64,000 nucleotides of DNA. It comes from a virus (Duplodnaviria > Heunggongvirae > Uroviricota > Caudoviricetes). The notes beneath the pieces are model-generated. The model saw nothing but the letters and a program-made list of their open reading frames with translations. It was not told the origin of the DNA and ran no database searches. Below, piece after piece: positions 1 to 64,000 of this stretch (positions within the stretch are counted from its first letter, which is position 1; the number at the start of each line of letters is the position of its first letter). The position numbers and the translations under genes were made by a program. The DNA lies in IMG/VR virus record IMGVR_UViG_3300044984_001938, one strand, 5' to 3'.

Positions 1-216
1 GATAATATCATAGTAACAGATCCTGTATCAATCGCACCTAGTCAACAGGGAATGCAGATGATCCCCAGTATGTTTACCGCAGAATCACACGGAAATGTAA
101 CGCTAAATACTAGTGCGATTGCTTTTTATGCTAATACTGATGATAGCATCAAGGATAAATATATAGAAGCAACAACTGGGATTAAGTTACCAGATAAGAG
201 AATTGTACTGGGGTAA
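1..216 (+). CDS. partial (5'-truncated) small phage protein
   Basis: Frame 1 is open from base 1 to TAA 214-216 (DNIIVTDPVSIAPSQQGMQM...KLPDKRIVLG). Confidence 0.75.
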   Translation, partial: DNIIVTDPVSIAPSQQGMQMIPSMFTAESHGNVTLNTSAIAFYANTDDSIKDKYIEATTGIKLPDKRIVLG

Positions 217-217
217 A

Positions 218-502
218 ATGGCAGCATTGAGTAGAAAGGGTGACGCAAATCAAACAGGCGGAACAATTATTCGCGGTGCTGCCACGGTATTTGCTAATGG
301 AATAGCCGTTGGATTGCATGTAAGCAGTATTACTCCGCATGCACCATGGCAGCGCCGCGCGCATCCACCTCATCAAGCACCTACTACAACTCAAGGAAGC
401 CCTACTGTTTTTGCAGAAGGAGATCCTGTATTAAGAATAGGCTCAGGCAATACTTGCGGTCATAGTATCGTTCAAGGTAGTCCTGATATATTTGTACCAT
501 AA
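218..502 (+). CDS. PAAR-repeat baseplate spike-tip protein
   Basis: Motifs RKGD, ITPH, QGSPTVFAEG, GDPVLRIG, CGHSIVQGSPDIFV; start re-placed at ATG 218. Confidence 0.9.
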   Translation: MAALSRKGDANQTGGTIIRGAATVFANGIAVGLHVSSITPHAPWQRRAHPPHQAPTTTQGSPTVFAEGDPVLRIGSGNTCGHSIVQGSPDIFVP

Positions 503-503
503 C

Positions 504-1775
504 ATGAGCAATACAGGAAAACAAAGCCCGTTAGGTGTTAATGTAATGAGTGGTTTACTCCAGGGCAAAGGCTTTTGGATTAATCAACCTACTGCTAATA
601 TAGTTGGTTCTAGTACTAGTGTCAGTAGTTACACTTACGGTACTATAATATCAACTACCATATTAAACAATGCAACAAACGCCATACGAGAAGGTTGGGT
701 TAGATATAATGCAGGTGACTTAAGTTTAACAACTTATAATAATCTTAAAGCAATGGGCAGTTCAACTATTCCTGCATTAGGTAATAGCATTCCTCCTAAC
801 TATGTGCAAAGTCAAAGTTATAACATAGCTTATACTGGTGAAAATGCCAGTTATGGCTATATCAGAATATTTCCACTGCAAGCATATTCTGAATTTAATT
901 ATAACAACACCCTAGCACTTAGCGGAATGTATAACGACTTTGTAGGAACATTCATTAGTGCTGGATCATTTATTGAGTATTCCAATCAATCAATTACAGC
1001 AATGTATAATTCATTGACGTTCTTAGACGGTACATACAGTAACATGAATGATTTAATCACCGCTGATGTTACTGGTATAAGTTTATCTACTGGTGTATTT
1101 GGTACAGATTTAATCAATTTAGGCAAAGCATTAGATTTATCCACAATATGGACATTTGGCTATCCTTCTAATCTATTAGCAACTCTTAAAAAATACAATG
1201 CATTGACCCCATCATTAGCCGTGGCATTATTATCTACTGGGTTGACGAGTGATGAGATAAACCAAATAGCAAATAATACTAATGTATCCAAAGATCAACA
1301 ACAAAAAGTTTATTCAGCCTTTTTAGTAATTGCGGGGGTAGACTTGGCCACGATATTAGTAGCATTAAATTGCAACACAGATGGATTAGTAACACTAGCT
1401 GACTTGTTGAATGTTAAAAAGATGTTTCCTAAAAGTTATCTATCGTTAACTGTACCTATCTATAATGCAGTACCGGGACCAACTAATAGTAAAACATATT
1501 ATCCTATATATACTAGCACAACAGTGGCACCTGTAATATCAAGTGTTGTTGGAACAATAAATCCTGCATTGACTACCCCTGCAATAAAAGCAATAGTTGG
1601 TACAACTATTCCACCAGGGGAGCCTCCGAGTTTAGATAAAGACGGCGGCGGATGGACCGATCCCGGAGAATCCGGCGATTTTGGTATAGCAGGTGATACT
1701 AACAGTGGAGATAGTAGTGGAGAAGGAAGCGGTGATGCCGGTGGCGGCATTGGCAGTGGTAGTGGATATCAATAA
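504..1775 (+). CDS. putative virion structural protein
   Basis: Long S/T/N/G-rich ORF with a Gly/Asp-rich tail, directly after PAAR; start likely MSNTGK at 504. Confidence 0.6.
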   Translation: MSNTGKQSPLGVNVMSGLLQGKGFWINQPTANIVGSSTSVSSYTYGTIISTTILNNATNAIREGWVRYNAGDLSLTTYNNLKAMGSSTIPALGNSIPPNYVQSQSYNIAYTGENASYGYIRIFPLQAYSEFNYNNTLALSGMYNDFVGTFISAGSFIEYSNQSITAMYNSLTFLDGTYSNMNDLITADVTGISLSTGVFGTDLINLGKALDLSTIWTFGYPSNLLATLKKYNALTPSLAVALLSTGLTSDEINQIANNTNVSKDQQQKVYSAFLVIAGVDLATILVALNCNTDGLVTLADLLNVKKMFPKSYLSLTVPIYNAVPGPTNSKTYYPIYTSTTVAPVISSVVGTINPALTTPAIKAIVGTTIPPGEPPSLDKDGGGWTDPGESGDFGIAGDTNSGDSSGEGSGDAGGGIGSGSGYQ

Positions 1776-1787
1776 TAAATAAATGTA

Positions 1788-3134
1788 ATGGCAACAGTAA
1801 ATAATTTCTTATCATTGCTTGACGGGAACCCTAGCAGTAGCTATTCTTTTGGAAACACCGGGATGAATTCTACCGGTGATGCATTTAATGTTACTGCTAA
1901 TTCCAATGGTATCACTGCTACGATTGTTAATAATTCTACTACTGCTAATACGTTTGTTTCAGTTAATGCACAGATATTACCCGAAGGATTTGGATCATAT
2001 CTTGATGGTATATTACCTAGTGATATTGCTACTTCAGCGGGCGCATTTAGTGCAACGATGCAGCAAGTAAAGAATATAAGAAAAATTGAGATAGAAAAAC
2101 TTGCACAAGTAGTTGCTAACTTAGAAACTATTGAAGGGTTACCGCTGGTGAACGGTACTAACATACCCGCTGCTGCCGTAGAAGCACAGGCTGCATTATC
2201 TTTAGTAGCATTAGGCACTGGACCTAAAGGGACATACACCTTCTCAGACTTCTTTGGTTGTATGTCAGGATTATCATACGGTTGGGTTAATTTGCAGTCA
2301 GCAATAACTAGCATGCCTACTGGAAATTTATCAACGATTTATAGTAATCTTTATGCAGCAACACAGGGCCCTACATTGGGACTAGATGCTGCTGTGCAAG
2401 CCCAAATAGATTTAGCTAATGCTGAAATAGCAGTGATGCGTACCACGCATCCGGGACAATCAACTGAACTAAATGATTTATACAATGCCACTGCTACGCA
2501 ATTAGCAATTGAACAACTAGCAAGAGATACTGGATTAGCAGCGATACCCTCACCGAGAATTTCCGGTAGACCCGGTGATTTGTTCCCTTACCCATTGATG
2601 ATTTATAGTTTTACAGATTTGCTACCTAACTATGCTATACTAACAGCCCCTAATTTATCTGCACAAAACTTAGAAGCTATCTCTGATTTAAATTTAATTG
2701 CTGGACAAAGTATTGTTGCTTTAATGAGAGAAGTAAGAAATAAATTGAGATTAGCAGAAGTTGGAATTGATCTGGACAATAATATTCTGGATGTTACCCC
2801 GATTGTTAGTACTATCGTTTCTCCCCCAAATTCTAGTGTTGCAGCAGTATTAGGAATAGGAACACCTGATGGGTTGCCTGTGCCAAGCCCTGATATAGGT
2901 ATAGGCACACAGGGTATAAGTCAGGTATCTATCACCGGGCCGTTCTTTGATGTTGGGGTACCCGGTGGGCCTATCGTTCCAGGAAGTTTAGCAGGATCGT
3001 CTTATACTAATATAATTCCACCAGAACTAAATACGACTAATTCATCTAATTCATCATTATTACCATCATCAATTTCAGTTGCACAAGCAATTGAACAGGT
3101 AATCACCTGCAATTGCGATTGTTGGGTACAATAA
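1788..3134 (+). CDS. putative virion structural protein
   Basis: 448-aa A/S/T/N-rich ORF preceded by TAAATA. Confidence 0.6.
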   Translation: MATVNNFLSLLDGNPSSSYSFGNTGMNSTGDAFNVTANSNGITATIVNNSTTANTFVSVNAQILPEGFGSYLDGILPSDIATSAGAFSATMQQVKNIRKIEIEKLAQVVANLETIEGLPLVNGTNIPAAAVEAQAALSLVALGTGPKGTYTFSDFFGCMSGLSYGWVNLQSAITSMPTGNLSTIYSNLYAATQGPTLGLDAAVQAQIDLANAEIAVMRTTHPGQSTELNDLYNATATQLAIEQLARDTGLAAIPSPRISGRPGDLFPYPLMIYSFTDLLPNYAILTAPNLSAQNLEAISDLNLIAGQSIVALMREVRNKLRLAEVGIDLDNNILDVTPIVSTIVSPPNSSVAAVLGIGTPDGLPVPSPDIGIGTQGISQVSITGPFFDVGVPGGPIVPGSLAGSSYTNIIPPELNTTNSSNSSLLPSSISVAQAIEQVITCNCDCWVQ

Positions 3135-3188
3135 CCAAACAGTTTGGTTATTTATTAAAACTGTAGTATACTACAGCGAAGGGAAATT

Positions 3189-3740
3189 ATGCTATTAACA
3201 ATCAAAAATAAATTAACAATAACAGTCATGTTGTTTCTAACAATTGTGGTTATACCTTTACCTACGCAAGTTATAGCTGAAATGCCTATAATTACTGCTA
3301 ATCTAAAGAAAATTGATAAGCAGCAGGTTGCGTGTATGGCAAAGAATATTTTTTACGAAGCAGGATCAGAGTCTAAGCCTGGACAAGCTGCGGTTGCAAG
3401 AGTGGTGTTGAATCGGGTTAATCATGGGTTTGCTGAAACCCCATGTAAAGTAATCTATCAAAAAACAGTAGTCAATGAGAATGTTATATGCCAATTTAGT
3501 TGGGTATGCGAAGAAAAAGATGTGCTAAATAAAGCTAGTGCAAGATATAAACAAGCAGAAATGATTGCATATCAAACCATGATGGGTATGTACAAAGATG
3601 TTGTTCCAAAAACAACGGTGTTCTTTCACTCAATTAATGTTGATCCAGCTTGGCCATATAAACAAGTGGCAAGAATCGGAAATCACATTTTCTATAGTAA
3701 GCAAAAGGTAAAAAATGAACAGAAGCCCGACAAGAAATGA
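3189..3740 (+). CDS. SleB-like cell wall hydrolase (Hydrolase_2)
   Basis: N-terminal hydrophobic segment; CMAKNIFYEA, AVARVVLNRV, CQFSW and IGNHIFY motifs. Confidence 0.9.
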   Translation: MLLTIKNKLTITVMLFLTIVVIPLPTQVIAEMPIITANLKKIDKQQVACMAKNIFYEAGSESKPGQAAVARVVLNRVNHGFAETPCKVIYQKTVVNENVICQFSWVCEEKDVLNKASARYKQAEMIAYQTMMGMYKDVVPKTTVFFHSINVDPAWPYKQVARIGNHIFYSKQKVKNEQKPDKK

Positions 3741-4278
3741 ATTTAGAATCAAAAGATATAGAACAGATTTGGCAGAAAATCCATTAAACAAAACTGCTAA
3801 GGATATGATAGAACTTTATGAAGATAATGACAGTGCGGATAAGTTATTAGATCAAGACTCTGATTGGAAGAAAGATAACTTAGAATATGATTTGCGAACC
3901 ACTGAGTGGATCATAGAAAAAGCTAAAAGCGATAAAGCATATGCTCAACATATATACGCCGCTTTATGTAATAATGATTTTATGAGAAATGAAGTATGGC
4001 CTATACTAACCGAGAAAAAATGGAGTTGTAGTTGGAGACATGCAGGATCAATTATCGCCGATATGCGTGAAGAAGGTGACTACATAGATTGGTATTGTAG
4101 TGGTATACGGAATGATGACCCAATTGATGAAGAACTATTTCAGAATATGGATGACCATCAAAAACAAGATTTTTTTGAAATCAAATCTTATGTTTCTGAA
4201 AGCATAGTGACAGAAGAAATCCGTGAAGATTTATTCAAATTAGGTTGGGTTGTTGTAGCAGATAATTCCCAAGACTAA
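3715..4278 (+). CDS. hypothetical protein
   Basis: 187-aa acidic ORF (start may be downstream). Confidence 0.7.
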   Translation: MNRSPTRNEFRIKRYRTDLAENPLNKTAKDMIELYEDNDSADKLLDQDSDWKKDNLEYDLRTTEWIIEKAKSDKAYAQHIYAALCNNDFMRNEVWPILTEKKWSCSWRHAGSIIADMREEGDYIDWYCSGIRNDDPIDEELFQNMDDHQKQDFFEIKSYVSESIVTEEIREDLFKLGWVVVADNSQD

Positions 4279-4298
4279 ATAGAGTACAGGAGACGATT

Positions 4299-4679
4299 AT
4301 GTCCTACAGTGAAAAAGTTTTAGATCATTATGAAAATCCTAGAAATGCAGGAAGTTTTTCCAAATCTGAAGAAAATGTAGGTACAGGATTAGTAGGGGCC
4401 CCGGCGTGCGGAGACCTGCTGAAACTACAAATCAAAGTTGATAAAGAAACGGGGTTAATAACAGATGCTCGTTTCAAGGCATATGGGTGTGGTTCGGCCA
4501 TTGCGTCCTCATCTTTGGTGACGGAATGGATTAAAGGCAAGACATTGGATGAGGCCATTACCATTAAGAATTCGCAGATTGCCGAAGAGCTATCTTTACC
4601 ACCTGTGAAGATACATTGCTCCATCCTCGCCGAAGATGCCATCAAAGCCGCTGTAAAAGACTACCGTAAAAGACATTAA
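4299..4679 (+). CDS. iscU: Fe-S cluster assembly scaffold IscU
   Basis: YSEKVLDHYENPRN, GAPACGD, FKAYGCGSAIASSS and LPPVKIHC; three conserved Cys; RBS AGGAG. Confidence 0.97.
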   Translation: MSYSEKVLDHYENPRNAGSFSKSEENVGTGLVGAPACGDLLKLQIKVDKETGLITDARFKAYGCGSAIASSSLVTEWIKGKTLDEAITIKNSQIAEELSLPPVKIHCSILAEDAIKAAVKDYRKRH

Positions 4680-4973
4680 ATGAGTACCGAACAAGATAAA
4701 ATCAAACATAGTAAACGCTTGCTTAAGGATGATAATGCCATCAAGAAACAATTGAACATTGCTAACTCATATAGTTCATCCAATGATAAGAATGTTGAAC
4801 AACCTCATCGTCTATCTAAACAACATGCTATGGATTGTGGTAATCCAAAATGTCTGTTATGCCACAGTGAAAAAGTATTTGGTCACAAAACTATACAAGA
4901 AAGACGCTTTGACCAAGTTGTAGATTATCCAAGGGATAAACGCAGCAATGGGTTAATTATAAAAGAAGATTGA
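4680..4973 (+). CDS. hypothetical protein with CxxxxCxxC motif
   Basis: HAMDCGNPKCLLC. Confidence 0.7.
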   Translation: MSTEQDKIKHSKRLLKDDNAIKKQLNIANSYSSSNDKNVEQPHRLSKQHAMDCGNPKCLLCHSEKVFGHKTIQERRFDQVVDYPRDKRSNGLIIKED

Positions 4974-5064
4974 CCCTGTAACAAGATAAATAATGTCAGA
5001 CACACAAGGATAAGTTATGGCACAACTCAAATATAGTTATTGTAGCTGAGTACGATCATATCTA

Positions 5065-5613
5065 ATGGTATTATATGAACTTCACGATTCTTCTAATGAG
5101 TTTGTACTAGGCTTGTTAGAGGAATCCTTTTCTAAAATAACTGATACCAATACTATCAAAAATTATCATCCTGATTATCGTAATGAATCTGCTAACATTT
5201 TTTACATTTTAAATGATATTAATGGTAGATATCACCGCGGATGTTATTATGTCTTGGAAAATGAAGGTGAATATGTATGTAGTGCTGGATACAATGAATA
5301 TGATCTAGATCAAACAATAGCACTTGCACTCACTAGGGCCTACATAAACCCAAAATTTAGAGCTAAATATTTTATGGGAGAATATATTCTACCTAAAATC
5401 ATTGAGAGTACTATGCAGTATAAACATTTATATATTACTGCGGATTCCTACAATAGTGCAATATATCAGTGGTTTGTTCGTGCAGCCGCGGGGAAGAGTC
5501 CTGGAATGTTCAATGACTGGCCTGATATCTATAGAAAATTCAAACCAATTGGTAAAAAGTATATATACTATACAGAACAATATGTAGTAGAGTATAAAAA
5601 TGACAGCAAATAA
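5065..5613 (+). CDS. hypothetical protein, possibly GNAT-like
   Basis: 182-aa ORF; YVCSAGYNEY...RAYINPKFR resembles a GNAT motif A (weak). Confidence 0.6.
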   Translation: MVLYELHDSSNEFVLGLLEESFSKITDTNTIKNYHPDYRNESANIFYILNDINGRYHRGCYYVLENEGEYVCSAGYNEYDLDQTIALALTRAYINPKFRAKYFMGEYILPKIIESTMQYKHLYITADSYNSAIYQWFVRAAAGKSPGMFNDWPDIYRKFKPIGKKYIYYTEQYVVEYKNDSK

Positions 5614-5628
5614 TCTCACATAACTATA

Positions 5629-6225
5629 ATGGAAATACTTCCTTTAGGAAAATTAATAGATCCGAATGAATTTCAGTCATACATTAATGAAGCTGAAAAA
5701 TTAGAAACGGTTGTTCACAGATATGGAAGATATTTTAAATTACCTGATTATCCATATTGGAGGGAGTACAAGAATGAAGGAAACGTGATCGGATCAATAT
5801 CATTTACTAGGCATACGTCTAATCATCCTGTTTTAAAAAAAATGACTCAAAAAGTATATCATATACTTGAAAATATATTTCCATCAAGTATCCCGGTTCA
5901 AATAGAACGGATACATTTAATACGTACCAAAGGAAATATTACTCCTCACAAAGATGAAGCCGGACGAACCGCATGTATTAATATAGGTGTAAGAAACAGT
6001 TCTGGTGCGCTTACTAAGATGAGCAATGATGGTATAAAAGAAAATTTTAACGTCAATCATTATACTACTACGATAGACGAAGGTCATGCCTATTTATTGA
6101 ATACCAATCAGTTTCATTCAGTTGAGTGTCTAAATGATAGTCCTAGATATCTAATTACATATGGATTTGGGGTAACGTATGAAATTTTAGAAAAAGAGTT
6201 TAAAAATGAACTTCACGCAAAATAA
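5629..6225 (+). CDS. putative 2OG-Fe(II)/cupin oxygenase
   Basis: PHKD...FHSVE (HxD...H triad). Confidence 0.6.
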   Translation: MEILPLGKLIDPNEFQSYINEAEKLETVVHRYGRYFKLPDYPYWREYKNEGNVIGSISFTRHTSNHPVLKKMTQKVYHILENIFPSSIPVQIERIHLIRTKGNITPHKDEAGRTACINIGVRNSSGALTKMSNDGIKENFNVNHYTTTIDEGHAYLLNTNQFHSVECLNDSPRYLITYGFGVTYEILEKEFKNELHAK

Positions 6226-7123
6226 CCATTTGAGATATACAATTGGCGGCAGATTGTATAGTGAACGCCAAAATTCAGTCGAGCCATATATACTTTCAGT
6301 GGGGCAAGTTGATTCAGAAAATTATAAACATAGTAGCTATCAGAATGAATTACTGCGAACCGCTGAACTAGTGTACAATGATCTTGGTAAAGAGTTTGCG
6401 CTGTTTCTTAGTGGTGGCACTGATAGTGAGATCGTCGCACGTAATTTCTTAGACATTGGTGTTACCCCGGTCTGTTACACTATCAAATTCAAGGATGAAT
6501 ACAACGCATCTGATGTAGCCGAAGCCGTTGATTTAGCAGCAGAACTTAAGGTTCCGTTGCATGTCATTGACTTTGACGTTAAGGACTTCTTACGCAGCGG
6601 AGAAGCAGCCGAATTCGGCAATAAAATTCAGTGTACACAGATTACGTATTTAATGGTATATCACTGTATTTTAAAATTGGGTATCCCGTCAGTCATGGGA
6701 GGAGAAGTATTGCTTAAGAGAAACATAGCCACCTCACCTAGCTCTTGGTATTATTGTATCCGCGAAAATGAAGATGCAAGTGCCATGCGTTTCAGCCTTA
6801 CTTACAATATTCCACTGGTAAATGAATGGTTTAGTTATACACCTGAACTATTGTTATATTACTTAACTGATCCGGGCATTGTTGACTTGGTGACGGCCCC
6901 ACTCAATTACAAGCTATCGTCAGTAACTTCCAAGAATACTATATTACGTAGACTTTGTCCTTATGTCAGAGACCGTAGAAAAACACACGGGTTTGAAAAA
7001 TTGCTAGGTTTTAATTTTGAGGCATATCGGCAATTAACCAGTAGTCAACTTCTACGACTGGAACCTAGCATTGATGGCATTGAATATTCGGCTGTAGTGA
7101 AACAATTGAAAAACCAAATATGA
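6206..7123 (+). CDS. PP-loop (asparagine-synthase-like) protein
   Basis: LFLSGGTDSE PP-loop motif. Confidence 0.7.
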   Translation: MNFTQNNHLRYTIGGRLYSERQNSVEPYILSVGQVDSENYKHSSYQNELLRTAELVYNDLGKEFALFLSGGTDSEIVARNFLDIGVTPVCYTIKFKDEYNASDVAEAVDLAAELKVPLHVIDFDVKDFLRSGEAAEFGNKIQCTQITYLMVYHCILKLGIPSVMGGEVLLKRNIATSPSSWYYCIRENEDASAMRFSLTYNIPLVNEWFSYTPELLLYYLTDPGIVDLVTAPLNYKLSSVTSKNTILRRLCPYVRDRRKTHGFEKLLGFNFEAYRQLTSSQLLRLEPSIDGIEYSAVVKQLKNQI

Positions 7124-7719
7124 ACATTGTAAAATTAAACCACACTCACTCTGAGCTAATTAAGCCACTATTTCAGACTCATAAATTCATGGGAGTAAAT
7201 CACCAGACAAATTATTTTGTTGGACCAAATGTTAAGATAGAAGAAATGCTCCATTCAATATTTTGCAATACGTATTTGACGGATCTTACCACTTACCATG
7301 CATATGGCTCAATCAACAACTTAGGAGAAATAACCGCTGCGATAGGGTTCCATGAATCCATCGAAGATGCAAGTTGGTATTGGAATCAAGTACGCACCCT
7401 AGGTAAGAATGCTGCTGATATAAAGCTAATTCTGGATGCCGTTATGACACATAACGAGGCACAAGGCCGATTAAAATTCTATAGCATGTTTCCAAAACGA
7501 TATATCAAAACATATCGTAAACTAGCGTTTAGCAAGGTAAACAGCGAACGTTATGACTATTTTGATGAATTTGAAGTTAGTGCCAAAACCATGTGTAAAT
7601 TCACCTTGCCATGGCAAATCTTGTTTAATCGTACTCTTCTCCCAACCGATGTGGTGGTGCGTTGTACCTTTTTGAAGCAACAGTATCGCAATCATTTGCC
7701 TCAATGCGGCCGGATATAA
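7120..7719 (+). CDS. hypothetical protein, possibly GNAT-like
   Basis: 199-aa ORF overlapping the previous stop. Confidence 0.6.
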   Translation: MNIVKLNHTHSELIKPLFQTHKFMGVNHQTNYFVGPNVKIEEMLHSIFCNTYLTDLTTYHAYGSINNLGEITAAIGFHESIEDASWYWNQVRTLGKNAADIKLILDAVMTHNEAQGRLKFYSMFPKRYIKTYRKLAFSKVNSERYDYFDEFEVSAKTMCKFTLPWQILFNRTLLPTDVVVRCTFLKQQYRNHLPQCGRI

Positions 7720-7722
7720 ATA
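7715..7722 (+). promoter_or_regulatory. T4-type late-promoter-like TATAAATA
   Basis: Exact TATAAATA 4 nt before the ATG; TAAATA recurs before many genes in the window. Confidence 0.5.
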
Positions 7723-7726
7723 CTAC

Positions 7727-8518
7727 ATGTTTAAGCGTATTTCAAAATATTCCTGGTTTAGCTTTGTTCCATTTGTGAGCCTTGGTATGTTTACTGTAAC
7801 TTTATTGGTGTTAGGTATAATTCCTAGTTATTACTTGTGGTTTACTATAATTGGTTGGATCTTGATTCCCGGGCTTGGAGTAGCAGCCGGCTACCATAGA
7901 ATATTTGCTCACAATAACTATCCGAATCTTCCTAGATGGAAAGAAAATATACTGCTATTCTTGGGAACACTAAGTGGGGAAGGGTCATCTATTACATGGG
8001 CAACCATACATCGAGGATACCATCATAATCATAGTGATACTGAGCGAGATTTACATAGTCCCGTCAAAGGCATATATCATGCTTTTTTTGGATGGGCTAC
8101 CAAGATCAATGAGGCCAACCCTATCATCAATCTAAAATATTCAGCGAACTTACTCAGAAAGTCCAATCATATTTGGTTTCACACACATCAAATGTCAATT
8201 CTGTGGGCAGTACCTATAATAGTAGCACTTTTTAATTGGAAACTTAGTCTTACGCTGATATGTTTGCCAACTGCACTTGCATTGATTCAAGATAACTTAG
8301 TGAACGTATTTGGCCATTTAAAATGTATGATTGGCTATCGTAACTTCAACACGAACGATAATTCACAAAACAATGTCATTTTTGGATATCTGGGATGGGG
8401 TCAAGGGTGGCATAACAATCATCACTATGATCCAAAATCATATGATTTTGGCAAATCCATTAGCAGCAAGTGGTGGGAATGGGATCCCTGTAATATATTC
8501 AAAATATTTTTAAAATAA
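7727..8518 (+). CDS. fatty acid desaturase (delta-9-like) #1
   Basis: His boxes HRIFAH, HRGYHH and GWHNNHH; transmembrane segments. Confidence 0.92.
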   Translation: MFKRISKYSWFSFVPFVSLGMFTVTLLVLGIIPSYYLWFTIIGWILIPGLGVAAGYHRIFAHNNYPNLPRWKENILLFLGTLSGEGSSITWATIHRGYHHNHSDTERDLHSPVKGIYHAFFGWATKINEANPIINLKYSANLLRKSNHIWFHTHQMSILWAVPIIVALFNWKLSLTLICLPTALALIQDNLVNVFGHLKCMIGYRNFNTNDNSQNNVIFGYLGWGQGWHNNHHYDPKSYDFGKSISSKWWEWDPCNIFKIFLK

Positions 8519-8573
8519 AATCTTAAATGTCCTTTACTATTTACTGCGTCAATTCCAACCGTGAGATAGTTGT

Positions 8574-8936
8574 GTGATTTATCATGGGATAATCTTAGCT
8601 GGCAGTCGTTCAGAACTAGCTGGAAGAAATATCGCAGGATATGGTTTTAGATTATGTTTTGGATTAGATCCTGGTAAAACATTTTTAGAAATGAGTAAAT
8701 TAAAATCAGAGTTTTTAGAACACGGAAGAGAGCGAAAAAAGATTACACAGGATATGGTAGAAGATAAAGTATATGAAATTATACCTACGAAATCAAATAC
8801 TGTGTTTTGTATTAATGGCAGTAATTATCCACACCGAGTTCCTGTTAACAACAGCACATCTAGATTTATATTAATTGTTAGCGGTCAATTAACATCAATA
8901 GGCAATCTTAAATTTTTAAGAAAGATAGAAGAATGA
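8574..8936 (+). CDS. hypothetical protein (cupin-like C-terminus)
   Basis: ORF with INGSNYPHRVP...RFILIVSG; start uncertain. Confidence 0.4.
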   Translation: MIYHGIILAGSRSELAGRNIAGYGFRLCFGLDPGKTFLEMSKLKSEFLEHGRERKKITQDMVEDKVYEIIPTKSNTVFCINGSNYPHRVPVNNSTSRFILIVSGQLTSIGNLKFLRKIEE

Positions 8937-8972
8937 ATTTATTGAAGTTGATAACAAGGAGTTGATCTCAAA

Positions 8973-9587
8973 ATGAATAGTTACGATGTTCCTTTTTTAA
9001 AACTATCTACTAATTTTGTTATCCCATGGGATCCTGAGGCAATGACCGAATCATTTGCCGAGACTATTGGAAAAGACAAAAGTCCATTTAGTAACTCAGA
9101 GGGAACCCCACACTGGCAAACATACAACATAGGAATTTCTTTTGCTAGAAATTTTTATATAAATTTTAATAAAGAATGTTCAGATATAGCAAGTCAACTT
9201 ATTGAATTACAGCATACTTTAAGAAAAGATACAACAACGCCGGAATCTAAGCTAAATGATATATTTTTAAAATTAAAAATAAATCCTCGTAATGTTAATT
9301 TAATACGAATTCAATCAGGTATCAACGTTTTGCCCCATTATGATTCTACTAGAAATTATGCAATAAATATTGGTCTAAAAAATTCAAATTCATGTAAAAC
9401 CTATATAACAACAGATAGCTCAACTGATGCTTATTGGGATAAGCATCAATATTCATATATAACATCTGATGGTGACGTATATCTAGTCGCTGTAAAAAAT
9501 GCACATACAGTAAAAACCTTAGTAGAAAAACATTCTAAAAGTAATCGTTATCTTATAACTTACAATATTCTTAATCCTTTCTTGTAG
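8973..9587 (+). CDS. putative 2OG-Fe(II)/cupin oxygenase
   Basis: PHYD...NAHTV; C-terminal RYLITY shared with 5629-6225. Confidence 0.6.
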   Translation: MNSYDVPFLKLSTNFVIPWDPEAMTESFAETIGKDKSPFSNSEGTPHWQTYNIGISFARNFYINFNKECSDIASQLIELQHTLRKDTTTPESKLNDIFLKLKINPRNVNLIRIQSGINVLPHYDSTRNYAINIGLKNSNSCKTYITTDSSTDAYWDKHQYSYITSDGDVYLVAVKNAHTVKTLVEKHSKSNRYLITYNILNPFL

Positions 9588-9622
9588 AAATATGAAGTAT
9601 AAATATAATTAGAAAGAAAATT

Positions 9623-10309
9623 ATGTATGAAAAAATAATGCATTTTAAGGACTGGGCTAATATCATACGTGATGAAATTGAGGCTGATAACGAAGTTCCA
9701 TGGTGGTGTCCACACGGCACAGTTGATATATATGGGGTGTCGTCACCGAGAGCGATTGGCATCTTTGCACAGGGCCGAATGAAATTTATCAATCGCAATC
9801 TAAATTATTTCAATGTCCCGAGTATGACGTATATGGCAGTCAAAAATCAGTATGAGTATAATCCCAAGTTTAGCAAAGCGTTAGAGTTTTGTAATTTTTT
9901 GCGGCCATTGATTAATGAGACCGGCCCATTTGGGAGAATGTGCATATGGAAGATCCCGCCCAAATCCGGTCTTCTTCCGCATGTGGATCACTTGGTTTAT
10001 CATTCTCATATTACTAGATACATATTTTGTATCGGAACACAAACCAAATCTGAAGCAAAAATTTGCATCCGTAATACGGAAATAGAAGTTGCACCGGGAC
10101 TGTTGTTTAGCTTTGACCCATATACCGAGAAGCATGAGTTTGTCAATTACACTGACCGCGATTGGTATTTTTTGGGGTTTGATTATTGGAAACCTAGCCG
10201 ATTACTAGCCGCAATAACCCGATTTGGTATCACTGATCAAACCGACCCGGAATCCATAACCGTGCTTGGATTTGGGACTGGTAAACATAAATTCACTTCT
10301 AGAGAGTAG
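9623..10309 (+). CDS. AspH-like hydroxylase
   Basis: PPKSGLLPHVD...HEFVN. Confidence 0.65.
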   Translation: MYEKIMHFKDWANIIRDEIEADNEVPWWCPHGTVDIYGVSSPRAIGIFAQGRMKFINRNLNYFNVPSMTYMAVKNQYEYNPKFSKALEFCNFLRPLINETGPFGRMCIWKIPPKSGLLPHVDHLVYHSHITRYIFCIGTQTKSEAKICIRNTEIEVAPGLLFSFDPYTEKHEFVNYTDRDWYFLGFDYWKPSRLLAAITRFGITDQTDPESITVLGFGTGKHKFTSRE

Positions 10310-10338
10310 TGCTCAATGCAGTGAGGCAAAACCATAGT

Positions 10339-11133
10339 CTAATTCCTTTGGGGGCACATCCATGCAATCATCTTTCCAATTTGGCCCTCCAAATCTACCT
10401 CCCACCAATGCTCAGTGAGTATTAATTTTTTACAATTAGCATGATGATTATTATGCCAACCAAACCCGAATGTTATTAATCCCAAAAAAACATTATTGAA
10501 ACTTTGATCTGTGGTATCGTGATTACGATAATTGCCCGGAAATCGTGGTTCATGCAGTATCCAATTGATAATTCCAATCTTTATGTGCTCCAGCAGGTAA
10601 CCAACATTCCATGCAAAAAATAAATTGATATCTATAAAAAACAGTAATACTAAAAAGATAATATTGATGAACACGAAATAATCTGATGCGTACATAATGT
10701 GTTTATCTTGTTTTACTTGTTTCAAACTGCGGACTGATTTCTTATTTTTAAAAACAGCATTAATTCTGTTGACATTGAACGACCACAGCAAAAAGGAATT
10801 AGCTCTGCCGTTAATAGGGCTATGTATATCTTGAGTAGTATCACTAGTGGCATGATGATGCAGATGCTCAATTCTCCAATACATTGGGGTGCTGTAAGCA
10901 CTTAAGCTAGTCAGGTATGCAAATACATTATGTAGAGTGCTATGTACGGAAAACTGCCCATGTGCTATATAACGATGTGCTATCACTCCATTTATTAAGG
11001 TTCTTATGATCCATAGTAGCCCCACCAACCACCAATTTTGGATAAACCAGATTGATACTATTCCTAAAATGACCAATAGTAAACTGAATGCTACGAAAAT
11101 GCGAGTATTTTTCATTGTTGCAATATTTAGCAC
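10339..11133 (-). CDS. fatty acid desaturase #2
   Basis: HRYIAH, HLHHH, GWHNNHH. Confidence 0.9.
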   Translation of the reverse strand: MLNIATMKNTRIFVAFSLLLVILGIVSIWFIQNWWLVGLLWIIRTLINGVIAHRYIAHGQFSVHSTLHNVFAYLTSLSAYSTPMYWRIEHLHHHATSDTTQDIHSPINGRANSFLLWSFNVNRINAVFKNKKSVRSLKQVKQDKHIMYASDYFVFINIIFLVLLFFIDINLFFAWNVGYLLEHIKIGIINWILHEPRFPGNYRNHDTTDQSFNNVFLGLITFGFGWHNNHHANCKKLILTEHWWEVDLEGQIGKMIAWMCPQRN

Positions 11134-11138
11134 TAAAT

Positions 11139-11801
11139 ATGTGTATGGATGAAATACGCTTATTAACTCTAGAAGATATCCATCAATTGGATGAGATATT
11201 AGCTCACTACAAACAGAATGAATTGGCGCACCCTAATCCTATATACTTGACTGATAATTTATTAAATCATGCAGATTGGATTCGCCGGCAATTCTTAGTA
11301 TGTCCGGCGAATATTTTCAAAATCGCTGGGAAATTTGTCAATAACGAATTAGTGCAAATTAGCGTAGGATATAGTATTGCGTTGACTTGGCATAGAAATG
11401 ATGGAAATGAATTACTCCCATACTGGTCAGTGGGGTTGTTGTATTTTAAATATCGTTCTTGGAAATCCCCTGCAGTGCCATTTCAGGCATTAGCGTGTGT
11501 TATTAATTCCGCATTTGAACAAGATGGATACACGAAATTTTATACAGTACAAAAATTGCAAAATCGTATGCTCCGAGAGAAAAATGTGAATGACTATTTC
11601 TCCAATGGTAAGTTTTTCAAAACATTGTTATTTTTGCGATATTCTGTCCAGGTTGAACATATTTTCAACACACAAGCTGATATTGACAATTATCCGTTTA
11701 GACTGATAAAACAATTGTTACCGCGGGCTATTTTACGTCCAATTGTGTTGATATCCGCAACAATTAATATTTTGGGCCGGGATACTAATAGCAATAGCTA
11801 G
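11139..11801 (+). CDS. hypothetical protein; intact paralogue of the pseudogene at 14842-15428
   Basis: ORF; start re-placed at ATG 11139, after TAAATA. Confidence 0.7.
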   Translation: MCMDEIRLLTLEDIHQLDEILAHYKQNELAHPNPIYLTDNLLNHADWIRRQFLVCPANIFKIAGKFVNNELVQISVGYSIALTWHRNDGNELLPYWSVGLLYFKYRSWKSPAVPFQALACVINSAFEQDGYTKFYTVQKLQNRMLREKNVNDYFSNGKFFKTLLFLRYSVQVEHIFNTQADIDNYPFRLIKQLLPRAILRPIVLISATINILGRDTNSNS

Positions 11802-11893
11802 TTCCGGTATTTTTTGAAGTAGGTAGTAATAACTTCTTAAATTCTAGGTTAGTTCTGATCAATACTAAATACAGCATAGCGTAAAGGTACACG

Positions 11894-12655
11894 ATGTCAC
11901 TATCCCACAATCAATTAGTAAGAGGATTGCAGTTAATCAATCATATGCTGCTGTTGGTCGGTTTAGTATTTGTTAGTGTCACCTCTGCATTCGACTGGTT
12001 GGGTATAAGTATCGGGTTTTACATAATTACCGGGCTTTTAGGGGTCAATGTGGGATATCATAGATTAATTAGTCATCGTAGTTTTCAAACGCACAAAATA
12101 ATTGAACAAATATTGTCAATTGTTGGGGTAGTAACTACAATCGGCAGTCCAATGGCGTGGAGTGCGATACATCGGCAGCATCACAAGACTGCGGAGACTA
12201 AAGAGGATCCGCACAGTCCTTATCAACTTGGAAAATTTAACGCATGGATGGGATTTTGGAATTACTTGCCATTGAATCCAAAACTTGTGCGTGACATGCG
12301 AACAAATAAATTTCAAAAATTTTTACACAAATATTATTTGTACATTATCGTGCTATATTGCATGATGCTATTCTATGTCAATCCATTGCTTGTAATTTTT
12401 GGATATGCGATTCCAGCGTGTTTATGTCTACACTCAACCAGTTCAATTATTGTAATTGCTCATTATCACGGATACAAAACGTATCAAGTCAATGATGAAT
12501 CTCGTAACAGCTGGATTGCCCACTTAATGAGTTTGGGTGAAGGTTGGCATAATAATCATCATGCTAAGCCATATCAATGGAAACAAGGTGAACAATGGTG
12601 GGAGATAGATCCTCCCAGCTGGATAATTAGACTTATTAAACATGAACCGAAATAG
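11894..12655 (+). CDS. fatty acid desaturase #3
   Basis: HRLISH, HRQHH, GEGWHNNHH. Confidence 0.93.
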   Translation: MSLSHNQLVRGLQLINHMLLLVGLVFVSVTSAFDWLGISIGFYIITGLLGVNVGYHRLISHRSFQTHKIIEQILSIVGVVTTIGSPMAWSAIHRQHHKTAETKEDPHSPYQLGKFNAWMGFWNYLPLNPKLVRDMRTNKFQKFLHKYYLYIIVLYCMMLFYVNPLLVIFGYAIPACLCLHSTSSIIVIAHYHGYKTYQVNDESRNSWIAHLMSLGEGWHNNHHAKPYQWKQGEQWWEIDPPSWIIRLIKHEPK

Positions 12656-13382
12656 ATTTCAAGACACTAGTTTTAGAAGGTTATACGGTTTCTTATGGAT
12701 TGCATTGGGGCATGTTGCACTAGCATACCTTATGCTATCCATTCAATGGAAAATGTTGATCATCGCATTAATAGTGCATTATATAGTATCTATCTTGGGT
12801 ATTAGCATGACTTATCACCGGGCTATCAGTCACAATGCAATACAATTACCAGGATGGTTAGAATATTTCGGATTGTTTTTGGCCGGATTTAGTCTACAAG
12901 GTAGTGCATTAAGCTGGAGTGTAGTGCATCGCGCTCACCATAAGTATCAAGGAACAGAAAAAGATCCACATAGTACAAAAATTATGGGATCTTGGTATGT
13001 CCAATTATTTGGATACTCTTTTAGTAAGGTAGACCCGCGACATGCAGCTAATTTGCTTAAAACACACCATGTTGTTTGGCATAAGTATTATTACTGGATT
13101 TACTTACCAATTATACTAACTTCATTGTTTGTGTTGCCATTTAATTTAGCTCTTGCTATTTTTTGGGCACCCATTGCTTTAACTTTTCATTTTGAAGGGT
13201 TCATTAATACCTGGACGCATGACTGGAACAATGATGTTCCTAGTAACAAACCGTGGGTTAACTTATTCATTGGTGGTGAAGCATGGCATAAAAACCATCA
13301 TAATCGTCCTGGCCGAGCCAGATTTCATAAATACGATATATTGGGATATCTTTTGGAAAAATTATTTTTACCCAAGAGATAA
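12642..13382 (+). CDS. fatty acid desaturase #4
   Basis: HRAISH, HRAHH, GEAWHKNHH. Confidence 0.92.
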   Translation: MNRNRFQDTSFRRLYGFLWIALGHVALAYLMLSIQWKMLIIALIVHYIVSILGISMTYHRAISHNAIQLPGWLEYFGLFLAGFSLQGSALSWSVVHRAHHKYQGTEKDPHSTKIMGSWYVQLFGYSFSKVDPRHAANLLKTHHVVWHKYYYWIYLPIILTSLFVLPFNLALAIFWAPIALTFHFEGFINTWTHDWNNDVPSNKPWVNLFIGGEAWHKNHHNRPGRARFHKYDILGYLLEKLFLPKR

Positions 13383-13443
13383 CTATGATTGCCTGAGCAG
13401 GCATCAGTAACTAGAGGAGTTTTAGAAGGTAATATAGGATGGT

Positions 13444-14343
13444 TTATTTTGAAATAAGCCATCCTACTACTAAATGTGCGATCTTGATGTTATCGAGGTA
13501 GCATCTAGCAAATCCCGGCGAAGTGTTTATTTCATTAAATAGATAACCATCTTTTCCAAAAAAAACATCTATACAACCAAAATTTATACCAAGCGCATTG
13601 AATATTTTTATGCAATTTTGCTCTAACATAGGCTCTATCTTAGTAAGTTCAAATCTATTTTCAGCGGCCCTCAATGCAACATTGTTTCCGTCCCCTTTCT
13701 TACCAATTTTCCAACCGTTTTTCTGTTGTTGATACCAACTACCTATAACTTCTTTATTGAGAACAAATACTTTAAGTTGTCCGCCGTTAGTTTCAGGTAT
13801 GTATTCCTGAGCAATCAAATTAGTATTAGAAATGTAATTTGCGGACCTAGATGAGCATAGCGACACTAAATCAAATATTCCTTCAAACTCTTCCTTGGTT
13901 TTGGCAAGATGAATTCCTATCCCGTATCCTAGCCTAGTAAATTTAATGACACATGGAAATCCGACTTCTCTCTCAATATAATCGGGAATGGTCCGGTCAT
14001 GATACGAAATATGCAAATCTACTGTTTTAGGTACAGGCATATTTAATTTCATCATTTCTAAATTAAATAATGCTTTATCATCCGCTATCATTGCATTATA
14101 CACAGAGTTTACACCCTTTACGCCCTGTATTTCTAATTTTCTAAAAAAACGCAGATGCGTTTCGTTTGGATATCCGGCCAAATTTATAGCACCGTATGGG
14201 TTATCTTGTTCTCGGTGCATATTGAAAGAATGTAAAATTCTTGTAGTATACCCAAACTCTTTACATGCATCTATGTATATATTAACATTCCGTATGGTAA
14301 AATCTAGAGAGAGATTACTGGTCAATAGAATTTCTTTTGACAT
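13444..14343 (-). CDS. RimK-like ATP-grasp ligase
   Basis: ADDKA, FPCVIK, IAQEYI, IDVF and FNEINTSPGF motifs. Confidence 0.85.
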   Translation of the reverse strand: MSKEILLTSNLSLDFTIRNVNIYIDACKEFGYTTRILHSFNMHREQDNPYGAINLAGYPNETHLRFFRKLEIQGVKGVNSVYNAMIADDKALFNLEMMKLNMPVPKTVDLHISYHDRTIPDYIEREVGFPCVIKFTRLGYGIGIHLAKTKEEFEGIFDLVSLCSSRSANYISNTNLIAQEYIPETNGGQLKVFVLNKEVIGSWYQQQKNGWKIGKKGDGNNVALRAAENRFELTKIEPMLEQNCIKIFNALGINFGCIDVFFGKDGYLFNEINTSPGFARCYLDNIKIAHLVVGWLISK

Positions 14344-14808
14344 TTAATTATTCAATTTAAGTACATTGTATATATTTTCTATATCTTTGGAGGAGCCTGT
14401 ATATTCTGATATGTCATATAATCCAGCCACTCGGTCAGCAGCTAGTCCTAGTAAATCTAAAAATTGTTGTCTAATGAAGTGATCTCTTGGATCATCTGAC
14501 GATCCAATTGGATTGGCAAACTCTTCGGCAAAGACACCTAATGCAAATGAGATTCCATTAGAATCCGTCGGCGTAGTGTCGTATAACTCAGGCTTCATCC
14601 GAGGGAGATCCATGATATACGTATAATACTTTTCATAAATATCTTTATCAAAATGTTCTGGTGCAATATTATGCACAGGTAGTACTGAATTTAATGGCAC
14701 ATTATTTTGTATTAAAAACAGGATATTTTCTAGTTCTATATAATTAATATATCCGGGACTAGTGCTAATTGTCGTATTCCATTTTGTTACCACTAAGTAT
14801 TTTACCAT
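14344..14808 (-). CDS. hypothetical protein
   Basis: 154-aa ORF with RBS AAGGAG. Confidence 0.7.
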   Translation of the reverse strand: MVKYLVVTKWNTTISTSPGYINYIELENILFLIQNNVPLNSVLPVHNIAPEHFDKDIYEKYYTYIMDLPRMKPELYDTTPTDSNGISFALGVFAEEFANPIGSSDDPRDHFIRQQFLDLLGLAADRVAGLYDISEYTGSSKDIENIYNVLKLNN

Positions 14809-14841
14809 ATAATTCTCCTTATTTGTCTCTATTAAAATAAT

Positions 14842-15428
14842 CTAGCTGAAAAACATAATTGGTCACAATATTTACTTTGGCAGACCAGCAGTTAGACCTG
14901 TAAAATGCTTTCTATAGTTATCTAATTCTTGTTGGTTCAAGAACAATATTATATCTAGAATAGCTATCTATAATATTTATCTTTCGTAAAAATATCAGAT
15001 TTTTTCATAGACAATAGTGTTGGTTATGCTTTCCGTACACCGTAGAATGTATTACATCCCTCGTCCTCAAACTATTTGTTCATACGTTTATTTAATTGTT
15101 TAAATTCGTCAGCTGGAAATCTTCATTGATCATCATAGTACAACTCCAAAAAGGTAATATATTTTCTTCTTTTCCCAAGATATTTCTATTCTATATCCTA
15201 CTTGAATTTGTGTAAGGACATCATTAACGAACTTTCCTGCAATTTTAAAGTGATTCGGGTTCTTGTTTGTAAACTGATATAAGATCCAATCAGAATGGTC
15301 TAATGGATTACTGTTACGGTCAACTGGGTTTTATTTTGTAATTATGAATTTTTATATTTTTCTAAAATACAACTTAAGGTTAATTCATCTATTTTGGGAT
15401 ATATTAATCGTCTATTTACGTCACTCAT
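14842..15428 (-). pseudogene. decayed paralogue of 11139-11801
   Basis: Manual translation gives LDHSDWILYQF..FKIAGKFVND..QIQVGY against LNHADWIRRQF..FKIAGKFVNN..QISVGY; multiple stops and frameshifts. Confidence 0.85.
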
Positions 15429-15909
15429 TTTGTATTTTTTCCAACATCTTTAAAAAATGTTCATTTATATTGTTGCCCACTGAAATGCTAAGTGATATTC
15501 TTTCAGTTTTTATATTAGAAACACTATGCAAATTACTTGTCTTTATTACATGCCAGCAATGTGGTTTTATTATAGTTGAATATTTAATATGTTGATTGTC
15601 ATCGTATAAAGATGTTACTACGTCTGACCCACCGGTTTTAAGTATATATGAAATTCCATATATCCTTGGGTCTCTGTGTATATAATCATTAAATCTGCTA
15701 TCTATTTTTTGAAGCCACACTATTGTTCGTTTATTGTACTCTTCTCCTAACATTGGTTTAAATATTTTTCTAATTTGATGCAAAATTGCATAGTCTTTAA
15801 TGAGATATGCGTTGAAACCCGGAGAGATGGATGTATACACTATGTTATCTGTATAGTCTAAAATTTTTGCAAATTCGGTAATTTCCGGTAATAATAAATA
15901 GTTAAGCAT
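15421..15909 (-). CDS. putative 2OG-Fe(II)/cupin protein
   Basis: IHRD...LHSV. Confidence 0.55.
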   Translation of the reverse strand: MLNYLLLPEITEFAKILDYTDNIVYTSISPGFNAYLIKDYAILHQIRKIFKPMLGEEYNKRTIVWLQKIDSRFNDYIHRDPRIYGISYILKTGGSDVVTSLYDDNQHIKYSTIIKPHCWHVIKTSNLHSVSNIKTERISLSISVGNNINEHFLKMLEKIQNE

Positions 15910-16108
15910 TTTCTATTTCATGCTTCCTAGTATTACTTAGATTAAAGGTAAACTGAATTTCTTTGTTCATGTTGTATTTACTCTGTGTTTCCTAACTTAA
16001 ATATAATTCATGGGATTATTATATGTTATACTGTACAAAAGAGCTTGCAAGAAAAAGGGCAAGCATGCGGTTGACTAAAAATAGAAAAGCTGATATAATT
16101 CATACATG

Positions 16109-16145
16109 AACTGCAAAAAAAGATAACTTAATTTGCAGTTTTTTT
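16109..16145 (+). terminator. probable intrinsic terminator
   Basis: AACTGCAAA...TTTGCAGTT followed by a T-tract. Confidence 0.5.
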
Positions 16146-16168
16146 AAACCAGGACTAAATAAACTACT

Positions 16169-16345
16169 ATGATGAAAAATCTCAGTCAATTGCCGAAACA
16201 TACAGGACTATGGTCGATAGTACCATCTTGCCCCGTATTAGCGGCCTTTGAGGGGAATTATTCAGCAACACCTAGTATTCGCGGCACAAATATTGATGCA
16301 CAAAGAATGTTCAGGGGTTTCATAGAAAGAGAAAGTTACACTTAA
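16169..16345 (+). CDS. 58-aa leader ORF upstream of the tRNA array
   Basis: ATG 16169 to TAA 16345, after TAAATA; its 3' end overlaps alternative hairpins. Confidence 0.4.
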   Translation: MMKNLSQLPKHTGLWSIVPSCPVLAAFEGNYSATPSIRGTNIDAQRMFRGFIERESYT

Positions 16346-16403
16346 AGTAACAACTCTACAAGATTTATGAAACCCCTGGGATACGAAAGTACTCAGGGGT
16401 TTC
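16312..16403 (+). promoter_or_regulatory. attenuator-like mutually exclusive hairpins
   Basis: CAGGGGTTTCATA (16312-24) and CAGGGGTTTC (16394-403) can each pair with TATGAAACCCCTG (16366-78). Confidence 0.6.
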
Positions 16404-16422
16404 CAGTTAATGTGTTGTGTAG

Positions 16423-16591
16423 AAACAACATAACAGAGTTTGACAGTAAATGGATACTCTGTTATACTAAGTGTTAATTAAGAAGCAAGTAAAAAGGCTT
16501 TAAAGAATAGTAAGATGTTGCGTAAAAACAACATAACAGAGTTTGACAGTAAATGGATACTCTGTTATACTAAGTGTTAATTAAGAAGCAA
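16423..16591 (+). repeat. exact 66-bp direct repeat, each copy a sigma70 promoter
   Basis: 16423-16488 = 16526-16591; each has TTGACA-17bp-TATACT. Confidence 0.95.
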
Positions 16592-16885
16592 CTATAAAGT
16601 TGTGTAGTGGAGAGTTAGATAGTGTGTATAGGTAACGAGGACCTAGTCTGCACTTAAAACATGGACGAACGGGCGTGAACTAGGATGGAATCCCTTATGT
16701 GGGAGGAAAAATTAGTTCGTATTAAAACACATTCGTTGATCGGTGAGCCTAACAGCAGATCCGCAAATGTCAAAGTGTTGTACACTCAGTTTCGGTCGCG
16801 GCCACGAGCCGGGTATCGGGTAAGACGGTTTAATTCCGTAGTGTGTTTTAATACACGCATTAGAAATAGTGCGAAACAGATTTAT

Positions 16886-16962
16886 TGGGGATTCGCCTAG
16901 TTGGCCTAAGGCACCGGTCTTTGAAATCGGCATCATCAGTTCAAATCTGATATCCCCTGCCA
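16886..16962 (+). tRNA. trnQ: tRNA-Gln(UUG)
   Basis: Cloverleaf; CCGGT-CTTTGAA-ATCGG; CCA. Confidence 0.9.
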
Positions 16963-16966
16963 GTTT

Positions 16967-17024
16967 TAGGATGCGTTCAGCAAATACAACAATTCAAATG
17001 ATAATTGAAAAATAAGCATCCTGT
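16967..17024 (+). ncRNA. CAGCA-family end-paired RNA, copy 1
   Basis: AGGATGC/GCATCCT stem, then CAGCAA. Confidence 0.65.
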
Positions 17025-17032
17025 TATATTTT

Positions 17033-17107
17033 ACTCCGGTCGTCTAGTGGCTAGGACGCCAGCCTTTCAAGTTGGAGAAGCGGGATCGAAACCCGTTCGG
17101 AGTACCA
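17033..17107 (+). tRNA. trnE: tRNA-Glu(UUC)
   Basis: CCAGC-CTTTCAA-GTTGG; CCA. Confidence 0.92.
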
Positions 17108-17114
17108 AGTTTAT

Positions 17115-17200
17115 GGAGTAGACGCCTGAGAGGAAGGGCTCCCGGCTGTAACCCGGAGGACAGTACTGCTGTAGAGGTTCGAACCCTCTCTGCTCCACCA
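17115..17200 (+). tRNA. trnY: tRNA-Tyr(GUA)
   Basis: CTGTAAC loop, long variable arm, CCA. Confidence 0.9.
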
Positions 17201-17346
17201 AGAATCAAGTGGAAAGCAAGAGCCACAAAGTAAACAGTAGAACGTCATGGTCGTGCGGCGTTCTTTGCAGTGTATACTGCGTCAGCCCCGAAAAGGTTGA
17301 GAAACACTGGGGTAAGAGTCCCAACGTAGCACAATCACTAATTTAT

Positions 17347-17425
17347 TCCGCAGAACCCGAGCATGGTGCATGGGCTTGACTGTTAATCAATGACTAGCTG
17401 GGATCGTTACCCAGATGCGGAGCCA
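17347..17425 (+). tRNA. trnN: tRNA-Asn(GUU)
   Basis: TTGA-CTGTTAA-TCAA; CCA. Confidence 0.88.
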
Positions 17426-17431
17426 TTTTTT

Positions 17432-17505
17432 GCCCTTTTCGTATACCGGTATTACGCCTGTTTTGTAATCAGGATAAGGCAGTTCAATTCTGTCAAGGGG
17501 CACCA
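17432..17505 (+). tRNA. trnT: tRNA-Thr(UGU)
   Basis: TTTGTAA loop; CCA. Confidence 0.82.
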
Positions 17506-17597
17506 TCTATAAGCACACACTCTACGCCCTCTTGGAATGGGAGATAGTGTCCATAGCACTGAAGAAAAGTTTAAGTGTGCTTATAAATGTTCAGTTT

Positions 17598-17657
17598 TAG
17601 GATGCTTCCAGCAAATAAATACAACTTTACTTGAAATGAAGCAAAAAAGCATCCTGT
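17598..17657 (+). ncRNA. CAGCA-family RNA, copy 2
   Basis: AGGATGCT/AGCATCCT stem, then CAGCAA. Confidence 0.65.
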
Positions 17658-17665
17658 ATTATAAT

Positions 17666-17743
17666 GCGCCTCTAGCTCAGCTGGATTAGAGCACTGGTTT
17701 ACGAAGCCGGGGGTCGGGAGTTCGAACCTCTCGGGGCGCACCA
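17666..17743 (+). tRNA. trnR: tRNA-Arg(ACG)
   Basis: TTACGAA loop; CCA. Confidence 0.92.
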
Positions 17744-17747
17744 ATCG

Positions 17748-17821
17748 GCTCTTATAGGTAAATGAAATACTGACACTGTGGTATAGTGTAGTCGGAAGTT
17801 TGATTCTTCCTAGGAGCTCCA
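17748..17821 (+). tRNA. trnT: tRNA-Thr(GGU)
   Basis: ACACT-GTGGTAT-AGTGT; U73; CCA. Confidence 0.8.
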
Positions 17822-17827
17822 TTTAAT

Positions 17828-17903
17828 GGTAATATAGCATAGCGGCTAATGCAACTGCTTCATATGCAGTCAATCGTTGGTTCGAGTCCAATTATTACCA
17901 CCA
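17828..17903 (+). tRNA. tRNA-Met or Ile2 (CAU)
   Basis: ACTGC-TTCATAT-GCAGT; CCA. Confidence 0.88.
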
Positions 17904-17904
17904 A

Positions 17905-18066
17905 TCAAAGATTGTTAATAAAGCGTAAGGCTTTGTTGATATTAGTAAAGTATTGCATATGATATTCACAAAAGAATCTATCATATACAATCATACAACA
18001 AACACCATCACATAATGATAGGTGAAAGTTTAAACCTCCTGGAGTAACATTCTTGTAGGTTTTCAT
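17905..18066 (-). pseudogene. small frameshifted ORF inside the tRNA array
   Basis: The ATG after TAAATA is one base out of frame with ...TYKNVTPGGLNFHLSLCDGVCC...FINNL*. Confidence 0.3.
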
Positions 18067-18081
18067 GTAAGTATTTATTAT

Positions 18082-18155
18082 ACCCGGTTAGCACAAAAGT
18101 AGAGCATTCGACTGATAATCGAAAGACAGAGGAGCGTTACCTCTACCGGGTACCA
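18082..18155 (+). tRNA. trnI: tRNA-Ile(GAU)
   Basis: TTCGA-CTGATAA-TCGAA; CCA. Confidence 0.9.
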
Positions 18156-18165
18156 ATTTTTAGTA

Positions 18166-18235
18166 GCGACTATAGTTCAAGCGAACAAGGCCCTCTATGG
18201 GTACGAGGTGCAGGTATCAAGTCCTGTTAGTTGCG
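18166..18235 (+). pseudogene. degenerate tRNA-like element, nominal anticodon CUA
   Basis: GCGACTA/TAGTTGC acceptor stem, D-stem and T-like arm; no CCA. Confidence 0.4.
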
Positions 18236-18315
18236 AATAATGGGGGCAGCAGAGGGCTCTTAGGAAGATAGTGCGGCTCTCAGAAAACCTACATAAATGA
18301 ATTTAGAAAGAATTT

Positions 18316-18393
18316 GGGGAATGGGACTGCTTAGGGTGGTCACTTCACTTGCAATGAAGATACAGATCGGGGCAGAACCGATATTCTCCACCA
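18316..18393 (+). tRNA. trnA: tRNA-Ala(UGC)
   Basis: CTTCA-CTTGCAA-TGAAG; G3:U70; CCA. Confidence 0.9.
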
Positions 18394-18437
18394 TTTAAGT
18401 TCAATATGGATATGCTCCACCAGGCATAAATAACTAT

Positions 18438-19298
18438 ATGGAACAACAAATATTATGCAGTTGTATATACTGCAAGGAAGTTAAATCAGTAAAGGGTATT
18501 CATACTCATGTAGCCCGAGCGCATTTAGGAGCCACCCACTACTCAAGTGGACATAATGGAAAATATAATGACACCGTAAGCCGTGCTAAACTCAAAGATA
18601 GTCGTGATAAGTTTCACAATTTGAAACTTGGTGAACTTACGAAATTTTCCGTGGAGTGTGAAAAATGCAATGTAGCACTTAGTGTAACCGAACGAGCTTT
18701 ACAATTTCCTACTAAGGCAAAATACTTTTGTTCTTTGACATGCAGTAATAGTCATGTTGTAACTGAAGAACACAGACAACAAACATCTGCTACCTTGAGT
18801 GGTAGAATTTACAAACCGCCAGAAGAGATAACAAAAAATTGTATTAATTGTAATACACCGTTTACATATACGAAACACTATACAAAACGGGATAGGAAGA
18901 CATGTAGCCAATCTTGCTCAACAACACACAGTAACATTAGCAGAGGCCTAGCAGCAAGATTGCGAAGGCCTGCCCTAACAAATTACCGGACAGATTGTAA
19001 CTTTAAGTTTAGTCTAAATGACTATCCGACAGAATTTGACTTTACATTAGTCGAACAGTACGGATGGTATAAAGCGAAAAATCGTGGAGACCATTTAACT
19101 GGGGTAAGTAGGGATCATATGGTTAGCGTCCGCTACGGATTTGATAATAATATTGCATCAGAAATTATAAGGCATCCGGCAAATTGCATGTTAATGCAGC
19201 ATAATAAGAATTCATCTAAACATAGTAAATGTTCAATCTTATTAGATGAGTTACTAACTAGAATTAAAGAGTGGGATATTAAATATAGTGGGAGTTAG
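18438..19298 (+). CDS. HNH homing-type endonuclease with N-terminal Zn fingers
   Basis: CxxC repeats; SRDHMVSV...HPANC. Confidence 0.75.
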   Translation: MEQQILCSCIYCKEVKSVKGIHTHVARAHLGATHYSSGHNGKYNDTVSRAKLKDSRDKFHNLKLGELTKFSVECEKCNVALSVTERALQFPTKAKYFCSLTCSNSHVVTEEHRQQTSATLSGRIYKPPEEITKNCINCNTPFTYTKHYTKRDRKTCSQSCSTTHSNISRGLAARLRRPALTNYRTDCNFKFSLNDYPTEFDFTLVEQYGWYKAKNRGDHLTGVSRDHMVSVRYGFDNNIASEIIRHPANCMLMQHNKNSSKHSKCSILLDELLTRIKEWDIKYSGS

Positions 19299-19325
19299 TT
19301 ACTCCAGCGGTCCACCAAAGTTAAT

Positions 19326-19402
19326 GTATCTCTAGTGTAATGGCAGCACACCGGCCTCCAAAGTCGGTCAGTCAGGGTTCGAGTCCTTGGGGGGGTACGC
19401 CA
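19326..19402 (+). tRNA. trnW: tRNA-Trp(CCA)
   Basis: CTCCAAA loop; CCA. Confidence 0.88.
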
Positions 19403-19410
19403 AAGTTTAT

Positions 19411-19489
19411 CTGTGTGTGAGAAAGTCTGGTTTAATCTACCCGCCTTGGAAGTGGGAAATCGCAGGTTCAAATCCTGCCACACAGACCA
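19411..19489 (+). tRNA. trnP: tRNA-Pro(UGG)
   Basis: CCCGC-CTTGGAA-GTGGG; CCA. Confidence 0.9.
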
Positions 19490-19496
19490 AAAATAT

Positions 19497-19571
19497 ATCT
19501 CTCAGGTGTAATGGGCTGCACATCGGTCTCCAAAACCGAAGGACAGGGATCGTAGCCCTGGGGGGATGCCA
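19497..19571 (+). tRNA. trnW: tRNA-Trp(CCA) #2
   Basis: TCGGT-CTCCAAA-ACCGA; CCA. Confidence 0.85.
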
Positions 19572-19656
19572 TAAAACTCGCCTTGATTGATGGCGTACAA
19601 TGAGATAAGTAGTCAATCACAAATTTCGGGGGATAACTGTTATCCTCCACCAAATT

Positions 19657-19715
19657 TAGGATGCTTCCAGCAAGAAAAACAAACTTTATTGAAAAAAAGC
19701 AAAACAGCATCCTGT
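19657..19715 (+). ncRNA. CAGCA-family RNA, copy 3
   Basis: AGGATGCT/AGCATCCT stem, then CAGCAA. Confidence 0.65.
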
Positions 19716-19720
19716 TAAAT

Positions 19721-19797
19721 GCGTGATTAGTTCAGCATGGAAGAACGCTACAGTGACATTGTAGAGGTCAAAAGTTCAAATCTTTTATCACGTACCA
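19721..19797 (+). tRNA. trnV: tRNA-Val(GAC)
   Basis: CTACA-GTGACAT-TGTAG; CCA. Confidence 0.9.
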
Positions 19798-19818
19798 AGA
19801 AAATAAGATAAATAATTA

Positions 19819-19894
19819 CGCGGTGTATGGAAGTGGTCATCCGCTTGGTCTCATAAGCCAAGAATCGCAGGTTCAAATCCTGCCATCGCAACCA
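19819..19894 (+). tRNA. trnM: initiator tRNA-fMet(CAU)
   Basis: C1:A72 mismatch; CTCATAA loop; CCA. Confidence 0.85.
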
Positions 19895-19938
19895 ATCAAC
19901 TTCTCAAGTTTCATTGAGGAATGTATAAAAGAAATTCT

Positions 19939-20012
19939 CTCGGTATGGTGAAATGGTATCACCCGACGTTTGGGACGTTGAAGCGTAGGTTCGATTCCTG
20001 CTACCGAGACCA
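19939..20012 (+). tRNA. trnP: tRNA-Pro(UGG) #2
   Basis: TTTGGGA loop; CCA. Confidence 0.9.
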
Positions 20013-20055
20013 ATCAATTACGGTATCCATAGTGTAAAGGTTCCACTAATTTTAT

Positions 20056-20130
20056 GTTGAGTATGGTGTAATGTTAGCACTTGTGTTTGTGGCACACACG
20101 GAGCGAGTTAGATTCTCGTTACTCGACCCA
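20056..20130 (+). tRNA. trnH: tRNA-His(GUG)
   Basis: G-1:C73; TGTGT-TTGTGGC-ACACA; CCA. Confidence 0.87.
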
Positions 20131-20163
20131 TCATGTTCGTTTACGATAATTACCCCCAAACAT

Positions 20164-20240
20164 GCCCTGGTAGACAAATTGGCAAAGTCAACGGTCTAAG
20201 AAGCCGTAATCTGCGAGTTCAAGTCTCGCCCAGGGCACCA
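20164..20240 (+). tRNA. trnL: tRNA-Leu(AAG), short variable arm
   Basis: ACGGT-CTAAGAA-GCCGT; CCA. Confidence 0.8.
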
Positions 20241-20249
20241 AAAGATTTT

Positions 20250-20364
20250 TAGGATGAGTACAGCAAAAGTAAACTTCTCTTACCATCGCCGAAAGGCACT
20301 CAAGAGGCCGGCCCGCTGGGGGCGTGTCGTGGGTTCGAGTCCCGGCTTAGACACAACATCCTGT
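20250..20364 (+). ncRNA. CAGCA-family RNA, copy 4 (contains a T-arm-like hairpin)
   Basis: AGGATG/CATCCT stem, CAGCAA, internal GGGTTCGAGTCCC. Confidence 0.6.
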
Positions 20365-20372
20365 TTTATTAT

Positions 20373-20451
20373 GCCCCGCTGGACAAATCTGGCAAAGTCG
20401 CTTCCTTCAAAAGGAAGATTGTTCTCGGTTCGAATCCGAGGCGGGGTACCA
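20373..20451 (+). tRNA. trnL: tRNA-Leu(CAA), short variable arm
   Basis: CTTCC-TTCAAAA-GGAAG; CCA. Confidence 0.85.
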
Positions 20452-20456
20452 GTTAT

Positions 20457-20548
20457 GGAAGATGATGCAGCGGGGATGGTCCTGCGACCGGCTTTGAATA
20501 CCGGGTTCTCAGAAATGGGATGGGGTTCGACTCCTCCGTCTTCCGCCA
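20457..20548 (+). tRNA. trnS: tRNA-Ser(UGA)
   Basis: Long variable arm, G73, CCA. Confidence 0.85.
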
Positions 20549-20909
20549 AAGTTTTGTAAGCTACATGGGTTGACCACAACGCCACGCGCCAAGGTAAGGT
20601 AGCTGAAGTGTAAGTAGCAGGTTTGGTCATGCTTACACACTAAAAAGTTTTGTAGTCTAGCGGTTAGCTAGGGTAAAGGCGTTGCGGGCTTAAATGTCGT
20701 TAAACATCGTAGCGCAACTTAATGATAATGTGTGCAGCCTACTACAAATTCAGTTTTGAGATAGACGATGTAGTAGAGTCCCTTGTGCGCTAGTGCCCTA
20801 TTTCTTGAGCATGACACCCCAGTAGCAACATAAGGTCGTATAAACTCCTACAACCGAGACAAGCCAGTGAGTCCTTAAGAAAGATAGTTGGTCTCTCAAA
20901 AACTCATAT

Positions 20910-20985
20910 CCCGACTAAGCTAACCTAGTGGAAGCGCCTGTCTGAAGAACAGGAGGGCTTGGAGCGTAACCAAGAGTCGGGACCA
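20910..20985 (+). tRNA. trnF: tRNA-Phe(GAA)
   Basis: CCTGT-CTGAAGA-ACAGG; CCA. Confidence 0.88.
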
Positions 20986-21098
20986 AAATAAAATTGTTTT
21001 AATATTGTTACTGCAAGGCCTAACTCGTTCAAATCAAGCTGTGTCTCATCTCTAAACGAGATAACAATAAAAATATAACATAATTAACATTTTACATT

Positions 21099-21734
21099 AT
21101 GCATAAATATAACATGCATACTATATCTCTTTTTTATAAAATGGCATTAATGTCATTGGATGAGGCACTCTCATTGGAGCACGTTGCATTACAGCTTAGT
21201 GATAATTCTGTAGTGGTTGAGGTTGGGTGTTTTATGGGCGGCAGTGCAGCAATAATAGCACATACAAATAAATCAATATCGGTGCATTCTTTTGATTTAT
21301 TCGAGGACGATACCCATACTGCCTATAGAGGCCCGAACCAGTATAAGTTATTTTCGCAACTTTTACAAGAAAAGAAGCCGGTTAGATCATTAGATAATGT
21401 GCGTAAAATCTTATCTTACAGTAATATTCATTTATATAAAGGTAGAAGTCCGGTTGATTTTGTAAATTGGGATACACCTATTGATATGTATTTTGAAGAT
21501 AGTTTACACACTAATCCGTCATTATCCATGAATATTAAGTTTTGGGAACCAAAACTTAAGGAAGGGGGGTATTTATTAATGCATGATTGCAGACCATTTC
21601 TTCCTAAGGATCACTTTCATAGATTTATTGATGTAGAATACGAAAGTGAAAAATTATTAGCTAACGGATATAAAAAAATATCACATGTTGGTGCTCTTTT
21701 GGTTTTACAAAAATGCATTTCGACGGTAAAGTAA
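21099..21734 (+). CDS. class I SAM methyltransferase (Methyltransf_24-like)
   Basis: VVEVGCFMGGS; IDMYFEDSLH; GGYLLMHD. Confidence 0.85.
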   Translation: MHKYNMHTISLFYKMALMSLDEALSLEHVALQLSDNSVVVEVGCFMGGSAAIIAHTNKSISVHSFDLFEDDTHTAYRGPNQYKLFSQLLQEKKPVRSLDNVRKILSYSNIHLYKGRSPVDFVNWDTPIDMYFEDSLHTNPSLSMNIKFWEPKLKEGGYLLMHDCRPFLPKDHFHRFIDVEYESEKLLANGYKKISHVGALLVLQKCISTVK

Positions 21735-22306
21735 AATTTCTATTAGATTTAGAATCAACTCAAGAATTTATCTCTTTGAGACATTGTATATTAAATTTTG
21801 AATGGCAAAAACATAGTAATCTATTCAATATAGCTGATATTGCATTTAAGAATTCCGGGGTAATTCAATTTAATTATAATAAATTAATGAGGCACATTAG
21901 ACCACAACCTGTCTATGTGAAAGACATTAATACATTAATTGATGTTGCTATGCCGGTTGTAGAAAACATCAAATCTATATTTCCGAAACATAATGTATTA
22001 AAATCACATTTTGTAGCACTTAACCCCAGCGGAAGACAATACCCCCACATAGACAGTATATATTACCATAATTTTTGCACTAGACTAGTGATACCTATAA
22101 CAGGTAACGATAAGTGTGTATCTTTTATAGGAAATGAGGAATTTAATTTATCCATCGGGCAATTGTATGAGATTAATAATAAATTAATACATTATAGTGA
22201 AAATTTAGGTAACAGTATTAGAACATATATGTTTGTAGACATATATGATGAAGGAAAGGCCTATTCATTGAATGGGCATTACAAATATTCGGGATTAGTG
22301 TTGTAA
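21713..22306 (+). CDS. AspH-like hydroxylase
   Basis: PHIDSIYYH...RLVIPI...YEINNKLIH. Confidence 0.75.
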   Translation: MHFDGKVKFLLDLESTQEFISLRHCILNFEWQKHSNLFNIADIAFKNSGVIQFNYNKLMRHIRPQPVYVKDINTLIDVAMPVVENIKSIFPKHNVLKSHFVALNPSGRQYPHIDSIYYHNFCTRLVIPITGNDKCVSFIGNEEFNLSIGQLYEINNKLIHYSENLGNSIRTYMFVDIYDEGKAYSLNGHYKYSGLVL

Positions 22307-22375
22307 AAGTTTCATTGAACAATTGAAACATTAGAAGGGTTGAGTTCAAATCCAACCTATGGTACCAAATTATTT

Positions 22376-22436
22376 CTCGCTATAGTTCAACTGGATAGAA
22401 CAATTTTCTCCTAAGGAATAGATGATAGTTCAAGTC
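22376..22436 (+). pseudogene. 5' part of split tRNA-Arg(CCU)
   Basis: Acceptor 5' strand, D-arm, anticodon arm with CCT, and T-stem 5' strand. Confidence 0.8.
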
Positions 22437-22455
22437 AACATTTAATAAATAATGT

Positions 22456-23115
22456 ATGAGATATAATTTATTAATACCCGGTTGGATGTCTGTTGTTGAC
22501 TTAGAGATACTTAACCGGCTTGCTAGTTATGTTCCTGAAAACGGAAGCATTTTGGAAGTTGGTTGTTTTGTAGGCAGGTCCACATCTGCATTATTTTCAG
22601 GAAAACCTGCTAGTGCAACTTTAGAAGTGGTAGACACATTTGACGTTAGTAATCCATATGGATTACACATTTCTGATAATAATATTAAAGGTAGTCAATA
22701 TTACAAAAACAAAATTAAAGAAATAGCTAAAAATACAGGGAGTTGGGAAGAATCATTTCGGTTTTGTTTAACCCCAGAAGTTGCAGATCACATACAGATA
22801 TCAGTTGCATCAAGTTTGGAATATAATTTAACAAAACAATTTGATATGGTTTTTATAGATGCAAATCATGCGGTTAATCATGTATTACATGATATCAAGA
22901 AATTTGCATCTAAAAATACATTATTAGTGGGAGACGATTTTTCCAAAACTTATTTAGGAGTTGCTGAAGCATTAGCACTAGTTCATTTTGAAATACCTAG
23001 CACACTTATTGCTCCGTCAAATTCTAAAATTTGGATCATGGTTCCCGAGGCAGGGTACTGGAATAATTTGTTCCTAACAGTGCCCGGATTGCTAGTTATA
23101 CAAGTTACTGTCTAA
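22456..23115 (+). CDS. class I SAM methyltransferase (Methyltransf_24-like)
   Basis: ILEVGCFVGRST; FDMVFIDANH; VGDDF. Confidence 0.85.
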   Translation: MRYNLLIPGWMSVVDLEILNRLASYVPENGSILEVGCFVGRSTSALFSGKPASATLEVVDTFDVSNPYGLHISDNNIKGSQYYKNKIKEIAKNTGSWEESFRFCLTPEVADHIQISVASSLEYNLTKQFDMVFIDANHAVNHVLHDIKKFASKNTLLVGDDFSKTYLGVAEALALVHFEIPSTLIAPSNSKIWIMVPEAGYWNNLFLTVPGLLVIQVTV

Positions 23116-23188
23116 AAACACTGGACTTAACTGTACCCAAACATGATTTGATAACCGAATAGTACCGGGCTAAAAAGCCGGGTTCTGC

Positions 23189-23213
23189 GAGTTCAAATCT
23201 ATCTAGTGAGACC
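23189..23213 (+). pseudogene. 3' part of split tRNA-Arg(CCU)
   Basis: AGTTCAAAT-CTATC-TAGTGAG-ACCA complements the 5' part. Confidence 0.8.
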
Positions 23214-23276
23214 AACACCAATCTAGATTTTAGTTTGGTTGACACAAAATACTAATTGTAGTATAATAAACATTAT

Positions 23277-23348
23277 GAGCCTTTGGTGCAATGGATAGCA
23301 TACAAGTTTCCGATACTTGAGATGCAAGTTCAATTCTTGCAAGGCTCT
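23277..23348 (+). tRNA. trnR: tRNA-Arg(CCG), no encoded CCA
   Basis: CAAGT-TTCCGAT-ACTTG. Confidence 0.8.
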
Positions 23349-23384
23349 CAGGGGGTAAATACAACGACAGAAAAGGAGTTTAAC

Positions 23385-23945
23385 ATGGCTGTTTTAGCAT
23401 TGGACATTTCAGGGATCCCAAGACAATGGATCTCACACGATGAAGCAATTACATACCATGCCAAAGGTGCGGTAGCATGGAGCATGGGTGAAATTGTTGC
23501 TAAGTATCACGGTGGTGTTCAAAACTCCGGTGATCAAAGCTATCTTGAAACTGCTAGTATTATTGCTGTTAAAGGTCACGGATTCAATCCATACAAACAT
23601 GCTACTGTGGCATTGACTAACAAAACCTTGTTTGGACGGGACCGGCAAGTGTGTGCGTATTGTGGCAAACATCATGCCAACACTCATCACTTAAGCAGGG
23701 ACCATATTGTCCCTAAATTTTTAGGTGGCTACAATGTTTGGGAAAATGTAGTGACTGCATGTAAAGTTTGTAATAGTAAGAAAGGTCATAAGACATTGAA
23801 GGAATCTCGTATGGAACTATTATATGTTCCGTATATCCCTTCTCATCACGAAAACATGATTTTACAACATCGTAATATCTTAGTGGATCAAATGGATTAC
23901 TTGTTAGCAGGTGTTCCAAAACATTCTAGAATTTGGCAGACTTAG
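23385..23945 (+). CDS. HNH endonuclease (McrA/HNH_5-like)
   Basis: RDRQVCAYCG...SRDHIVP...NVVTACKVCNSKKG; start re-placed after RBS AAGGAG. Confidence 0.9.
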   Translation: MAVLALDISGIPRQWISHDEAITYHAKGAVAWSMGEIVAKYHGGVQNSGDQSYLETASIIAVKGHGFNPYKHATVALTNKTLFGRDRQVCAYCGKHHANTHHLSRDHIVPKFLGGYNVWENVVTACKVCNSKKGHKTLKESRMELLYVPYIPSHHENMILQHRNILVDQMDYLLAGVPKHSRIWQT

Positions 23946-24023
23946 ATTGACATAAAAATCAAGCTAGTGTAGAATTCATATTAAATAAAGATAGCAGTAA
24001 GTAACGACATTGCTATTGAAATT

Positions 24024-24099
24024 GCCGATTTAGCTCATTTGGTAGAGCGCCGCTCTTGTAAGGCGGATGTGGTCAGTTCGAATCCGACAATCGGCACCA
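24024..24099 (+). tRNA. trnT: tRNA-Thr(UGU) #2
   Basis: CCGCT-CTTGTAA-GGCGG; CCA. Confidence 0.92.
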
Positions 24100-24226
24100 A
24101 ATTTTAGCAGTAACTTATACAGTATATAATGTAGAAAGTTATGTAGGCAACATCCAAACAGGCACGGGTTGCATTAACCTACGACAACGACGGATACGGT
24201 CTTGCCAAATTTTTAATGGAGCATTT

Positions 24227-24421
24227 ATGTTAATTAGTAATTCAGCAGGTTATAAAGTATTTTGCGAAACCAATCTCATTGATGTCCTTCCGGGCCACTA
24301 CCATGTTCGGATGTATTCAACAGATGAACATGCCAAAGAACCTGGTAAACAACAACCTAAATTTAATATGATTATGTCTCTGGCGGATTTAGAACAATTC
24401 AGACAATCGCTAACCGTCTAA
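24227..24421 (+). CDS. hypothetical protein
   Basis: 64-aa ORF with RBS GGAG. Confidence 0.6.
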   Translation: MLISNSAGYKVFCETNLIDVLPGHYHVRMYSTDEHAKEPGKQQPKFNMIMSLADLEQFRQSLTV

Positions 24422-24471
24422 AACTTGACACTAAATCACTTGTATGATATACTGTCAGTAGTGAAAATCAT

Positions 24472-24546
24472 CTGGCGTTCGTTCAACGGATAGGACATGA
24501 TTCTTCTAAAGTCATTATAGAGGTTCGATTCCTCTACGCCGGACCA
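24472..24546 (+). tRNA. trnR: tRNA-Arg(UCU)
   Basis: CTTCTAA loop; CCA; sigma70-like promoter upstream. Confidence 0.88.
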
Positions 24547-24563
24547 TAATAAAAGGAAATTAA

Positions 24564-25310
24564 ATGATAGATTCAAAACATAATTTTATCCCAGCCGTGA
24601 TTAATGGTATTAATGGAATGCCTTTTGTAGATTTTACTGCTTCATGCAATTTTGATTTTGAAAAAATGAATGAGGAAATTTGCATAGCACTTGCTACTAC
24701 GAATCTTGATAAATTTCCAATGGTTGGTGGAGGTATACCTCCTAAACTTAGAGAAAGAGAAATTGATGCTGAGTTTGAATTATCAATTTTAGCTAATTAT
24801 GCAGGAGACAAAAGTGTGTTTACTAACATGTCTCCGATGGAAAAAAGAAAATATTTATTTTTTAAACATAAAAGTTTAATACCTTGGTATTTCATTTTAG
24901 ATTTAAAACCAAATTGGTTTAGAACTAAAACTCAAGATTTATATCCTTGGGCTGATATAATTGAAAAGTTTCCATACACTAAAAAATGTATTGAACAATT
25001 GCCATTTAAGGAAATTGGTAGGGTGGTCATATATGGCTCTTGGCCTGAAGCAAGAGTCCCGTGTCATAGAGATCAACCGATGTACGAGGGTTTTGATCAT
25101 CATATTAATTTTAATCCCGGTGGATATAGATCGGTATTCATATATGATTCTTTAAATGACAATAAGATATTTTTACCTAAAGATTACAAATTATATGCTT
25201 ATAATACTTCGGATTATCATGGAGTAGATCCTTTACCTCACTTCTCATATACTATTAGAGTGGACGGGAAGTATAGTGATGCAGGATTAGAACTTATTCC
25301 AAAAGGTTGA
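24564..25310 (+). CDS. putative 2OG-Fe(II)/cupin oxygenase
   Basis: VPCHRD...YHGVD. Confidence 0.6.
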   Translation: MIDSKHNFIPAVINGINGMPFVDFTASCNFDFEKMNEEICIALATTNLDKFPMVGGGIPPKLREREIDAEFELSILANYAGDKSVFTNMSPMEKRKYLFFKHKSLIPWYFILDLKPNWFRTKTQDLYPWADIIEKFPYTKKCIEQLPFKEIGRVVIYGSWPEARVPCHRDQPMYEGFDHHINFNPGGYRSVFIYDSLNDNKIFLPKDYKLYAYNTSDYHGVDPLPHFSYTIRVDGKYSDAGLELIPKG

Positions 25311-25431
25311 CAATAAATGGTGTTTAGTATATAATACATACTTAGATTGATTGAATAGTTCTTGGAAACGGTAGCTTAATGCTAGTAGACACAAAAAGTT
25401 CTTGACAATTAATCTAAACGGTGTTATAATA
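25307..25431 (+). promoter_or_regulatory. two sigma70 promoters
   Basis: Two TTGACA-17-TATAAT matches. Confidence 0.8.
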
Positions 25432-25688
25432 GACACATAGCAGAAAATGATAGAGTTATCTGCAACAAGATCATTAAAAAATTAATTATGTAATTTCTCG
25501 CTAAGACAACATCAAGCACGATTTTGTTGCAAGGTGATAACAGTCCGCAATCTTGTGAAAGACAGCGTAGCGAAAAGTTATATATAAGCTCTAGTGTAAA
25601 TGAGCACCCGCCCCTAGTACTAGTCTGGAATCAAGGGTGTAGAACACGCAGCCCACAAGGCAGATGCAAGTGAGTTTATATATAACAT

Positions 25689-25774
25689 GGATGCTTATAC
25701 CGTTAAGGAGACGGTTCCGGCTGTAACCCGGACGCCGCGAGGCTCTGATGGATCGTTACCATCAGCATTCACCA
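25689..25774 (+). tRNA. trnY: tRNA-Tyr(GUA) #2
   Basis: CTGTAAC loop; long variable arm; CCA. Confidence 0.87.
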
Positions 25775-25904
25775 GATTTCGGAGACTGAAACTTATCAGT
25801 TGTTTATCCCCCGCGAGCCGGCGGCAAAGGTAATCAAAGATAAGCGAATAATGTGGACGGCACAAGAGGCATCCCTTTTGTGTAGGCTGTCTCCAATTTT
25901 TATT

Positions 25905-25982
25905 GCTTCGTTAGCATAGCTGGCCTAATGCGCTACCCTGTCACGGTAGAGATCAGGGGTTCAAATCCCCTACGAGGCGCCA
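25905..25982 (+). tRNA. trnD: tRNA-Asp(GUC)
   Basis: CTACC-CTGTCAC-GGTAG; CCA. Confidence 0.92.
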
Positions 25983-26389
25983 AAGAGCAGCGGATAAGTT
26001 ACATTATCCAGTATGAGTCATCGGGGTATCCTGCAGAAAATCCCTGGGACGAGCAATAGTACAATCATGCAATGTAACAGGAGAGCAGTGATCTGCTTCA
26101 CGGGGAATCCTCACAGAATGTCCTCTACCATATAAAAACACACTAGCCGGCAACCTGAATCAGAACGGCTCTGCTATAATAGGCAGCGTATACAAGTCAG
26201 TGTGTTTCTATATGGTATCATAGTTCAACAGATTACTCAACAGTATCTTACTCTCAGGGTGGTGACTGAGCAACAGACGCTGCACAGAGGAATATAATAG
26301 TTTCCCGCACTAGGGTCGTTCTAGTCTGTTGAACTATGGTCTCATAAGGAGTAATTACCCTTAACCATACTCGGGAGTCATGACCTGAG

Positions 26390-26473
26390 GAACTCGCGGT
26401 CTTCTAATGGCTAGGAAAAACCCGTTATTGGGTTTAATGCAGGTTTCGAAATCCTGCCCGCACGAGTTCGCCA
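26390..26473 (+). ncRNA. non-canonical tRNA-like RNA with extended acceptor stem
   Basis: GAACTCG-CGG / CCG-CA-CGAGTTC-GCCA; D-, anticodon- and T-like arms. Confidence 0.5.
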
Positions 26474-26564
26474 TATAAAAACATCTTATTAATCGTCACG
26501 GAGGCAGGCATGCTGGAGGCGTAATCGGGGATAAGATGTTTCTATATGGTAATTATCAAAAAAG

Positions 26565-26795
26565 TTTTGTAAGTGTCAGCAAGAGAAAGTCACGCTATAC
26601 TGTATTCTTCGAAGGTACTTTATAGTAGAAGGCAAATGGGTTCGATCCCCACCCGGGCACATAGTGTCCGAGGTAGAAAGGTCTATACGCTAGACTAGTA
26701 TCCCAAGTGACATGCCCTGGAAAACCTCGGTGTGAATTGCTAGCGTTGCACATCTAAATAATAGGAACTAACCTGAGGGTCCTATGCTTACAAAT
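26565..26795 (+). ncRNA. long CAGCA-family RNA (variant closing stem)
   Basis: TTTGTAAG/CTTACAAA stem, 3 nt, CAGCAA; internal GGTTCGATCC. Confidence 0.55.
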
Positions 26796-26804
26796 TCAAT
26801 ATAT

Positions 26805-26879
26805 GCGGGATTGGTGTAGTGGTAGCACAGTAGATTTCCATTCTTCTAGTAACGGTTCGACTTCCGTTATCCCGCTCCA
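26805..26879 (+). tRNA. trnG: tRNA-Gly(UCC)
   Basis: TTTCCAT loop; U73; CCA. Confidence 0.85.
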
Positions 26880-27145
26880 AGTTTATTCAAAATGTTCATT
26901 GCTCGTGTTCTTAGTCGGTTTGTGAATTCACTTTCCGATAAGACACCCTTAGCAAGATTACATTTTCTGCAAGTTACTTGTAGATTATCGTATGTAGTTG
27001 GACCTCCTTTTGATTCTGGGATAACATGATCCATGTGTATCTCAGCATCACGCAGGTCCTCATCACAAAAAACACAATAATAGCCATCTCGTTCTAATAC
27101 TCTACGGCGTAGATGTAATGGAATACGGGCTTTGTTCTGTAACAT
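26867..27145 (-). CDS. small HNH endonuclease
   Basis: RDGYYCVFC...HMDHVIP..GG.T..DNLQVTCRKCNLAKG. Confidence 0.92.
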   Translation of the reverse strand: MLQNKARIPLHLRRRVLERDGYYCVFCDEDLRDAEIHMDHVIPESKGGPTTYDNLQVTCRKCNLAKGVLSESEFTNRLRTRAMNILNKLGAG

Positions 27146-27227
27146 AACATTATTTATATAATGGTCAAGCTGATACTAAATTAGTTTGACAACAATTACT
27201 ATTTGATATATAATAGTAACAAGATTT

Positions 27228-27312
27228 GCGACTGTGGTGAAATAGGTAGACACAAGAGACTTAAAATCTCTCGCTTAACCGCGTGCCGGTTCGATTCCGG
27301 CCAGTCGCACCA
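27228..27312 (+). tRNA. trnL: tRNA-Leu(UAA)
   Basis: CTTAAAA loop; long variable arm; CCA. Confidence 0.92.
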
Positions 27313-27321
27313 AGAATGAAT

Positions 27322-27398
27322 GCCCCTTTAATTAAATCAGGTTATAATGCCGGCCTCATAAGCCGTTTTTCTGGGTTCAAATCCCGGCGGGGGTACCA
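27322..27398 (+). tRNA. tRNA-Met or Ile2 (CAU)
   Basis: CTCATAA loop; CCA. Confidence 0.75.
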
Positions 27399-27406
27399 TG
27401 TATTTT

Positions 27407-27498
27407 GGAGATGTGGCCGAGTGGTCTAAGGCAGCAGGTTGCTAACCTGTCGTGTCAAGTAATTGGCACCGTGAGTTCAAATCTCACCGTCTCCGCCA
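27407..27498 (+). tRNA. trnS: tRNA-Ser(GCU)
   Basis: TTGCTAA loop; long variable arm; CCA. Confidence 0.92.
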
Positions 27499-27528
27499 AG
27501 AGTATGTAGTTTTTAACAAGGAAACAAA

Positions 27529-27690
27529 ATGAAACCCAGTAAGACATTTAAGTTAACAAAGCGCACGAAAACAATTCGTGCATTGATTGGATTTAAGGAT
27601 ATGGATCAAAGTCATGCATTCAAGCGCATGATGATTCAAGCGCAATTGGCCAGTGAAACTCGCCCTGCCAGAGAAAAGTCTGATAAATAA
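27529..27690 (+). CDS. 53-aa basic hypothetical protein
   Basis: AAGGA RBS; MKPSKTFKLTKRTK...EKSDK*. Confidence 0.65.
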   Translation: MKPSKTFKLTKRTKTIRALIGFKDMDQSHAFKRMMIQAQLASETRPAREKSDK

Positions 27691-27695
27691 TATAT

Positions 27696-27771
27696 GTGGG
27701 TGTGCGCTGAATAGTTAGGCACCTGACTGCAAATCAGTATAATGCAGGTGCAATTCCTGTCACCCACTCCA
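27696..27771 (+). tRNA. trnC: tRNA-Cys(GCA)
   Basis: CTGCAAA loop; U73; CCA. Confidence 0.88.
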
Positions 27772-27775
27772 GTTT

Positions 27776-27835
27776 TAGGATTCTTTCAGCAAGCTAAAAA
27801 TTTCTACCATTAATCAGAAAAAAAGCGAATCCTGT
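27776..27835 (+). ncRNA. CAGCA-family RNA, copy 5
   Basis: AGGATTC/GAATCCT stem, then CAGCAA. Confidence 0.65.
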
Positions 27836-27843
27836 TGTATATT

Positions 27844-27866
27844 GCCCTGGTGGCGAAATTGGTAGA
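27844..27866 (+). pseudogene. 5' fragment of split tRNA-Leu
   Basis: GCCCTGG plus a Leu-type D-arm; pairs with CTAGGGC at 29010-16. Confidence 0.7.
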
Positions 27867-27878
27867 GTTAATTATTTC

Positions 27879-27958
27879 GGGCGGCTGACATATGCAAATT
27901 GGTACAGCTACTGCGTTTAGACCGCAGGTTTTTCCGAGTTCGAGTCTCGGGCCGCCCA
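27879..27958 (+). tRNA. trnL: tRNA-Leu(UAG), no CCA
   Basis: CTGCG-TTTAGAC-CGCAG; 7-bp acceptor stem. Confidence 0.7.
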
Positions 27959-27960
27959 CA

Positions 27961-28860
27961 TTAAATAAGATTCTTGAAGACGGTCCAATCAAGTTGGTGT
28001 TTATTCAAGATGAGCACTCTTACGACATTGAATGTTTCAGCCCATTTGATTTTATCGCAGTCCATAAACCCGTGATACGGGTTTGGATTGTTTATCAAGA
28101 AATCATTTTTCGGGTCTAAGTATATATCATATTCTGGTAGATAAAAGTCAGGATAATATGTCCTAGGTTTACCTGTCGGATCGATATACCGAAGTCCTTT
28201 AGGCTTAATCCACTTAATATTATTTGCATCCATACTTTGAGCAACAGTGAGTTCATATGATGAACCTAACTTAACACCATTGTATTCAATGCAATTCTTT
28301 TTAATCCCTGCATTAGACTTATTGGCTGACATTAAAATTGATCTGCATGACAAAGAGCAACTTTTACTACTACCGGGAAAAAATTTATTACATGCACAAC
28401 ATTGTGCTATTTTGGTGTATAGAGGTTTTTCTACTTTGACTGGTTTGGGTTGTTTAGCGCGCCCACTATTATTAAGAATGGCAGATTCTCTACGCGAATC
28501 GTTCCCTAATTTACGAGAAGCATGGCCAGCAGGCCGCAGTTTGTTGGAGTTAACTGCTGAACATGATTGATTGCAAAATTTATTTTTTCTTTTGTCGTAT
28601 ATCAAGGGTGAATTGCATTGAGAACATCTTGCAGGGTGATCGGCATATGCACTGACGACTTTTGATCTTTTGCTGACACAATATTGTTTATATTTGGGTG
28701 CTGCTAATTTTCCAGCTAATTTAGCTCTTTCGGCCCCCTCAACAGTATGTGTTTTTATGAAATGGCTAAAAATTCCTCTAGCTGATTTGACTTCTCTGCA
28801 TCTGATGCAGGAAACAAGAGGTGATTTGAATTCTTTTTCTTCTGACATATATTTCTCCAT
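27961..28860 (-). CDS. PD-(D/E)XK (TnsA-like) homing-type endonuclease with Zn fingers
   Basis: YYPDFYLPEYDIYLDPK; CxxC repeats. Confidence 0.8.
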   Translation of the reverse strand: MEKYMSEEKEFKSPLVSCIRCREVKSARGIFSHFIKTHTVEGAERAKLAGKLAAPKYKQYCVSKRSKVVSAYADHPARCSQCNSPLIYDKRKNKFCNQSCSAVNSNKLRPAGHASRKLGNDSRRESAILNNSGRAKQPKPVKVEKPLYTKIAQCCACNKFFPGSSKSCSLSCRSILMSANKSNAGIKKNCIEYNGVKLGSSYELTVAQSMDANNIKWIKPKGLRYIDPTGKPRTYYPDFYLPEYDIYLDPKNDFLINNPNPYHGFMDCDKIKWAETFNVVRVLILNKHQLDWTVFKNLI

Positions 28861-28979
28861 GATAAATAGTTGCGAACCAGACAGCAATGACTCCATGCAT
28901 TGTTGATTACTCACTGATAATGCGTAATCTTATGGTTCAATTATATTTATCATTGGAAAATTTATTTCAAAAATAAAAT

Positions 28980-29020
28980 TCGCAAAGAGCGTGTCGGTTC
29001 GAGTCCGACCTAGGGCACCA
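28980..29020 (+). pseudogene. 3' fragment of split tRNA-Leu
   Basis: Variable arm, T-arm GTCGGTTCGAGTCCGAC, then CTAGGGC-ACCA. Confidence 0.7.
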
Positions 29021-29171
29021 AAAAACAGTTAACAACTACTGCAAAAGGTTGTATTAACACAAAGAAAGTAGATACTATATGAAACGAAAATCTCGTAAAC
29101 TATAGTGTCAATCGTAGACCCCGTATATGGTCAACTGGTTGGCACATTAAAGACAATTTAATATGCACAAC

Positions 29172-29246
29172 CCCTTCAAGATGTTTTGATAGCATACCGG
29201 ACTCTTAATCCGAGAAGGCTCAGTTTGACTCTGAGTGGAGGGACCA
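29172..29246 (+). tRNA. trnK: tRNA-Lys(CUU)
   Basis: CTCTTAA loop; CCA. Confidence 0.85.
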
Positions 29247-29250
29247 TATA

Positions 29251-29325
29251 CGGGGTATAATTCAATGGCTAGAATAACCGGTTTTTACCCGGTCTATCAC
29301 GGTTCGAGTCCGTGTGCCCCGACCA
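29251..29325 (+). tRNA. trnK: tRNA-Lys(UUU)
   Basis: ACCGG-TTTTTAC-CCGGT; CCA. Confidence 0.88.
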
Positions 29326-29408
29326 GATGCAAACACATTCCGCCTGTGCCGACACGATGAGAAACATAGGTTCAAGTAGTGTGTTTACATATGGTATTAA
29401 AGAATAAT

Positions 29409-29496
29409 GGAAGTGTGTCTGAGTGGTCTAAGGTGCCTGACTTGAAATCAGGCGTGTCGAAAGGCACCGTGGGTTCGAATCCTACCACTTCCGCCA
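29409..29496 (+). tRNA. trnS: tRNA-Ser(UGA) #2
   Basis: CCTGA-CTTGAAA-TCAGG; CCA. Confidence 0.93.
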
Positions 29497-29582
29497 ACTT
29501 AAAGTAGTAAGTCAATATGCCCGAAATAAGCAAGAAGCATTTGACTTAATAGAAAAAATGCAGTACAATACACAGATAGTAA

Positions 29583-29656
29583 GCCCTGTTAGTTTAATGG
29601 TAGAACTCCGTCTTTACATGGCGGTTGCGGCAGTTCAATTCTGTCACAGGGTACCA
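29583..29656 (+). tRNA. trnV: tRNA-Val(UAC)
   Basis: TTTACAT loop; CCA. Confidence 0.9.
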
Positions 29657-29665
29657 AGTTAGTAC

Positions 29666-29739
29666 GCGGGATTAGTTTAATGGCCAAATGAAACCTTGCC
29701 AAGGTTTAGTCAGGAGTTCGATTCTCCTATCCCGCTCCA
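29666..29739 (+). tRNA. trnG: tRNA-Gly(GCC)
   Basis: AAACC-TTGCCAA-GGTTT; CCA. Confidence 0.88.
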
Positions 29740-29752
29740 AATAATTTATAAT

Positions 29753-30298
29753 ATGGCCCATCAACAACAATTTGATTTTATTCAGCGATTGAAATTACAG
29801 TTCCCAACTCACTTCTTTAATAAGAAAGTGTTAGAAGTAGGTAGTCTAAACATCAACGGCACCATTAGAATATTCTTCACCGAATGTGATTATCTGGGAA
29901 TTGATGTTGGCCCAGGCAACGATGTTGATTTAGTATGTGAAGGTCAAAGATTAGATTACCCAAATGAAACATATGATACTGTAGGTAGTTGTGAGTGTTT
30001 TGAACATAACCCCTATTGGGTAGAGACATTTAACAACATGTACAGGCTGACTAAATCTACTGGTTTGGTGTTTATGTCTTGTGCTACAACAGGCAGAGGT
30101 GAGCATGGCACAACCCGTACTAGTCCACAAGATAGTCCGTTAACAGTTACAAATGGTTGGGAATATTACAAAAATTTAACTGAACAAGATTTCAGAAAAT
30201 ACATTGATATTGACAGTATGTTTAGTGAATATGAATTTCAAGTGGGTGCGCCGCATCACGATTTATATTTTTATGGCATTAAAAAGGAGATAGTATGA
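29753..30298 (+). CDS. class I SAM methyltransferase (type 11-like)
   Basis: VLEVGS, GIDVGPG, YDTV..CECFEH; start re-placed after the tRNA. Confidence 0.85.
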   Translation: MAHQQQFDFIQRLKLQFPTHFFNKKVLEVGSLNINGTIRIFFTECDYLGIDVGPGNDVDLVCEGQRLDYPNETYDTVGSCECFEHNPYWVETFNNMYRLTKSTGLVFMSCATTGRGEHGTTRTSPQDSPLTVTNGWEYYKNLTEQDFRKYIDIDSMFSEYEFQVGAPHHDLYFYGIKKEIV

Positions 30299-30513
30299 TT
30301 GAATCTAGGGCAAGGTACACTAGCCAAGAGGCTGTTGACATGATTGGTAATCGGTTTGAAATGGTGCTAATCGCATCAGCTAGAGCTAAGGAAATCAAGC
30401 GTGGGTATAAGTCTAAATTAGATCATCCCACAACTGCGGGACCAACTGTTATGGCATTGATGGAAATTGAAAAGGGTCTAGTTGGACGAGAGTACCTTAA
30501 ACAAGTACGATAA
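30295..30513 (+). CDS. rpoZ: RNA polymerase omega subunit homologue
   Basis: ARYT..A...IGNRFEMVLIASARA.EI...ALMEIEKG. Confidence 0.9.
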   Translation: MIESRARYTSQEAVDMIGNRFEMVLIASARAKEIKRGYKSKLDHPTTAGPTVMALMEIEKGLVGREYLKQVR

Positions 30514-30519
30514 TAATGC

Positions 30520-30759
30520 TAGGGATGGCTACAGCATACAAAAAACTACTCAACTCAAAGCTATAGAAGGTGGTCGCAGGGCACAGTAGAAATACTGTTC
30601 TAGAAATAGACGCTTAAGGAATGGATGACGGCACGGAAAGACATGCTATGTGTTCACTACAGAAAACCGAGTGTGAATAGTCAACATGAACTGTTGATAG
30701 GGTCTGGGTGCTTTAATTAACCAGACCAGAAAATAAACAAATTGGCACGATCATCCCGT
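30520..30759 (+). ncRNA. long CAGCA-family RNA
   Basis: GGGATG(G)/(T)CATCCC stem, CAGCA at the same spacing; fills the intergenic gap. Confidence 0.55.
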
Positions 30760-30767
30760 TAAATTAT

Positions 30768-31556
30768 ATGCAAGTTCTATTACAAGATATCAGTACATAC
30801 GAAACCCGAACAATCAGTCAAGCATGTATGCTTACTAATACAAAGGTACATCGTACTAGTTTGGGAATGTTACAAACCCTCTTTGACTTCAAAGCTGAAT
30901 TATGCCGAGGGGACTTAATGCCTGTTGGTAGTGTTGAATTTGTAAGAGAATGTTTTGAGATTATGGGTATTCACCAGGTGCCCTTATGGTACTCATACCC
31001 TAAGGTGTTGAATTCATTCTTACACAGGCGTATCGTTGTACGCAGCGAAATTTATGTACGAAACATGCTACAATCACAACTAATAGTGCCTGCATTAAGT
31101 CCGATCTTTATCAAGCCTGCTGCTAAGTTAAAGTTGTTCAATGGATTTATATTCTATCCCGATAAAGATAGAGCAGAGTACGATGAACATGATAGGGAGC
31201 AGTGGGATATTGTGATGGCTTCTCGTGGCAAGGAACTGATTTTTGTTAGCAATGTAGTAGACTTCATTAGTGAATGGCGCTATTACATTGATGACAATAA
31301 GATTGTTGGTTCAGCAAGATATGATGATGGTCCTGATGAGGCCTTATCGCCGGAACTCACTGTAGTACACCAGATGATTGAAGCAATGCAGACAGATCAC
31401 CCGTATACATTAGATGTAGGGAGACTATCAACTGGTGAGACCGCATTAGTAGAAACCAACGATGCATGGGCAATCGGTTTGTACAGTAGAGCATTAGAAC
31501 CCAAGGTTTATTTAAACTTTTTGGGTAAACGATGGAAATCAATTGTTGACAAGTAA
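30768..31556 (+). CDS. ATP-grasp protein, R2K/DUF4343-like
   Basis: PVGSVEFV, IFIKP, SEWRYYI, LDVG...LVETNDAWAIGLY. Confidence 0.8.
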   Translation: MQVLLQDISTYETRTISQACMLTNTKVHRTSLGMLQTLFDFKAELCRGDLMPVGSVEFVRECFEIMGIHQVPLWYSYPKVLNSFLHRRIVVRSEIYVRNMLQSQLIVPALSPIFIKPAAKLKLFNGFIFYPDKDRAEYDEHDREQWDIVMASRGKELIFVSNVVDFISEWRYYIDDNKIVGSARYDDGPDEALSPELTVVHQMIEAMQTDHPYTLDVGRLSTGETALVETNDAWAIGLYSRALEPKVYLNFLGKRWKSIVDK

Positions 31557-31574
31557 ACAAAACTAAGCTATAAT
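31546..31574 (+). promoter_or_regulatory. sigma70 promoter for the CAGCA RNAs and DUF2828 gene
   Basis: TTGACA-17-TATAAT. Confidence 0.85.
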
Positions 31575-31595
31575 ACATGCTTAGACACTGAGATT

Positions 31596-31729
31596 TAGGA
31601 TAGGTGCAGCAATCAAATTAATCAACTTGGAATGCTACTTTGACCCTGGACATCAAACTCCAGACTAAGTAGATAGAGTGGTTTCGACAGTTCCCCTCGA
31701 TAAAAGAAAAAAGTAGATAACTATCCTGT
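31596..31729 (+). ncRNA. CAGCA-family RNA, copy 7
   Basis: AGGATAG/CTATCCT stem, then CAGCAA. Confidence 0.65.
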
Positions 31730-31735
31730 TAAATT

Positions 31736-31795
31736 TAGGTTAGCATCAGCAACATAATTTGTGTCTGCTAGGACATTAAACTAGTATTAACCTGT
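31736..31795 (+). ncRNA. CAGCA-family RNA, copy 8
   Basis: AGGTTAG/TTAACCT stem, then CAGCAA. Confidence 0.65.
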
Positions 31796-31818
31796 TAAAA
31801 ACTAAGAAAGGAAACAGT

Positions 31819-33234
31819 ATGCAATTCGCAACAGCAATCGCTAATCAAGAGGCCCGCACTACTAATGGTATGAAGGCTCGTGAGTCAACAGCTAACTCGT
31901 GTGTTGACTTGTTCTACAACATCGGCGCAAGTCGTGGGAAAAACATTATCCCTCAATTCACCGCAGCTTATGTTGAAAATGCCGATCTGGCATTGCGTAT
32001 TGTTCAATGGGCACGTGATGTCCGTGGTGGCGCCGGTGAGCGTGAATTGTTCCGTCAAGTGTTGACTCACTTGGAAAAGACTAACCCAGCTGATGCCGCT
32101 CGCCTTATCACTAAGGTGCCTGAACTTGGTCGTTTTGACGATTTGCTAGTGTTCCAAACTAAGGAAATGAAGGATAAGGCCTACACCTTGCTTGGTGATC
32201 ACTTGCGTCAAAAGAATGGCCTTGCAGGAAAATGGACTCCTCGCAAGGGCAAGATCGCGGCTGAAATTCGTGACTTCTTCGGTATGAGCCCAAAGCAATA
32301 TCGTAAAACTTTGGTTGGTATGACGACCGTTGTTGAAACACAAATGTGTGCCAATGACTGGGATAACATCAATTACAGTCACGTTCCAAGTGTGGCGCAT
32401 AGTCGTTACAAGAAGGCTTTTGGTCGTCATGGTGCAACTTATGCTGAGTACATCACTAAGTTGGTTAAGGGCGAAGCAGGTGTGAAGATCAATGCTGGCG
32501 CAATCTTCCCGCATGATGTGTTGAAGGGTCGTATCGGTGGGTACGGTGTAACTGCTTGGTCAGTGACTGAGTTGGGTGCTATTGAAGCACAATGGAATGC
32601 ATTGCCTGACTATGTTGGTGACTCCAGCGTGTTGCCTCTAGTTGATGTTAGTGGCTCCATGAGTTGCAAGGCAGGCCAAAAGGGTGACACCACATGCCTA
32701 GAAATTGCGGTATCATTGGGATTGTACTTTGCTGACAAGAACAAGGGTAAGTTCAAGGACTGTTTCTTGACTTTCAGCGAAAAGCCAAGATTGATGAACC
32801 TTAAGGGTTCTATCAATGAAAAGATTGACCAAATGGTCGGTTCTGATTGGTGCATGAATACAAATCTACATGGTGCGTTCGTTCAAATTCTTAACACGGC
32901 TGTTCAGAATCATGTGCCTCAATCAGAAATGCCTGAAACACTGATGATTTTCTCTGATATGCAATTTGACCAATGTGTCAAGCATGATGACAGTGCTATG
33001 GAAATGATTGCCCGTAAGTATGCTGATGCAGGATACGAATTGCCTAAGGTAGTTTTCTGGAACTTGAATGCAAGCGGAAACGCTCCAGTCAAGTTTGACA
33101 AGAGCGGAACCGCTCTTGTGTCAGGATTCTCTCCAGCAATTGCTGCTAGTGTATTAGGTGCAGACCCAGACGCATTTAGCCCCGAGGCAATTATGCTTAA
33201 GGCCGTGATGAATAGTCGGTACGATTTAGCGTAA
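31819..33234 (+). CDS. DUF2828-type TROVE/Ro60-like protein with vWA domain
   Basis: TTNG..A, WARDVRGGAGER, LAGKWTPR, LVDVSGSM (MIDAS), FSDMQFD, VVFWNL, VSGFSP. Confidence 0.85.
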   Translation: MQFATAIANQEARTTNGMKARESTANSCVDLFYNIGASRGKNIIPQFTAAYVENADLALRIVQWARDVRGGAGERELFRQVLTHLEKTNPADAARLITKVPELGRFDDLLVFQTKEMKDKAYTLLGDHLRQKNGLAGKWTPRKGKIAAEIRDFFGMSPKQYRKTLVGMTTVVETQMCANDWDNINYSHVPSVAHSRYKKAFGRHGATYAEYITKLVKGEAGVKINAGAIFPHDVLKGRIGGYGVTAWSVTELGAIEAQWNALPDYVGDSSVLPLVDVSGSMSCKAGQKGDTTCLEIAVSLGLYFADKNKGKFKDCFLTFSEKPRLMNLKGSINEKIDQMVGSDWCMNTNLHGAFVQILNTAVQNHVPQSEMPETLMIFSDMQFDQCVKHDDSAMEMIARKYADAGYELPKVVFWNLNASGNAPVKFDKSGTALVSGFSPAIAASVLGADPDAFSPEAIMLKAVMNSRYDLA

Positions 33235-33290
33235 GCTAAATAGTTATAACACGGCGGATACCTCTGCGAAAGTACGTATATGTTCTCTAA

Positions 33291-33312
33291 AATACCCGGT
33301 TCGCCGGGTATT
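33291..33312 (+). terminator. hairpin after the DUF2828 gene
   Basis: AATACCCGG-TTCG-CCGGGTATT. Confidence 0.7.
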
Positions 33313-33355
33313 ACCATATATTGACAATAAATGGTGATTATGCTATAATACATCT

Positions 33356-33577
33356 ATGTATCAAGTAATAAGTAAAGAAAAAGAGCAATCGTTCCCGTCA
33401 CTAGCTTTAGCAATGGAACACGCGAAATTGATGAATGAGTTTGTCACCATTAAAAGTAACGATTTTGAAGTGTGCGGTATGTTCGGTGTAGATTCTATTG
33501 TAGATGGCAAGTGTCCAGATGGTGTAGCATATACATGGAATAAGGCAAGTCGCATAGGAGCGACAACACGTAGATAA
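33356..33577 (+). CDS. hypothetical protein
   Basis: ORF after a sigma70 promoter at 33322. Confidence 0.7.
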   Translation: MYQVISKEKEQSFPSLALAMEHAKLMNEFVTIKSNDFEVCGMFGVDSIVDGKCPDGVAYTWNKASRIGATTRR

Positions 33578-33589
33578 GGAGCAGGTACT

Positions 33590-33781
33590 ATGATAGTTGC
33601 AAAATTTGACGGACGTTGGGTTCACGTTGTAAAATTTATGCGTGATGTAGCTTTCAGTGCCGACAAAGACTGGTTTATGGTTAACTTTGATTTTGAAAAA
33701 GTTAAGCATAAGCGTGAACATTTTAAGTGGGTTCCTGCTAGTACCAAGTTCACCTGTATCAAAGAATTTGTAGGAGAATAA
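33590..33781 (+). CDS. hypothetical protein
   Basis: ORF with RBS AAGGAG. Confidence 0.7.
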   Translation: MIVAKFDGRWVHVVKFMRDVAFSADKDWFMVNFDFEKVKHKREHFKWVPASTKFTCIKEFVGE

Positions 33782-33782
33782 T

Positions 33783-33917
33783 GTGGCTCATAAACATCAA
33801 GGTCAACTTTCCCCCGCTCCACAATGGTGGAAACACTTGAAAGATTGGAAGCGAGTATTTTGGAAAACAGAACGTCAGGCACAAAAGCGTGACACACAGA
33901 AAAGAGAAAAAGAATGA
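33783..33917 (+). CDS. 44-aa hypothetical protein
   Basis: GTG start after GGAG; the stop overlaps the next ATG. Confidence 0.55.
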   Translation: MAHKHQGQLSPAPQWWKHLKDWKRVFWKTERQAQKRDTQKREKE

Positions 33918-34468
33918 AAACATGGATAACCTCTGATACACATTGGGGACACCAAAACATTATGAAGTTCTGTCCGGTATCACGGGCACGATTTCGCAAT
34001 GAAGTAGATTATATGAACGAAGCAATGGTTCGAGAATGGAACGATTTAATTGAACCCACAGACCTTGTTTATATTTTGGGTGATGTAGCATTCTTGCCTG
34101 CTCAAAAGGCAGCCGAATACATGAATCGTTGTAACGGCATTAAAATTTTAGTTGAAGGTAATCATGACCGTAAAGCATTGAACGATCCTACATTCCGCAA
34201 GTGCTTTAAAGAAGTACACAAGTATTTGGATATCAACTACAATGGAACTAAAGTTGTTATGTTTCATTATCCAATTGCTGAGTGGGATCAGATGCATCGC
34301 GGTGCTGTACATTTTCACGGTCACTTGCACGGTGGACCTAGTGGAATGGAAAAGTTCCGCTGTCGTGATATGGGGATGGATGCAACTGGTATGATTGCTA
34401 TCTCAATGGAAGATGCTATCAAAGACGCAATGAAGGGTGAAATTAAAGGACATCATGCTAAAAACTGA
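33914..34468 (+). CDS. calcineurin-like metallophosphoesterase
   Basis: SDTHWGH, LGDV, GNHD, FHYP, HGHLH. Confidence 0.93.
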   Translation: MKTWITSDTHWGHQNIMKFCPVSRARFRNEVDYMNEAMVREWNDLIEPTDLVYILGDVAFLPAQKAAEYMNRCNGIKILVEGNHDRKALNDPTFRKCFKEVHKYLDINYNGTKVVMFHYPIAEWDQMHRGAVHFHGHLHGGPSGMEKFRCRDMGMDATGMIAISMEDAIKDAMKGEIKGHHAKN

Positions 34469-35339
34469 ATTGAAGCAATATGTAGAAGACAATCCAAGGT
34501 TGGTTTCTATGAAGCCTGCTGGTGATGGTATCTTTGTGCTCAAATATCGCAAAAAAGTTTTTTACGATAACCTGTGGAACGAGTATCTAGAACACTGCCG
34601 TGGATCAGTAATTGATAAAGACTTTAATCTGATTGCTTATCCATTCCAGAAAATCTACAACTACGGTATAGAAAAGTCTGCACCAGTGTTGAGTCCAGAT
34701 ACAAAGGTTACCGCTTACCGCAAAGTAAACGGTTTCATGGTTGCATGTACATTTTACAACGGTAAACTGTTGGTGTCTACTACTGGTAGCACCAATGGCG
34801 ACTATGTTAACATGGCTCGTGAACTGATTGACGAAGCACGGTATCTTGAAGTTTGTAAGCGTTATGAAGGTTATACTTTTATGTTTGAGTGCGTTCATAA
34901 GAATGACCCACACATTGTTCCTGAAAAAGAAGGTATGTACATTCTTGGCTGGCGTGAAAATATCTGGCATAGCTCAGTGCAGCACGATACCTTTGCGCTA
35001 ATAAACTTTGGATATAGCTTTGGGTGTTTTGCTCCAGAAAGCGTAATAACTAATATGGCACGATTACAAGACATGGCTAAGGAATGCCGACATGAAGGTT
35101 TTGTTGCTTACACTGATGACGGAGTATCTTTTAAGATCAAGAGCCCATACTATTTGACTTCCAAGTGGGTTGCCCGTAATCCAAGAACAGACAAGTTGAT
35201 GCGTGAGGATTTCAAGAAGCAAATTGATGAAGAATATTATCCTTTGCTTTCTGCAATCCAAGCTGACATAGAATCATATACTGCAAAGACTGAGCAAGAA
35301 CGATTAGAGTGGGTGCGTAATTATATGGAGACAATATGA
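34455..35339 (+). CDS. RNA ligase, T4 Rnl1-like
   Basis: CRG...YPFQKIYN, KVNG (motif I), FECV, EGFV, FKIKSPYY. Confidence 0.88.
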   Translation: MLKTELKQYVEDNPRLVSMKPAGDGIFVLKYRKKVFYDNLWNEYLEHCRGSVIDKDFNLIAYPFQKIYNYGIEKSAPVLSPDTKVTAYRKVNGFMVACTFYNGKLLVSTTGSTNGDYVNMARELIDEARYLEVCKRYEGYTFMFECVHKNDPHIVPEKEGMYILGWRENIWHSSVQHDTFALINFGYSFGCFAPESVITNMARLQDMAKECRHEGFVAYTDDGVSFKIKSPYYLTSKWVARNPRTDKLMREDFKKQIDEEYYPLLSAIQADIESYTAKTEQERLEWVRNYMETI

Positions 35340-35569
35340 ACGAAGAATTTGACCGATTTGAGGAACACATGGCAAATGATGAAAGTCACTTGCCCGTGGA
35401 ACAACAAAGCCTAGTATTTCGCTTGCGTAAGCGGGCAGAGATTCGTAGGCAGATTCAAAGCCGCAAAAGTGTAGCTGAAGGTAAACCAGATCGTATTGCC
35501 GAATTGTTAGAAGAAGCGGCAGAAGAAATTGAGAGTTTAAAAAACACAATTAGTGGCAAGTGGCTTTGA
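35336..35569 (+). CDS. hypothetical protein
   Basis: 77-aa ORF within the operon. Confidence 0.75.
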   Translation: MNEEFDRFEEHMANDESHLPVEQQSLVFRLRKRAEIRRQIQSRKSVAEGKPDRIAELLEEAAEEIESLKNTISGKWL

Positions 35570-35580
35570 AGGAACATAAA

Positions 35581-36039
35581 ATGAAGTGTTATCAATTGAT
35601 TGGCGTGCCGGGATCAGGTAAAAGTACCTGGGTTGCAGCACAAGACTGGCCCCTTTATTGTGTTCTTGTAAGCACTGATAATCATGTTGAAGATTATGCC
35701 ACTCTAATGGGCAAAACATACAATGAAGTTTTCAAAGAACACATGCCACGAGCAGTGGAACTAATGGCTCAGGATGTAGTAGCTGCACGAACTGCGGGCA
35801 AAGACATTATCTGGGATCAAACTAGTACCACAGTGAATAGCCGTAAGAAGAAGTTCAACATGCTGCCTAACTATGAGCATATTGCGGTGGTGTGTCGTAC
35901 CCCTGAAAGTGAAGAATTAGCCAAGCGTTTAGCCAGTCGTTCTGGTAAGAATATTCCAGACTATGTGATGCGAAGCATGATTTCAGGATGGGAAGAACCT
36001 ACGCTAGCAGAAGGGTTTACTGAAATCATCTATGTATAG
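35581..36039 (+). CDS. polynucleotide 5'-kinase-like P-loop protein (AAA_33)
   Basis: GVPGSGKST, STD, IIWDQT...R. Confidence 0.88.
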   Translation: MKCYQLIGVPGSGKSTWVAAQDWPLYCVLVSTDNHVEDYATLMGKTYNEVFKEHMPRAVELMAQDVVAARTAGKDIIWDQTSTTVNSRKKKFNMLPNYEHIAVVCRTPESEELAKRLASRSGKNIPDYVMRSMISGWEEPTLAEGFTEIIYV

Positions 36040-36052
36040 ACCTGCGTAAATT

Positions 36053-36080
36053 AAAATAGGACCTTCGGGTCCTATTTTTT
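36053..36080. terminator. bidirectional intrinsic terminator
   Basis: AAAATAGGACC-TTCG-GGTCCTATTTTTT between convergent genes. Confidence 0.9.
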
Positions 36081-36102
36081 TGGCAAATATTTAACTGGTA
36101 AT

Positions 36103-36666
36103 TTATTTTTTGCCAATAATCATAAAGCGAGTATATGACCAATTTGAGTATTCAACTAAATGTGCCCCACTAAAAATATGTTCTGACATTGGGTACTTAT
36201 TAAGCAATTCATCCAGTGATGATACACTTTGAGTTATTTCCCATCTGCCATTGTCAATAGGCATGTCACTAGATTGTATGCACATCAAACTGCCATTTGG
36301 TATATTATCATACCATTCATTTGATGTAAATTGATCTACACTACAATTAATAAACACTTCATTACTATCAACGAAAGTTATATTATTAACATCTACTACT
36401 TTATTAACAACTTTAGTAGATTCATATAACCAAGTATCGCATATTTTATTTGCGGCATTGATAGATTCGTCGCTTAAATCATATCCATTTATTATTTTAT
36501 AATATTTAGGTTTTCTTATAATCAGCATGAAAGCAAGTAAATTGTCCCAGCACCCTAAAATATTAAGTATGGGGAATTCTTTATTACCAATGGCTTTTTC
36601 TAACTCCTCACAAAGCCAAATCTTACTAGTTACTAATCCGTGCGAGAATGATTCAAATGGATTCAT
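36103..36666 (-). CDS. putative SAM-methyltransferase-fold protein
   Basis: ILNILGCW, GYDLS, VFINCS. Confidence 0.55.
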   Translation of the reverse strand: MNPFESFSHGLVTSKIWLCEELEKAIGNKEFPILNILGCWDNLLAFMLIIRKPKYYKIINGYDLSDESINAANKICDTWLYESTKVVNKVVDVNNITFVDSNEVFINCSVDQFTSNEWYDNIPNGSLMCIQSSDMPIDNGRWEITQSVSSLDELLNKYPMSEHIFSGAHLVEYSNWSYTRFMIIGKK

Positions 36667-37565
36667 TTAAATGTATCATTTTCTTTTATTGTAGTACCTA
36701 ATAATTCAGCTATGGTAGCGCCCCATTTTATACGATGCGTAGTTAGCCTTACTTTTTTAAATAGTTCTAATCTAAAGAGGTGTAGATGAAAATTTTGTTG
36801 TTTATTGTTTTCCCAACCAAAACTTTTTATCCTCGGCTCTATCATGGGTTCAAGTTTACTGAACATTCTTTGTTTAAGTTGGGCAAGATTTTCATTACCA
36901 GTAAAACCTTCGTGGTGTTGTATATGTAGTTCCATTATTTTATAACTGGATTCTAAGCTATGACTTATCATATTACCAATTCCATATATACCTTTATCTT
37001 GCATAAATCTTTCATAACTAGAAAACTCTAGTTTAAAGGGTGAAAGTATCTTATCAACCTTGTTAGTTTGAACCCAAGGCCAATCTCCTCCTATAATAGG
37101 AAAGTGACTACATTGTTCTATTAACCACATGTGTGTTGCAATATGCGGTTCTGATATATAATACGGTGTTAAATAATCATAAAATTTTCCACTTTGAAAA
37201 AATTCTACAGCATCTAGTTCTAGAATGGTGTGAGGTACATCTTGTTCCCTGCAGAATTTCTCTGCATAATATAGATCATGTGTATTAATAATCATTCCGT
37301 TAATTCTTATTAATAATGTAATAGCTTTAACAGGGATATTTTTACGCAAACACGACATTAGAACTAATTCACTATCCAATCCACCACTGTACAGTACCTC
37401 AACATATTTTGTTTGTCTGTTTGCCAAATGATCATAAAATATATCAGCAATATCTCTACCTCGTTCAAAATCTACATCTAATAACTCAGTGGTAAAATGG
37501 TTACAGTTTTCATGTAGTTCAAGTGAACATTTTTTGTAGTTTTGTAATCCAACATTCCATTCCAT
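36663..37565 (-). CDS. PP-loop (asparagine-synthase-like) protein
   Basis: VLYSGGLDSE; paralogue of 6206-7123. Confidence 0.7.
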   Translation of the reverse strand: MEWNVGLQNYKKCSLELHENCNHFTTELLDVDFERGRDIADIFYDHLANRQTKYVEVLYSGGLDSELVLMSCLRKNIPVKAITLLIRINGMIINTHDLYYAEKFCREQDVPHTILELDAVEFFQSGKFYDYLTPYYISEPHIATHMWLIEQCSHFPIIGGDWPWVQTNKVDKILSPFKLEFSSYERFMQDKGIYGIGNMISHSLESSYKIMELHIQHHEGFTGNENLAQLKQRMFSKLEPMIEPRIKSFGWENNKQQNFHLHLFRLELFKKVRLTTHRIKWGATIAELLGTTIKENDTFK

Positions 37566-37621
37566 GCATCTATTTATTACATTAATATTAGTATATTTAA
37601 AAAATACTAAATAGCAATGTC

Positions 37622-38092
37622 ATGTTTCAATTTATTACTGACCTATCACACACATTATTGTCTTTTATAAAAGATGATCCGGTTCGTCCTGAAATATCAA
37701 CTGACTTTAGAGTTAGTGATGGTAGAGTGGTAGCAGCATTAACAGATGAAGAACAAAAACCAGAAGCAATAGTGTGTGTTAGCTTCCATGACTTTGTTCC
37801 TGCAGGAATAGAAGATTTACAGAAAACTACCCAAGAGCCCACGACGGCCACATTTTATACTATTTGGAGCTATAAGCCGGGGTCTGGTAGAGAACTACTT
37901 ATTCAAGCAGTAAAAGGAATTCAAGCACAATATCCTGGCGTTACAAGATTCGTGACACTAAGTCCTAAGACAAGCATGGCCCGAAGATTCCATCTTAAGA
38001 ACGGGGCTATCATTTTCAGGGAAAACATAGATACTACCAACTATGAATATCTGACCGAATCTCCCAAGGAAATTCCCAAAAATACCATTTGA
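37622..38092 (+). CDS. hypothetical protein, GNAT-like
   Basis: FYTIWSYKPGSGRELL. Confidence 0.6.
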   Translation: MFQFITDLSHTLLSFIKDDPVRPEISTDFRVSDGRVVAALTDEEQKPEAIVCVSFHDFVPAGIEDLQKTTQEPTTATFYTIWSYKPGSGRELLIQAVKGIQAQYPGVTRFVTLSPKTSMARRFHLKNGAIIFRENIDTTNYEYLTESPKEIPKNTI

Positions 38093-38123
38093 CAAAAAAT
38101 GGTTTAGGGTGTATACTATGGGT

Positions 38124-38639
38124 ATGCTGACAGAACACCTGAAATCGCGTCACCTAGACTTGGAACTTCACCGGCCCGTGCTTGATGAAGCAGAAGGTGT
38201 TGCTACATTTTACTTGTGGAATCTAAGCGGACAGCTGGTTGGGTTTCAGCAATACCGCCCGCTAGGCAAGAAAAAGCCCCAAAATAACCCCAAAGAAGGT
38301 AAGTATTTCACATACAGAAACCGGCCCACGCACACGGTTTGGGGCGTTGAGAGCCTGGATCTAAGCCCCTCAGTCGTGTTTGTGTGTGAGGGGGTGTTTG
38401 ATGCGGCCCGACTCACTGAGCGTGGATTTAGTGCGTTGGCCGTGCTATCTAACAACCCCAACAGCGACTTACGCAACTGGTTATCGTGTCTGAATCGTCG
38501 GGTTGTATCAGTTTGTGACAATGATGATGCAGGCCGCAAGCTAGCCAAGTTCGGAGACTGTTGTGTTTTTACAACAGATAATGATCTTGGGGATAGTGAC
38601 TCGGATTTTGTCTCATCCTTACTGGAAACTTATGGTTGA
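38124..38639 (+). CDS. Toprim-domain primase-like protein
   Basis: FVCEGVFDA, AVLS, VCDNDDAGRK. Confidence 0.85.
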   Translation: MLTEHLKSRHLDLELHRPVLDEAEGVATFYLWNLSGQLVGFQQYRPLGKKKPQNNPKEGKYFTYRNRPTHTVWGVESLDLSPSVVFVCEGVFDAARLTERGFSALAVLSNNPNSDLRNWLSCLNRRVVSVCDNDDAGRKLAKFGDCCVFTTDNDLGDSDSDFVSSLLETYG

Positions 38640-38670
38640 CATTAAATGTGGTTGGGTATATAATACACTT

Positions 38671-39012
38671 ATGAACTTGAAAAACACCCGCAAACGCAGA
38701 ACTGATCGTAATCAAGTCTTGTATTTTATTCAAGATGTAGTAACGGAAGAGACTTATATTGGTCTGACTGCTATGAGTTTCGCGGGAAATGTGCGTAAAA
38801 CTTTGAACCGTCGTATGCAGAAACATATGCAACGGGCATTGACTGAGCAGAAGAATTGGGGTTTGTCTTGTGCATTGCGTGAGCGTGGTGCCGAGCGTTT
38901 TGTATTCGGCATGATTGAAATTGTGCGAGGCAAGCGTCCTGCACATGCTCGTGAAACTGAATTGATTAACACATTACAGCCAGCATTGAACACTTTTGGA
39001 GTTAAAGAATAA
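38671..39012 (+). CDS. GIY-YIG-like protein
   Basis: LYFI...YIGLT..R..KH; ARETELI. Confidence 0.6.
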   Translation: MNLKNTRKRRTDRNQVLYFIQDVVTEETYIGLTAMSFAGNVRKTLNRRMQKHMQRALTEQKNWGLSCALRERGAERFVFGMIEIVRGKRPAHARETELINTLQPALNTFGVKE

Positions 39013-39260
39013 TGCAATACATTCTCACGCAAGAAGAATACGATAAACTCAAGTCAGATCAAACACCGCGACTTGCTTTATCCAACAGTAAGCTACAAAA
39101 GTTGTGTACAAAAATCTGTGATGAGATGCCGATTGATCGTCCATGGAGCCAGGAAGATCCTAAGCCTTGGGGTTGCATTCTCAGTACTAGTGACTGGTAC
39201 TGCGATTTGTGTCCGGTACAAAAGATTTGCCCCCACACTGCTAAAGAATGGAGCAAGTAA
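39012..39260 (+). CDS. hypothetical Cys-rich protein
   Basis: ORF; YCDLCPVQKICP. Confidence 0.7.
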   Translation: MQYILTQEEYDKLKSDQTPRLALSNSKLQKLCTKICDEMPIDRPWSQEDPKPWGCILSTSDWYCDLCPVQKICPHTAKEWSK

Positions 39261-39445
39261 TGAAAACAGAATTTGAAATGACATTGTTTGATGATGCGGA
39301 AACAGCAAAGAACTTGACCATGCTAAATCGTCTTGAAGCATTGTTTGATCATTCAAAGAACAGTTTGCCAGAAGAATACTTTTGGTTCAGCGACAATTTG
39401 CCAGTAGGTTCTCGGGTGAAAATTACATTTGAGGTTATAGAATGA
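39260..39445 (+). CDS. hypothetical protein
   Basis: Translationally coupled ORF. Confidence 0.65.
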   Translation: MKTEFEMTLFDDAETAKNLTMLNRLEALFDHSKNSLPEEYFWFSDNLPVGSRVKITFEVIE

Positions 39446-39672
39446 AAACAGTATGGGTAATTTGTGAAACTGTGGACTTGGGCTATCACATGATCAAAGC
39501 CTACGATTCATACGACAAGGCGAATGCTGAGTTTGAACGAATGCAAGCCAAGGCCATTGTTGATAAAGTAACGGCATTGATGGTACACTGTGCCTACACA
39601 TTGGAGTCAGCAACAAAGTATGCTAACAGTGTACAATACTATGAACTGAACAGTATTGAGGTGGAAGAATGA
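39442..39672 (+). CDS. hypothetical protein
   Basis: ATGA-coupled ORF. Confidence 0.7.
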   Translation: MKTVWVICETVDLGYHMIKAYDSYDKANAEFERMQAKAIVDKVTALMVHCAYTLESATKYANSVQYYELNSIEVEE

Positions 39673-39941
39673 ACAAACGAATTGAAAAGTTAGCTGTCAT
39701 CTGGGCCAATCGTAGAGACAAAGATGAAAAGTTGGGCATCACATATACCTTTAGTGAACCAGCATTGGAAATGTTCACCGGACTGATTATTAAAGAATGT
39801 ATGCGGCAGGTTGAAGAACAATATCTGCCTGTACTAGAAGATAAAGAAATGATGAAGGATACGCATTGGGATGGTTATGTCCAGTGTGGTGTTGATAGTT
39901 ATGTGGCCATTAGAGAACATTTTTACGGAGAGGAAGAATGA
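39669..39941 (+). CDS. hypothetical protein (MNxRI family)
   Basis: Paralogue of 47567 and 48030. Confidence 0.7.
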   Translation: MNKRIEKLAVIWANRRDKDEKLGITYTFSEPALEMFTGLIIKECMRQVEEQYLPVLEDKEMMKDTHWDGYVQCGVDSYVAIREHFYGEEE

Positions 39942-40246
39942 ACACGATTACTTGTCAATTTTGCGGTGACACTTATCCGGGCTTTGATGTTGCTCATGTC
40001 TGTAGTAAAGGTCCATATGCTTATAAAAAGCCCACACCAAGCGTTTCTGCTGATGTACTCAAAATGTGGGCTGATCCCAGATTTCAAATTCTATCAGAAG
40101 TTGATAAATTACTCACCGCTAGTAAAATGTGGGACGGTATGAATTGGTCCTATCATTCCATTCATCCGATTAAGTATCGCCCGGTGTCTGAAAAGGTTCG
40201 CCGAGCATTGTACGATCTTCAAATTGAATACGGAGTTGACGAATGA
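39938..40246 (+). CDS. hypothetical protein
   Basis: Coupled ORF with an N-terminal CxxC. Confidence 0.7.
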   Translation: MNTITCQFCGDTYPGFDVAHVCSKGPYAYKKPTPSVSADVLKMWADPRFQILSEVDKLLTASKMWDGMNWSYHSIHPIKYRPVSEKVRRALYDLQIEYGVDE

Positions 40247-40542
40247 TGGACTATAAATTTATTGGTTGGAACAAAGAAGATGGATCTGACAAAGTTTGGG
40301 GTGCTATCTATCTAGCAGATTTCTCCGTAAATTTTTGTCCTAATGTATTGATTTTCTGGGGTCGTAGAGGTAAGAAACTGCAAACTAAAATGGATCGTGA
40401 CGGATGGGACTTAGATAAATTGGTCAGAGAAAAACAAAATAAAGGTTATCAATTGATCAAGGAGCATGAACTAAAAACTGTATATCCAGAATTTGAAAGT
40501 GATTTGGAAAAAACTACAATGTGGGCACTGCTTAAACTATGA
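40243..40542 (+). CDS. hypothetical protein (WGR-like motif)
   Basis: SDKVWG...FWGRRG...K..KGY. Confidence 0.6.
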   Translation: MMDYKFIGWNKEDGSDKVWGAIYLADFSVNFCPNVLIFWGRRGKKLQTKMDRDGWDLDKLVREKQNKGYQLIKEHELKTVYPEFESDLEKTTMWALLKL

Positions 40543-40775
40543 ACTCAGCACAGCGAAGAAAAAATAAACGGGAACATCCCTACTGTATTTCAATAAATAT
40601 CAGTCATAATGAACAGCATTTTGATTATGTAGATAGAGTCAATCTTGCTATTGCGTGGTGTAAAAAGAAATCTACCAGTGGTTATGTTATTAAAACCGCA
40701 GCAAACCGATACCGCAGCGTTTTTAAATTCGCTGAAAGAAAAGATGCAGTATTTTTTGGATTGAAATTTTTATGA
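40539..40775 (+). CDS. hypothetical protein
   Basis: Coupled ORF. Confidence 0.65.
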   Translation: MNSAQRRKNKREHPYCISINISHNEQHFDYVDRVNLAIAWCKKKSTSGYVIKTAANRYRSVFKFAERKDAVFFGLKFL

Positions 40776-40966
40776 AAACTAAAGCAGAAATCATCAACAG
40801 CATGTGCTATACTTATAGACATGATTATGGGTTGCGTAAAGAACCAGATGATCCCACTTGGACAAGTGGTATGACAGAGCAGGATGCCATAATGCTTTAC
40901 AAAACGATGGAACAGATATATAATAACGATATTGAACCTATTCTTGAACACTACAAAGGAAAATAA
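40772..40966 (+). CDS. hypothetical protein
   Basis: Coupled ORF. Confidence 0.7.
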   Translation: MKTKAEIINSMCYTYRHDYGLRKEPDDPTWTSGMTEQDAIMLYKTMEQIYNNDIEPILEHYKGK

Positions 40967-40967
40967 A

Positions 40968-41492
40968 ATGAAACTAAGTACAGTAAACAATATATTTAAA
41001 CATCAAATCTCCAATGGAGGTAAGTTTTGTTGGGCTTGTTATGGCCCTAATGCACGGAGTATAGATTATACCAGTGACTATGCACATGGTTATGTAGTTT
41101 TTGACACAGAAAATCATACTGTGTATTCAATAGAAGTTAGTCCAAACATGAACCGAGTGAACGATGATGAACCAAAGCCCTATCGTTGGCTTAATCCAGA
41201 TCACCTAGATGTTTACTATTCCGAAGCTGAACAGCGCAAAATTGATCCTGATCAAGCATGGGATGATGTAAAGTGGATCGACTGCGATTTAGCAGAAGAT
41301 TTTATTGAAAAGGCCACAGCTATGTTTAACGGTGACCCTTTTGATACTCGTATTTCAATCCCGATTGATTTAGACAGTGATACCATGTTGCAATTGGCAA
41401 TGGAAGCACATAAGCGTGATATCACATTGAATAAGATGGTTGAAGTAATATTGCAGCAAGTAATTAACGAACATGAAGTTAATCGCACCTAA
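40968..41492 (+). CDS. hypothetical protein
   Basis: Start re-placed at ATG 40968. Confidence 0.7.
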   Translation: MKLSTVNNIFKHQISNGGKFCWACYGPNARSIDYTSDYAHGYVVFDTENHTVYSIEVSPNMNRVNDDEPKPYRWLNPDHLDVYYSEAEQRKIDPDQAWDDVKWIDCDLAEDFIEKATAMFNGDPFDTRISIPIDLDSDTMLQLAMEAHKRDITLNKMVEVILQQVINEHEVNRT

Positions 41493-41763
41493 TATACTCA
41501 AGTACATCAACCATGACTATTCAACAAACCCTTTTCGTTTTGTCGTTGAAGTTACAGCTTGGATGCTTAGTATCGGATGTGCGGTCACTATGGCGCTTAC
41601 AGTACCGACTCCGCCTCTTATCATTTTGTACCCTATTTTTATTGCTCAATGTGTTATGTTTGGTTGTTGTGCGTATAGTCGTAAATCATTTGGCATGATT
41701 GCCAACTATGCTTTACTTGTAACTATTGATTGTGTTGGTCTTGCTCGTATGTTAATTAATTAA
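41473..41763 (+). CDS. small membrane protein
   Basis: Three hydrophobic segments. Confidence 0.7.
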   Translation: MKLIAPNILKYINHDYSTNPFRFVVEVTAWMLSIGCAVTMALTVPTPPLIILYPIFIAQCVMFGCCAYSRKSFGMIANYALLVTIDCVGLARMLIN

Positions 41764-41772
41764 GGAAATATT

Positions 41773-42300
41773 ATGAAAAAATCTCAAAAACTTGAATCTA
41801 AAATTGAATCTAGTAATCTTGAACACGGTTGGGTCAAGACAGGTGACAACTCTTGGGTTGCTACACTACAAGAAGATCCAGATACAGGTGACTTGATTTT
41901 ACCATTGCCAGATGAAGTAATGGAATCAAATGGATTTGAAATTGGTGATGTGTTACAGTGGAAAGATAATAAAGACGGAACATTTAGTTTTGCCAAGAAA
42001 GCATCCGAGGAAACTGAGTGGGTGTTGGTTGAATGTGTAAGTACATTCCGTCAACGATATATGGTGGAAGTGCCCAGAGGTGAGACTATATGGGCATTAG
42101 ATACAGTAACAATGAGTGAAGCTAAAGAATTCAGCCAAGAATTTCTTGGTGAGCAGATTGTTAGTCATCGTGTTGTTTCCAAGAAAGAAGCCTTGGCAAT
42201 GTGCGACCAAGACAATGATTACATTAAAGACTGGAACAAAGAACAGAAAATGAAAAGTTTTTTCACCACATGGGAAGAACAACAAAATGGAAACACTTGA
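41773..42300 (+). CDS. hypothetical protein with AbrB/SpoVT-like N-terminus
   Basis: GDLILPLPDE...FEIGDVLQW. Confidence 0.65.
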   Translation: MKKSQKLESKIESSNLEHGWVKTGDNSWVATLQEDPDTGDLILPLPDEVMESNGFEIGDVLQWKDNKDGTFSFAKKASEETEWVLVECVSTFRQRYMVEVPRGETIWALDTVTMSEAKEFSQEFLGEQIVSHRVVSKKEALAMCDQDNDYIKDWNKEQKMKSFFTTWEEQQNGNT

Positions 42301-42616
42301 AATACTAACAACTCCGCAAAACCCAACCAAAGATTGGGGTGACAAAGAATGGAACAAGTTTGCCAAATGGTTGAATGGTATGCTTAAGATAAATGAAAGT
42401 ACCACAGTTACATTCACTAAGCAGGATGGAACTGAACGGGTGATGAACTGTACATTGAAACCTGAATTGCTTCCTGTAGTTGAAACAAACCCATTAGCAG
42501 AAGGGAAGCAACCTCGCAAAGAATCAACCACTAGTATTCGTGTGTTTGATAATGACTTAAAAGAATGGCGTAGCTTTACTACAAAAAACGTCACTAGGGT
42601 TGAATTTACTATCTAA
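42287..42616 (+). CDS. WYL-like/SH3-fold small protein
   Basis: VTFTKQDGTERVMNCT...VFD...EWRSF. Confidence 0.75.
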   Translation: METLEILTTPQNPTKDWGDKEWNKFAKWLNGMLKINESTTVTFTKQDGTERVMNCTLKPELLPVVETNPLAEGKQPRKESTTSIRVFDNDLKEWRSFTTKNVTRVEFTI

Positions 42617-42630
42617 CTATCTAACTATAT

Positions 42631-43236
42631 ATGAACTATACTTACGAGCCCGAAAGCCTAGAATTTGCAACCCAATATTTTTTGGGTAATACTAAAGCAT
42701 TTAATGCTGAATCTAAAATTTGCAAGAATCTATTCTTAAATCATGCATCTGATAATAATTCTTCAACTTTACGTGAGTTAATTACCATAAATTATTTAGG
42801 TTATCAATCATTTTCAGAAAAACATGGTGCCGATGGAATAGATACTAACACAGGACGACTAAAAGAAGTAAAGCCTAGATATTTAAAGGAAGGTCAAAAA
42901 ATGAATACCCATAGTGGAAACTTTAATGACATGACATTTAAATTATTAGAAAAGAAAAAAGACTATGATATGGTTTGTAGTTTGTTTTATCACTCTCATT
43001 TGATTTATATTGTAGAATTTCCTATATCAGTTATTTTTGAACATTTAAAAGAACAATTATGTAACCAAATAGAAAAGGGAACTAATCGCAAAGTACTTCA
43101 TTTTGGTTATAGTAATTATGACTCTGATGAGTTGATAGTCCATTATTATAACAAAAACGTAGCATATGCTACGAATTGTCTTTCTAAGCCACACCAAATT
43201 ATGTTAGAATCTCACCTCAATGGTAAAACTAGTTGA
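42631..43236 (+). CDS. putative PD-(D/E)XK restriction-like endonuclease
   Basis: GADGID...LKEVKP; overlaps the MTase start. Confidence 0.6.
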   Translation: MNYTYEPESLEFATQYFLGNTKAFNAESKICKNLFLNHASDNNSSTLRELITINYLGYQSFSEKHGADGIDTNTGRLKEVKPRYLKEGQKMNTHSGNFNDMTFKLLEKKKDYDMVCSLFYHSHLIYIVEFPISVIFEHLKEQLCNQIEKGTNRKVLHFGYSNYDSDELIVHYYNKNVAYATNCLSKPHQIMLESHLNGKTS

Positions 43237-44224
43237 TGTTTTAAACAAACGTTTATCAACCCGAAATCTGTCTGATACAGATTTTGATGCCGCCGTTCTT
43301 AGTTTGGCTGTAGAGTTATCACAAACAAGCTATTATCCTCAGTATACTGATGATGAATTAAATAAAGACTGGAATAATCTTTGTAAATGGACTAGCACCG
43401 GTAATGACATTAATTCTACATCACGTATGGGGATGAAACTAAGTGAATATTTTTGTCCTAACTTTTATGATATTGAAAGTAGAACAGGTAATAGTTTTAA
43501 AAGTCTTTGGACTCCGCCTAACTTGGAAAAGATATTGCGCTGGAATCGTAAATCACATAGCACACCGTACCTTAGTGAATTGAAACGTGGGATTTACTTT
43601 TGTTGTGGTTTGACAAAGAACACAATGTATCGTCCACAGATGATGAAGCTAGCTTGTCTTAAGTACAAGCCTGAAATTGTTCTTGACCCGTGTGCTGGTT
43701 GGGGAGGACGTATGTTAGGTGCAGTAAGTTACGGTGTACAATATATTGCGTTTGAACCCAACACAACGACATATAACAATCTAATGAGTATGGTTAGTTT
43801 CTTAGGCATACAAAATAAAGTTACATTAATTTGTGATGATGCTCGTAATATGAAACAATACAATTTACCTAACGTAGATTTAGTATTGACAAGCCCTCCT
43901 TACTTTGATTTAGAAGTTTATACACATGAACAAACTCAATCAATATCTAACACACCAACTTACCAAGATTGGGCCGATTCATTCTTACGTGAGATAATTA
44001 AATTGAGTAGTGAACATTTAACTGTTAATGGAACTAGTTGTTGGAATGTAGGTAAGGTAAAAAATCGTGATATGAATATTGATGTTTTAAAATATCACAA
44101 TGAATTTGGATATGACAAGGTTGACATTTTAAATGTGATAAGTAGCAAAAGACAAAGCAATCAAACTACTGCAATGAATTCCAAAAGTTCTGACACAACA
44201 GTGGTTTATAAAAAGTCTAGTTGA
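43220..44224 (+). CDS. amino-type DNA methyltransferase
   Basis: LDPCAGWGG (motif I) and DLVLTSPPY (motif IV). Confidence 0.88.
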   Translation: MVKLVDVLNKRLSTRNLSDTDFDAAVLSLAVELSQTSYYPQYTDDELNKDWNNLCKWTSTGNDINSTSRMGMKLSEYFCPNFYDIESRTGNSFKSLWTPPNLEKILRWNRKSHSTPYLSELKRGIYFCCGLTKNTMYRPQMMKLACLKYKPEIVLDPCAGWGGRMLGAVSYGVQYIAFEPNTTTYNNLMSMVSFLGIQNKVTLICDDARNMKQYNLPNVDLVLTSPPYFDLEVYTHEQTQSISNTPTYQDWADSFLREIIKLSSEHLTVNGTSCWNVGKVKNRDMNIDVLKYHNEFGYDKVDILNVISSKRQSNQTTAMNSKSSDTTVVYKKSS

Positions 44225-44255
44225 CAATAAATAGAGAATATGTTATACTACGGGT

Positions 44256-44408
44256 ATGAAAAAGCAAATTTTCTCTTTCACTGTTGAACAGCCCAAACAC
44301 AGGGCTCATCGTATGTTGTTTCAAAACAACACACCGTTCAAACCTAAGGTTGTCCAATCCAAAGTATTGTACAATCGTAAATCCAAACATTCTAAACAGG
44401 AAAGTTGA
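44256..44408 (+). CDS. 50-aa basic protein, weakly ArfA-like
   Basis: After TTGACA-17-TATACT; PFKPKVV...YNRKSKH. Confidence 0.55.
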   Translation: MKKQIFSFTVEQPKHRAHRMLFQNNTPFKPKVVQSKVLYNRKSKHSKQES

Positions 44409-44409
44409 C

Positions 44410-44694
44410 ATGAACAACCAAGAATTACTGGAACTTGCAGCGAAGGCTTGTGGTTGGCAAGTGATCACACGATGGGAATTTGACGGCTTGAATGTCTATG
44501 TTAGCGGCAGTGGTACTAGAGTAAAGTGGAACCCACTCACTGACGACGGTGCCGCATTGCGGTTAGCGGTTCAGTTGCGTCTACCTATCTCAACCGATAT
44601 CTGTTTCGCGGAGGTTTCACAGGACAAGCAATGTGAAGTAACCCGCCGCGCCATCGTCCACGCTGCTGCGGAAATTGGGAGTAACATGACATGA
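44410..44694 (+). CDS. hypothetical protein
   Basis: MNNQELLELAAKA...WNPLTDDGAALRLAV. Confidence 0.7.
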   Translation: MNNQELLELAAKACGWQVITRWEFDGLNVYVSGSGTRVKWNPLTDDGAALRLAVQLRLPISTDICFAEVSQDKQCEVTRRAIVHAAAEIGSNMT

Positions 44695-44894
44695 AGATCG
44701 CCGCATACTTTGCATACATCTGGTGCGCCCTGAGTGTTGTTAGCCTTATTTGCTACGCTTTCACCGGACAGACCGTGTGGGCTCCATTGGATCCAAAAGG
44801 TGACGGATTGGCGAGATTCATCTTGCTGTTCATTTTGCACATTGGGGGGATTATTTCTCCTGCTGTTCTGGATATTAGGGAGGAAGAAGCATGA
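44691..44894 (+). CDS. small membrane protein
   Basis: Two hydrophobic segments. Confidence 0.6.
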   Translation: MKIAAYFAYIWCALSVVSLICYAFTGQTVWAPLDPKGDGLARFILLFILHIGGIISPAVLDIREEEA

Positions 44895-45277
44895 CAGTAC
44901 CACTGCCTGAGCCTTGGTATCACGAAAGCGGAGCCACCAGCTATGGTGGTGATCTTTTGCAGTACACACGAAAGGACATGAAAGCCCACGCCGCTGCTGT
45001 CAGTGCTGCGGACTGCGCTGCACTGTCCCAGAATCTTGGTGAATTGCTTGCAATCCTGCACGGTGATGGTGGGCACTACGAAACCGAGCATGGAACCGAT
45101 AAAGCCGTAGCCGATGCGCTAATCAAGCACTACGCACGGATTGTGAAGGCCGACAAGGAAAATGAGGAGCTGCGCGAGGCGTTGCGTGATATATATGTCT
45201 GCATAGGGCAAGGCGGTAGTGCGTATGAAATAACACAAAGAACAACCCCAATCATTCGTGCAGCATTGGTGAAATAG
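44891..45277 (+). CDS. hypothetical protein
   Basis: Coupled ORF, higher GC. Confidence 0.65.
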   Translation: MTVPLPEPWYHESGATSYGGDLLQYTRKDMKAHAAAVSAADCAALSQNLGELLAILHGDGGHYETEHGTDKAVADALIKHYARIVKADKENEELREALRDIYVCIGQGGSAYEITQRTTPIIRAALVK

Positions 45278-45345
45278 CGTTAATTGCTTGACATTAAATG
45301 ATTTTGGGTATATAATACATACTTAGATTGATTAACGGAGCAAAT

Positions 45346-45720
45346 ATGTCTGAATTCACTTCTTGGGAACAAATGTCTGACTTGGAGCAGGCTCAGACTA
45401 TTTTCTGGGATATGTACAAGGATGCCCATGGTGTTCGCCCTCGTTGTATTGACACCAGCACTTGGACCCTTGAGGACTTTCAAGCAGAGTTTGCAAGGTT
45501 GCAAGTTGTGATTGAGCGTGAAGAAGCCCAGCGTAAGGTTGCCGAATCAGAGGCGGTTGTTAAGTTTGAGAAACATGTTACCGATATTATCGGAATAGGT
45601 GCATGTGACCGTGAAACTGCATTGCGTTGGATCATGGACGCTAGCGACTTCCCCGGCGACTGGGAACATCTGTGCTATGTTCTGGGCTTGCCCTATCAAT
45701 ATTTTCGTAAGGTTGCGTAA
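45346..45720 (+). CDS. hypothetical protein
   Basis: ORF behind a promoter cassette. Confidence 0.75.
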   Translation: MSEFTSWEQMSDLEQAQTIFWDMYKDAHGVRPRCIDTSTWTLEDFQAEFARLQVVIEREEAQRKVAESEAVVKFEKHVTDIIGIGACDRETALRWIMDASDFPGDWEHLCYVLGLPYQYFRKVA

Positions 45721-45788
45721 TCCCAAAACTTGACATTAAATGGGTTTGGGTATATAATAGATACTTAGATTGATTAAAGGACTATTGA

Positions 45789-46031
45789 ATGATTATCAAG
45801 CGTTACAAACAGACTCAAAAATTTCGTGTTATTGTCGGTCCTGCATGTTTTTATGCTACTGTCAAACAGATTCGTAACGGGGTTGGTGATTTTTCCAAGT
45901 GCAATGCTGCTACTCAAAAGGCATTGGATGCGCTTGAGGGTATCCGTTCTGGTATCGGTGCAGCCGATCAATGTGCTAGCGGCCTTGCTGGTACTTGGGA
46001 AGGGCTGCAAGTCCAACTTACTGCTGCCTAA
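45789..46031 (+). CDS. hypothetical protein
   Basis: ORF behind a promoter cassette. Confidence 0.7.
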   Translation: MIIKRYKQTQKFRVIVGPACFYATVKQIRNGVGDFSKCNAATQKALDALEGIRSGIGAADQCASGLAGTWEGLQVQLTAA

Positions 46032-46098
46032 AAAGGTTGACAGTAAATGATTTTGGGTATATAATACATACTTAGACAGTTAATTAAAGGACTACAAA

Positions 46099-46365
46099 AT
46101 GGCTAAAAAAATCTCTATCACAGTTTTTTCTGACTCAGGTCATGCGTGGGCCCGCTTCCCCAAAGCTAAGTTGGTTAAACTTGGTATTGCCAACAAGATT
46201 AGTCATTACAGCTATCAAAAAGGTGCTAATGCTTTCTTGGAAGAGGACTGCGATTTGCGAACCCTGGTTAACACCCTGCGCGACCGCGGGTATGAGATAA
46301 AATTCAACGAAAGTCACACCAATAAGCAAAGCAAAATCCGTAACTATTCTAGTTATCAGGCTTGA
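46099..46365 (+). CDS. hypothetical protein
   Basis: SDSGHAW...FLEEDCD. Confidence 0.75.
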   Translation: MAKKISITVFSDSGHAWARFPKAKLVKLGIANKISHYSYQKGANAFLEEDCDLRTLVNTLRDRGYEIKFNESHTNKQSKIRNYSSYQA

Positions 46366-46422
46366 CATTAAATGGGTTTGGCTATATAATAGAGTCTTAA
46401 TCAGTTAATTAAAGGAGTTTAT

Positions 46423-46701
46423 ATGAATGACATTTCTGCAATCAACGGTGCTATTCTTGCTGGTAACTTTACTGATGCACAATTGAATAGCATCGGTGAT
46501 GCAATTCGTTTTGCTCGGGCTCAACTTGGACAACAAACTAAGTACACCCTGAAAGTCGGTACTAAAGTGAAATTCACGAGTAACCGAACTGGGATTACAC
46601 TCACCGGCGATGTGCAAAAAATCAATCGCAAGTTTGTTATCGTCAGAACTGGCCCTGTGAATACTTGGAGAGTGCCCGTTAATATGCTTTCTACTGCTTA
46701 A
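46423..46701 (+). CDS. hypothetical protein (SH3-like C-terminus)
   Basis: LKVGTKVKF...G.V.KINRK...WRVP. Confidence 0.7.
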   Translation: MNDISAINGAILAGNFTDAQLNSIGDAIRFARAQLGQQTKYTLKVGTKVKFTSNRTGITLTGDVQKINRKFVIVRTGPVNTWRVPVNMLSTA

Positions 46702-46711
46702 GGAGTAAATT

Positions 46712-46909
46712 ATGAAAACAATGGTTTTAACTGCAATTGGTCTTGGTGTATTTCTAAGTTTGCTACTGAGTTGGCCCGTGATGTGGCTTTGGAATAACGC
46801 ACTAGTTGGAGCCGTTACTGGTGTCAATGAAGTGTCTTGGCTCCAAGCATGGGGCATTATGGTGCTGGTTGGTATCTTGGTTAAAACTAATGTGAGTACA
46901 TCAAAATGA
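46712..46909 (+). CDS. small membrane protein
   Basis: Hydrophobic ORF with RBS AAGGAG. Confidence 0.7.
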   Translation: MKTMVLTAIGLGVFLSLLLSWPVMWLWNNALVGAVTGVNEVSWLQAWGIMVLVGILVKTNVSTSK

Positions 46910-47082
46910 GCAAAATGGCTGAATTGGATTTCACTATCCGTGATATGCTGGCTGCGGACTATGCACCAGCAGCAATCTCTGTACGACTGGGCATCCCCGT
47001 GTACTTTGTTTATGATGTTCTGGAGTATGAACAGGATCTGGCAGATTCAAGTCTTGACGATGCAGTTAATTCTGACGGTTGA
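46906..47082 (+). CDS. 58-aa acidic hypothetical protein
   Basis: ATGA-coupled; MSKMAELDF...NSDG*. Confidence 0.6.
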   Translation: MSKMAELDFTIRDMLAADYAPAAISVRLGIPVYFVYDVLEYEQDLADSSLDDAVNSDG

Positions 47083-47140
47083 CATTAAATGGGTTTGGGT
47101 ATATAATAGAGTCTTAATCAGTTAATTAAAGGATTTCTAA

Positions 47141-47551
47141 ATGGCATATTTTGATCAAGACCGCAAAGCAGAACGAGCTCCAGCTATCAAGGCTATCCTG
47201 AAAAAGTACAATGTCACAGGTTCACTTGCTGTACGCAATAATGCTGTCTTTGTGCTGAATATCAAGATGGGTGCTATTGATTTTATTGGTAACCTCAATG
47301 AGACAGTTGGTGCTGACCCCTATCAAGTTGATCGTGGTTTCATTCCTGCAAAAAAATATCTTAGTGTGAATCCTTATCACTATGAAAATCATTTCAGCGG
47401 CATTGCACTTGCATTTATGCAGGAAGTTTTTGCTGCAATGAATACTGGTAATCATGACCGTAGCGACATTCAAACTGATTACTTTGATGTGGGATGGTAC
47501 ATTGATGTGAACGTGGGTCTTTGGAATAAAGATTATATTCTTACTGCTTAA
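47141..47551 (+). CDS. hypothetical protein
   Basis: ORF behind a promoter cassette; DRSDIQTDYFDVGWY. Confidence 0.75.
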   Translation: MAYFDQDRKAERAPAIKAILKKYNVTGSLAVRNNAVFVLNIKMGAIDFIGNLNETVGADPYQVDRGFIPAKKYLSVNPYHYENHFSGIALAFMQEVFAAMNTGNHDRSDIQTDYFDVGWYIDVNVGLWNKDYILTA

Positions 47552-47566
47552 ATTTACAGGAACTAA

Positions 47567-47794
47567 ATGAACGAACGAATTCAACAACTTTCTAAACAGG
47601 CTACATCTATTCAAGGCCCTACTCCTTACAATCCACTTACCTTTGAAGTGTTTGATAAAGAAAAGTTCGCCCAGTTGATTGTTCTGGAATGTGCAGCTTA
47701 TCTCAACGGCGCAATGGAAGTTTATACTCAGTCGGAGCAGGATCTGTATGATCGTGGGGCAACAAAGATTAAACAACATTTCGGAGTTGAATAA
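47567..47794 (+). CDS. hypothetical protein (MNxRI family)
   Basis: KFAQLIVLEC...IKQHFGVE. Confidence 0.75.
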   Translation: MNERIQQLSKQATSIQGPTPYNPLTFEVFDKEKFAQLIVLECAAYLNGAMEVYTQSEQDLYDRGATKIKQHFGVE

Positions 47795-48033
47795 TGCAAC
47801 CTTGCCCGTTCTGCGGTCACGCAGTTGACATTGAAAATGGCGACACCCTATACCCTAACGCCATCGGCTGGAAGGATATGGAGTATGGGAGGGCATATCT
47901 CTCATTCAGAGAAGTGCCTCCGGAACAATGGTGTTACAGTTTTCATTGCCCCACAACTAGCGGTGGATGCGGGTGTGAAATGTCCGCTGACACTAAAGAG
48001 GAAGCAATTAAAAAATGGAACACACGAGTATGA
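47794..48033 (+). CDS. Lar-like restriction-alleviation family Zn protein
   Basis: PCPFCG...CGC...EAIKKWNTR. Confidence 0.7.
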   Translation: MQPCPFCGHAVDIENGDTLYPNAIGWKDMEYGRAYLSFREVPPEQWCYSFHCPTTSGGCGCEMSADTKEEAIKKWNTRV

Positions 48034-48272
48034 ACGAACGAATTCTAAAACTTGCTGATAAGGCTATTGAAGATATGCCAGGTGCTTGGAATATTCCCGA
48101 CGAGTTTTGTAAAAAGTTCGCCCAGTTGATTATTCTAGAATGTGCTGAAAAATGTGAGTTTATTGCTATTCAGGCTGAAATCACCAACACTGGTGAAATG
48201 GCTCGCAAGACCAAAGCAACTGCCGATAGTTGTGCTAAAATGATTAAACAATATTTCGGAGTTGAAGAATGA
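48030..48272 (+). CDS. hypothetical protein (MNxRI family)
   Basis: KFAQLIILEC...IKQYFGVEE. Confidence 0.75.
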   Translation: MNERILKLADKAIEDMPGAWNIPDEFCKKFAQLIILECAEKCEFIAIQAEITNTGEMARKTKATADSCAKMIKQYFGVEE

Positions 48273-48439
48273 ACAGTAACTTTACTATTGTTCACACTAT
48301 TGCAATAGTATCTATTATAATCAATATGGTAGTATTTAATGTGTGGTTATTCAGGGGATGCTATGTTTGAGGATGAACCAAACCAGCAAACGGGAGTAGC
48401 CTGGGTGTTGGAGATTGCAAAATATTTTAGAGTAGAATA

Positions 48440-48670
48440 ATGAACCAAGATAAAATCAATTTTTTTGAATTCTTGACTTCTTTGAACGAAGCTCAATTGA
48501 AAAAATATTTTGCAATGCTTGGTCCGGAAGAATCAGAATATGTTCTCCAGGTTGTGCGTAATGTAGGAACACACTTGAATTTGGCAATAGCTGACTTCCA
48601 TGATCCTGTTGATGAACTTGTTGTTGCAAAAGATGTCCTAAGTAAGTTTACATTGAAAGGTAATATATGA
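48440..48670 (+). CDS. hypothetical protein
   Basis: 76-aa ORF. Confidence 0.65.
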   Translation: MNQDKINFFEFLTSLNEAQLKKYFAMLGPEESEYVLQVVRNVGTHLNLAIADFHDPVDELVVAKDVLSKFTLKGNI

Positions 48671-48822
48671 ATACATATTGGGTTTTCGTAAAGTATAAAG
48701 ATGAACCAGGTGCAGGTTATGGTCGTGTCCATATTCAAGCGGATAATCCGTTTATGGCAATTGGTATGGCTCGGGCCATGTATGGTCGTTTGCTGATGTC
48801 CGAATCAGCAAATCATGTGTGA
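48667..48822 (+). CDS. 51-aa hypothetical protein
   Basis: ATGA-coupled; MNTYWVFVKY...NHV*. Confidence 0.55.
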   Translation: MNTYWVFVKYKDEPGAGYGRVHIQADNPFMAIGMARAMYGRLLMSESANHV

Positions 48823-48908
48823 TTTTACTCTAAAACGGGAAAAATGATAGTTGACAATAAACTATTTTGGTGTTAAAATTTAATTTTAAACTCTCTAAAG
48901 GATACAAT

Positions 48909-49178
48909 ATGTCTAAAGCAAAATATCAACGTAAACTGGAAACTGCTATCGTAGAAAACGGGTTGTTATTGATTCAATCTAAACTCGCAAGTGGTGAAAC
49001 ATCAACAGTTACTCGCCCATTCATCGGTAAATTCCTCGAACCCGCATCTAAACGTGATGGTGTTGGGCATGATGTATCCCCAATCATCAAGGACGCAATT
49101 GCTGGTCATCAAGGAATGAAATTCATTCAAAGCAAAACTGGTCACAAAGAAGTCACTGTAGATATTACAGGACTGTAA
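48909..49178 (+). CDS. hypothetical protein
   Basis: AAGGA RBS; start re-placed. Confidence 0.65.
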   Translation: MSKAKYQRKLETAIVENGLLLIQSKLASGETSTVTRPFIGKFLEPASKRDGVGHDVSPIIKDAIAGHQGMKFIQSKTGHKEVTVDITGL

Positions 49179-49289
49179 GAATAACGGGTAACATTGCGAT
49201 TGACAACAATGCCAATCTGTGTTATCATTATAACAGTGCTGAGTAATATCAGTGCATTTTTCAACTTAGCTTAACTTAAAGGAAACAAA

Positions 49290-49682
49290 ATGGCTAAACA
49301 AACTTTCAAAGTCGCTGGTATTACTACTAACAATGGTAATACTAAGGTTCGTTTTACTGATGATATGATTCGCCGTATCAAGCTGTTTACAAAAGGTGGA
49401 CATACTCGTGTTGACTTTGTGGACTTGCCCAGTGAAATGACTAAGATTGAGGCTCTGAATTATCTGGCTACTCATGCAGACTTTCAATCACCCGGTGATC
49501 AAGCAACTATCGCTGATTCTCTTGCTGATAAAACAAAGGAAGCAAGCAAAGGTACAGTAAAAGTCAAAGTCGCAAAGACTAAGGCAAAGCCTACCCTTGC
49601 TAACATCAAGGCCCGCGCTAAGAAGGTTACCAAAGAAGTTTCAGTAGAGCAAATTCTTGCTGAAGCAGGTGTTACCGCTTAA
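49290..49682 (+). CDS. hypothetical protein with Lys/Ala-rich tail
   Basis: AAGGA RBS; 130 aa. Confidence 0.75.
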   Translation: MAKQTFKVAGITTNNGNTKVRFTDDMIRRIKLFTKGGHTRVDFVDLPSEMTKIEALNYLATHADFQSPGDQATIADSLADKTKEASKGTVKVKVAKTKAKPTLANIKARAKKVTKEVSVEQILAEAGVTA

Positions 49683-49728
49683 TAATAAATAGAGGGGCTA
49701 TGTGCCCCACCCTCAACAAAGGAAAAAT

Positions 49729-49917
49729 ATGAAACTCTCTGATAAACTTACAAAATGTAGTGACAATCTAATGGTCAATCTGTACGATAATGGCTTCATG
49801 GTTGAAGTGTCCGGTCGTGATTCAAATGACCAGTGGAAAACTGCTAAAATCATGTGCCCTTCTCTAGTTGAGGTTTGTGCGATTATTGTAGAAGCCGCAG
49901 CCTTGCCGCGTGAATAA
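49729..49917 (+). CDS. hypothetical protein
   Basis: AAGGA RBS. Confidence 0.7.
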   Translation: MKLSDKLTKCSDNLMVNLYDNGFMVEVSGRDSNDQWKTAKIMCPSLVEVCAIIVEAAALPRE

Positions 49918-49925
49918 AGATTGAT

Positions 49926-50138
49926 ATGTCAGTACTACATGCATTTGCTCGTAAGTTCAATCCTCGTAGAAACTTTGATCCAACTAGTGTCACTGATCTG
50001 AAAGAGTTGAAATTTTTTAAGGAGCATAATACTTGGAAAGTAGGTTGCCCCTTTCATCTAGAGGATCCGTTTCTGGAAATTCCCGCAATGTGTATGTCAA
50101 AGTACACTGACTATATGCTCAAAAAGGTTAAAACATAA
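49926..50138 (+). CDS. hypothetical protein
   Basis: 70-aa ORF. Confidence 0.7.
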   Translation: MSVLHAFARKFNPRRNFDPTSVTDLKELKFFKEHNTWKVGCPFHLEDPFLEIPAMCMSKYTDYMLKKVKT

Positions 50139-50162
50139 AAAGCCCCGGAAGGGGCATTTTTA
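50139..50162. terminator. terminator between convergent genes
   Basis: AAAGCCCC-GGAA-GGGGCATTTTT. Confidence 0.75.
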
Positions 50163-50178
50163 ATGGGTTCTATTGTTA

Positions 50179-52941
50179 TTAACCGATGAACCAAGCAGAA
50201 CCATCACTATATACCGGTACTGCATTGGCTGCTCCGCCTACATACAGTGATCCAAATGTTGCTAGTGTCGCATCTGTAACAAATGCTCTTGAACCTGCAC
50301 CTGCAGTTGCAGCAGCCGGTATGTTTCCAGTAACAAATGCCCCTGATTTAACTACCCCTGCTGTTATCACATTTCCGCCAGTAATATTACCTGTAACATT
50401 AGCGTAACCACTCATAGTTACACCTTCACTACTATTTGTAGTTACGATATTAATAATACCTGTTTTACCTGTAGTGTCAAAACTCAATGCACTAGCATTG
50501 TTGTCAAGTAAGTCCCAATCTTGTGCTACAGCATACGAAGTGATATCACCATATAGTATAGGACTTGCAATGGTTCCTACTAATGTCGCTAATGGCCCGG
50601 GTATTATTGATGGATTAATAGTTGTGTTAGTACTGGGATAGAATGAAACACCTCCCCAAGCAAATACCCCTGATAGTCCTACTGTAGTATTAGGATCTAA
50701 CCATACTGCTTGACCTGTACCAGCTGGAACATTGAATGCACTTTGTCCGACGCTCACTGTGCCGGCTACATTAGCAACCGCATTCAGTTTAATACCAAAA
50801 CCGTTTGCTTGTGAGTTCTTGATAACAGAGTTAGTTACAACTAATATACCATTACCATATGTTTCAACTACTACATCACCGTTCGCATCAAGTTGTGAGT
50901 TATTGAATGTTAGTGTAGCACCTGGGCCTGCGGCACCAACTTGGGTAGCACCTGATGTTTCTACACTTTCAAAACTTGCTGTACCGTTAAGGATATTAAA
51001 GCAATACACATCACCACTACCGTTGTGACTTACTTTTAGTGGTCCACCATGAGTATATGTGCCTGTGCCTGAATTGTCTTGATATAAGCCTGCACCGGTA
51101 CCGTTAGCAGTAATCCATACATCTTGTAGACTTAATCGTAATGGACTTGTACCTGTTACATAAATCGCTTTACCGTTTGTACCACCCACAATCTCTAAAC
51201 CAGTGATACTAAAATGGTTATTGTTTAATGTACCTGATGTTGGGTTAACAGTGACATTGCCCGAAAGAATAATAGGTTGATGTATTTGACCGCTCTGACC
51301 AATCAAGTACACATGGTTAACAGTTAATGAAACATTTTCTGTAATGTTACTTAGTAGAATGAGGTAGATTGGTTCTACTTCAGGATTTAATCCGCCACTG
51401 ATAGCAGTAGCGATTGCCGCCTGCGCACCAGCGATTGTTTTGAATGGTCGTGCTTGACTACCGTTCTGAGTATAAGTATCGGTTCTTGTTGCATCAACAT
51501 AGTAACGATTTGTTACTGGTGTATCACCAAATGTTAATACTGAACTATTAGGTAATGTTATATTAGCGGCTGTTACGGAACCGGTAGTAACTATCGTGTT
51601 GCTACCAAATGCACCCAATAAAGAAACAACATTGCTGTCGCCATATGAACTATTTGCATCTGCTCCCCATGATCCATTGCCTCGCAATAGATTACTTACA
51701 TTACCGTCTAAATTAATAGTAGCAATGTTACCAATGCCACTTACGTTTGCCACTGCTACGCTATTAGCGGTAGTTGCATATGTAGCAAGACCAACTGCAC
51801 CACTCACATTACCACCTGCTACAGCATTTGCTGTTGTTGCGTATGTAGCTAACCCGACAGCACCAGTTACGTTTGCACCAGTTAGCCCAGTCAATGCTTG
51901 ACCGTTACCTATGATATTACCTACACTAACATTACCAGTAGTTGTTATTGTGTTGCTACCGAATGAATTTAGTAAGGAAACAACATTGCTGTCGCCATAT
52001 GAACTATTTGCATCTGCTCCCCATGATCCATTGCCTCGCAATACATTACTTACATTACCGTCTAAATTAATTGTTGCAATGTTACCAACAGTCGGGATAG
52101 CAATGTTAGCAAATACGCCATTACCTGCCAACCAAGTTTGACTGTTACCATCTAAGTTTATGGTTGCGATGTTGCCTACTGCCGGAACTACTGGGATAGC
52201 GACATATGTACCATTACCGGTTAATAGATTACTTACATTACCATCTAAATTAATAGTAGCTATATTACCTAAACCAGAAACATTTGCAGCCGCTACACTA
52301 AATGCCGTATTAGCAACATTAGCATTAGCTACAAATCCAGATACATTAGCACCAGCAATACCAGTCAACGCTTGACCATTACCAATGATATTACCTACGC
52401 TCGCGTTACCTGTAGTAACTATTGTATTAGAACCAAATGCACCCAATAAAGAAACAACATTGCTATTACCGTATGCACTGTTTGCATCTGCACTCCATGA
52501 ACCATCCCCGCGTAATACATTGCTTATATTACCGTCTAAATTAACTACTGCTATATTGCCCGCAGTAGTATTAATAGTTACTTCACCGGTGCCACCTGCA
52601 GAAGTTGATGATATAGTAATACCGTTACCGGCTACTATTTCATAGACTCCAGTTTGATTTATTACCGTTTGCCTAACAGTTTGATCAATGGCACTAACAT
52701 ATGTAGTCCCTTGAGAACTATACACTGTTACTACATCTGCTGGTTGATTGTTTGCGCTGGTAGTCAGAGTAACATTATTTGTATTAACACTAAGAGTTGT
52801 TCCTACAAAAATAGCCTCACCGTTAGAAACAGTAGATTTCCCGTTAGCTATAATAGCTGATTGAGCCAATTGACTCTCTGTCCTGCGTAGGACACTTGGG
52901 TCACCAAGACCGACTGTTGGTTGTGTTCTTAAAGTTGCCAT
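50179..52941 (-). CDS. tail fibre / receptor-binding protein
   Basis: 920 aa, N/G/T/A-rich; repeated GNIATINLDGNVSN and ADANSxYGxSNVVSLL units. Confidence 0.75.
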   Translation of the reverse strand: MATLRTQPTVGLGDPSVLRRTESQLAQSAIIANGKSTVSNGEAIFVGTTLSVNTNNVTLTTSANNQPADVVTVYSSQGTTYVSAIDQTVRQTVINQTGVYEIVAGNGITISSTSAGGTGEVTINTTAGNIAVVNLDGNISNVLRGDGSWSADANSAYGNSNVVSLLGAFGSNTIVTTGNASVGNIIGNGQALTGIAGANVSGFVANANVANTAFSVAAANVSGLGNIATINLDGNVSNLLTGNGTYVAIPVVPAVGNIATINLDGNSQTWLAGNGVFANIAIPTVGNIATINLDGNVSNVLRGNGSWGADANSSYGDSNVVSLLNSFGSNTITTTGNVSVGNIIGNGQALTGLTGANVTGAVGLATYATTANAVAGGNVSGAVGLATYATTANSVAVANVSGIGNIATINLDGNVSNLLRGNGSWGADANSSYGDSNVVSLLGAFGSNTIVTTGSVTAANITLPNSSVLTFGDTPVTNRYYVDATRTDTYTQNGSQARPFKTIAGAQAAIATAISGGLNPEVEPIYLILLSNITENVSLTVNHVYLIGQSGQIHQPIILSGNVTVNPTSGTLNNNHFSITGLEIVGGTNGKAIYVTGTSPLRLSLQDVWITANGTGAGLYQDNSGTGTYTHGGPLKVSHNGSGDVYCFNILNGTASFESVETSGATQVGAAGPGATLTFNNSQLDANGDVVVETYGNGILVVTNSVIKNSQANGFGIKLNAVANVAGTVSVGQSAFNVPAGTGQAVWLDPNTTVGLSGVFAWGGVSFYPSTNTTINPSIIPGPLATLVGTIASPILYGDITSYAVAQDWDLLDNNASALSFDTTGKTGIINIVTTNSSEGVTMSGYANVTGNITGGNVITAGVVKSGAFVTGNIPAAATAGAGSRAFVTDATLATFGSLYVGGAANAVPVYSDGSAWFIG

Positions 52942-53006
52942 TTTATTTTTCTCCGTTACTGTATTTATGCAATAATCCTAGATTTTATGGACAAAAAAGA
53001 GGCTTT

Positions 53007-53912
53007 TTAACTTAAAATTTCAACCCATTTGTCAATAACATATTTCCAATCATACGACTGTGCATGATGCTGTATCTCTAAACAACGTTGACGATATTTT
53101 TCCGGGGTTGCTTTGTAATAACTCAATAGTTCTACTGTTTTTTCTATGAACTCGTTTTCGGGAATAGGAACCGAATCACCTCCCAGGTTTCCTACTCTAG
53201 TATTCCAATGTCCAACTGGCGTACTTATAACTAATTTACCAGCAGCACCGGCTTCTAATACAGGCAACCCTGCACCTTCCTCGCTACTTGAAACAAGTAA
53301 TGCATCTACTGATTTATAAAAGCCAGGCATTGTAACAAACGAATGATGATACGATGAAGCCGACTTGAGGGTCAATCCTGCTTGTTCAACTACAGGAGGT
53401 AATAACCAATTACGCTTTGTACTGTGAAGAGGACCATAATGCTTTAAACTAGTGCATCCTACAACTTGTAGTGAATCATTTGGTTTGCTATAAAAACTAC
53501 TGGTGTTAATTCCCAATGGCGTAATAAATGCAGGTCTAGTAACACCTAACTCTAAACTAAGATTTGCTAACCAACCACTGACAGCGCCATACCTATGAAA
53601 CTTGTGGTATTCATCGGTGCCGTGCCGCTGAATTAATTCTTCCATATCTGTTCTTGCATGATTAATAACTACGCATTGTCTTGGATCAATTATTTTATAA
53701 TTATGGTCATACCCTAGTACTCTCCATCCATGCGGACTAGTAACAAACAAGTCAGTAGTATCAATTAACTCATGTATCTCTGCTAAACTATAACTTTGAT
53801 TCCAGGGTAGTAATTGACAATCAAATCCATATCCCCAAAGTTGTTTACATAATTCATAGTGAATAGCTCCAAATGCCCAAGCAGGCTCAAAAAAGAATAT
53901 TATTTTCTTCAT
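53007..53912 (-). CDS. GT4-like glycosyltransferase
   Basis: SSSEEGAGLPVLEAGAAGKLVISTPVG. Confidence 0.85.
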   Translation of the reverse strand: MKKIIFFFEPAWAFGAIHYELCKQLWGYGFDCQLLPWNQSYSLAEIHELIDTTDLFVTSPHGWRVLGYDHNYKIIDPRQCVVINHARTDMEELIQRHGTDEYHKFHRYGAVSGWLANLSLELGVTRPAFITPLGINTSSFYSKPNDSLQVVGCTSLKHYGPLHSTKRNWLLPPVVEQAGLTLKSASSYHHSFVTMPGFYKSVDALLVSSSEEGAGLPVLEAGAAGKLVISTPVGHWNTRVGNLGGDSVPIPENEFIEKTVELLSYYKATPEKYRQRCLEIQHHAQSYDWKYVIDKWVEILS

Positions 53913-54805
53913 CTTAAAATTTCAACCCATTTGTCAATCACATATTTCCAATCATATGATTGTGCATGATGTTGTATCTCTAAACAACGTTGACGATATT
54001 TTTCCGGGTTTGATTTGTAATAACTCAATAGTTCTACTGTTTTTTCTATGAACTCATCTTCCTGAATTGGTACTAAATCAGCACCCTGTTCTCCGGCTCG
54101 TTTCCAATGTCCAACTGGCGTACTAATAACTAATTTACCAGCAGCACCGGCTTCTAATAAAGGTAATCCCGCTCCTTCTTCTGTGCTAGCAATTAGCACA
54201 GCATCTACTGATTTATAAAAGCCAGGCATTGTGACAAAACTATGATGGTATGATGATGCTGCTCTAAGATGTAAAACTGCCCGTGATGTTGCAATCTCTA
54301 ACAACCAAGGGCGTTTAATATTTTGATGAACCCCTACTTGTCCTAAACCCATACATCCAATTGTTTGCAATGAATCGTTGGGTTTACTATAAAAACTATT
54401 AGTGTTAATTCCCAATGGGGTTATAAATGCGGGTCTGGTTATACCTAACTGTGTACTAACTTCACCTAACCATTCACTAACTGCCCCATACCTATGAAAC
54501 TTATCAAAGTCCCCTAATCCGTGCATCTCAATCAGTTCATCCATGTCTAATTTTGAATGACTGATTACTACGCATTGTTTTGCGTCAAATATTTTATAGT
54601 TATAACCTAACAATCTCCATCCGTGTGGAGTGGTAACAAACAAGTCAGTAGTATCAATTAACTCCTGCATCTCTGCTAAAGTATAACTTTGATTCCAGGG
54701 AAGCAATTTACAATCAAATCCATAGGTCCAAAGATATTTGCATAATTCATAGTGAATTGTTCCATATGCCCATGTGGGCTCCATGTAAAATACTATTTTT
54801 TTCAT
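53909..54805 (-). CDS. GT4-like glycosyltransferase (tandem paralogue)
   Basis: ASTEEGAGLPLLEAGAAGKLVISTPVG. Confidence 0.85.
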   Translation of the reverse strand: MKKIVFYMEPTWAYGTIHYELCKYLWTYGFDCKLLPWNQSYTLAEMQELIDTTDLFVTTPHGWRLLGYNYKIFDAKQCVVISHSKLDMDELIEMHGLGDFDKFHRYGAVSEWLGEVSTQLGITRPAFITPLGINTNSFYSKPNDSLQTIGCMGLGQVGVHQNIKRPWLLEIATSRAVLHLRAASSYHHSFVTMPGFYKSVDAVLIASTEEGAGLPLLEAGAAGKLVISTPVGHWKRAGEQGADLVPIQEDEFIEKTVELLSYYKSNPEKYRQRCLEIQHHAQSYDWKYVIDKWVEILR

Positions 54806-55638
54806 ATTGAGTCGTAATTAATTATTTGTCTTAAGTCTTGGTTTAAAACTATTCCGTCATAGTTTAAATATCGTTTAAGTAAAGGTCTAAACTGAACAAA
54901 TTCGTCATTGGTCAATGCTATGACATCAAATGCTAAATAGGTGTGTGTGTTCAAAAAGTCATTGAATGGACTAGCTATTATTTTTTGTTGAGACAGGGGC
55001 GGAAATACATCTACATTAATAAATTCAGCATCATTATTACTTATATTAGGCAAGTAGAATAGATTTTTTATTTTTGGTAATTCAAACATACCCCACCAAT
55101 AAGCCCATGCGGCCCAGAATTCACTATGATTTCTAAACTCTAAATTCATTAAATATGGATCAACAATTTGTTTAACATAGGATGAGTTGAACCAATAGAA
55201 GTTACCCTTAAAGTGCCAATGCCAAATAGATCCTACCAGATCGGCTCCGGCATTTAAATGATATAGACAAGTGTAACTATTTTCAACTACACCGTACAAC
55301 ATTACGGATGCCCACCTCAACCCATTTTCAAACTCCAATCTATCTTTTTTACTAGAGCCCTTACAATGTAGATATAAACCATAAAAGTCTAATTCATTTG
55401 AATCTTGCCAGAATTTTCTTATTGCAGGATATTCATAATGTGATGCAGTGAAGCCGCTGTTAACATATTCAATGTTTAGTCCGTCTAAGAAATCATAAGG
55501 CGTCCAGTCATTAGAATGTATAATGATTATCTTTTCGGATTTTAAACTGCTGACTTTTAGTTTGCTGATGATATGAAACAGACTGGCTTTAGTATTCGGT
55601 AACTCATTACACGAAATATAAATCCTAATTGGTTTCAT
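54802..55638 (-). CDS. hypothetical glycan-related protein
   Basis: LYLHCKG...GNFYWF; lies among glycosyltransferases. Confidence 0.55.
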   Translation of the reverse strand: MKPIRIYISCNELPNTKASLFHIISKLKVSSLKSEKIIIIHSNDWTPYDFLDGLNIEYVNSGFTASHYEYPAIRKFWQDSNELDFYGLYLHCKGSSKKDRLEFENGLRWASVMLYGVVENSYTCLYHLNAGADLVGSIWHWHFKGNFYWFNSSYVKQIVDPYLMNLEFRNHSEFWAAWAYWWGMFELPKIKNLFYLPNISNNDAEFINVDVFPPLSQQKIIASPFNDFLNTHTYLAFDVIALTNDEFVQFRPLLKRYLNYDGIVLNQDLRQIINYDSI

Positions 55639-55649
55639 TTTGATTCCTA

Positions 55650-56252
55650 TTATCCACTAAAACCAGTTGGAAATTTATACAATGATTCATTTATAGGGGT
55701 TGTATACCCCTTTAATACAGTGTAATGAATACACTGAGCATTCTGATTGGAATCATCATTATAGTATGAAAGGAACTGTTTTAAATAAAACTGTACATCA
55801 AATTTTTCAGTAAGATCGTTTATTTTGAAATTACTTTTATGAATTTCATATTTATTATTTTCATAATCATATTGTGGCGAGTTAGTTGGCCATACAATTA
55901 TTATCCATTTACTTCTATAAAGAAAATAATCTAGATAATCTATTGCTGTTGAACGAAATAAATGTTCTAACACATCACCAAATATAACTAGATCATACTG
56001 GAATTTGTACTGCGTATCAATGAAAGTTGTCAAATCAACCGGATGTACTGTATCATATAAATTTTCAAGATTAAAATCTGTTATATAAGAACTAGTAGGC
56101 TCAATACATTCCAAGACACCGCTATATCCCAAATCTCTAATTAATTTTCCATTTTTACCAGCGCCAGCCCCTACATCTAATATAGAGGTTGGCTTGATAT
56201 TTCTCACATGATCTTGTAGTATACTGTCAAAATTTGTTGCTGAATGTGGCAT
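55650..56252 (-). CDS. class I SAM methyltransferase
   Basis: ILDVGAGAGK; YDLVIFGDVLEH. Confidence 0.88.
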   Translation of the reverse strand: MPHSATNFDSILQDHVRNIKPTSILDVGAGAGKNGKLIRDLGYSGVLECIEPTSSYITDFNLENLYDTVHPVDLTTFIDTQYKFQYDLVIFGDVLEHLFRSTAIDYLDYFLYRSKWIIIVWPTNSPQYDYENNKYEIHKSNFKINDLTEKFDVQFYLKQFLSYYNDDSNQNAQCIHYTVLKGYTTPINESLYKFPTGFSG

Positions 56253-56255
56253 AAT

Positions 56256-57386
56256 TTATCTAGGTAAATCTTTCTTTAGCCAATCAAGATTAGTTCTGTC
56301 CTCGTGCATTTGATACCAGCCTTTCCCAACATGTACATCTAATACCATTTGAAAGTATTCTTCATACATGGGTGCTACTTTTTCTAATGTAAAGTTTTCA
56401 GCAAACTTCCTGCAATTCTTTGGATCAATCTTATCAATATTTTTTGCTGCCCATACAAACTGATCAAATGTATGACAACGATAGCCAGTATATCCGTGAA
56501 TGTTATTCTCAGTGAAACTTCCCCAGTCAGTGGTAATTGTAGGTGTACCACTCATTAGCATTTCAATTTGAACGCCTCCAAAGGGCTCAACATACATACT
56601 TGGAACGAATGCAGCTTTAGCATTACTCATTAACTCTTTGCGTTTGGCTACATCAGCATAACCTACAAACTCCACATGACTAGGGAATGTTAAATTATCT
56701 GGATTCTGTCCTGCAATGATTAGTTTAGCACCAATTGCTTCTGTTGCTTGTATTGCTACTTGAATGCCTTTACCATCGTATACTCTTCCTAGAAATAAGA
56801 AGTAATCTTGTTTCTTTTCTTTAAATTCAAAGTCATCTGGATCAAAGTAGTTTGGTATAACAGCATCATACCAATCTGATTTGCAAGTACCAACTGCATC
56901 TAATCCATAGTAAGCGTGATAGATAGCGTAACTTTCAAATATCTTCCATCGTGCCCAATGTCCACCGGCGTAGCCAATACCCGGTTCAACTATAATCATA
57001 TCTGAATGTGCATCGCAAATTGGTCTGACACCACTGCCCCAGAAAGGTAATATGAAGTCATTCGTTTGTTTGCGTTTACCAACTTCTCTGATAGCATTTG
57101 CATAGAATGTTTGATAAGCATGATCATCTGTGCTGAATTTGAAGAAGTTCTTACGCCAATCATAATCACCGTACGCAATTTTCCAATCTTCATTGGTGAT
57201 TACAGTTACATGTTCATCACAAACTAAATCACTATCTTCATGCCCATAATGAATAATTGTATGCCCGCGGGCTTTCATCATTTTACCAAATTTCAAAACC
57301 TTAGCGGTATAAGCACACGCATTAAATTCTTTATTAGTGACGGTATGTGGTAAGCCTAGTATGTGGAATCTAAATTTGTTATTCAT
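56256..57386 (-). CDS. GT4 glycosyltransferase
   Basis: [10 protein letters not shown]; [14 protein letters not shown]. Confidence 0.9.
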
Positions 57387-57424
57387 TTAGATATTTACAC
57401 TAGGCCTTTCATTGCCGAAAAAAA

Positions 57425-58270
57425 TTAAGGATTACTTATGGATTTTATAACCCAGAAATCCGATGACATTTGGGTATTAGCGATAACTTGGAATGGCATA
57501 TAGAAGTAACCCTTGTCACCCCATCTTGTTCCCCAACTATTTCTAGCTATGAATGTATTGTTGGTTTTGTTATACCCAACAAGCAATACAGCATGTCCAC
57601 CTAATAATCTTTCTTTCTTTATATTAGGATAGGGCATTACCCCTGTTCTTGTTACAATAGGGCTACCAAAACTTGAATATACACTAAATCCAATTGTAAC
57701 TGGATACCCAGCCGTAATAGCATCTATTACTTGATTAAAGTCTGCTGCTCTTTGATATGATGTAACTTTTCTTTTTGCTGCATCAATCAATGCTAGTTTT
57801 GATGGAGCAGTTCTAAACTTACTTATATTATATGGCCATAAGTTTTCTGTTGGTGCTCCGTAAGTATAACATGCTTTGATCCCATCCCGTATATAAGCTC
57901 CACTGTCATAATTTATAGTTCCTATAAACATGCGCTCATAGTAATAGATGAATAGGCGGCTTATGTCAAGTGTCCTTTTTTGGCGTTTGTGCAATAATTC
58001 AATCGCACCTGCAATAGCATTACCAGTACAGCTACCCAAATTACCTTGATCTTCAATTAATGAACAGTATTGTCTTAAGTCTACTATGTCAGATTGTGTT
58101 TTGTTTGCCAATTGATATGGATGATCTCTAGTGTCTATCTTATCTTTGACCCAGTGATATTTGGGAATGGTAAAGTCTAATTTAAAAGATTTAACTTTTT
58201 GAACAATAGGTCTACGATGTAAACCCGGATCTTGTTCTATATCTATTATTGTACTTGGATCTTGTTTCAT
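57425..58270 (-). CDS. papain-family (C1A) cysteine peptidase
   Basis: DQGNLGSCT; GGHAV; RNSWG..WGDKGY. Confidence 0.95.
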   Translation of the reverse strand: MKQDPSTIIDIEQDPGLHRRPIVQKVKSFKLDFTIPKYHWVKDKIDTRDHPYQLANKTQSDIVDLRQYCSLIEDQGNLGSCTGNAIAGAIELLHKRQKRTLDISRLFIYYYERMFIGTINYDSGAYIRDGIKACYTYGAPTENLWPYNISKFRTAPSKLALIDAAKRKVTSYQRAADFNQVIDAITAGYPVTIGFSVYSSFGSPIVTRTGVMPYPNIKKERLLGGHAVLLVGYNKTNNTFIARNSWGTRWGDKGYFYMPFQVIANTQMSSDFWVIKSISNP

Positions 58271-58350
58271 ATGTTTTCTTATAATTATGTTAAATCAAAC
58301 AGTATTAGCTCTGCTTTGGGGGTGTTATGTGATTCACCTGTATAAATTAT

Positions 58351-60756
58351 TTAACTCCATTCGGTACTAGTACCTAACTGTGTAGGAGGTACATATGCTG
58401 TAAATGTAGCGGGGAAAGCAAATGTCCCTGCTTGTGCCGAACCAGCATCATAAACACTATTTGTCTCCCACCCTGATACTGTGGTATCTACTGGCATAAG
58501 GAGTACGAGCGGAGTGCCAAGATAGAATTCAAATCTAGCTATACCTCTACCACCTGTGCTCCATGAGACATACCAGGCGTAAGGTTGATTTATATTAATT
58601 CCGGCTGCACTGATGGCTGCACTCATGCGAGCGATCAAATCAGCAGAAGGAGTAAAAGCAAACCCGTTGCTTAAATTATCACCGGCGCTAACAGTAAACT
58701 GACTAGGGCTATCTAGTGTTGGTCCACTACCATCAAATGTGTATGGATTTATGATATCAGCAGAACTGATAATAAATGTTGGAACAGTAACAGCATATAA
58801 CCAGTTAGGACCAATAGCATCAACTCCAACTGCCACAAACGATTTTGTTATTGTACTATATTCAACTGCCCTCATATATCCCTCAGCAGTACTACCATTA
58901 AATAATGAAGGATAAGACCAATAGATTCCGTCTGGTGATGAAATGTATAATGGTTGTGCTATCGCTCCCACTTGAACTTGTCCTACTCCGACAAATCCGC
59001 CATTTGGACTTACTGCTAATGATAATATTTCCATGAGACTAGTAGAACCAGAAATATATACCGGAGTCTTCCAAGTTGAACCGTCGCTTGATGTAGAAAA
59101 TCCAATACCACCAAAAATAGTACCAACTGATACAAACAAATTGTGGTAACTTGACCAGACAATTGAACTGGGTTCAAAAAATGAATTAACGATTTGGGCT
59201 GAAGTCCAATTACTACCGTCTGTAGAAATAGAAAACCACGGAGTTTGATCGTTTGAATCGTATCCTGTTACAACAAATTTCCCAGATGAATCAACTGTGA
59301 TATCTGCACCAAAAAAGTATAATCCATTAGGGACATCAGGTAAGACAGTTGGTGTAGTCCAAGTTGATATATTAGCTGATGTGGCATATCCGGCGAATCC
59401 ACCAGGTAGAATCATAATGGCCACAAACAACCCAGCACTATTAACGGTAATTGCATACACAGTTGAGATTAATATAGTGTCTATTATTGTAGGACTAGAC
59501 CAAGTGATACCATCAGATGATGTAGAATATATAGGATATGTAACAGGACTACCAAGAGTTCCAATTGCTAAAAATAAATTATGATAACTTGACCATGTAA
59601 CCCGATACATAAATGTATTAGCAGATATTGCTGTAGCTGGACCAGTCCAAGTATAACCATCACTTGAAGTAGCACTACCAAAGTCACCGTTTGAGCCAAC
59701 CACAGTGATTAACCCTGCTGTAGTAATTGCACTGCAATTTACTTGTAGCGAAGATTGAAATGCACCCGCATTCATAATTATTGGTGTAGTAAATGTTGGC
59801 GGTCCAAGTCCAAATCTATTTTGATTAGCAATCCAACTTGCTTCTATTTCCGCCGCGCTCATTGCATTTTGATATATGTTAACAATGCCTAAATTACCTC
59901 CCCAGAACTCTAGAAACTCCCATCGTTTCATTAAAATAATACCTCCGTTACTAGATAGAGGTGCTTCGGTACTCGGACCAGTGTCAACTAATGTATGGTT
60001 CACATACAGTTTAACTTCAAGTCCATCATACGAACCTATAATCTGATACCAGTTTCCAGGTATTAATGTATACCCAATTGGATTTTCTATAAATGCGCCA
60101 TCAAGATAAAATCCTGTTTGTAACTTTGGGCTGTTGTCATTTAAACTGCCCAAAGCATAATTGATACTGCTTGTTGTTCCCGGGTATACTTCAGTAACAA
60201 TACACGGTGAACCGCCATCACTAGTACCGGCATAATAGTGCCACACTTCAACTGTCCACTTATCCAATGTAGATAAACTTATTGGACATTGTGCGTATTG
60301 TTGTGATGCCGGTACGAATTCAAAACTACCACCTACTGCAGGATAGTCATATACTACCCCGTTCTGTAATAAGAATGGTTTATTAGACACTGAATCAAAC
60401 CAAGTAAACTCGTTAGTAAATTCATACGAGTCTGCGTTGATGAAGGTTCCACCTGTGATAGTGATAGTAAATAATACTGAATCAACTGCTGTAACTACCC
60501 AATCAGTATGCCCAACAACTGTCCATCCAGCAATAATATTACCAAAACCTCCTGAGGATGGAGGATTGACCCAACCGTTAGGGAAGAATCCAACATTAGA
60601 ATTTACCCCTGAATCATTTTGTTGTGGGTCAGTTGGATCGATTGCGAATGTAGAAGCATCAAGATTTAGCAATAGTATTGCGGGTTCAGGTGATATACCA
60701 ATGTATACACCTCGATCTATTGAAACACCATCTGTTATTGTAATACCATCTGACAT
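58351..60756 (-). CDS. virion protein with LamG/ConA domain and propeller repeats
   Basis: WYQIIGSYDG..VKLYVN; repeated SSDGxxW. Confidence 0.75.
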   Translation of the reverse strand: MSDGITITDGVSIDRGVYIGISPEPAILLLNLDASTFAIDPTDPQQNDSGVNSNVGFFPNGWVNPPSSGGFGNIIAGWTVVGHTDWVVTAVDSVLFTITITGGTFINADSYEFTNEFTWFDSVSNKPFLLQNGVVYDYPAVGGSFEFVPASQQYAQCPISLSTLDKWTVEVWHYYAGTSDGGSPCIVTEVYPGTTSSINYALGSLNDNSPKLQTGFYLDGAFIENPIGYTLIPGNWYQIIGSYDGLEVKLYVNHTLVDTGPSTEAPLSSNGGIILMKRWEFLEFWGGNLGIVNIYQNAMSAAEIEASWIANQNRFGLGPPTFTTPIIMNAGAFQSSLQVNCSAITTAGLITVVGSNGDFGSATSSDGYTWTGPATAISANTFMYRVTWSSYHNLFLAIGTLGSPVTYPIYSTSSDGITWSSPTIIDTILISTVYAITVNSAGLFVAIMILPGGFAGYATSANISTWTTPTVLPDVPNGLYFFGADITVDSSGKFVVTGYDSNDQTPWFSISTDGSNWTSAQIVNSFFEPSSIVWSSYHNLFVSVGTIFGGIGFSTSSDGSTWKTPVYISGSTSLMEILSLAVSPNGGFVGVGQVQVGAIAQPLYISSPDGIYWSYPSLFNGSTAEGYMRAVEYSTITKSFVAVGVDAIGPNWLYAVTVPTFIISSADIINPYTFDGSGPTLDSPSQFTVSAGDNLSNGFAFTPSADLIARMSAAISAAGININQPYAWYVSWSTGGRGIARFEFYLGTPLVLLMPVDTTVSGWETNSVYDAGSAQAGTFAFPATFTAYVPPTQLGTSTEWS

Positions 60757-60817
60757 TTATTTCCTTTCTTATTAACACCAGTTGATATTCCTCCGCTGAT
60801 TGGTAATGCCATTTTGG

Positions 60818-63800
60818 TTATCCTATACGCCAGTTAGTACCATCACACCAAACACTTACAGTATTTGATCCACTGTTACCCACGATTGCACCAAAGTTTC
60901 CTACTGGTGCTAAGTTTGCATCACTAACGAATGCTCTAAATCCTGCTACTACAAATTGACCAGATGGTAATGTATCTACTGTTAGAACAGGACTTTGAGT
61001 AACACCGGCTTCCGTAAACAAATAGTTTTTAGAATTGGTTGTTAATTTAATACCGTTTACTGATGGTAGTCTATTTGGTAGTGTGAACTGGCCAATCTGT
61101 TGACCAACTCCAGTTCCACTTACAGTAAATGTTCCGCCACCACCACCGGTATATGCTCCGGTAACCGTTGTAGGTGTGCCGCCTAGTATGATTGCATCGC
61201 CTACTTCCATTAATGCTAACACTCCTAACATATAAGTAGAAGATGCATTAGTAAATGTTAGTGTAGTGCCGGACCAGATTAAATCATCATATTGATATAA
61301 TATATCAAAGGTAGCAAGTGGAATGTTATTTGTTACATTACCACCTTGTGGTAATGTTAGGTTACCAGCAGTGTCAAATGTCCAGGTCTGTGTGCCATTG
61401 GCATCACCGGCTTGTATAGACACATTACCATTAACATTGACAGCGACATTAGCAAAGTTATCAGTTCCGAGAATAACAGTTTCACCGTTGCCAGCAATGT
61501 GAATGTCTGGACCTGCGGTTAGAAAGATATCCAGATAAGCACTAGCGTTAGCAGAGTCTGGTTGTAACTTTAAGTTACCATTACCAATAATATTGATATC
61601 GCTGAATGTAACATTACCTGTATTAGCACCGCCTCCACCAATTGATACTTGAGTACCGTTAGCATAGTTGACTTGGAATGTATTGGCTGGTAATGTTAAG
61701 TTACCATCTGCGCCAAAAATCCATTGATTTGTTCCGGTAGACAAAGATATTGTGCCAGGTGTAGTTGGTCCGGCACCGCTGTATATTTCAACATTACCTC
61801 CGATGTATGGTCCCGTAGCATTTCCACCTCTTAGTACAAGGTTTCCACCTACTTCTCCCCAACTTTGATTACCTATGTTGGAACCTGCATCACCGGCAGT
61901 GATGGTTAGATCGCCACCTGCTCCAGCATTAAGACTTGATGCAGCAATGCCGCCTGTGCCAGCACTAATTGTTAACGGATCTCCGGCTGTACCGGCGGTG
62001 CCGGGAGACACCGCATTGGCGCCGTTGACAGTCTTTAAAATATTGTTAGGAAATGTTGTTGTACCATCTGCACCGAAGGCCCACCAGCCACTAAAATTAG
62101 CAACAACCTCGTTTTCGTTCATGCCAATGTAAAGACCAAGCCGGTTTATATACATTACATTTCGAAGGACAGTATTATCATAAAAATTGACAGCAGGATC
62201 ATCTGCATCCATCCAGTCTAATTCTGGTCCACCATGCGTACCATCACTACCATATGCTAATAGTGTTGGAAATCCGTTAGCAGATTGTATAACACCAATT
62301 GATGGGTTTGTTGAATTTGGAGGCAACGATAATGTACCGTCATTACCAAACTGCCATGTGCCGCCGGTTATGCCAGGTTTAGAAAAACTGTACGGAGCGT
62401 TTAAATTAGGATCTGGGGAAACCCAAGATGTTGTTATTGTCCATTCAGGGTTAGTGCCAGTTATAGCAGTTACTTGGTATGTGGATCCGATTCCATCAGT
62501 TATATTATCACCAATACTAACTATAGTATCTAGATCATTAAGTGAAATCTGGACATCAGCGCCGCCACCATTGAACCCTGTTATACCATATATATAATAT
62601 GGGCCAGTCTCTATGTTTATACTGCCATTAGAAACTATCGGACCTTCAAATGGCAGTGTTAAACTACCATCTTGTCCAAATTTCCAAAGCGTATCGGAGT
62701 AGCTTCCTGCGGCGATATAACTAGTAAATGTTAAACTTATTCCAGTATCATCTAAAAATGCTGTACTACGAGTAATATTGCCTATTGATGTGGCACCTGG
62801 TCTATCCCATGATAGTCTTGTAGACTCTCCTTCACTAACTATACTTATGCCGTTTGCGGAGTAAATGTCGTAATAGTCGCCGAGAAATCCGCCGCCCGGC
62901 AATGTCAATGTACCCTCTGTGCCAAAAGTCCAGATATTTCCATTCGCTATAACATTAATATTGTCAGTTGACTCAATGTTACCACCGCCACCCGAAGTCA
63001 ACGATATCGTATTAGCTGCAACTATATTAGCACCAGTAATATTGCCATTGCCTGTAAATTGCAATGCATTATTGGCATTACTAATTCTCATAAATTCATT
63101 TATTAGTTCAAACCCACCTGTACCAAATATTATATCATTTACTGTACCGTTTTCGCCAGTTGATAATATTAAGTTGCCGCCGCGGCCTCCCGGTGATTGA
63201 CCATCAAAGAATGATTGGACGAAAAGATAGCCATCACCTGGTCCAATGAAAGTAAAGTTAGGATCGGCATAACCTGAACTAGTGAAGCCCATATCGATCC
63301 ACCCACCCATATCACTACCACGATGCCCGTACGCTACCCAGTCAGCAGAACCAATATCTGAAACATTAACAATTGCTGCCTGCACATATGCTATATCAGT
63401 TGAACTAATAAGTAATGTAGAACCACCTATATCATCTAACACATCAGCACCCGGACCAACAAATAAATTGGTTCCAGTAATCGTTACATTGCCTGGTAAA
63501 GATACATTACCAGCTGAATCAAAATTCCATGCGTGAGTTCCGTTACTAGTTATAACAACATTGCCATTTGCATTTGCAATGTTTATATTACTATTGCCAT
63601 TAGCAATACTTGATTGAATGTTACCTAATGATACTGGTGTACCGTTAGCATAGTTGACTGCAAATGTATTAGCCGGCAATGTTAGATTACCATCATCGCC
63701 AAATCTCCAAGTTTTGTCAGTGTTGGCATTGTCAGTCACAATGTCAAAGTTAGCTGCGGAAGTTACGCTGAAGAAATCATTTAGACTTGGTGCCGCACTA

Positions 63801-64000
63801 GGGTCACCGGAGAAATCAATGTTCCCAGCTACTGTTAATATATTTGAAGTGTTATCAAAAGTAAATCCCGTTGCACCTCCAAAATCACCGGCATTGTTGA
63901 ACTGAACTTGAGTATTACTTCCACCGACTACACCGTTACCATTGCCGCCACCTGATACCCAAGCAAGATTGCCAGTGCCATCTGTTTGTAGTATATACCC
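60818..64000 (-). CDS. tail fibre protein (5'-truncated by the window edge)
   Basis: Frame is open from 64000 (GYILQTDGTGNL..GSNTQVQFN); repeated WxFGxDGxLTLP units. Confidence 0.8.
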   Translation of the reverse strand, partial: GYILQTDGTGNLAWVSGGGNGNGVVGGSNTQVQFNNAGDFGGATGFTFDNTSNILTVAGNIDFSGDPSAAPSLNDFFSVTSAANFDIVTDNANTDKTWRFGDDGNLTLPANTFAVNYANGTPVSLGNIQSSIANGNSNINIANANGNVVITSNGTHAWNFDSAGNVSLPGNVTITGTNLFVGPGADVLDDIGGSTLLISSTDIAYVQAAIVNVSDIGSADWVAYGHRGSDMGGWIDMGFTSSGYADPNFTFIGPGDGYLFVQSFFDGQSPGGRGGNLILSTGENGTVNDIIFGTGGFELINEFMRISNANNALQFTGNGNITGANIVAANTISLTSGGGGNIESTDNINVIANGNIWTFGTEGTLTLPGGGFLGDYYDIYSANGISIVSEGESTRLSWDRPGATSIGNITRSTAFLDDTGISLTFTSYIAAGSYSDTLWKFGQDGSLTLPFEGPIVSNGSINIETGPYYIYGITGFNGGGADVQISLNDLDTIVSIGDNITDGIGSTYQVTAITGTNPEWTITTSWVSPDPNLNAPYSFSKPGITGGTWQFGNDGTLSLPPNSTNPSIGVIQSANGFPTLLAYGSDGTHGGPELDWMDADDPAVNFYDNTVLRNVMYINRLGLYIGMNENEVVANFSGWWAFGADGTTTFPNNILKTVNGANAVSPGTAGTAGDPLTISAGTGGIAASSLNAGAGGDLTITAGDAGSNIGNQSWGEVGGNLVLRGGNATGPYIGGNVEIYSGAGPTTPGTISLSTGTNQWIFGADGNLTLPANTFQVNYANGTQVSIGGGGANTGNVTFSDINIIGNGNLKLQPDSANASAYLDIFLTAGPDIHIAGNGETVILGTDNFANVAVNVNGNVSIQAGDANGTQTWTFDTAGNLTLPQGGNVTNNIPLATFDILYQYDDLIWSGTTLTFTNASSTYMLGVLALMEVGDAIILGGTPTTVTGAYTGGGGGTFTVSGTGVGQQIGQFTLPNRLPSVNGIKLTTNSKNYLFTEAGVTQSPVLTVDTLPSGQFVVAGFRAFVSDANLAPVGNFGAIVGNSGSNTVSVWCDGTNWRIG

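What the first reader, a model, noticed from the sequence alone, without database searches (positions are those of the whole stretch)
16967..31795. Nine-member CAGCA RNA family linked to a Ro60/TROVE-like gene: candidate new RNP system
Seen: nine elements start at 16967, 17598, 19657, 20250, 26565, 27776, 30520, 31596 and 31736. Each has a roughly 7-bp stem pairing the 5' and 3' ends, exactly 3 nt, then CAGCA(A). Stems covary (AGGATGC/GCATCCT, AGGATTC/GAATCCT, AGGATAG/CTATCCT, AGGTTAG/TTAACCT, TTGTAAG/CTTACAA) while interiors range from about 35 to 220 nt. They occupy tRNA-like slots in the array, and two lie between a sigma70 promoter and the DUF2828 TROVE/vWA gene. Known: Ro60 proteins bind Y RNAs through an end-paired stem, carry variable effector modules, and cluster with RNA-repair genes. 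Inference: a phage Ro-like protein uses a diversified set of Y-like RNAs sharing a CAGCA handle. I cannot check whether Rfam already has this motif.
Basis: partly seen in the sequence, partly recalled or inferred. Interest (0 to 1): 0.9.

Follow-up and report, generated by a model that had tools for sequence, protein, structure and literature searches.

The report
Ro60-like protein with CAGCAA-handle RNAs
This jumbo phage carries nine small RNA genes that share one stem-plus-CAGCAA "handle", next to a gene for a ring protein shaped like the Ro60 autoantigen; the same RNA-gene pairing recurs in very different phages, so the RNAs are probably that protein's undescribed "Y RNA" partners.

Summary
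All nine elements exist on the + strand: a 7-bp stem joins the two ends, followed by 3 nt, then CAGCA(A/U), a 32-213 nt interior and a 3' G-U-U tail.

The linked gene (31819-33234) carries Pfam DUF2828+DUF7788. Its AlphaFold model matches only Ro60 structures over its full length.

The same RNA module lies beside DUF2828 genes, on the gene's strand, in 74/80 relatives, 11-13 of 16 unrelated phages and 56/79 bacterial or archaeal contigs. The unrelated phages include Felix O1-like, Listeria, Staphylococcus, mycobacterial, Campylobacter, Bacillus and cyanophages.

Five DUF2828-positive phage genomes have 13 of 14 hits next to the gene. Five DUF2828-negative phages (T4, T5, Bxz1, phiKZ, SPO1) have none.

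Interiors carry tRNA parts: anticodon-loop mimics in short copies, and T-arm or YrlA-like domains in long ones.

Rfam has no family for it. The only hit is sub-threshold, to Dictyostelium Class I RNA, which has the same architecture.

Binding and expression are untested here. This is a new variant of the known Ro60-Y RNA kind. This scan has already noted the same family on many other genomes, and two papers guessed at Y RNAs without defining them.

The parts
16968..17025 (+). CAGCAA-handle RNA 1 (short). Stem AGGAUGC/GCAUCCU, spacer GUU, CAGCAA, tail GUU. Lies between tRNA-Gln and tRNA-Glu.
   Evidence: R1 50.1 bits; RF01414 29.4 bits
17599..17658 (+). CAGCAA-handle RNA 2 (short). The interior hairpin has an anticodon-like loop, CUUGAAA. 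Lies just before tRNA-Arg.
   Evidence: (49 bits)
19658..19716 (+). CAGCAA-handle RNA 3 (short). Lies just before tRNA-Val.
   Evidence: 55.6 bits
20251..20365 (+). CAGCAA-handle RNA 4 (115 nt). 6-bp stem; the interior has a T-arm-like hairpin (GGGUUCGAGUCCC). Lies between two tRNA-Leu genes.
   Evidence: (24.2 bits, not in the seed)
26567..26796 (+). CAGCAA-handle RNA 5 (230 nt). Atypical stem UUGUAAG/CUUACAA and no G-U tail. T-loop-like GGGUUCGAUCCCC inside. Lies before tRNA-Gly. This is the least certain member.
   Evidence: conserved in 8 relatives; not found by R1
27777..27836 (+). CAGCAA-handle RNA 6 (short). Stem AGGAUUC/GAAUCCU. Lies between tRNA-Cys and tRNA-Leu.
   Evidence: 46.6 bits; RF01414 31.5 bits, full-length alignment
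30522..30760 (+). CAGCAA-handle RNA 7 (239 nt). Stem GGGAUGG/UCAUCCC with one G-U; core CAGCAU. Lies upstream of the R2K ATP-grasp gene.
   Evidence: the same position in relatives has covarying stems GGGATGA/GGGATGT
31546..31574 (+). Consensus sigma70-type promoter, TTGACA-17-TATAAT (12/12). It would drive RNA 8, RNA 9 and the DUF2828 gene.
31597..31730 (+). CAGCAA-handle RNA 8 (134 nt). Stem AGGAUAG/CUAUCCU.
   Evidence: 26.4 bits, not in the seed
31737..31796 (+). CAGCAA-handle RNA 9 (short). Stem AGGUUAG/UUAACCU with a G-U. Its stem ends 26 nt (its GUU tail 23 nt) before the DUF2828 start codon.
   Evidence: 30.3 bits
31819..33234 (+). Ro60-like protein, 471 aa: a HEAT-repeat ring plus a vWA domain with a MIDAS motif. 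Pfam DUF2828 + DUF7788.
   Evidence: invariant D276, S278, S280, T348, D380; phrog_850
33914..36039 (+). Neighbouring RNA healing-and-sealing genes (context): phosphoesterase 33914-34468, Rnl1-type RNA ligase 34437-35339, Pnk-like P-loop kinase 35560-36039.

Best explanation
The nine elements are genes for small non-coding RNAs that serve as the Y-RNA-type partners of the phage's Ro60-like protein (31819-33234).

Shown:
- They form one family, defined by a 7-bp helix joining the 5' and 3' ends, 3 nt, an invariant single-stranded CAGCAA (rarely CAGCAU) and a 3' G-U-U tail.
- This module lies beside DUF2828/DUF7788 genes, on the gene's strand, in phages of many bacterial phyla.
- The protein has the Ro60 fold.

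Inferred:
- The ring protein docks on the stem plus the CAGCAA handle. This is the same position as the GNCGAA motif of YrlA and the CGAA motif of phiLo Yrl RNAs.
- The variable interior is the 'cargo': anticodon stem-loop mimics in short copies, T-arm or tRNA-like domains in long copies. It would present a tRNA look-alike to enzymes that act on tRNA.
- In this phage the RNAs are made as part of the long tRNA-array transcripts and, for RNAs 8 and 9, from a consensus promoter together with the protein's mRNA. They are then cut out at the U-rich flanks.
- The likely biological role is protecting or managing RNA during infection and countering host defence. The gene sits between the tRNA array and an RNA repair set (phosphoesterase, Rnl1 ligase, kinase). 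A homologue (Bas63 gp130) is a published counter-defence factor.
For: Family and structure:
- establish the elements and the fold.
- The stem is 98% paired against 61% in shuffles, and all pairs show double changes.
- Of CAGCAA hexamers near the gene, 63% (own clade) and 45% (other lineages) have a perfect 7-bp partner in register, against 1-4% on the opposite strand near the gene (1-8% across all background classes; 13-23% for far + strand sites).
- G-U is favoured over A-C on the + strand only.

Linkage:
- Density is 0.8-1.5 elements per kb in the 1.5 kb upstream of the gene on its strand (0.62/kb downstream in the diverse phages; 0.01 and 0.13/kb downstream in the other two sets), against 0.00-0.04 on the opposite strand.
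- All 40 covariance-model hits in 80 genome contigs are on the gene strand.
- 13 of 14 hits in five whole phage genomes lie next to the gene.
- There are no hits and no DUF2828 in T4, T5, Bxz1, phiKZ and SPO1 (positive control).

Protein:
- Foldseek's top 13 PDB hits are all Ro60, full length, E about 1e-8.
- The best five Swiss-Prot AFDB hits are Ro60 proteins; telomerase p80 (rank 6) and human telomerase protein 1 (rank 12) also match.
- The MIDAS residues are invariant.

Cargo:
- 39 of 157 short copies have an anticodon-loop-like hairpin, against 1.3 expected.
- 44 of 199 long copies have a full T-arm, against 0.1 expected.
- Sub-threshold YrlA matches fall inside long copies.

Context and literature:
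- RNA repair genes follow the Ro60-like gene.
- Bas63 gp130 is DUF2828+DUF7788 with three such RNAs downstream, and it counters the Ppl defence system (bioRxiv 10.1101/2024.10.10.617714).
- In Listeria phage CKA15, non-coding regions upstream of the homologue are very highly transcribed (PMC12282133). The CAGCAA array there has its own strong promoter.
Against: - There is no expression or binding evidence for this phage. The metatranscriptome contigs were uninformative.
- In T7, Bas63 gp130 expressed alone restored growth on a Ppl host. The RNAs are therefore not needed for that phenotype.
- Some DUF2828 phages show no element within 4 kb (Erwinia pEa49, Ochrobactrum OC) or only an ambiguous one (Vibrio nt-1). 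23 of 79 contig loci have none by the strict pattern.
- Seven of the nine copies here lie 1 to 15 kb from the gene (only RNAs 8 and 9 are adjacent), so linkage in this genome alone is loose.
- Element 5 is atypical.
Confidence: 0.7

Rival explanations
1. The elements act in cis. They are protein-binding operators or leader structures on the DUF2828 mRNA and on tRNA precursors, used for autoregulation or processing control, and are not stable trans-acting RNAs.
For: In the phage's own clade the last element ends 26-42 nt before the start codon in nearly every locus. RNAs 8 and 9 lie between the promoter and the gene.
Against: In UPIE, SEP9, KP2025, wV8 and Bas63 the arrays lie downstream of the gene. 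Seven copies here lie 1-15 kb away between tRNAs. The interiors carry tRNA-like domains typical of YrlA. This rival does not exclude protein binding.
Confidence: 0.15
2. The elements are tRNA-mimic decoys or processing punctuation of phage tRNA operons. They work without the Ro60-like protein, and the linkage only reflects a shared 'RNA island'.
For: They occupy tRNA slots. They carry anticodon-loop and T-arm mimics. DUF2828 genes often adjoin tRNA arrays.
Against: They adjoin DUF2828 even where few or no tRNA genes are annotated in the fetched flanks: none in UPIE, CP30A and Fnu1, and a single tRNA 2.1 kb away in SEP9. They are absent from the tRNA-array phages T4, T5 and Bxz1. The outer stem sequence is shared by all paralogues of a genome but differs between lineages, as expected for one co-evolving reader protein.
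Confidence: 0.1
3. The elements are DNA-level repeats, such as miniature inverted-repeat elements or recombination or homing sites, with no RNA function.
For: They have terminal inverted repeats, variable interiors and multiple copies.
Against: There is a strict strand bias relative to the gene: 40 of 40, and 1.5 against 0.00 per kb. Compensatory changes keep the pairing. G-U is tolerated but A-C much less so. An asymmetric single-stranded motif sits at a fixed register.
Confidence: 0.02

Closest known systems
Ro60 (Rsr/TROVE) with Y RNAs, especially bacterial and phage YrlA (Rfam RF02553; Chen et al. 2014, PMC4201824) and Thermus phage phiLo phiRo60 with Yrl1/Yrl2 (PMC12135203; PDB 9KOP, 9L5Y)
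   Same: A ring protein of HEAT repeats plus a vWA domain. The RNAs are encoded beside the gene on the same strand. A helix joins the RNA ends, with a conserved motif in the adjoining loop on the 5' side. The long forms have a modular interior with a T-arm/D-arm tRNA-like domain. RNA ligase genes are neighbours.
   Different: The protein is Pfam DUF2828+DUF7788, not TROVE, and has 11-17% identity to the Ro60 structures matched. The handle is N3-CAGCAA, not GNCGAA or CGAA. No element reaches the YrlA threshold. Many members are only about 55 nt long and carry an anticodon-arm mimic or no obvious module. There are up to nine paralogues per genome, spread through a tRNA array.
Class I RNAs of Dictyostelia (Rfam RF01414; Kjellin et al. 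2021, PMC7919456)
   Same: Length of about 55-60 nt. A short helix joins the ends. (U)UACAGCAA lies directly after the 5' strand. The interior is variable and A-rich. The 3' end is C-U-G-U. Six phage elements (four of them this window's short copies) align to the full length of the model at 25-31.5 bits.
   Different: All scores are below the gathering score of 41.5. This window's copies are 1 nt shorter before CAGCAA. Class I RNAs are eukaryotic Pol III-type genes with a DUSE promoter. Their known direct binder is the RRM protein Rnp1A/CIBP. No link to a DUF2828 protein has been reported, and none could be tested here.
Bas63 (Escherichia phage JohannRWettstein) gp130, an anti-Ppl counter-defence protein (bioRxiv 10.1101/2024.10.10.617714)
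   Same: The same Pfam architecture and length. The gene lies directly upstream of a tRNA array that holds three CAGCAA-handle RNAs.
   Different: Identity to the window's protein is only about 38% (Felix O1-like phages). The anti-Ppl effect was obtained with the protein alone in T7. The authors only guessed that some annotated tRNAs might be Y RNAs.

Membership tests
Ro60/TROVE protein family | Ring of HEAT-like repeats followed by a vWA domain (the Ro60 fold) | tested here: met
   AF2 model with pLDDT 91. The top 13 PDB hits are all Ro60, about 510-540 aligned columns, E 1.7e-8 to 2.5e-6, TM 0.37-0.62 (0.53-0.62 for 11 of the 13). Swiss-Prot AFDB agrees.
Ro60/TROVE protein family | Match to the Pfam TROVE domain (PF05731) | tested here: not met
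   Pfam gives only DUF7788 (1.2e-46) and DUF2828 (8.7e-28). A profile search against PDB sequences reaches Ro60 only at E 0.03-0.2.
Ro60/TROVE protein family | MIDAS motif (DxSxS...T...D) in the vWA domain | tested here: met
   D276, S278, S280, T348 and D380 are invariant in 47 sequences.
Ro60/TROVE protein family | Binds Y RNA on the outer surface of the ring | not testable with these tools
   No RNA-protein docking or binding assay is available.
YrlA (Rfam RF02553) | Reaches the family's gathering score (69 bits) | tested here: not met
   No YrlA hit in the window at E<=5. Long elements of UPIE, KP2025 and EFDG1 score 34-45 bits.
YrlA (Rfam RF02553) | tRNA-like T-arm and D-arm domain closed by a basal helix | tested here: inconclusive
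   Elements 4 and 5 have a T-loop-like hairpin. 44 of 199 long family members have a full T-arm. The short copies have none.
YrlA (Rfam RF02553) | GNCGAA(N)G motif at the Ro-binding site | tested here: not met
   The same position holds N3-CAGCAA.
YrlA (Rfam RF02553) | Encoded next to the Ro60 orthologue | tested here: met
Dictyostelium Class I RNA (Rfam RF01414) | Reaches the gathering score (41.5 bits) | tested here: not met
   25.3-31.5 bits for the four short copies; 28-29.6 bits for two Aeromonas phage copies.
Dictyostelium Class I RNA (Rfam RF01414) | Short helix joining the ends, the 11-nt CCUUACAGCAA next to the 5' strand, and a 3' CUGU | tested here: inconclusive
   The helix, CAGCAA and CCUGU are present. 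UUA precedes CAGCAA in many lineages. The window's copies have GUU, UUC or UUU and one base fewer.
Dictyostelium Class I RNA (Rfam RF01414) | Dictyostelid gene with an upstream DUSE promoter, and binding by Rnp1A | not testable with these tools
   No eukaryotic genome could be searched. The identity of the pull-down protein DDB_G0281243 could not be established.
tRNA | Cloverleaf recognised by ARAGORN or Rfam RF00005 | tested here: not met
   None of the nine is called as a tRNA.

The most novel reading that the evidence does not exclude
The CAGCAA-handle RNAs and the Class I RNAs of social amoebae are one ancient family whose shared handle is read by DUF2828-type Ro60-like proteins. These proteins also exist in eukaryotes. 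In phages, the swappable anticodon-arm and T-arm cargos would make the particle a decoy or sensor for host nucleases that cut tRNAs, coupled to the adjacent RNA repair genes.
Probability: 0.2. Interest if true: 0.9.

Novelty: new variant of a known kind. Interest (0 to 1): 0.75.

Why it matters
Ro60-Y RNA particles are known from animals, some bacteria and a few phages. Here a separate and much more widespread phage branch gets a defined RNA partner.

DUF2828/DUF7788 has homologues in 711 phage records. These include Felix O1-like coliphages and the Listeria P100/A511 group used in food safety.

That gives a concrete, testable handle (stem plus CAGCAA) for three things: finding these RNAs, explaining unannotated gaps and very abundant transcripts in phage tRNA regions, and studying how a published counter-defence protein (Bas63 gp130) works.

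It also offers the first candidate relatives for the Dictyostelium Class I RNAs. Those RNAs were reported as unique to social amoebae and their mechanism is unknown.

Tried and rejected
- Rfam at gathering thresholds found only tRNAs.
- Metatranscriptome evidence: one fish-gut RNA run held 7% of the words. Its contigs (85-99% alike) cover parts of 29.0-33.3 kb, including part of element 7, but cannot show discrete RNAs, ends or even transcription.
- No whole genome is held for the window.
- I could not establish whether the Class I RNA pull-down protein DDB_G0281243 is a DUF2828 protein. The paper is not held, the term is absent from the supplements, and the AFDB searches hide organisms or list no Dictyostelium entry.
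- MAFFT split several 3' stems. The covariance model therefore has 6 of 7 pairs and misses the two elements of about 230 nt.
- A permissive stem search (one mismatch, no tail) gave mostly chance hits and was tightened.
- Single-mismatch typing is diluted by chance hits.
- In five cultured Clostridia genomes R1 scored only 150 of thousands of candidates and found one hit. The pattern search showed longer elements next to several of those genes.

Full report
**Setting.** The window is part of a large phage genome. Relatives are IMG/VR contigs of up to 364 kb. It holds more than 31 tRNA genes on the + strand between 16.9 and 29.7 kb.

**The observation.** Reading the sequence and a pattern search confirm nine elements. 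Their stems start at 16968, 17599, 19658, 20251, 26567, 27777, 30522, 31597 and 31737.

Each has the following layout:
- a U-rich 5' flank;
- a 7-nt 5' strand (AGGAUNN in seven copies);
- 3 nt;
- CAGCAA (CAGCAU in element 7);
- an interior of 32-213 nt;
- the complementary 3' strand;
- G-U-U, except in element 5.

AGGNTNNNNNCAGCA occurs 7 times against 0.44 expected. Unconstrained MFE folds keep the full terminal helix in seven of the nine; elements 4 and 9 lose or re-pair the innermost pair. Elements 8 and 9 lie between a 12/12 consensus promoter (31546-31574) and the gene at 31819-33234.

**The protein.** Pfam gives DUF7788 (1.2e-46) and DUF2828 (8.7e-28), and no TROVE match.

An AlphaFold model built on 47 diverse homologues has pLDDT 91. 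Its 13 best PDB matches are all Ro60 structures, aligned over the whole length at E 1.7e-8 to 2.5e-6. They include Thermus phage phiRo60 (9KOP), Xenopus Ro60, D. radiodurans Rsr and human Ro60. The next matches are isolated vWA domains. Swiss-Prot models agree. The MIDAS residues are invariant.

This is a Ro60-like protein outside the Pfam TROVE family.

Downstream lie a phosphoesterase, an Rnl1-type RNA ligase and a Pnk-like kinase. That echoes the bacterial rsr-yrlA-rtcBA arrangement.

**Linkage.** This is the decisive test.

- *Own clade.* In 80 loci from relatives (72-90% protein identity), 74 have one to four tandem elements. The last typically ends 26-42 nt before the start codon, and there are none on the opposite strand within 1.5 kb upstream.
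- *Unrelated phages with a DUF2828 homologue* (711 phage records have one). Arrays with the same layout but different stem sequences lie directly upstream or downstream of the gene (within about 1.1 kb in most, up to 2.8 kb in Bacillus FADO). The phages are Klebsiella KP2025, E. coli wV8 and Bas63, Synechococcus BUCT-ZZ01, Mycobacterium UPIE, Listeria LP-124/CKA15, Campylobacter CP30A, Staphylococcus SEP9 and Alsa_4, Enterococcus EFDG1, Bacillus FADO, Aeromonas LAh_8 and Fusobacterium Fnu1. In Sinorhizobium phiM12 they lie about 2 kb away.
- *No element.* Erwinia pEa49 and Ochrobactrum OC show none, and Vibrio nt-1 is ambiguous.
- *Covariance model.* R1 was built from 30 short copies of 13 lineages. 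It finds 7 of the 9 window elements, including two that were not in the seed, and nothing else in 64 kb at E<0.05.
- *Whole phage genomes.* In five DUF2828-positive genomes (524 kb), 13 of 14 hits lie next to the gene on its strand.
- *Negative controls.* In T4, T5, Bxz1 (which has a canonical Ro), phiKZ and SPO1 (860 kb) there is no hit and no DUF2828 (positive control).
- *Genome and MAG contigs.* In 80 contigs of many phyla, including one archaeal MAG, all 40 hits are on the gene strand, mostly 50-700 nt upstream. The strict pattern finds an element near the gene in 56 of 79 loci.
- *Density.* 0.84-1.5 per kb upstream of the gene on its strand (0.62 per kb downstream in the diverse phages), against 0.00-0.04 on the opposite strand.

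**RNA rather than DNA.**
- The helix is 98% paired against 61% in shuffles and about 40% when slid, and every pair shows double changes.
- To avoid circularity I took every CAGCAA hexamer near the gene. 63% (own clade) and 45% (other lineages) have a perfect 7-bp partner in the exact register, against 1-4% on the opposite strand there.
- A 3-nt spacer is strongly preferred: 376 against 21.
- CAGCAA is the core, with CAGCAU a minor variant.
- G-U outnumbers A-C 58 to 30 on the + strand, but 37 to 45 in the background.
- Within a genome, the outer five pairs are shared by all paralogues and the inner two differ. Between lineages the outer pairs differ: AGGAU, AGAAG, AGACC, AAGAC, UGNNC. This is what one co-evolving reader protein would produce. 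That last step is inference.

**Cargo.**
- Of 157 distinct short elements, 76 contain a 5-bp hairpin with a 7-nt loop (13.9 expected).
- 39 have an anticodon-loop pattern, YU-NNN-RN (1.3 expected). The most common are CUUUUAA, CUUGAAA and CUUCUAA.
- Of 199 long elements, 44 hold a full T-arm (0.1 expected).
- Sub-threshold YrlA matches (34-45 bits; threshold 69) fall inside long elements of UPIE, KP2025 and EFDG1, with T-arm, short helix and D-arm aligned.

The family is therefore modular, like Y RNAs, and partly mimics tRNA.

**Comparison with known families.**
- Rfam has no family for the module. The only match is sub-threshold, to Dictyostelium Class I RNA: 25-31.5 bits against a threshold of 41.5, with full-length alignments.
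- Class I RNAs are described as about 42-65 nt, with a short helix joining the ends, CCUUACAGCAA next to the 5' strand, a variable interior and a conserved 3' CUGU. They are reported as unique to Dictyostelia (PMC7919456 and its preprint).
- Many phage lineages have UUACAGCAA and the G-U tail.
- DUF2828/DUF7788 proteins exist in eukaryotes. I could not test whether dictyostelids have one or whether it binds Class I RNA.
- Chen et al. 2014 found YrlA next to TROVE-annotated Ro60 genes, including in some mycobacteriophages, with a GNCGAA motif.
- The phiLo study used a CGAA motif.
- Two papers guessed at Y RNAs near DUF2828-type genes without defining them. One is Listeria phage CKA15, where the protein was also found in virions. 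The other is Bas63, where gp130 counters the Ppl defence and works alone in T7. I verified that gp130 is DUF2828+DUF7788 and has three R1 hits just downstream.
- Full-text searches for DUF2828, DUF7788 and the motif found no description of the RNA family.

**Earlier notes of this scan.** The scan has flagged the same family on many other genomes, with similar readings. I treated these as leads only. One gave the Bas63 paper, which I checked.

**Verdict.** Binding, discrete transcripts and function remain untested. This is a new variant of the Ro60-Y RNA kind. It is widespread, absent from Rfam, and has an intriguing but unproven link to an orphan eukaryotic RNA class.

Noticed in passing
L087 3429-3980 (Listeria phage LP-124); equals OR088597.1 about 26,236-26,727 in CKA15 (L089): This stretch matches ROOL RNA (RF03087): 87.4 bits, E 2.8e-16, just under the 99.1 gathering score. 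It corresponds to 'CKA15_059-061', which PMC12282133 reports as by far the most abundant phage transcripts (about 67% late in infection) without identifying them.
   Followed up: partly
window 20457-20544: A tRNA-like gene with a long extra arm. It scores 30.6 bits to tRNA-Sec (below threshold) and is not called by ARAGORN.
   Followed up: no
window 18082-18152: Rfam calls a tRNA here (53.3 bits) that ARAGORN did not list.
   Followed up: no
window 17200-17430, 18150-18400 and 20540-20640: Further ORF-poor, GC-richer stretches inside the tRNA array with long hairpins (for example TGTAAGC...GCTTACA at 20540-20640). They are not CAGCAA elements and remain unexplained.
   Followed up: no
L093 3875-4000 (Aeromonas phage LAh_8): The annotated start of the DUF2828 gene (3875) overlaps two CAGCAA elements (3851-3905 and 3916-3966). 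The protein match begins near 4001, so the start is probably mis-annotated.
   Followed up: no
L081 3747-4178 (Klebsiella phage KP2025): A 432-nt 'tRNA-Arg' feature overlaps the DUF2828 CDS. Rfam places the tRNA at 3747-3818 only, so this is an annotation artefact.
   Followed up: partly
L083 7332-7589 (wV8 gp048, minus strand); L183 30749-30901 (Bas63 gene 137): Small hypothetical ORFs annotated on the opposite strand overlap CAGCAA-handle RNAs. They are probably spurious.
   Followed up: no
L091 65-415; L085 728-1128: Phage-encoded tmRNA in Enterococcus phage EFDG1 (140.6 bits). A two-piece or permuted tmRNA in Synechococcus phage BUCT-ZZ01 (111.9 bits). Both lie a few kb upstream of the DUF2828 gene.
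   Followed up: no
window 30768-31556: An R2K-clade ATP-grasp gene sits between element 7 and the promoter for elements 8 and 9. Several methyltransferase genes are interspersed in the tRNA array (21099-21734, 22456-23115, 29696-30298).
   Followed up: no

What the first reader, a model, noticed from the sequence alone, without database searches (positions are those of the whole stretch)
16993..17641. Anticodon stem-loop mimics mounted inside the short CAGCA RNAs
Seen: copy 1 holds TTCAA-ATGATAA-TTGAA, which matches this phage's tRNA-Ile arm TTCGA-CTGATAA-TCGAA with a compensatory G-C to A-T change. Copy 2 holds CTTTA-CTTGAAA-TGAAG, a 5-bp stem with a 7-nt loop, U33 and a UGA anticodon, two bases from the tRNA-Ala arm. 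Copy 3 has a weaker TTGAAAA loop, and copy 4 has a T-arm instead. Known: many anti-phage systems (PrrC, RloC, PARIS, retron PtuAB) cleave tRNA anticodon loops. Inference: these are decoys or sensors for anticodon nucleases or modifying enzymes.
Basis: partly seen in the sequence, partly recalled or inferred. Interest (0 to 1): 0.78.

Follow-up and report, generated by a model that had tools for sequence, protein, structure and literature searches.

The report
Anticodon-arm look-alikes on phage Y-like RNAs
Two of this lake phage's small "CAGCAA-handle" RNAs carry a hairpin built like a tRNA anticodon arm; the feature is conserved in about half of the short members of a widespread phage RNA family encoded beside a Ro60-like protein gene, and may bait host enzymes that cut tRNAs.

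Summary

Of 164 unique short homologues, 55% fold into a stem of at least 4 bp with a 7-nt loop, against 3% of shuffles. Of those, 82% have U33 and a purine at 37. Loop composition tracks real tRNAs. In 15 long homologues the same hairpin sits 3-5 nt before a T-arm, as in tRNA.

The resemblance to this phage's own tRNA-Ile arm (14/17) is at chance level. The tRNA-Ala match (15/17) is only marginal. The AU-rich stems do not appear in single-sequence minimum-energy folds.

The elements belong to a phage-wide family with a 7-bp closing stem, NUN-CAGCAA and a CUGU end. The family lies beside a DUF2828 protein whose model folds like Ro60, so these are Y-RNA-like tRNA mimics.

Family-wide, 61% of displayed triplets are UUU, UGU or GUU, and most carry UAAU. 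These are the published targets and local motif of the PARIS nuclease AriB. The decoy idea is therefore plausible but untested. This window's triplets are GAU and UGA.

This scan found the family earlier on other DNA.

The parts
16968..17022 (+). CAGCAA-handle RNA copy 1. P1 is 16968-16974 with 17016-17022, GTT follows, then CAGCAA at 16978-16983. The inner anticodon-arm-like hairpin is 16993-17009 (A32 U33 GAU A37 A38, then U39).
   Evidence: (71.4 bits)
17599..17655 (+). CAGCAA-handle RNA copy 2. P1 is 17599-17605 with 17649-17655. The inner hairpin is 17625-17641 (C32 U33 UGA A37 A38). Its loop is identical to that of the phage's tRNA-Ser(UGA).
   Evidence: (72.2 bits)
19658..19713 (+). CAGCAA-handle RNA copy 3. 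The inner CTTT/AAAG stem has an 8-nt loop ATTGAAAA (19684-19699), so it is not a canonical anticodon-arm shape.
20251..20362 (+). Long CAGCAA-handle RNA copy 4. P1 is AGGATG/CATCCT. It carries a T-arm-like hairpin (loop TTCGAGT at 20334-20340).
27777..27833 (+). CAGCAA-handle RNA copy with P1 AGGATTC/GAATCCT. The inner 5-bp stem has a 10-nt loop, so it is not anticodon-arm-like.
26565..26795 (+). Long divergent family member, with limits approximate. P1 is TGTAAG/CTTACA followed by TGT-CAGCAA. It contains a T-arm-like GGGTTCGATCCCC.
   Evidence: read by eye and not scored
30522..30757 (+). Long family member with P1 GGGATGG/TCATCCC followed by CTA-CAGCAT.
31546..31574 (+). Sigma-70-type promoter (TTGACA, 17 nt, TATAAT) ahead of two handle RNAs and the Ro60-like gene.
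31597..31727 (+). Long CAGCAA-handle RNA with P1 AGGATAG/CTATCCT, directly upstream of the Ro60-like gene.
31737..31793 (+). Short CAGCAA-handle RNA with P1 AGGTTAG/TTAACCT, ending 25 nt before the Ro60-like start codon. Its inner hairpin is not anticodon-arm-like.
   Evidence: (21.4 bits)
31819..33234 (+). DUF2828 + DUF7788 protein with a predicted Ro60 fold (helical ring plus vWA domain with the DxSxS MIDAS motif). It is the presumed protein partner of the RNAs.
18082..18152 (+). tRNA-Ile(GAU). Its anticodon arm at 18107-18123 is the arm compared with copy 1.
18343..18359 (+). Anticodon arm CTTCA-CTTGCAA-TGAAG of a tRNA-Ala-like gene, compared with copy 2. The gene was called by neither ARAGORN nor Rfam at gathering score.
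16440..16571 (+). Two tandem strong sigma-70-type promoters (11 of 12 consensus matches each) that probably drive the tRNA and handle-RNA array.

Best explanation
The hairpins in copies 1 and 2 are the display module of a Y-RNA-like small RNA. Each RNA has a constant handle: a 7-bp helix joining its 5' and 3' ends, then NUN-CAGCAA, then a CUGU-type 3' end. Each also has a swappable insert that copies part of a tRNA.

In short members the insert is an anticodon arm, with a 5-bp stem and a 7-nt loop of the form C/A-U-NNN-A-A. In long members it is a T-arm, a T/D elbow, or a whole circularly permuted tRNA.

The RNAs are transcribed inside the tRNA array, or from the promoter of the Ro60-like gene. 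They are presumably released by tRNA-processing enzymes. The handle presumably docks them on the phage's Ro60-like protein (31819-33234).

The displayed arm then most likely engages a protein that normally reads tRNA anticodon arms. The leading candidate is a host anticodon-arm nuclease of anti-phage defence, such as PARIS AriB. The RNA would act as a decoy or as a tether to the Ro60-like particle.

Shown here: the conserved architecture, the tRNA-like loop signature, the position relative to T-arms, the gene linkage and the Ro60 fold of the protein.

Inferred: RNA-protein binding, release as small RNAs, and any action on nucleases.
For: 1. The family is real.
- A scan of viral contigs with the handle found more than 118 loci, and 116 of 121 hits have the closing strand.
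- A scan that ignores the P1 sequence found 365 elements against 3 in shuffled DNA. P1 covaries: AGGATGC, AGGATCG, AGGATAG, AGGTTAG and others.

2. The inner helix covaries at 5 of 5 pairs. It is 85% paired, against about 40% when the pairing is slid.

3. Geometry.
- 91 of 164 unique short forms have a 7-nt loop, and 80 of those have exactly 5 bp. Only 3.3% of shuffles do.
- 75 of the 91 have U33 and a purine at 37, against 17% of shuffles.
- Loop frequencies in the mimics are C32 63%, U33 86%, A37 78% and A38 75%. In 845 tRNA arms from the same loci they are 63%, 98%, 89% and 73%.

4. The triplet is the variable part.
- In the 16-member subfamily that holds copy 1, the positions that vary are loop positions 34-35 (and 32, in the window copy alone), two covarying stem pairs, one handle position and a 7-nt linker.
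- Nine permuted whole-tRNA mimics share one scaffold but display ACG, GCG, GCA, GGA or GUA.

5. In 15 long forms the arm lies 3-5 nt upstream of a canonical T-arm. Of 141 long forms, 61 have a T-arm; no short form does.

6. Partner protein.
- The AlphaFold2 model has pLDDT 90, and its top 13 PDB matches are all Ro60/TROVE.
- Handle RNAs lie directly next to the gene in this window and in four of five related giant-phage loci.
- The same holds in phages BUCT-ZZ01, CP30A, Listeria LP-124, mycobacteriophage Crossroads and wV8. In KVP40 they lie in the tRNA array about 7 kb away.
- T4 and T5 have neither the gene nor the RNAs.

7. Link to defence.
- 46 of 75 displayed triplets are UUU, UGU or GUU, against 10% of the phages' tRNA genes. 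In the NNU-AA class, 49 of 52 hairpins have U36-A-A-U39.
- AriB cuts tRNA-Lys(UUU), Thr(UGU) and Asn(GUU), which share UAAU (PMC12409363).
- The Ro60-like gp130 of the Felix-O1-type phage Bas63 was reported to counter the Ppl defence system (preprint 10.1101/2024.10.10.617714).

8. Precedent: bacterial Y RNAs mimic tRNA, and Yrn1 has an 'anticodon arm' with 5 bp and a 6-nt loop (PMC4201824).
Against: - The stems are very AU-rich, 21% GC against 60% in real tRNA arms. The hairpin is absent from the minimum-energy and centroid folds of whole copies 1 and 2 at 37 C.
- Only 2 of the 5 short copies in this window, and about half of short homologues, have the canonical shape.
- Promoter-proximal members rarely do: 6 of 30.
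- A second loop class shares a sequence motif (UGGAA, UGAAA, GCGGA) across distant phages. That looks more like a specific binding site than a free 'anticodon'. Copy 2 belongs to this class.
- This window's triplets are not AriB targets.
- The mimics do not track their own phage's tRNAs, and their triplet is no more often present or absent among co-resident tRNAs than a random one.
- The counts are not phylogenetically independent.
- There is no direct evidence of expression ends, protein binding or nuclease interaction. Metatranscriptome contigs of relatives cover copy 1, but they cannot show transcription or RNA ends.
Confidence: 0.5

Rival explanations
1. The arm is a vestige. The family arose from tRNA genes, as the permuted and natural-order whole-tRNA members suggest. 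The anticodon-arm shape survives in short members only because it helps folding, processing by RNase P or RNase E, or modification by host tRNA enzymes. The triplet has no target-specific role.
For: Whole-tRNA-like members exist, in natural order (D, anticodon arm, T) and permuted. The elements occupy tRNA slots directly after CCA ends and before the next tRNA. Bacterial Y RNAs are thought to derive from tRNAs and are modified by tRNA enzymes (PMC4201824). Half of the short members have lost the canonical loop.
Against: C32, U33, A37 and A38 are kept while the stems covary through at least ten stem variants. The triplet spectrum is strongly skewed to three anticodons. It switches between near-identical scaffolds. 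This pattern points to selection on what the loop presents.
Confidence: 0.25
2. The loop is a sequence-specific docking site for a non-tRNA partner, such as the Ro60-like protein itself or a host exoribonuclease like PNPase (as in Ro60/Y-RNA/PNPase particles). Its likeness to an anticodon loop is incidental.
For: Copy 2's loop class shares UGGAA, UGAAA or GCGGA across Vibrio, Listeria, E. coli and Mycobacterium phages. The Ro60 of Thermus phage phiLo forms complexes with its Y-like RNAs and host PNPase (PMC12135203).
Against: The NNU-AA class varies exactly at positions 34-35 and keeps the tRNA flanks. The same arm sits in register with T-arms in long forms.
Confidence: 0.12
3. The displayed arm works in translation. 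It would occupy ribosomal decoding sites, or (for the permuted whole-tRNA forms) be processed into a working or poisoning tRNA.
For: The permuted members hold all four tRNA arms, including 6-7-bp acceptor-like hairpins. M. smegmatis YrlA is cut by RNase P and receives CCA (PMC4201824).
Against: Short forms have no acceptor end, CCA, or D and T arms. Acceptor-like hairpins are closed by a conserved loop. Some triplets, such as AUU, are not natural bacterial anticodons.
Confidence: 0.08
4. There is nothing specific here. These are chance AU-rich hairpins, or a TTGAAA -35 box of internal promoters.
For: TTGAAA occurs in copies 1-3, and a weak promoter-like match (9 of 12) overlaps copy 1. Single-sequence folds do not need the hairpin.
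Against: Promoter-like hits in the region are at the shuffle level, 14 found against 9.2 +/- 3.7 expected. The spacing to a -10 box differs between copies. Homologues carry many other loops without TTGA. Covariation and a 17-fold excess of 7-nt loops over shuffles argue against chance.
Confidence: 0.03

Closest known systems
Bacterial and phage Y RNAs bound by Ro60/Rsr: YrlA and YrlB (Rfam RF02553), D. radiodurans Yrn1, and Yrl1/Yrl2 of Thermus phage phiLo (PMC4201824, PMC12135203)
   Same: These are small RNAs whose 5' and 3' ends form a protein-binding stem. They are encoded beside, and on the same strand as, a Ro60-fold protein gene. A second module mimics tRNA: YrlA has T-arm, acceptor-like stem and D-arm, and Yrn1 has a 5-bp 'anticodon arm'. 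They occur in phages, and links to RNA repair and defence have been proposed.
   Different: The handle is NUN-CAGCAA plus a CUGU end, not the GNCGAA/CGAA Ro-binding motif. No Rfam YrlA match was found. The protein belongs to DUF2828/DUF7788 rather than Pfam TROVE, and has no sequence match to solved Ro60 structures. Many copies occur per genome, embedded in tRNA arrays. Minimal 55-nt members display only an anticodon arm with a canonical 7-nt loop and a changing triplet.
Class I RNAs of Dictyostelium (Rfam RF01414; PMC7919456)
   Same: They are 42-65 nt long, with a 6-7-bp stem joining the ends. A (C)CUUACAGCAA motif lies directly after the 5' strand, the interior is variable and A-rich, and the ends are conserved (AAG... 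...CUGU). The three short copies here and a wV8 element are full-length matches to RF01414.
   Different: Scores of 20-29 bits are below the gathering score of 41.5. The hosts are phages of bacteria, not amoebae. There is no DUSE promoter. No anticodon-arm insert is described for Class I RNAs. Whether dictyostelids pair them with a DUF2828 protein could not be checked here.
Phage tRNAs that neutralise tRNA-targeting defences: T5 tRNA-Lys, Thr and Asn against PARIS AriB, and T5 tRNA-Tyr against retron PtuAB (PMC11464382, PMC12409363, PMC11555353)
   Same: They are encoded in phage tRNA arrays. The same anticodons dominate: UUU, UGU, GUU, and also GUA. The anticodon arm is the contested surface.
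   Different: Those are complete, functional, cleavage-resistant tRNAs that replace the cut host tRNA. These RNAs cannot decode. They keep, rather than mutate, the UAAU motif near the AriB cut site, so they would act as bait and not as replacement.

Membership tests
tRNA anticodon stem-loop (structural mimic) | 5-bp stem closed by a 7-nt loop | tested here: met
   Copies 1 and 2 have it. Of 164 unique short homologues, 91 have a 7-nt loop, and 80 of those have exactly 5 bp, against 3.3% of shuffles. Copy 3 and the copy at 27777 do not.
tRNA anticodon stem-loop (structural mimic) | U33, purine 37, and the C32/A38 preference, with a variable middle triplet | tested here: met
   The frequencies are C32 63%, U33 86%, A37 78% and A38 75%, against 63%, 98%, 89% and 73% in 845 tRNA arms of the same loci. 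Positions 34-35 are the main variable loop positions in copy 1's subfamily; position 32 changes only in the window copy.
tRNA anticodon stem-loop (structural mimic) | Placed 4-5 nt (the variable loop) upstream of a T-arm | tested here: met
   This holds for 15 long family members, including 9 permuted whole-tRNA mimics. It does not apply to the short copies of this window.
tRNA anticodon stem-loop (structural mimic) | A stable helix comparable to real tRNA arms | tested here: not met
   Stem GC is 21% against 60%. The hairpin is absent from the minimum-energy and centroid folds of whole copies 1 and 2.
Y RNA (partner of a Ro60-type protein) | Terminal stem formed by the 5' and 3' ends, with a conserved motif next to it | tested here: met
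   The P1 helix covaries and CAGCAA is near-invariant.
Y RNA (partner of a Ro60-type protein) | Encoded next to a Ro60-fold protein gene, on the same strand | tested here: met
   True in the window, in four of five related giant-phage loci, and in five of six cultured phages of five host groups. In KVP40 the elements lie in the tRNA array about 7 kb from the gene. The fold is shown. T4 and T5 lack both.
Y RNA (partner of a Ro60-type protein) | Ro-binding sequence GNCGAAN0-1G / CGAA, or a match to Rfam YrlA or Y_RNA | tested here: not met
   No such Rfam match at gathering score or at E-value 5. The handle sequence is different.
Y RNA (partner of a Ro60-type protein) | Physical binding to the Ro60-type protein | not testable with these tools
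   This needs pull-down or gel-shift experiments.
Dictyostelium Class I RNA (RF01414) | Length 42-65 nt, 6-7-bp terminal stem, CUUACAGCAA motif after the 5' strand, CUGU end | tested here: met
   The phage consensus is AGGAUGC-NUN-CAGCAA...GCAUCCUGU, and wV8 has UUACAGCAA.
Dictyostelium Class I RNA (RF01414) | Reaches Rfam's gathering score | tested here: not met
   Scores are 29.4, 27.2, 25.3 and 20.1 bits, against 41.5.
Decoy for an anticodon-arm nuclease (function) | Displays the anticodon and local motif of a known nuclease target | tested here: inconclusive
   Family-wide, 46 of 75 triplets are UUU, UGU or GUU, and 49 of 52 NNU-AA hairpins have UAAU, matching AriB targets (PMC12409363). 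This window shows GAU (with UAAU) and UGA, for which I know of no matching nuclease.
Decoy for an anticodon-arm nuclease (function) | Is bound or cut by the nuclease and protects tRNA or the phage | not testable with these tools
   This needs biochemistry and phage genetics.

The most novel reading that the evidence does not exclude
The short CAGCAA-handle RNAs are programmable anticodon-arm baits. Docked on the phage's Ro60-like ring, they capture or exhaust host nucleases that cut tRNA anticodon arms, such as PARIS AriB, PrrC/RloC types or retron PtuAB. The phage retargets the bait simply by changing the three displayed bases. This would be an RNA-based counter-defence that complements cleavage-resistant phage tRNAs.
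Probability: 0.25. Interest if true: 0.85.

Novelty: new variant of a known kind. Interest (0 to 1): 0.68.

Why it matters
tRNA anticodon arms are a main battleground between bacteria and phages. The known phage answers are replacement tRNAs and RNA repair enzymes.

A conserved, multi-copy RNA that shows only the contested arm, mounted on a handle tied to a Ro60-like protein, would be a third answer. It would also give the large DUF2828 family a concrete job. That family has about 6,000 clusters at 50% identity and occurs in 711 of 50,697 phage records.

The idea is directly testable. Felix-O1-type coliphages, KVP40, Listeria A511-type phages and mycobacteriophages carry both parts. One Ro60-like gene of this type has already been reported as an anti-defence gene.

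The handle's likeness to the orphan Class I RNAs of Dictyostelium adds a second open question.

Tried and rejected
- Megablast of the region against cultured phages found no match. No whole genome is held for the window.
- At gathering scores, Rfam finds only tRNAs.
- I considered that TTGAAA in copies 1-3 is a -35 box. I rejected this because the spacing is inconsistent, the scan is at chance level and homologues lack it.
- I considered that the hairpins copy this phage's own tRNA arms. I rejected this because own-locus and foreign-locus matches are equal, and same-anticodon tRNAs share little beyond the loop.
- I asked whether the mimic triplet fills a gap in, or duplicates, the co-resident tRNA set. 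It does neither: 59% against 56%.
- I considered an armless working tRNA. I rejected this because there is no CCA or acceptor end, and some triplets are unnatural.
- I briefly considered a self-cleaving ribozyme, a riboswitch and an intrinsic terminator. No Rfam support was found, and no terminator-like sites lie at the elements.
- I tried to learn whether Dictyostelium has a DUF2828 protein, for example DDB_G0281243, which was pulled down with a Class I RNA. The key paper is not held. Protein searches returned phage and fungal homologues only. The question is unresolved.
- Metatranscriptome contigs of relatives cover copy 1 in two studies, but contigs cannot show transcription, strand or ends.
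- Single-sequence folds do not show the inner hairpin.
Full report
**Setting**

The window is part of an uncultured T4-type giant lake phage (earlier notes). It has no near match among cultured phages.

From 16886 to 29739 it carries at least 31 tRNA genes on the + strand. Two tandem strong promoters lie upstream at 16440 and 16543.

Scattered through this array are elements with one frame: (U)AGGAUGC, three bases NUN, CAGCAA, a variable insert, an A-rich linker, then GCAUCCU-GU(U). I found five by pattern and repeat search.

My covariance model added two divergent ones just upstream of the gene at 31819.

**Checking the observation**

- Copy 1 has TTCAA-ATGATAA-TTGAA at 16993-17009.
- The tRNA-Ile arm TTCGA-CTGATAA-TCGAA is at 18107-18123.
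- Copy 2 has CTTTA-CTTGAAA-TGAAG at 17625-17641.
- The tRNA-Ala-like arm CTTCA-CTTGCAA-TGAAG is at 18343-18359, two mismatches from copy 2.
- Copy 2's loop also equals the loop of the phage's tRNA-Ser(UGA).
- Copy 3 has only a 4-bp stem and an 8-nt loop.
- Copy 4 has a T-arm-like hairpin.

**Is the family real?**

Of 121 hits, 116 have the complementary closing strand within 200 nt.

A scan that ignores the P1 sequence needs only seven pairing bases, three free bases and CNGCAN. It found 365 elements (305 unique), against 3 in shuffled loci.

P1 covaries widely: AGGATGC, AGGATCG, AGGATAC, AGGATAG, AGGTTAG and others.

Elements sit directly after a tRNA's CCA, directly before the next tRNA, or about 7 nt after a TATAAT box.

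They are conserved.

- In a 76-sequence alignment the inner helix covaries at all five pairs. It is 85% paired, against about 40% for slid controls.
- Of 164 unique short forms, 91 (55%) fold to a stem of at least 4 bp with a 7-nt loop. Of these, 80 have exactly 5 bp. Only 3.3% of shuffles do this.
- Of the 91, 75 have U at loop position 2 and a purine at position 6, against 17% of the few shuffles that form such loops.
- Over 51 distinct hairpins the loop reads C32 63%, U33 86%, A37 78% and A38 75%. In 845 distinct anticodon arms of tRNAs from the same loci the values are 63%, 98%, 89% and 73%.
- In the 16-member subfamily holding copy 1, the handle (apart from one of its three free bases), the 3' linker and loop positions 33 and 36-38 are invariant. 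What varies is a 7-nt linker, two covarying stem pairs and loop positions 34-35; position 32 changes only in the window copy.

**Homology with whole tRNA mimics**

- Of 141 long forms, 61 contain a canonical T-arm. No short form does.
- In 15 long forms an anticodon-arm-like hairpin lies 3-5 nt upstream of the T-arm, as in tRNA.
- Some 97-nt members run in natural order: handle, D-like hairpin, anticodon arm, variable loop, T-arm.
- Nine others are circularly permuted whole tRNAs: anticodon arm, variable loop, T-arm, acceptor-like hairpin with covarying stem, D-arm.
- On that near-identical scaffold the triplet reads ACG, GCG, GCA, GGA or GUA.

The short hairpin is therefore the family's anticodon-arm module, not a chance hairpin.

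**What does not hold**

The link to this phage's own tRNA-Ile and tRNA-Ala arms does not hold.

- For 89 such hairpins, the best match anywhere in their own locus averages 12.65 of 17, against 12.68 in unrelated loci.
- A 14/17 match occurs in 13-15% of comparisons and a 15/17 match in 1-2%.
- TTCAA/TTGAA is simply the subfamily's consensus stem.
- The displayed triplet is present among co-resident tRNAs no more and no less than a random one, 59% against 56%.

The stems are far more AU-rich than real tRNA arms, 21% against 60% GC. Whole-element folds of copies 1 and 2 at 37 C show only P1.

Promoter-proximal members are rarely arm-like, 6 of 30.

A second loop class includes copy 2. It shares UGGAA, UGAAA or GCGGA across very distant phages, which looks like a fixed binding motif.

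**Context: a Ro60-like partner**

The gene at 31819-33234 carries DUF2828 and DUF7788. Its homologues keep a complete DxSxS MIDAS motif.

The AlphaFold2 model has pLDDT 90. Its 13 best PDB matches are all Ro60/TROVE, including the Ro60 of Thermus phage phiLo. Sequence search alone finds no solved relative.

Evidence for linkage between the gene and the RNAs:

- One promoter at 31546 precedes two handle RNAs and then this gene.
- Eight of ten large IMG/VR contigs carrying the RNA also encode the protein.
- In four of five related loci, model hits lie directly upstream of the gene, with compensatory P1 changes.
- Among cultured phages, the elements are adjacent to the gene in Synechococcus phage BUCT-ZZ01, Campylobacter CP30A, Listeria LP-124 and mycobacteriophage Crossroads.
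- In E. coli phage wV8, four elements lie in the tRNA array after the gene. In KVP40 they lie in the tRNA array.
- T4 and T5 have neither the gene nor significant RNA hits.

The arrangement parallels Ro60 with Y RNAs, which mimic tRNA. YrlA has T, acceptor-like and D arms, and Yrn1 has a 5-bp 'anticodon arm' (PMC4201824). PhiLo Ro60 binds two upstream Y-like RNAs (PMC12135203).

The handle differs from the Ro-binding CGAA motif, and no Rfam Y-RNA model matches.

The only Rfam family that aligns full-length is Dictyostelium Class I RNA. It scores 20-29 bits, below threshold. Its published definition matches the handle point for point.

**Mechanism**

Most likely the handle docks the RNA on the Ro60-like ring. 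The insert then presents part of a tRNA to a protein that reads tRNAs.

- Family-wide, 46 of 75 arm-like hairpins display UUU, UGU or GUU, against 10% of the phages' tRNA genes. By distinct hairpins the count is 16 of 37. In the NNU-AA class, 49 of 52 have U36-A-A-U39.
- AriB of PARIS cuts tRNA-Lys(UUU), Thr(UGU) and Asn(GUU) in the anticodon stem, and these share UAAU (PMC12409363).
- A preprint reports that the Ro60-like gp130 of the Felix-O1-type phage Bas63 counters the Ppl defence system. It guessed that some neighbouring 'tRNA genes' are Y RNAs (10.1101/2024.10.10.617714).

These links are circumstantial. The counts are not phylogenetically independent, and this window's triplets (GAU, UGA) are not the AriB set.

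No binding, cutting or even RNA ends have been shown. Metatranscriptome contigs of relatives cover copy 1 but prove little.

**Novelty and standing**

I found no paper describing the CAGCAA handle or its anticodon-arm display.

tRNA mimicry by Y RNAs is known, so I rate this a new variant of a known kind.

This scan had already found the family on other DNA many times, including a sister case with tRNA-Lys loops. My analysis was done before reading those notes and agrees with them.

Noticed in passing
window 16968-17022, 17599-17655, 19658-19713; L125 4383-4440: The short elements are full-length but sub-threshold matches (20-29 bits, gathering score 41.5) to Rfam RF01414, the Class I RNAs of Dictyostelium. 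Those RNAs are described as unique to dictyostelids. The stem length, the (U)UACAGCAA motif and the CUGU end all agree. One of four proteins pulled down with a Class I RNA (DDB_G0281243) has no known function, and I could not check whether it is a DUF2828 protein.
   Followed up: partly
window 17201-17431: This 230-nt stretch between tRNA-Tyr and tRNA-Thr has no tRNA or Rfam call and only short mechanical ORFs. Relatives of it are covered by metatranscriptome contigs from three studies. It may be another structured RNA.
   Followed up: no
window 18082-18152 and about 18316-18393: ARAGORN misses tRNA-Ile(GAU), which Rfam finds. A tRNA-Ala(UGC)-like gene is called by neither tool at default thresholds. 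The array also holds further uncalled tRNA-like 3' ends at about 22344, 23189 and 28997.
   Followed up: no
window 29251-29325: The phage's tRNA-Lys(UUU) has an unusual anticodon loop, UUUUUAC, with U32 and C38 instead of C32 and A38. This recalls the loop changes proposed to let phage tRNAs escape anticodon nucleases.
   Followed up: no
window 27845-27882: GCCCTGGTGGCGAAATTGGTAGAG looks like the 5' part (acceptor strand and D-arm) of a tRNA-Leu. It sits directly after a handle RNA and just before the called tRNA-Leu(UAG) at 27883-27959. It may be a broken or interrupted tRNA.
   Followed up: no
window 16408-16496 and 16511-16599: An 89-nt tandem duplication (93% identical) gives two copies of a near-consensus promoter (TTGACA, 17 nt, TATACT with an upstream TG) at the head of the tRNA array.
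   Followed up: partly
window 21099-23115, 29696-31556, 33914-34468: Protein genes lie within and beside the RNA array: three methyltransferase-domain proteins, an aspartyl/asparaginyl-hydroxylase-like protein, an R2K-clade ATP-grasp protein (30768-31556) just before the Ro60-like operon, and a metallophosphoesterase after it. They may belong to an RNA or translation-modification module.
   Followed up: no
L125 (Escherichia phage wV8) 4216-4990; L141 (Listeria LP-124) 2623-2884 and 5815-7026: wV8 has four handle RNAs in the tRNA array directly after its Ro60-like gene, and one is a permuted whole-tRNA mimic. An annotated ORF (gp048) overlaps them and is probably spurious. In Listeria LP-124, three handle RNAs precede the gene, and an RtcB-like RNA ligase lies 1.3 kb downstream.
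   Followed up: partly
L043 1787-2164: A related viral contig encodes a tmRNA (Rfam beta_tmRNA 133.8 bits; permuted tmRNA 142.7 bits) near its tRNA and handle-RNA array.
   Followed up: no

Follow-up and report, generated by a model that had tools for sequence, protein, structure and literature searches.

The tRNA-Arg(CCU) gene of this phage is divided at its T-loop by a 753-nt insertion that carries a methyltransferase gene. The reading we favor, at a probability of about 0.8, is that it is an insertion-inactivated pseudogene, which arose when ectopic recombination took place at motifs conserved among tRNAs, possibly begun by a homing endonuclease that cuts in the T-loop. The locus belongs to a dense tRNA array, with more than 31 genes and with small ORFs interspersed among them, on the + strand between about 16.9 and 29.8 kb of the window, by which we mean the whole 64,000-nt stretch of DNA that was analyzed. 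The elements of the divided locus, followed by the paralogue of its last part, are these.

22376-22436, + strand: 5′ piece of tRNA-Arg(CCU), with the acceptor 5′ strand, D arm, anticodon arm (CCT), variable loop, T-stem strand GATAG and a T-loop copy
22427-22436, + strand: left core copy AGTTCAAGTC, 10 nt, from repeat analysis; a single copy in relatives L062 and L152
22437-23189, + strand: inserted DNA, 753 nt (763 nt with one core copy), absent from syntenic relatives and from the X23 contig
22456-23115, + strand: class I SAM-dependent methyltransferase, 219 aa (Pfam Methyltransf_24)
23128-23144, + strand: copy of the spacer that precedes tRNA-Leu(AAG), ending CCCAAACAT, from local alignment to window 20146-20163
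23145-23199, + strand: pseudo-tRNA-Leu(AAG), from nucleotide 1 to the T-loop, from alignments to the Leu(AAG) genes of L062 and of the window
23190-23214, + strand: 3′ piece of tRNA-Arg(CCU), with the right core AGTTCAAATC, T-stem strand CTATC, acceptor strand TAGTGAG and ACCA
20164-20240, + strand: resident intact tRNA-Leu(AAG), paralogue of the fragment at the insert end

When the pieces are joined through either core copy, ARAGORN at default stringency calls a tRNA-Arg(cct) of 76 nt, counting the CCA that lies at 23212-23214 in the 3′ piece. The joined molecule has an acceptor stem of 7 bp (one of them G.U), a D stem of 4, an anticodon stem of 5 and a T stem of 5, GATAG with CTATC, and the chance that 12 of 12 pairings between the pieces would be Watson-Crick or G.U, given the local base composition, is about 9e-6. 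The core, AGTTCAARTC, is identical at 9 of 10 positions between 22427-22436 and 23190-23199, and the copies lie 763 nt apart, start to start. Neither piece carries a disabling mutation, and the 2 remain fully compatible. Only 2 changes are specific to the window, C30 to T and A39 to G, which turn Watson-Crick pairs into G.U with no mismatch and leave the anticodon stem of the joined tRNA with no G-C pair. The undamaged pieces fit a recent insertion and continued selection alike, in a clonal population that has no polymorphism to separate the two.

An intact tRNA-Arg(cct) is found in 2 relatives, at L152:476-551 and, on the minus strand, at L062:4707-4782, each identical to the joined pieces at 72 of 76 positions. 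L152 was reached through an HNH homologue and L062 through a DNA pattern, the second and more generic of those applied to the metagenomes, for which mostly bacterial tRNA-Arg genes were among the matches listed; an earlier pattern for the intact junction, with the exact anticodon stem, had 0 matches in the metagenomes because the relatives differ at 2 stem positions. The tRNA order is common to L152, L062 and the window: Leu-aag, Leu-caa, Phe-gaa, Arg-cct, Arg-(c/t)cg, HNH, Thr-tgt, Arg-tct, Tyr, Asp. Window 22344-22436, which takes in the 5′ piece and the spacer upstream of it, is 92.5% identical to L062rc 3438-3530, and window 23190-23222 aligns to L062rc 3521-3553; the core, at 3521-3530, is single there and double in the window. 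Both relatives are without the methyltransferase of the insert, as they are without a second methyltransferase and a hydroxylase-like gene.

The original prediction had proposed comparing relatives and searching for an empty site. The comparison gave the intact genes of L152 and L062. The search, in which assembled Logan contigs of 4 lake runs were aligned to the region, gave a single empty-site contig, from run X23, which joins 22426 to 23190 and skips 763 nt, with 7 ambiguous letters and a shorter side of 26 nt. This contig matches to the end of the tRNA and its flank then diverges, and for that reason we attribute it to a relative. An empty site was thus found, but never in this phage's own contigs. 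Of the wider collections, the GenBank phages included no close relatives and returned generic tRNA matches only, and IMG/VR returned no tRNA match and one distant methyltransferase match. Two metagenome contigs, L019 and L124, have unrelated tRNA-Arg(CCT)-like genes in which the tRNA likeness ends soon after the anticodon loop; they may be tRNA-Arg(CCU) genes that contain an intron.

The insert ends in a decayed copy of tRNA-Leu(AAG). Over 38 nt (23163-23200) that span the anticodon arm, the variable loop and the 5′ T-stem strand GCGAG, its identity is 92% to the Leu(aag) gene of L062 and about 80% to the one that the window has at 20164-20240. Upstream of this the homology continues into the 5′ third of the tRNA, which has diverged, and on into the pre-Leu spacer, in an alignment equalled by 6 of 1000 shuffles. 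The anticodon AAG has become AAA, the closing pair of the anticodon loop is G.G, about 7 nt have been lost from the D arm, and GCGAG makes 3 of 5 pairs with the Arg strand CTATC that follows it; ARAGORN finds no tRNA over 23120-23225, even at -ps70. The letters themselves show that the right junction is a T-loop crossover between the Leu(AAG) copy and tRNA-Arg(CCU), running from GCG-AGTTCAA (Leu) to AGTTCAAATC-TATC (Arg), and this crossover explains both the 10-nt direct repeat and the chimeric T arm that does not pair. The left junction, …AGTTCAAGTC/AACATTTAATAAATAATGT-ATG, adjoins the methyltransferase leader with a shared microhomology of at most 3-4 nt (GTC/TCAA). Here we infer an illegitimate or microhomology join, and it is because this end has no clear homology that the exact mechanism has to be inferred. 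A donor layout, with the methyltransferase directly upstream of tRNA-Leu(AAG), was absent from all loci examined.

Most of what the original prediction had read from the letters therefore stands. The 2 pieces do make up a complete tRNA-Arg(CCU), by the ARAGORN call and by the intact orthologues; the T-loop core is repeated, as 10-nt copies; the insert of about 750 bp does carry a SAM methyltransferase, by its Methyltransf_24 match; the second tRNA-like arm at the insert end is the Leu(AAG) copy; and neither side restores the tRNA, neither junction yielding one that can fold. The 5′ piece had been placed exactly at 22376-22436, but the 3′ piece runs from 23190 to 23214, not from 23189 to 23213.

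The methyltransferase gene, the only ORF of at least 60 aa on the coding strand of the insert, leaves just 19 nt and about 74 nt of it non-coding. Its match to Pfam Methyltransf_24 has an E value of 3.7e-7 and exceeds the gathering score; a PDB sequence search and NCBIfam gave no match. Homologues (57-73% identity) occur in 5 other phage contexts, all of them in tRNA arrays behind an intact tRNA or a hairpin, and in none of the 5 is a tRNA split. The association with a split tRNA is therefore an isolated case. Homologues in relatives lie within 10-20 nt of a tRNA 3′ end, and expression of the homologues from tRNA-array transcripts is suggested. An AT-rich leader, AATAAATA, lies upstream of the methyltransferase and resembles the T4 late-promoter motif found upstream of homologues; those in other phages likewise have an AT-rich leader, in which the motif TATAAATA is present. 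In L010 (2941-3000) and in L153-L155, a conserved GC-rich hairpin (…GACCCCCGCTTTGTCAGG…CCTGACAC) stands upstream of the methyltransferase and is followed by TATAAATA, which is the T4 late-promoter consensus and lies just 5-8 nt ahead of the homologues' start codon. So short a distance would imply that the late transcripts of these homologues are leaderless or very short-leadered.

The most probable course of events begins with an ancestral array of tRNA-Phe(GAA), an 8-nt spacer and tRNA-Arg(CCU), as relatives keep it. A 753-nt segment, copied from elsewhere in a phage tRNA array, then entered the Arg(CCU) T-loop; it was made up of the methyltransferase gene, a short stretch of spacer and a tRNA-Leu(AAG) gene without its last quarter. 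The right end was joined by a crossover within the near-universal T-loop sequence, and the left end would have been joined illegitimately, at no more than 3-4 nt of microhomology to the methyltransferase leader. The event was probably break repair or template switching in the course of replication, which in a T4-like phage is driven by recombination, and the break, more speculatively, may have been cut by a T-loop homing endonuclease of the T4 SegB type. The methyltransferase would be the selected cargo and tRNA-Arg(CCU) dispensable, and no dedicated splicing or excision machinery would be involved. The tRNA is taken as dispensable because AGG is rare in the phage, making up 2.7 of every 1000 codons in 36 ORFs of the window, and because a tRNA-Arg(UCU) is present, encoded in the window as tRNA-Arg(tct) at 24472. 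Gene capture by T-loop recombination had been one of the suggestions of the original prediction, and it is supported by the intact gene without the methyltransferase in relatives and by the T-loop crossover at the right junction.

Damage of a similar kind is found next door, and an endonuclease gene lies on the other side.

21099-22306, + strand: upstream cassette, with a distant Methyltransf_24 ORF (21099-21734) and an Asp/Arg-hydroxylase-like ORF (21713-22306); missing in L062 and L152
22322-22367, + strand: pseudo-tRNA-Phe, from the anticodon-loop region to the CCA, its T arm mismatched; a remnant of tRNA-Phe(GAA)
23385-23945, + strand: HNH endonuclease, 186 aa, 170 nt downstream of the split tRNA and in the same place in insert-free relatives

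The pseudo-tRNA-Phe sits at the end of the upstream cassette, and in relatives tRNA-Phe(GAA) lies 8 nt upstream of tRNA-Arg(CCU). This neighboring tRNA has been broken beyond repair by a similar cassette, which shows that the phage can do with dead tRNA genes. At 20910-20985 (+ strand) lies a tRNA-Phe(GAA) with a complete cloverleaf and CCA; its T-loop is odd (AGCGTAA, as against TTCRANY), and it is found by aragorn -ps70 and missed by default ARAGORN and by Rfam. In relatives this place is taken by an ordinary tRNA-Phe that does not look related to it, so the upstream cassette may have carried in a Phe gene of its own and destroyed the one already there. Chimeras formed at the T-loop recur, in the pseudo-Phe at 22322-22367 and in fragments on the relatives L013 and L014. 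The latter (L013:2674-2732 and L014:2425-2482) resemble three quarters of a tRNA-Arg(ACG), have T arms that do not pair and lie behind a methyltransferase cassette; compared with L014, L013 appears to have undergone a deletion from T-loop to T-loop, its fragment fused to the tail of the next tRNA-Thr. No 5′ partners of these chimeric fragments are present on their short contigs.

Three further observations in the array are recorded for their own sake. A second broken tRNA, also on the + strand, has a Leu-like 5′ piece at 27844-27866 (GCCCTGG and the beginning of the D arm) and a 3′ piece at 28992-29020 (T arm, acceptor, CCA); the pieces are 1.1 kb apart and flank a tRNA-Leu(tag) and an antisense ORF of 317 aa that has weak matches to endonuclease-family PHROGs. 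A sigma-70 consensus promoter, 12/12 (TTGACA, 17 nt, TATAAT), lies at 23239-23267 on the + strand, immediately downstream of the 3′ piece of tRNA-Arg and 10 nt upstream of tRNA-Arg(CCG). Finally, between a tRNA-Sec-like match and the tRNA-Phe at 20910-20985 is a GC-richer non-coding stretch of about 360 nt (20545-20908, + strand); parts of it are conserved in L062 (88% over 139 nt) and in L152, and it matches no Rfam family.

The HNH endonuclease belongs to a family of 1092 protein clusters at E<=1e-40, 75-89% identical. Its homologues occur in tRNA arrays and, on other contigs of lake phages, immediately behind a pstS-like gene, a distribution which suggests that it is a very mobile free-standing endonuclease. 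Two homologues, P0043 and P0044, were tried as a route to relatives and set aside, as they lie in unrelated contexts downstream of the pstS-like gene. That this HNH enzyme made the initiating break is speculative and less likely than not. A SegB-like homing-endonuclease cassette was also rejected as the identity of the insert, for the HNH gene lies outside it and is present in the empty-site relatives L062 and L152.

The other suggestion of the original prediction, an excisable or spliced switch, finds no support: there is no ribozyme, no junction like a bulge-helix-bulge, no recombinase and no inverted repeats, and all contigs of the phage carry the insert. As a switch at the DNA level, the insert would be a small integrative cassette, its recombinase encoded elsewhere and AGTTCAARTC its attachment site. 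Such a cassette would account for the Campbell-like layout, with a 10-nt direct core repeat at each end, and the single G/A difference between the cores is compatible with a crossover inside AGTTCAA; moreover, tRNA T-loops are known to serve as integration cores. We nevertheless consider the idea very improbable. There is no recombinase within or beside the insert, and no second instance of the insert ends came up in searches of IMG/VR or metagenome contigs. The part that resembles a tRNA comes from the front of a Leu gene and does not supply Arg with a new 3′ end, so no tRNA is restored. The insert is present in every contig of this phage, and the empty site of X23 has a diverged flank. A tRNA-targeting integrative element was accordingly rejected, the core repeat being present at both ends and the integrase and the restored tRNA both lacking. 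An IS element or MITE was rejected as well, there being no inverted repeats that pair the insert ends and no transposase ORF. The 10-nt repeats could permit rare precise loss of the insert by slippage, but a loss of that kind would revert the locus and would not amount to a programmed switch.

At the RNA level, the pieces would pair, nucleases would excise the methyltransferase mRNA and a phage RNA ligase would reseal tRNA-Arg(CCU), making the insert a protein-dependent T-loop intron. The 2 halves are perfectly compatible, as this would require, and in MFE and centroid folds of the entire 851-nt stretch both acceptor strands are predicted still to pair. Yet we hold the idea very improbable, since no ribozyme, bulge-helix-bulge or other defined structure marks the junctions. 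Rfam Intron_gpI had no match at E<=1 over 15 kb and none at E<=10 over 981 nt; the sole match in a permissive Rfam search was a sub-threshold partial tRNA on the 5′ piece; and the free and constrained folds predicted for a mini-precursor had no bulge-helix-bulge at positions 51 and 166. Moreover, the CAGCA handle of the array's other small RNAs is missing from 22376-23214, the end of the insert is a decaying pseudo-tRNA rather than a conserved element, the methyltransferase homologues elsewhere are never inside a tRNA, and the adjacent tRNA-Phe was irreparably broken by a similar cassette. To our knowledge, there is no splicing endonuclease in bacteria or bacterial phages. If rejoining at the RNA level were true, it would mean a new kind of tRNA intron in bacterial viruses, at a non-canonical site, and the evidence makes that unlikely.

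Still less credible is a function for the pieces unjoined, in which a tRNA-shaped frame, its acceptor and T stems closed, would be a processing or stabilizing scaffold for the methyltransferase mRNA and not a decoder. The long-range acceptor pairing is predicted, and in relatives the homologous gene stands 10-20 nt from a tRNA 3′ end. However, those relatives express it without such a frame, and translation of the ORF would break the pairing across 760 nt.

The split arrangement is real and fixed in a clonal population. Eight contigs (L002-L009), from JGI and Logan and from different samples, are the same as the window base for base across both junctions; the exact methyltransferase protein is present on at least 23 contigs from many lake metagenomes, of which the 8 readable ones were compared, and at least half of the sampled words of the stretch are present in 22 sequencing runs. 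An assembly chimera is next to impossible, because 8 contigs assembled independently by 2 pipelines from different samples are identical at both junctions.

The pseudogene reading makes this locus a clean, datable case of tRNA-array remodeling in T4-like jumbo phages. The near-universal T-loop emerges as a recombination hotspot that captures protein-coding cargo at the cost of tRNA genes, here Arg-CCU and the adjacent Phe-GAA. The case also carries a warning for annotation: split tRNAs in phage arrays can be recombination scars even though their halves look perfect, and the tell-tale of a scar is a chimeric pseudo-tRNA at one end of the insert.

Comparison with known systems points the same way. 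The elements moved by tRNA-targeting integrases share with this insert a position in the T-loop and a short direct core repeat on either side, but here there is no integrase and no restored tRNA, and the tRNA-like end is the 5′ three quarters of a different tRNA. A tRNA-Arg(CCU) intron is known in Agrobacterium, and the group I introns of bacterial and phage tRNA genes occupy the anticodon loop and contain a ribozyme core of at least some 200 nt. They resemble the present case as ORF-bearing inserts in tRNA genes, but a group I intron was rejected here, as the insertion is in the T-loop, not the anticodon loop, and no ribozyme core was detected. The disrupted tRNA genes of archaea, with non-canonical bulge-helix-bulge introns or split tRNAs (PMC3239211), are likewise interrupted outside the canonical intron site; an intron or split tRNA of that type was rejected, since the junctions here have no bulge-helix-bulge.

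The closest parallels are a phage endonuclease and a plastid rearrangement. [quoted passage not shown] The array described here is of the T4 type, and SegB makes breaks at T-psi-C whose repair transfers neighboring genes. Unlike that system, the present insert has no endonuclease, and the nearby HNH gene is also found in insert-free relatives; a link is speculative. For rice plastids, chimeric tRNA pseudogenes that arose by illegitimate recombination between distinct tRNA genes have been described at inversion endpoints (Hiratsuka 1989, as related in PMC12371153). As far as that account goes, the differences are that in the present case a protein gene was carried in, that both halves of the target stand intact at its sides, and that the setting is a phage array. 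The likeness, within the same account, is that the front of Leu-AAG has been fused to the tail of Arg-CCU in a conserved motif, leaving a scar that cannot fold. The features of a chimeric pseudogene are all found here: origin from 2 tRNAs with the junction in the T-loop, intact parental genes (Arg(cct) in L152 and L062, Leu(aag) in the window and L062), and a product that does not fold. Thus, the divided tRNA-Arg(CCU) is a new and well-resolved example of a type of event that is already known.
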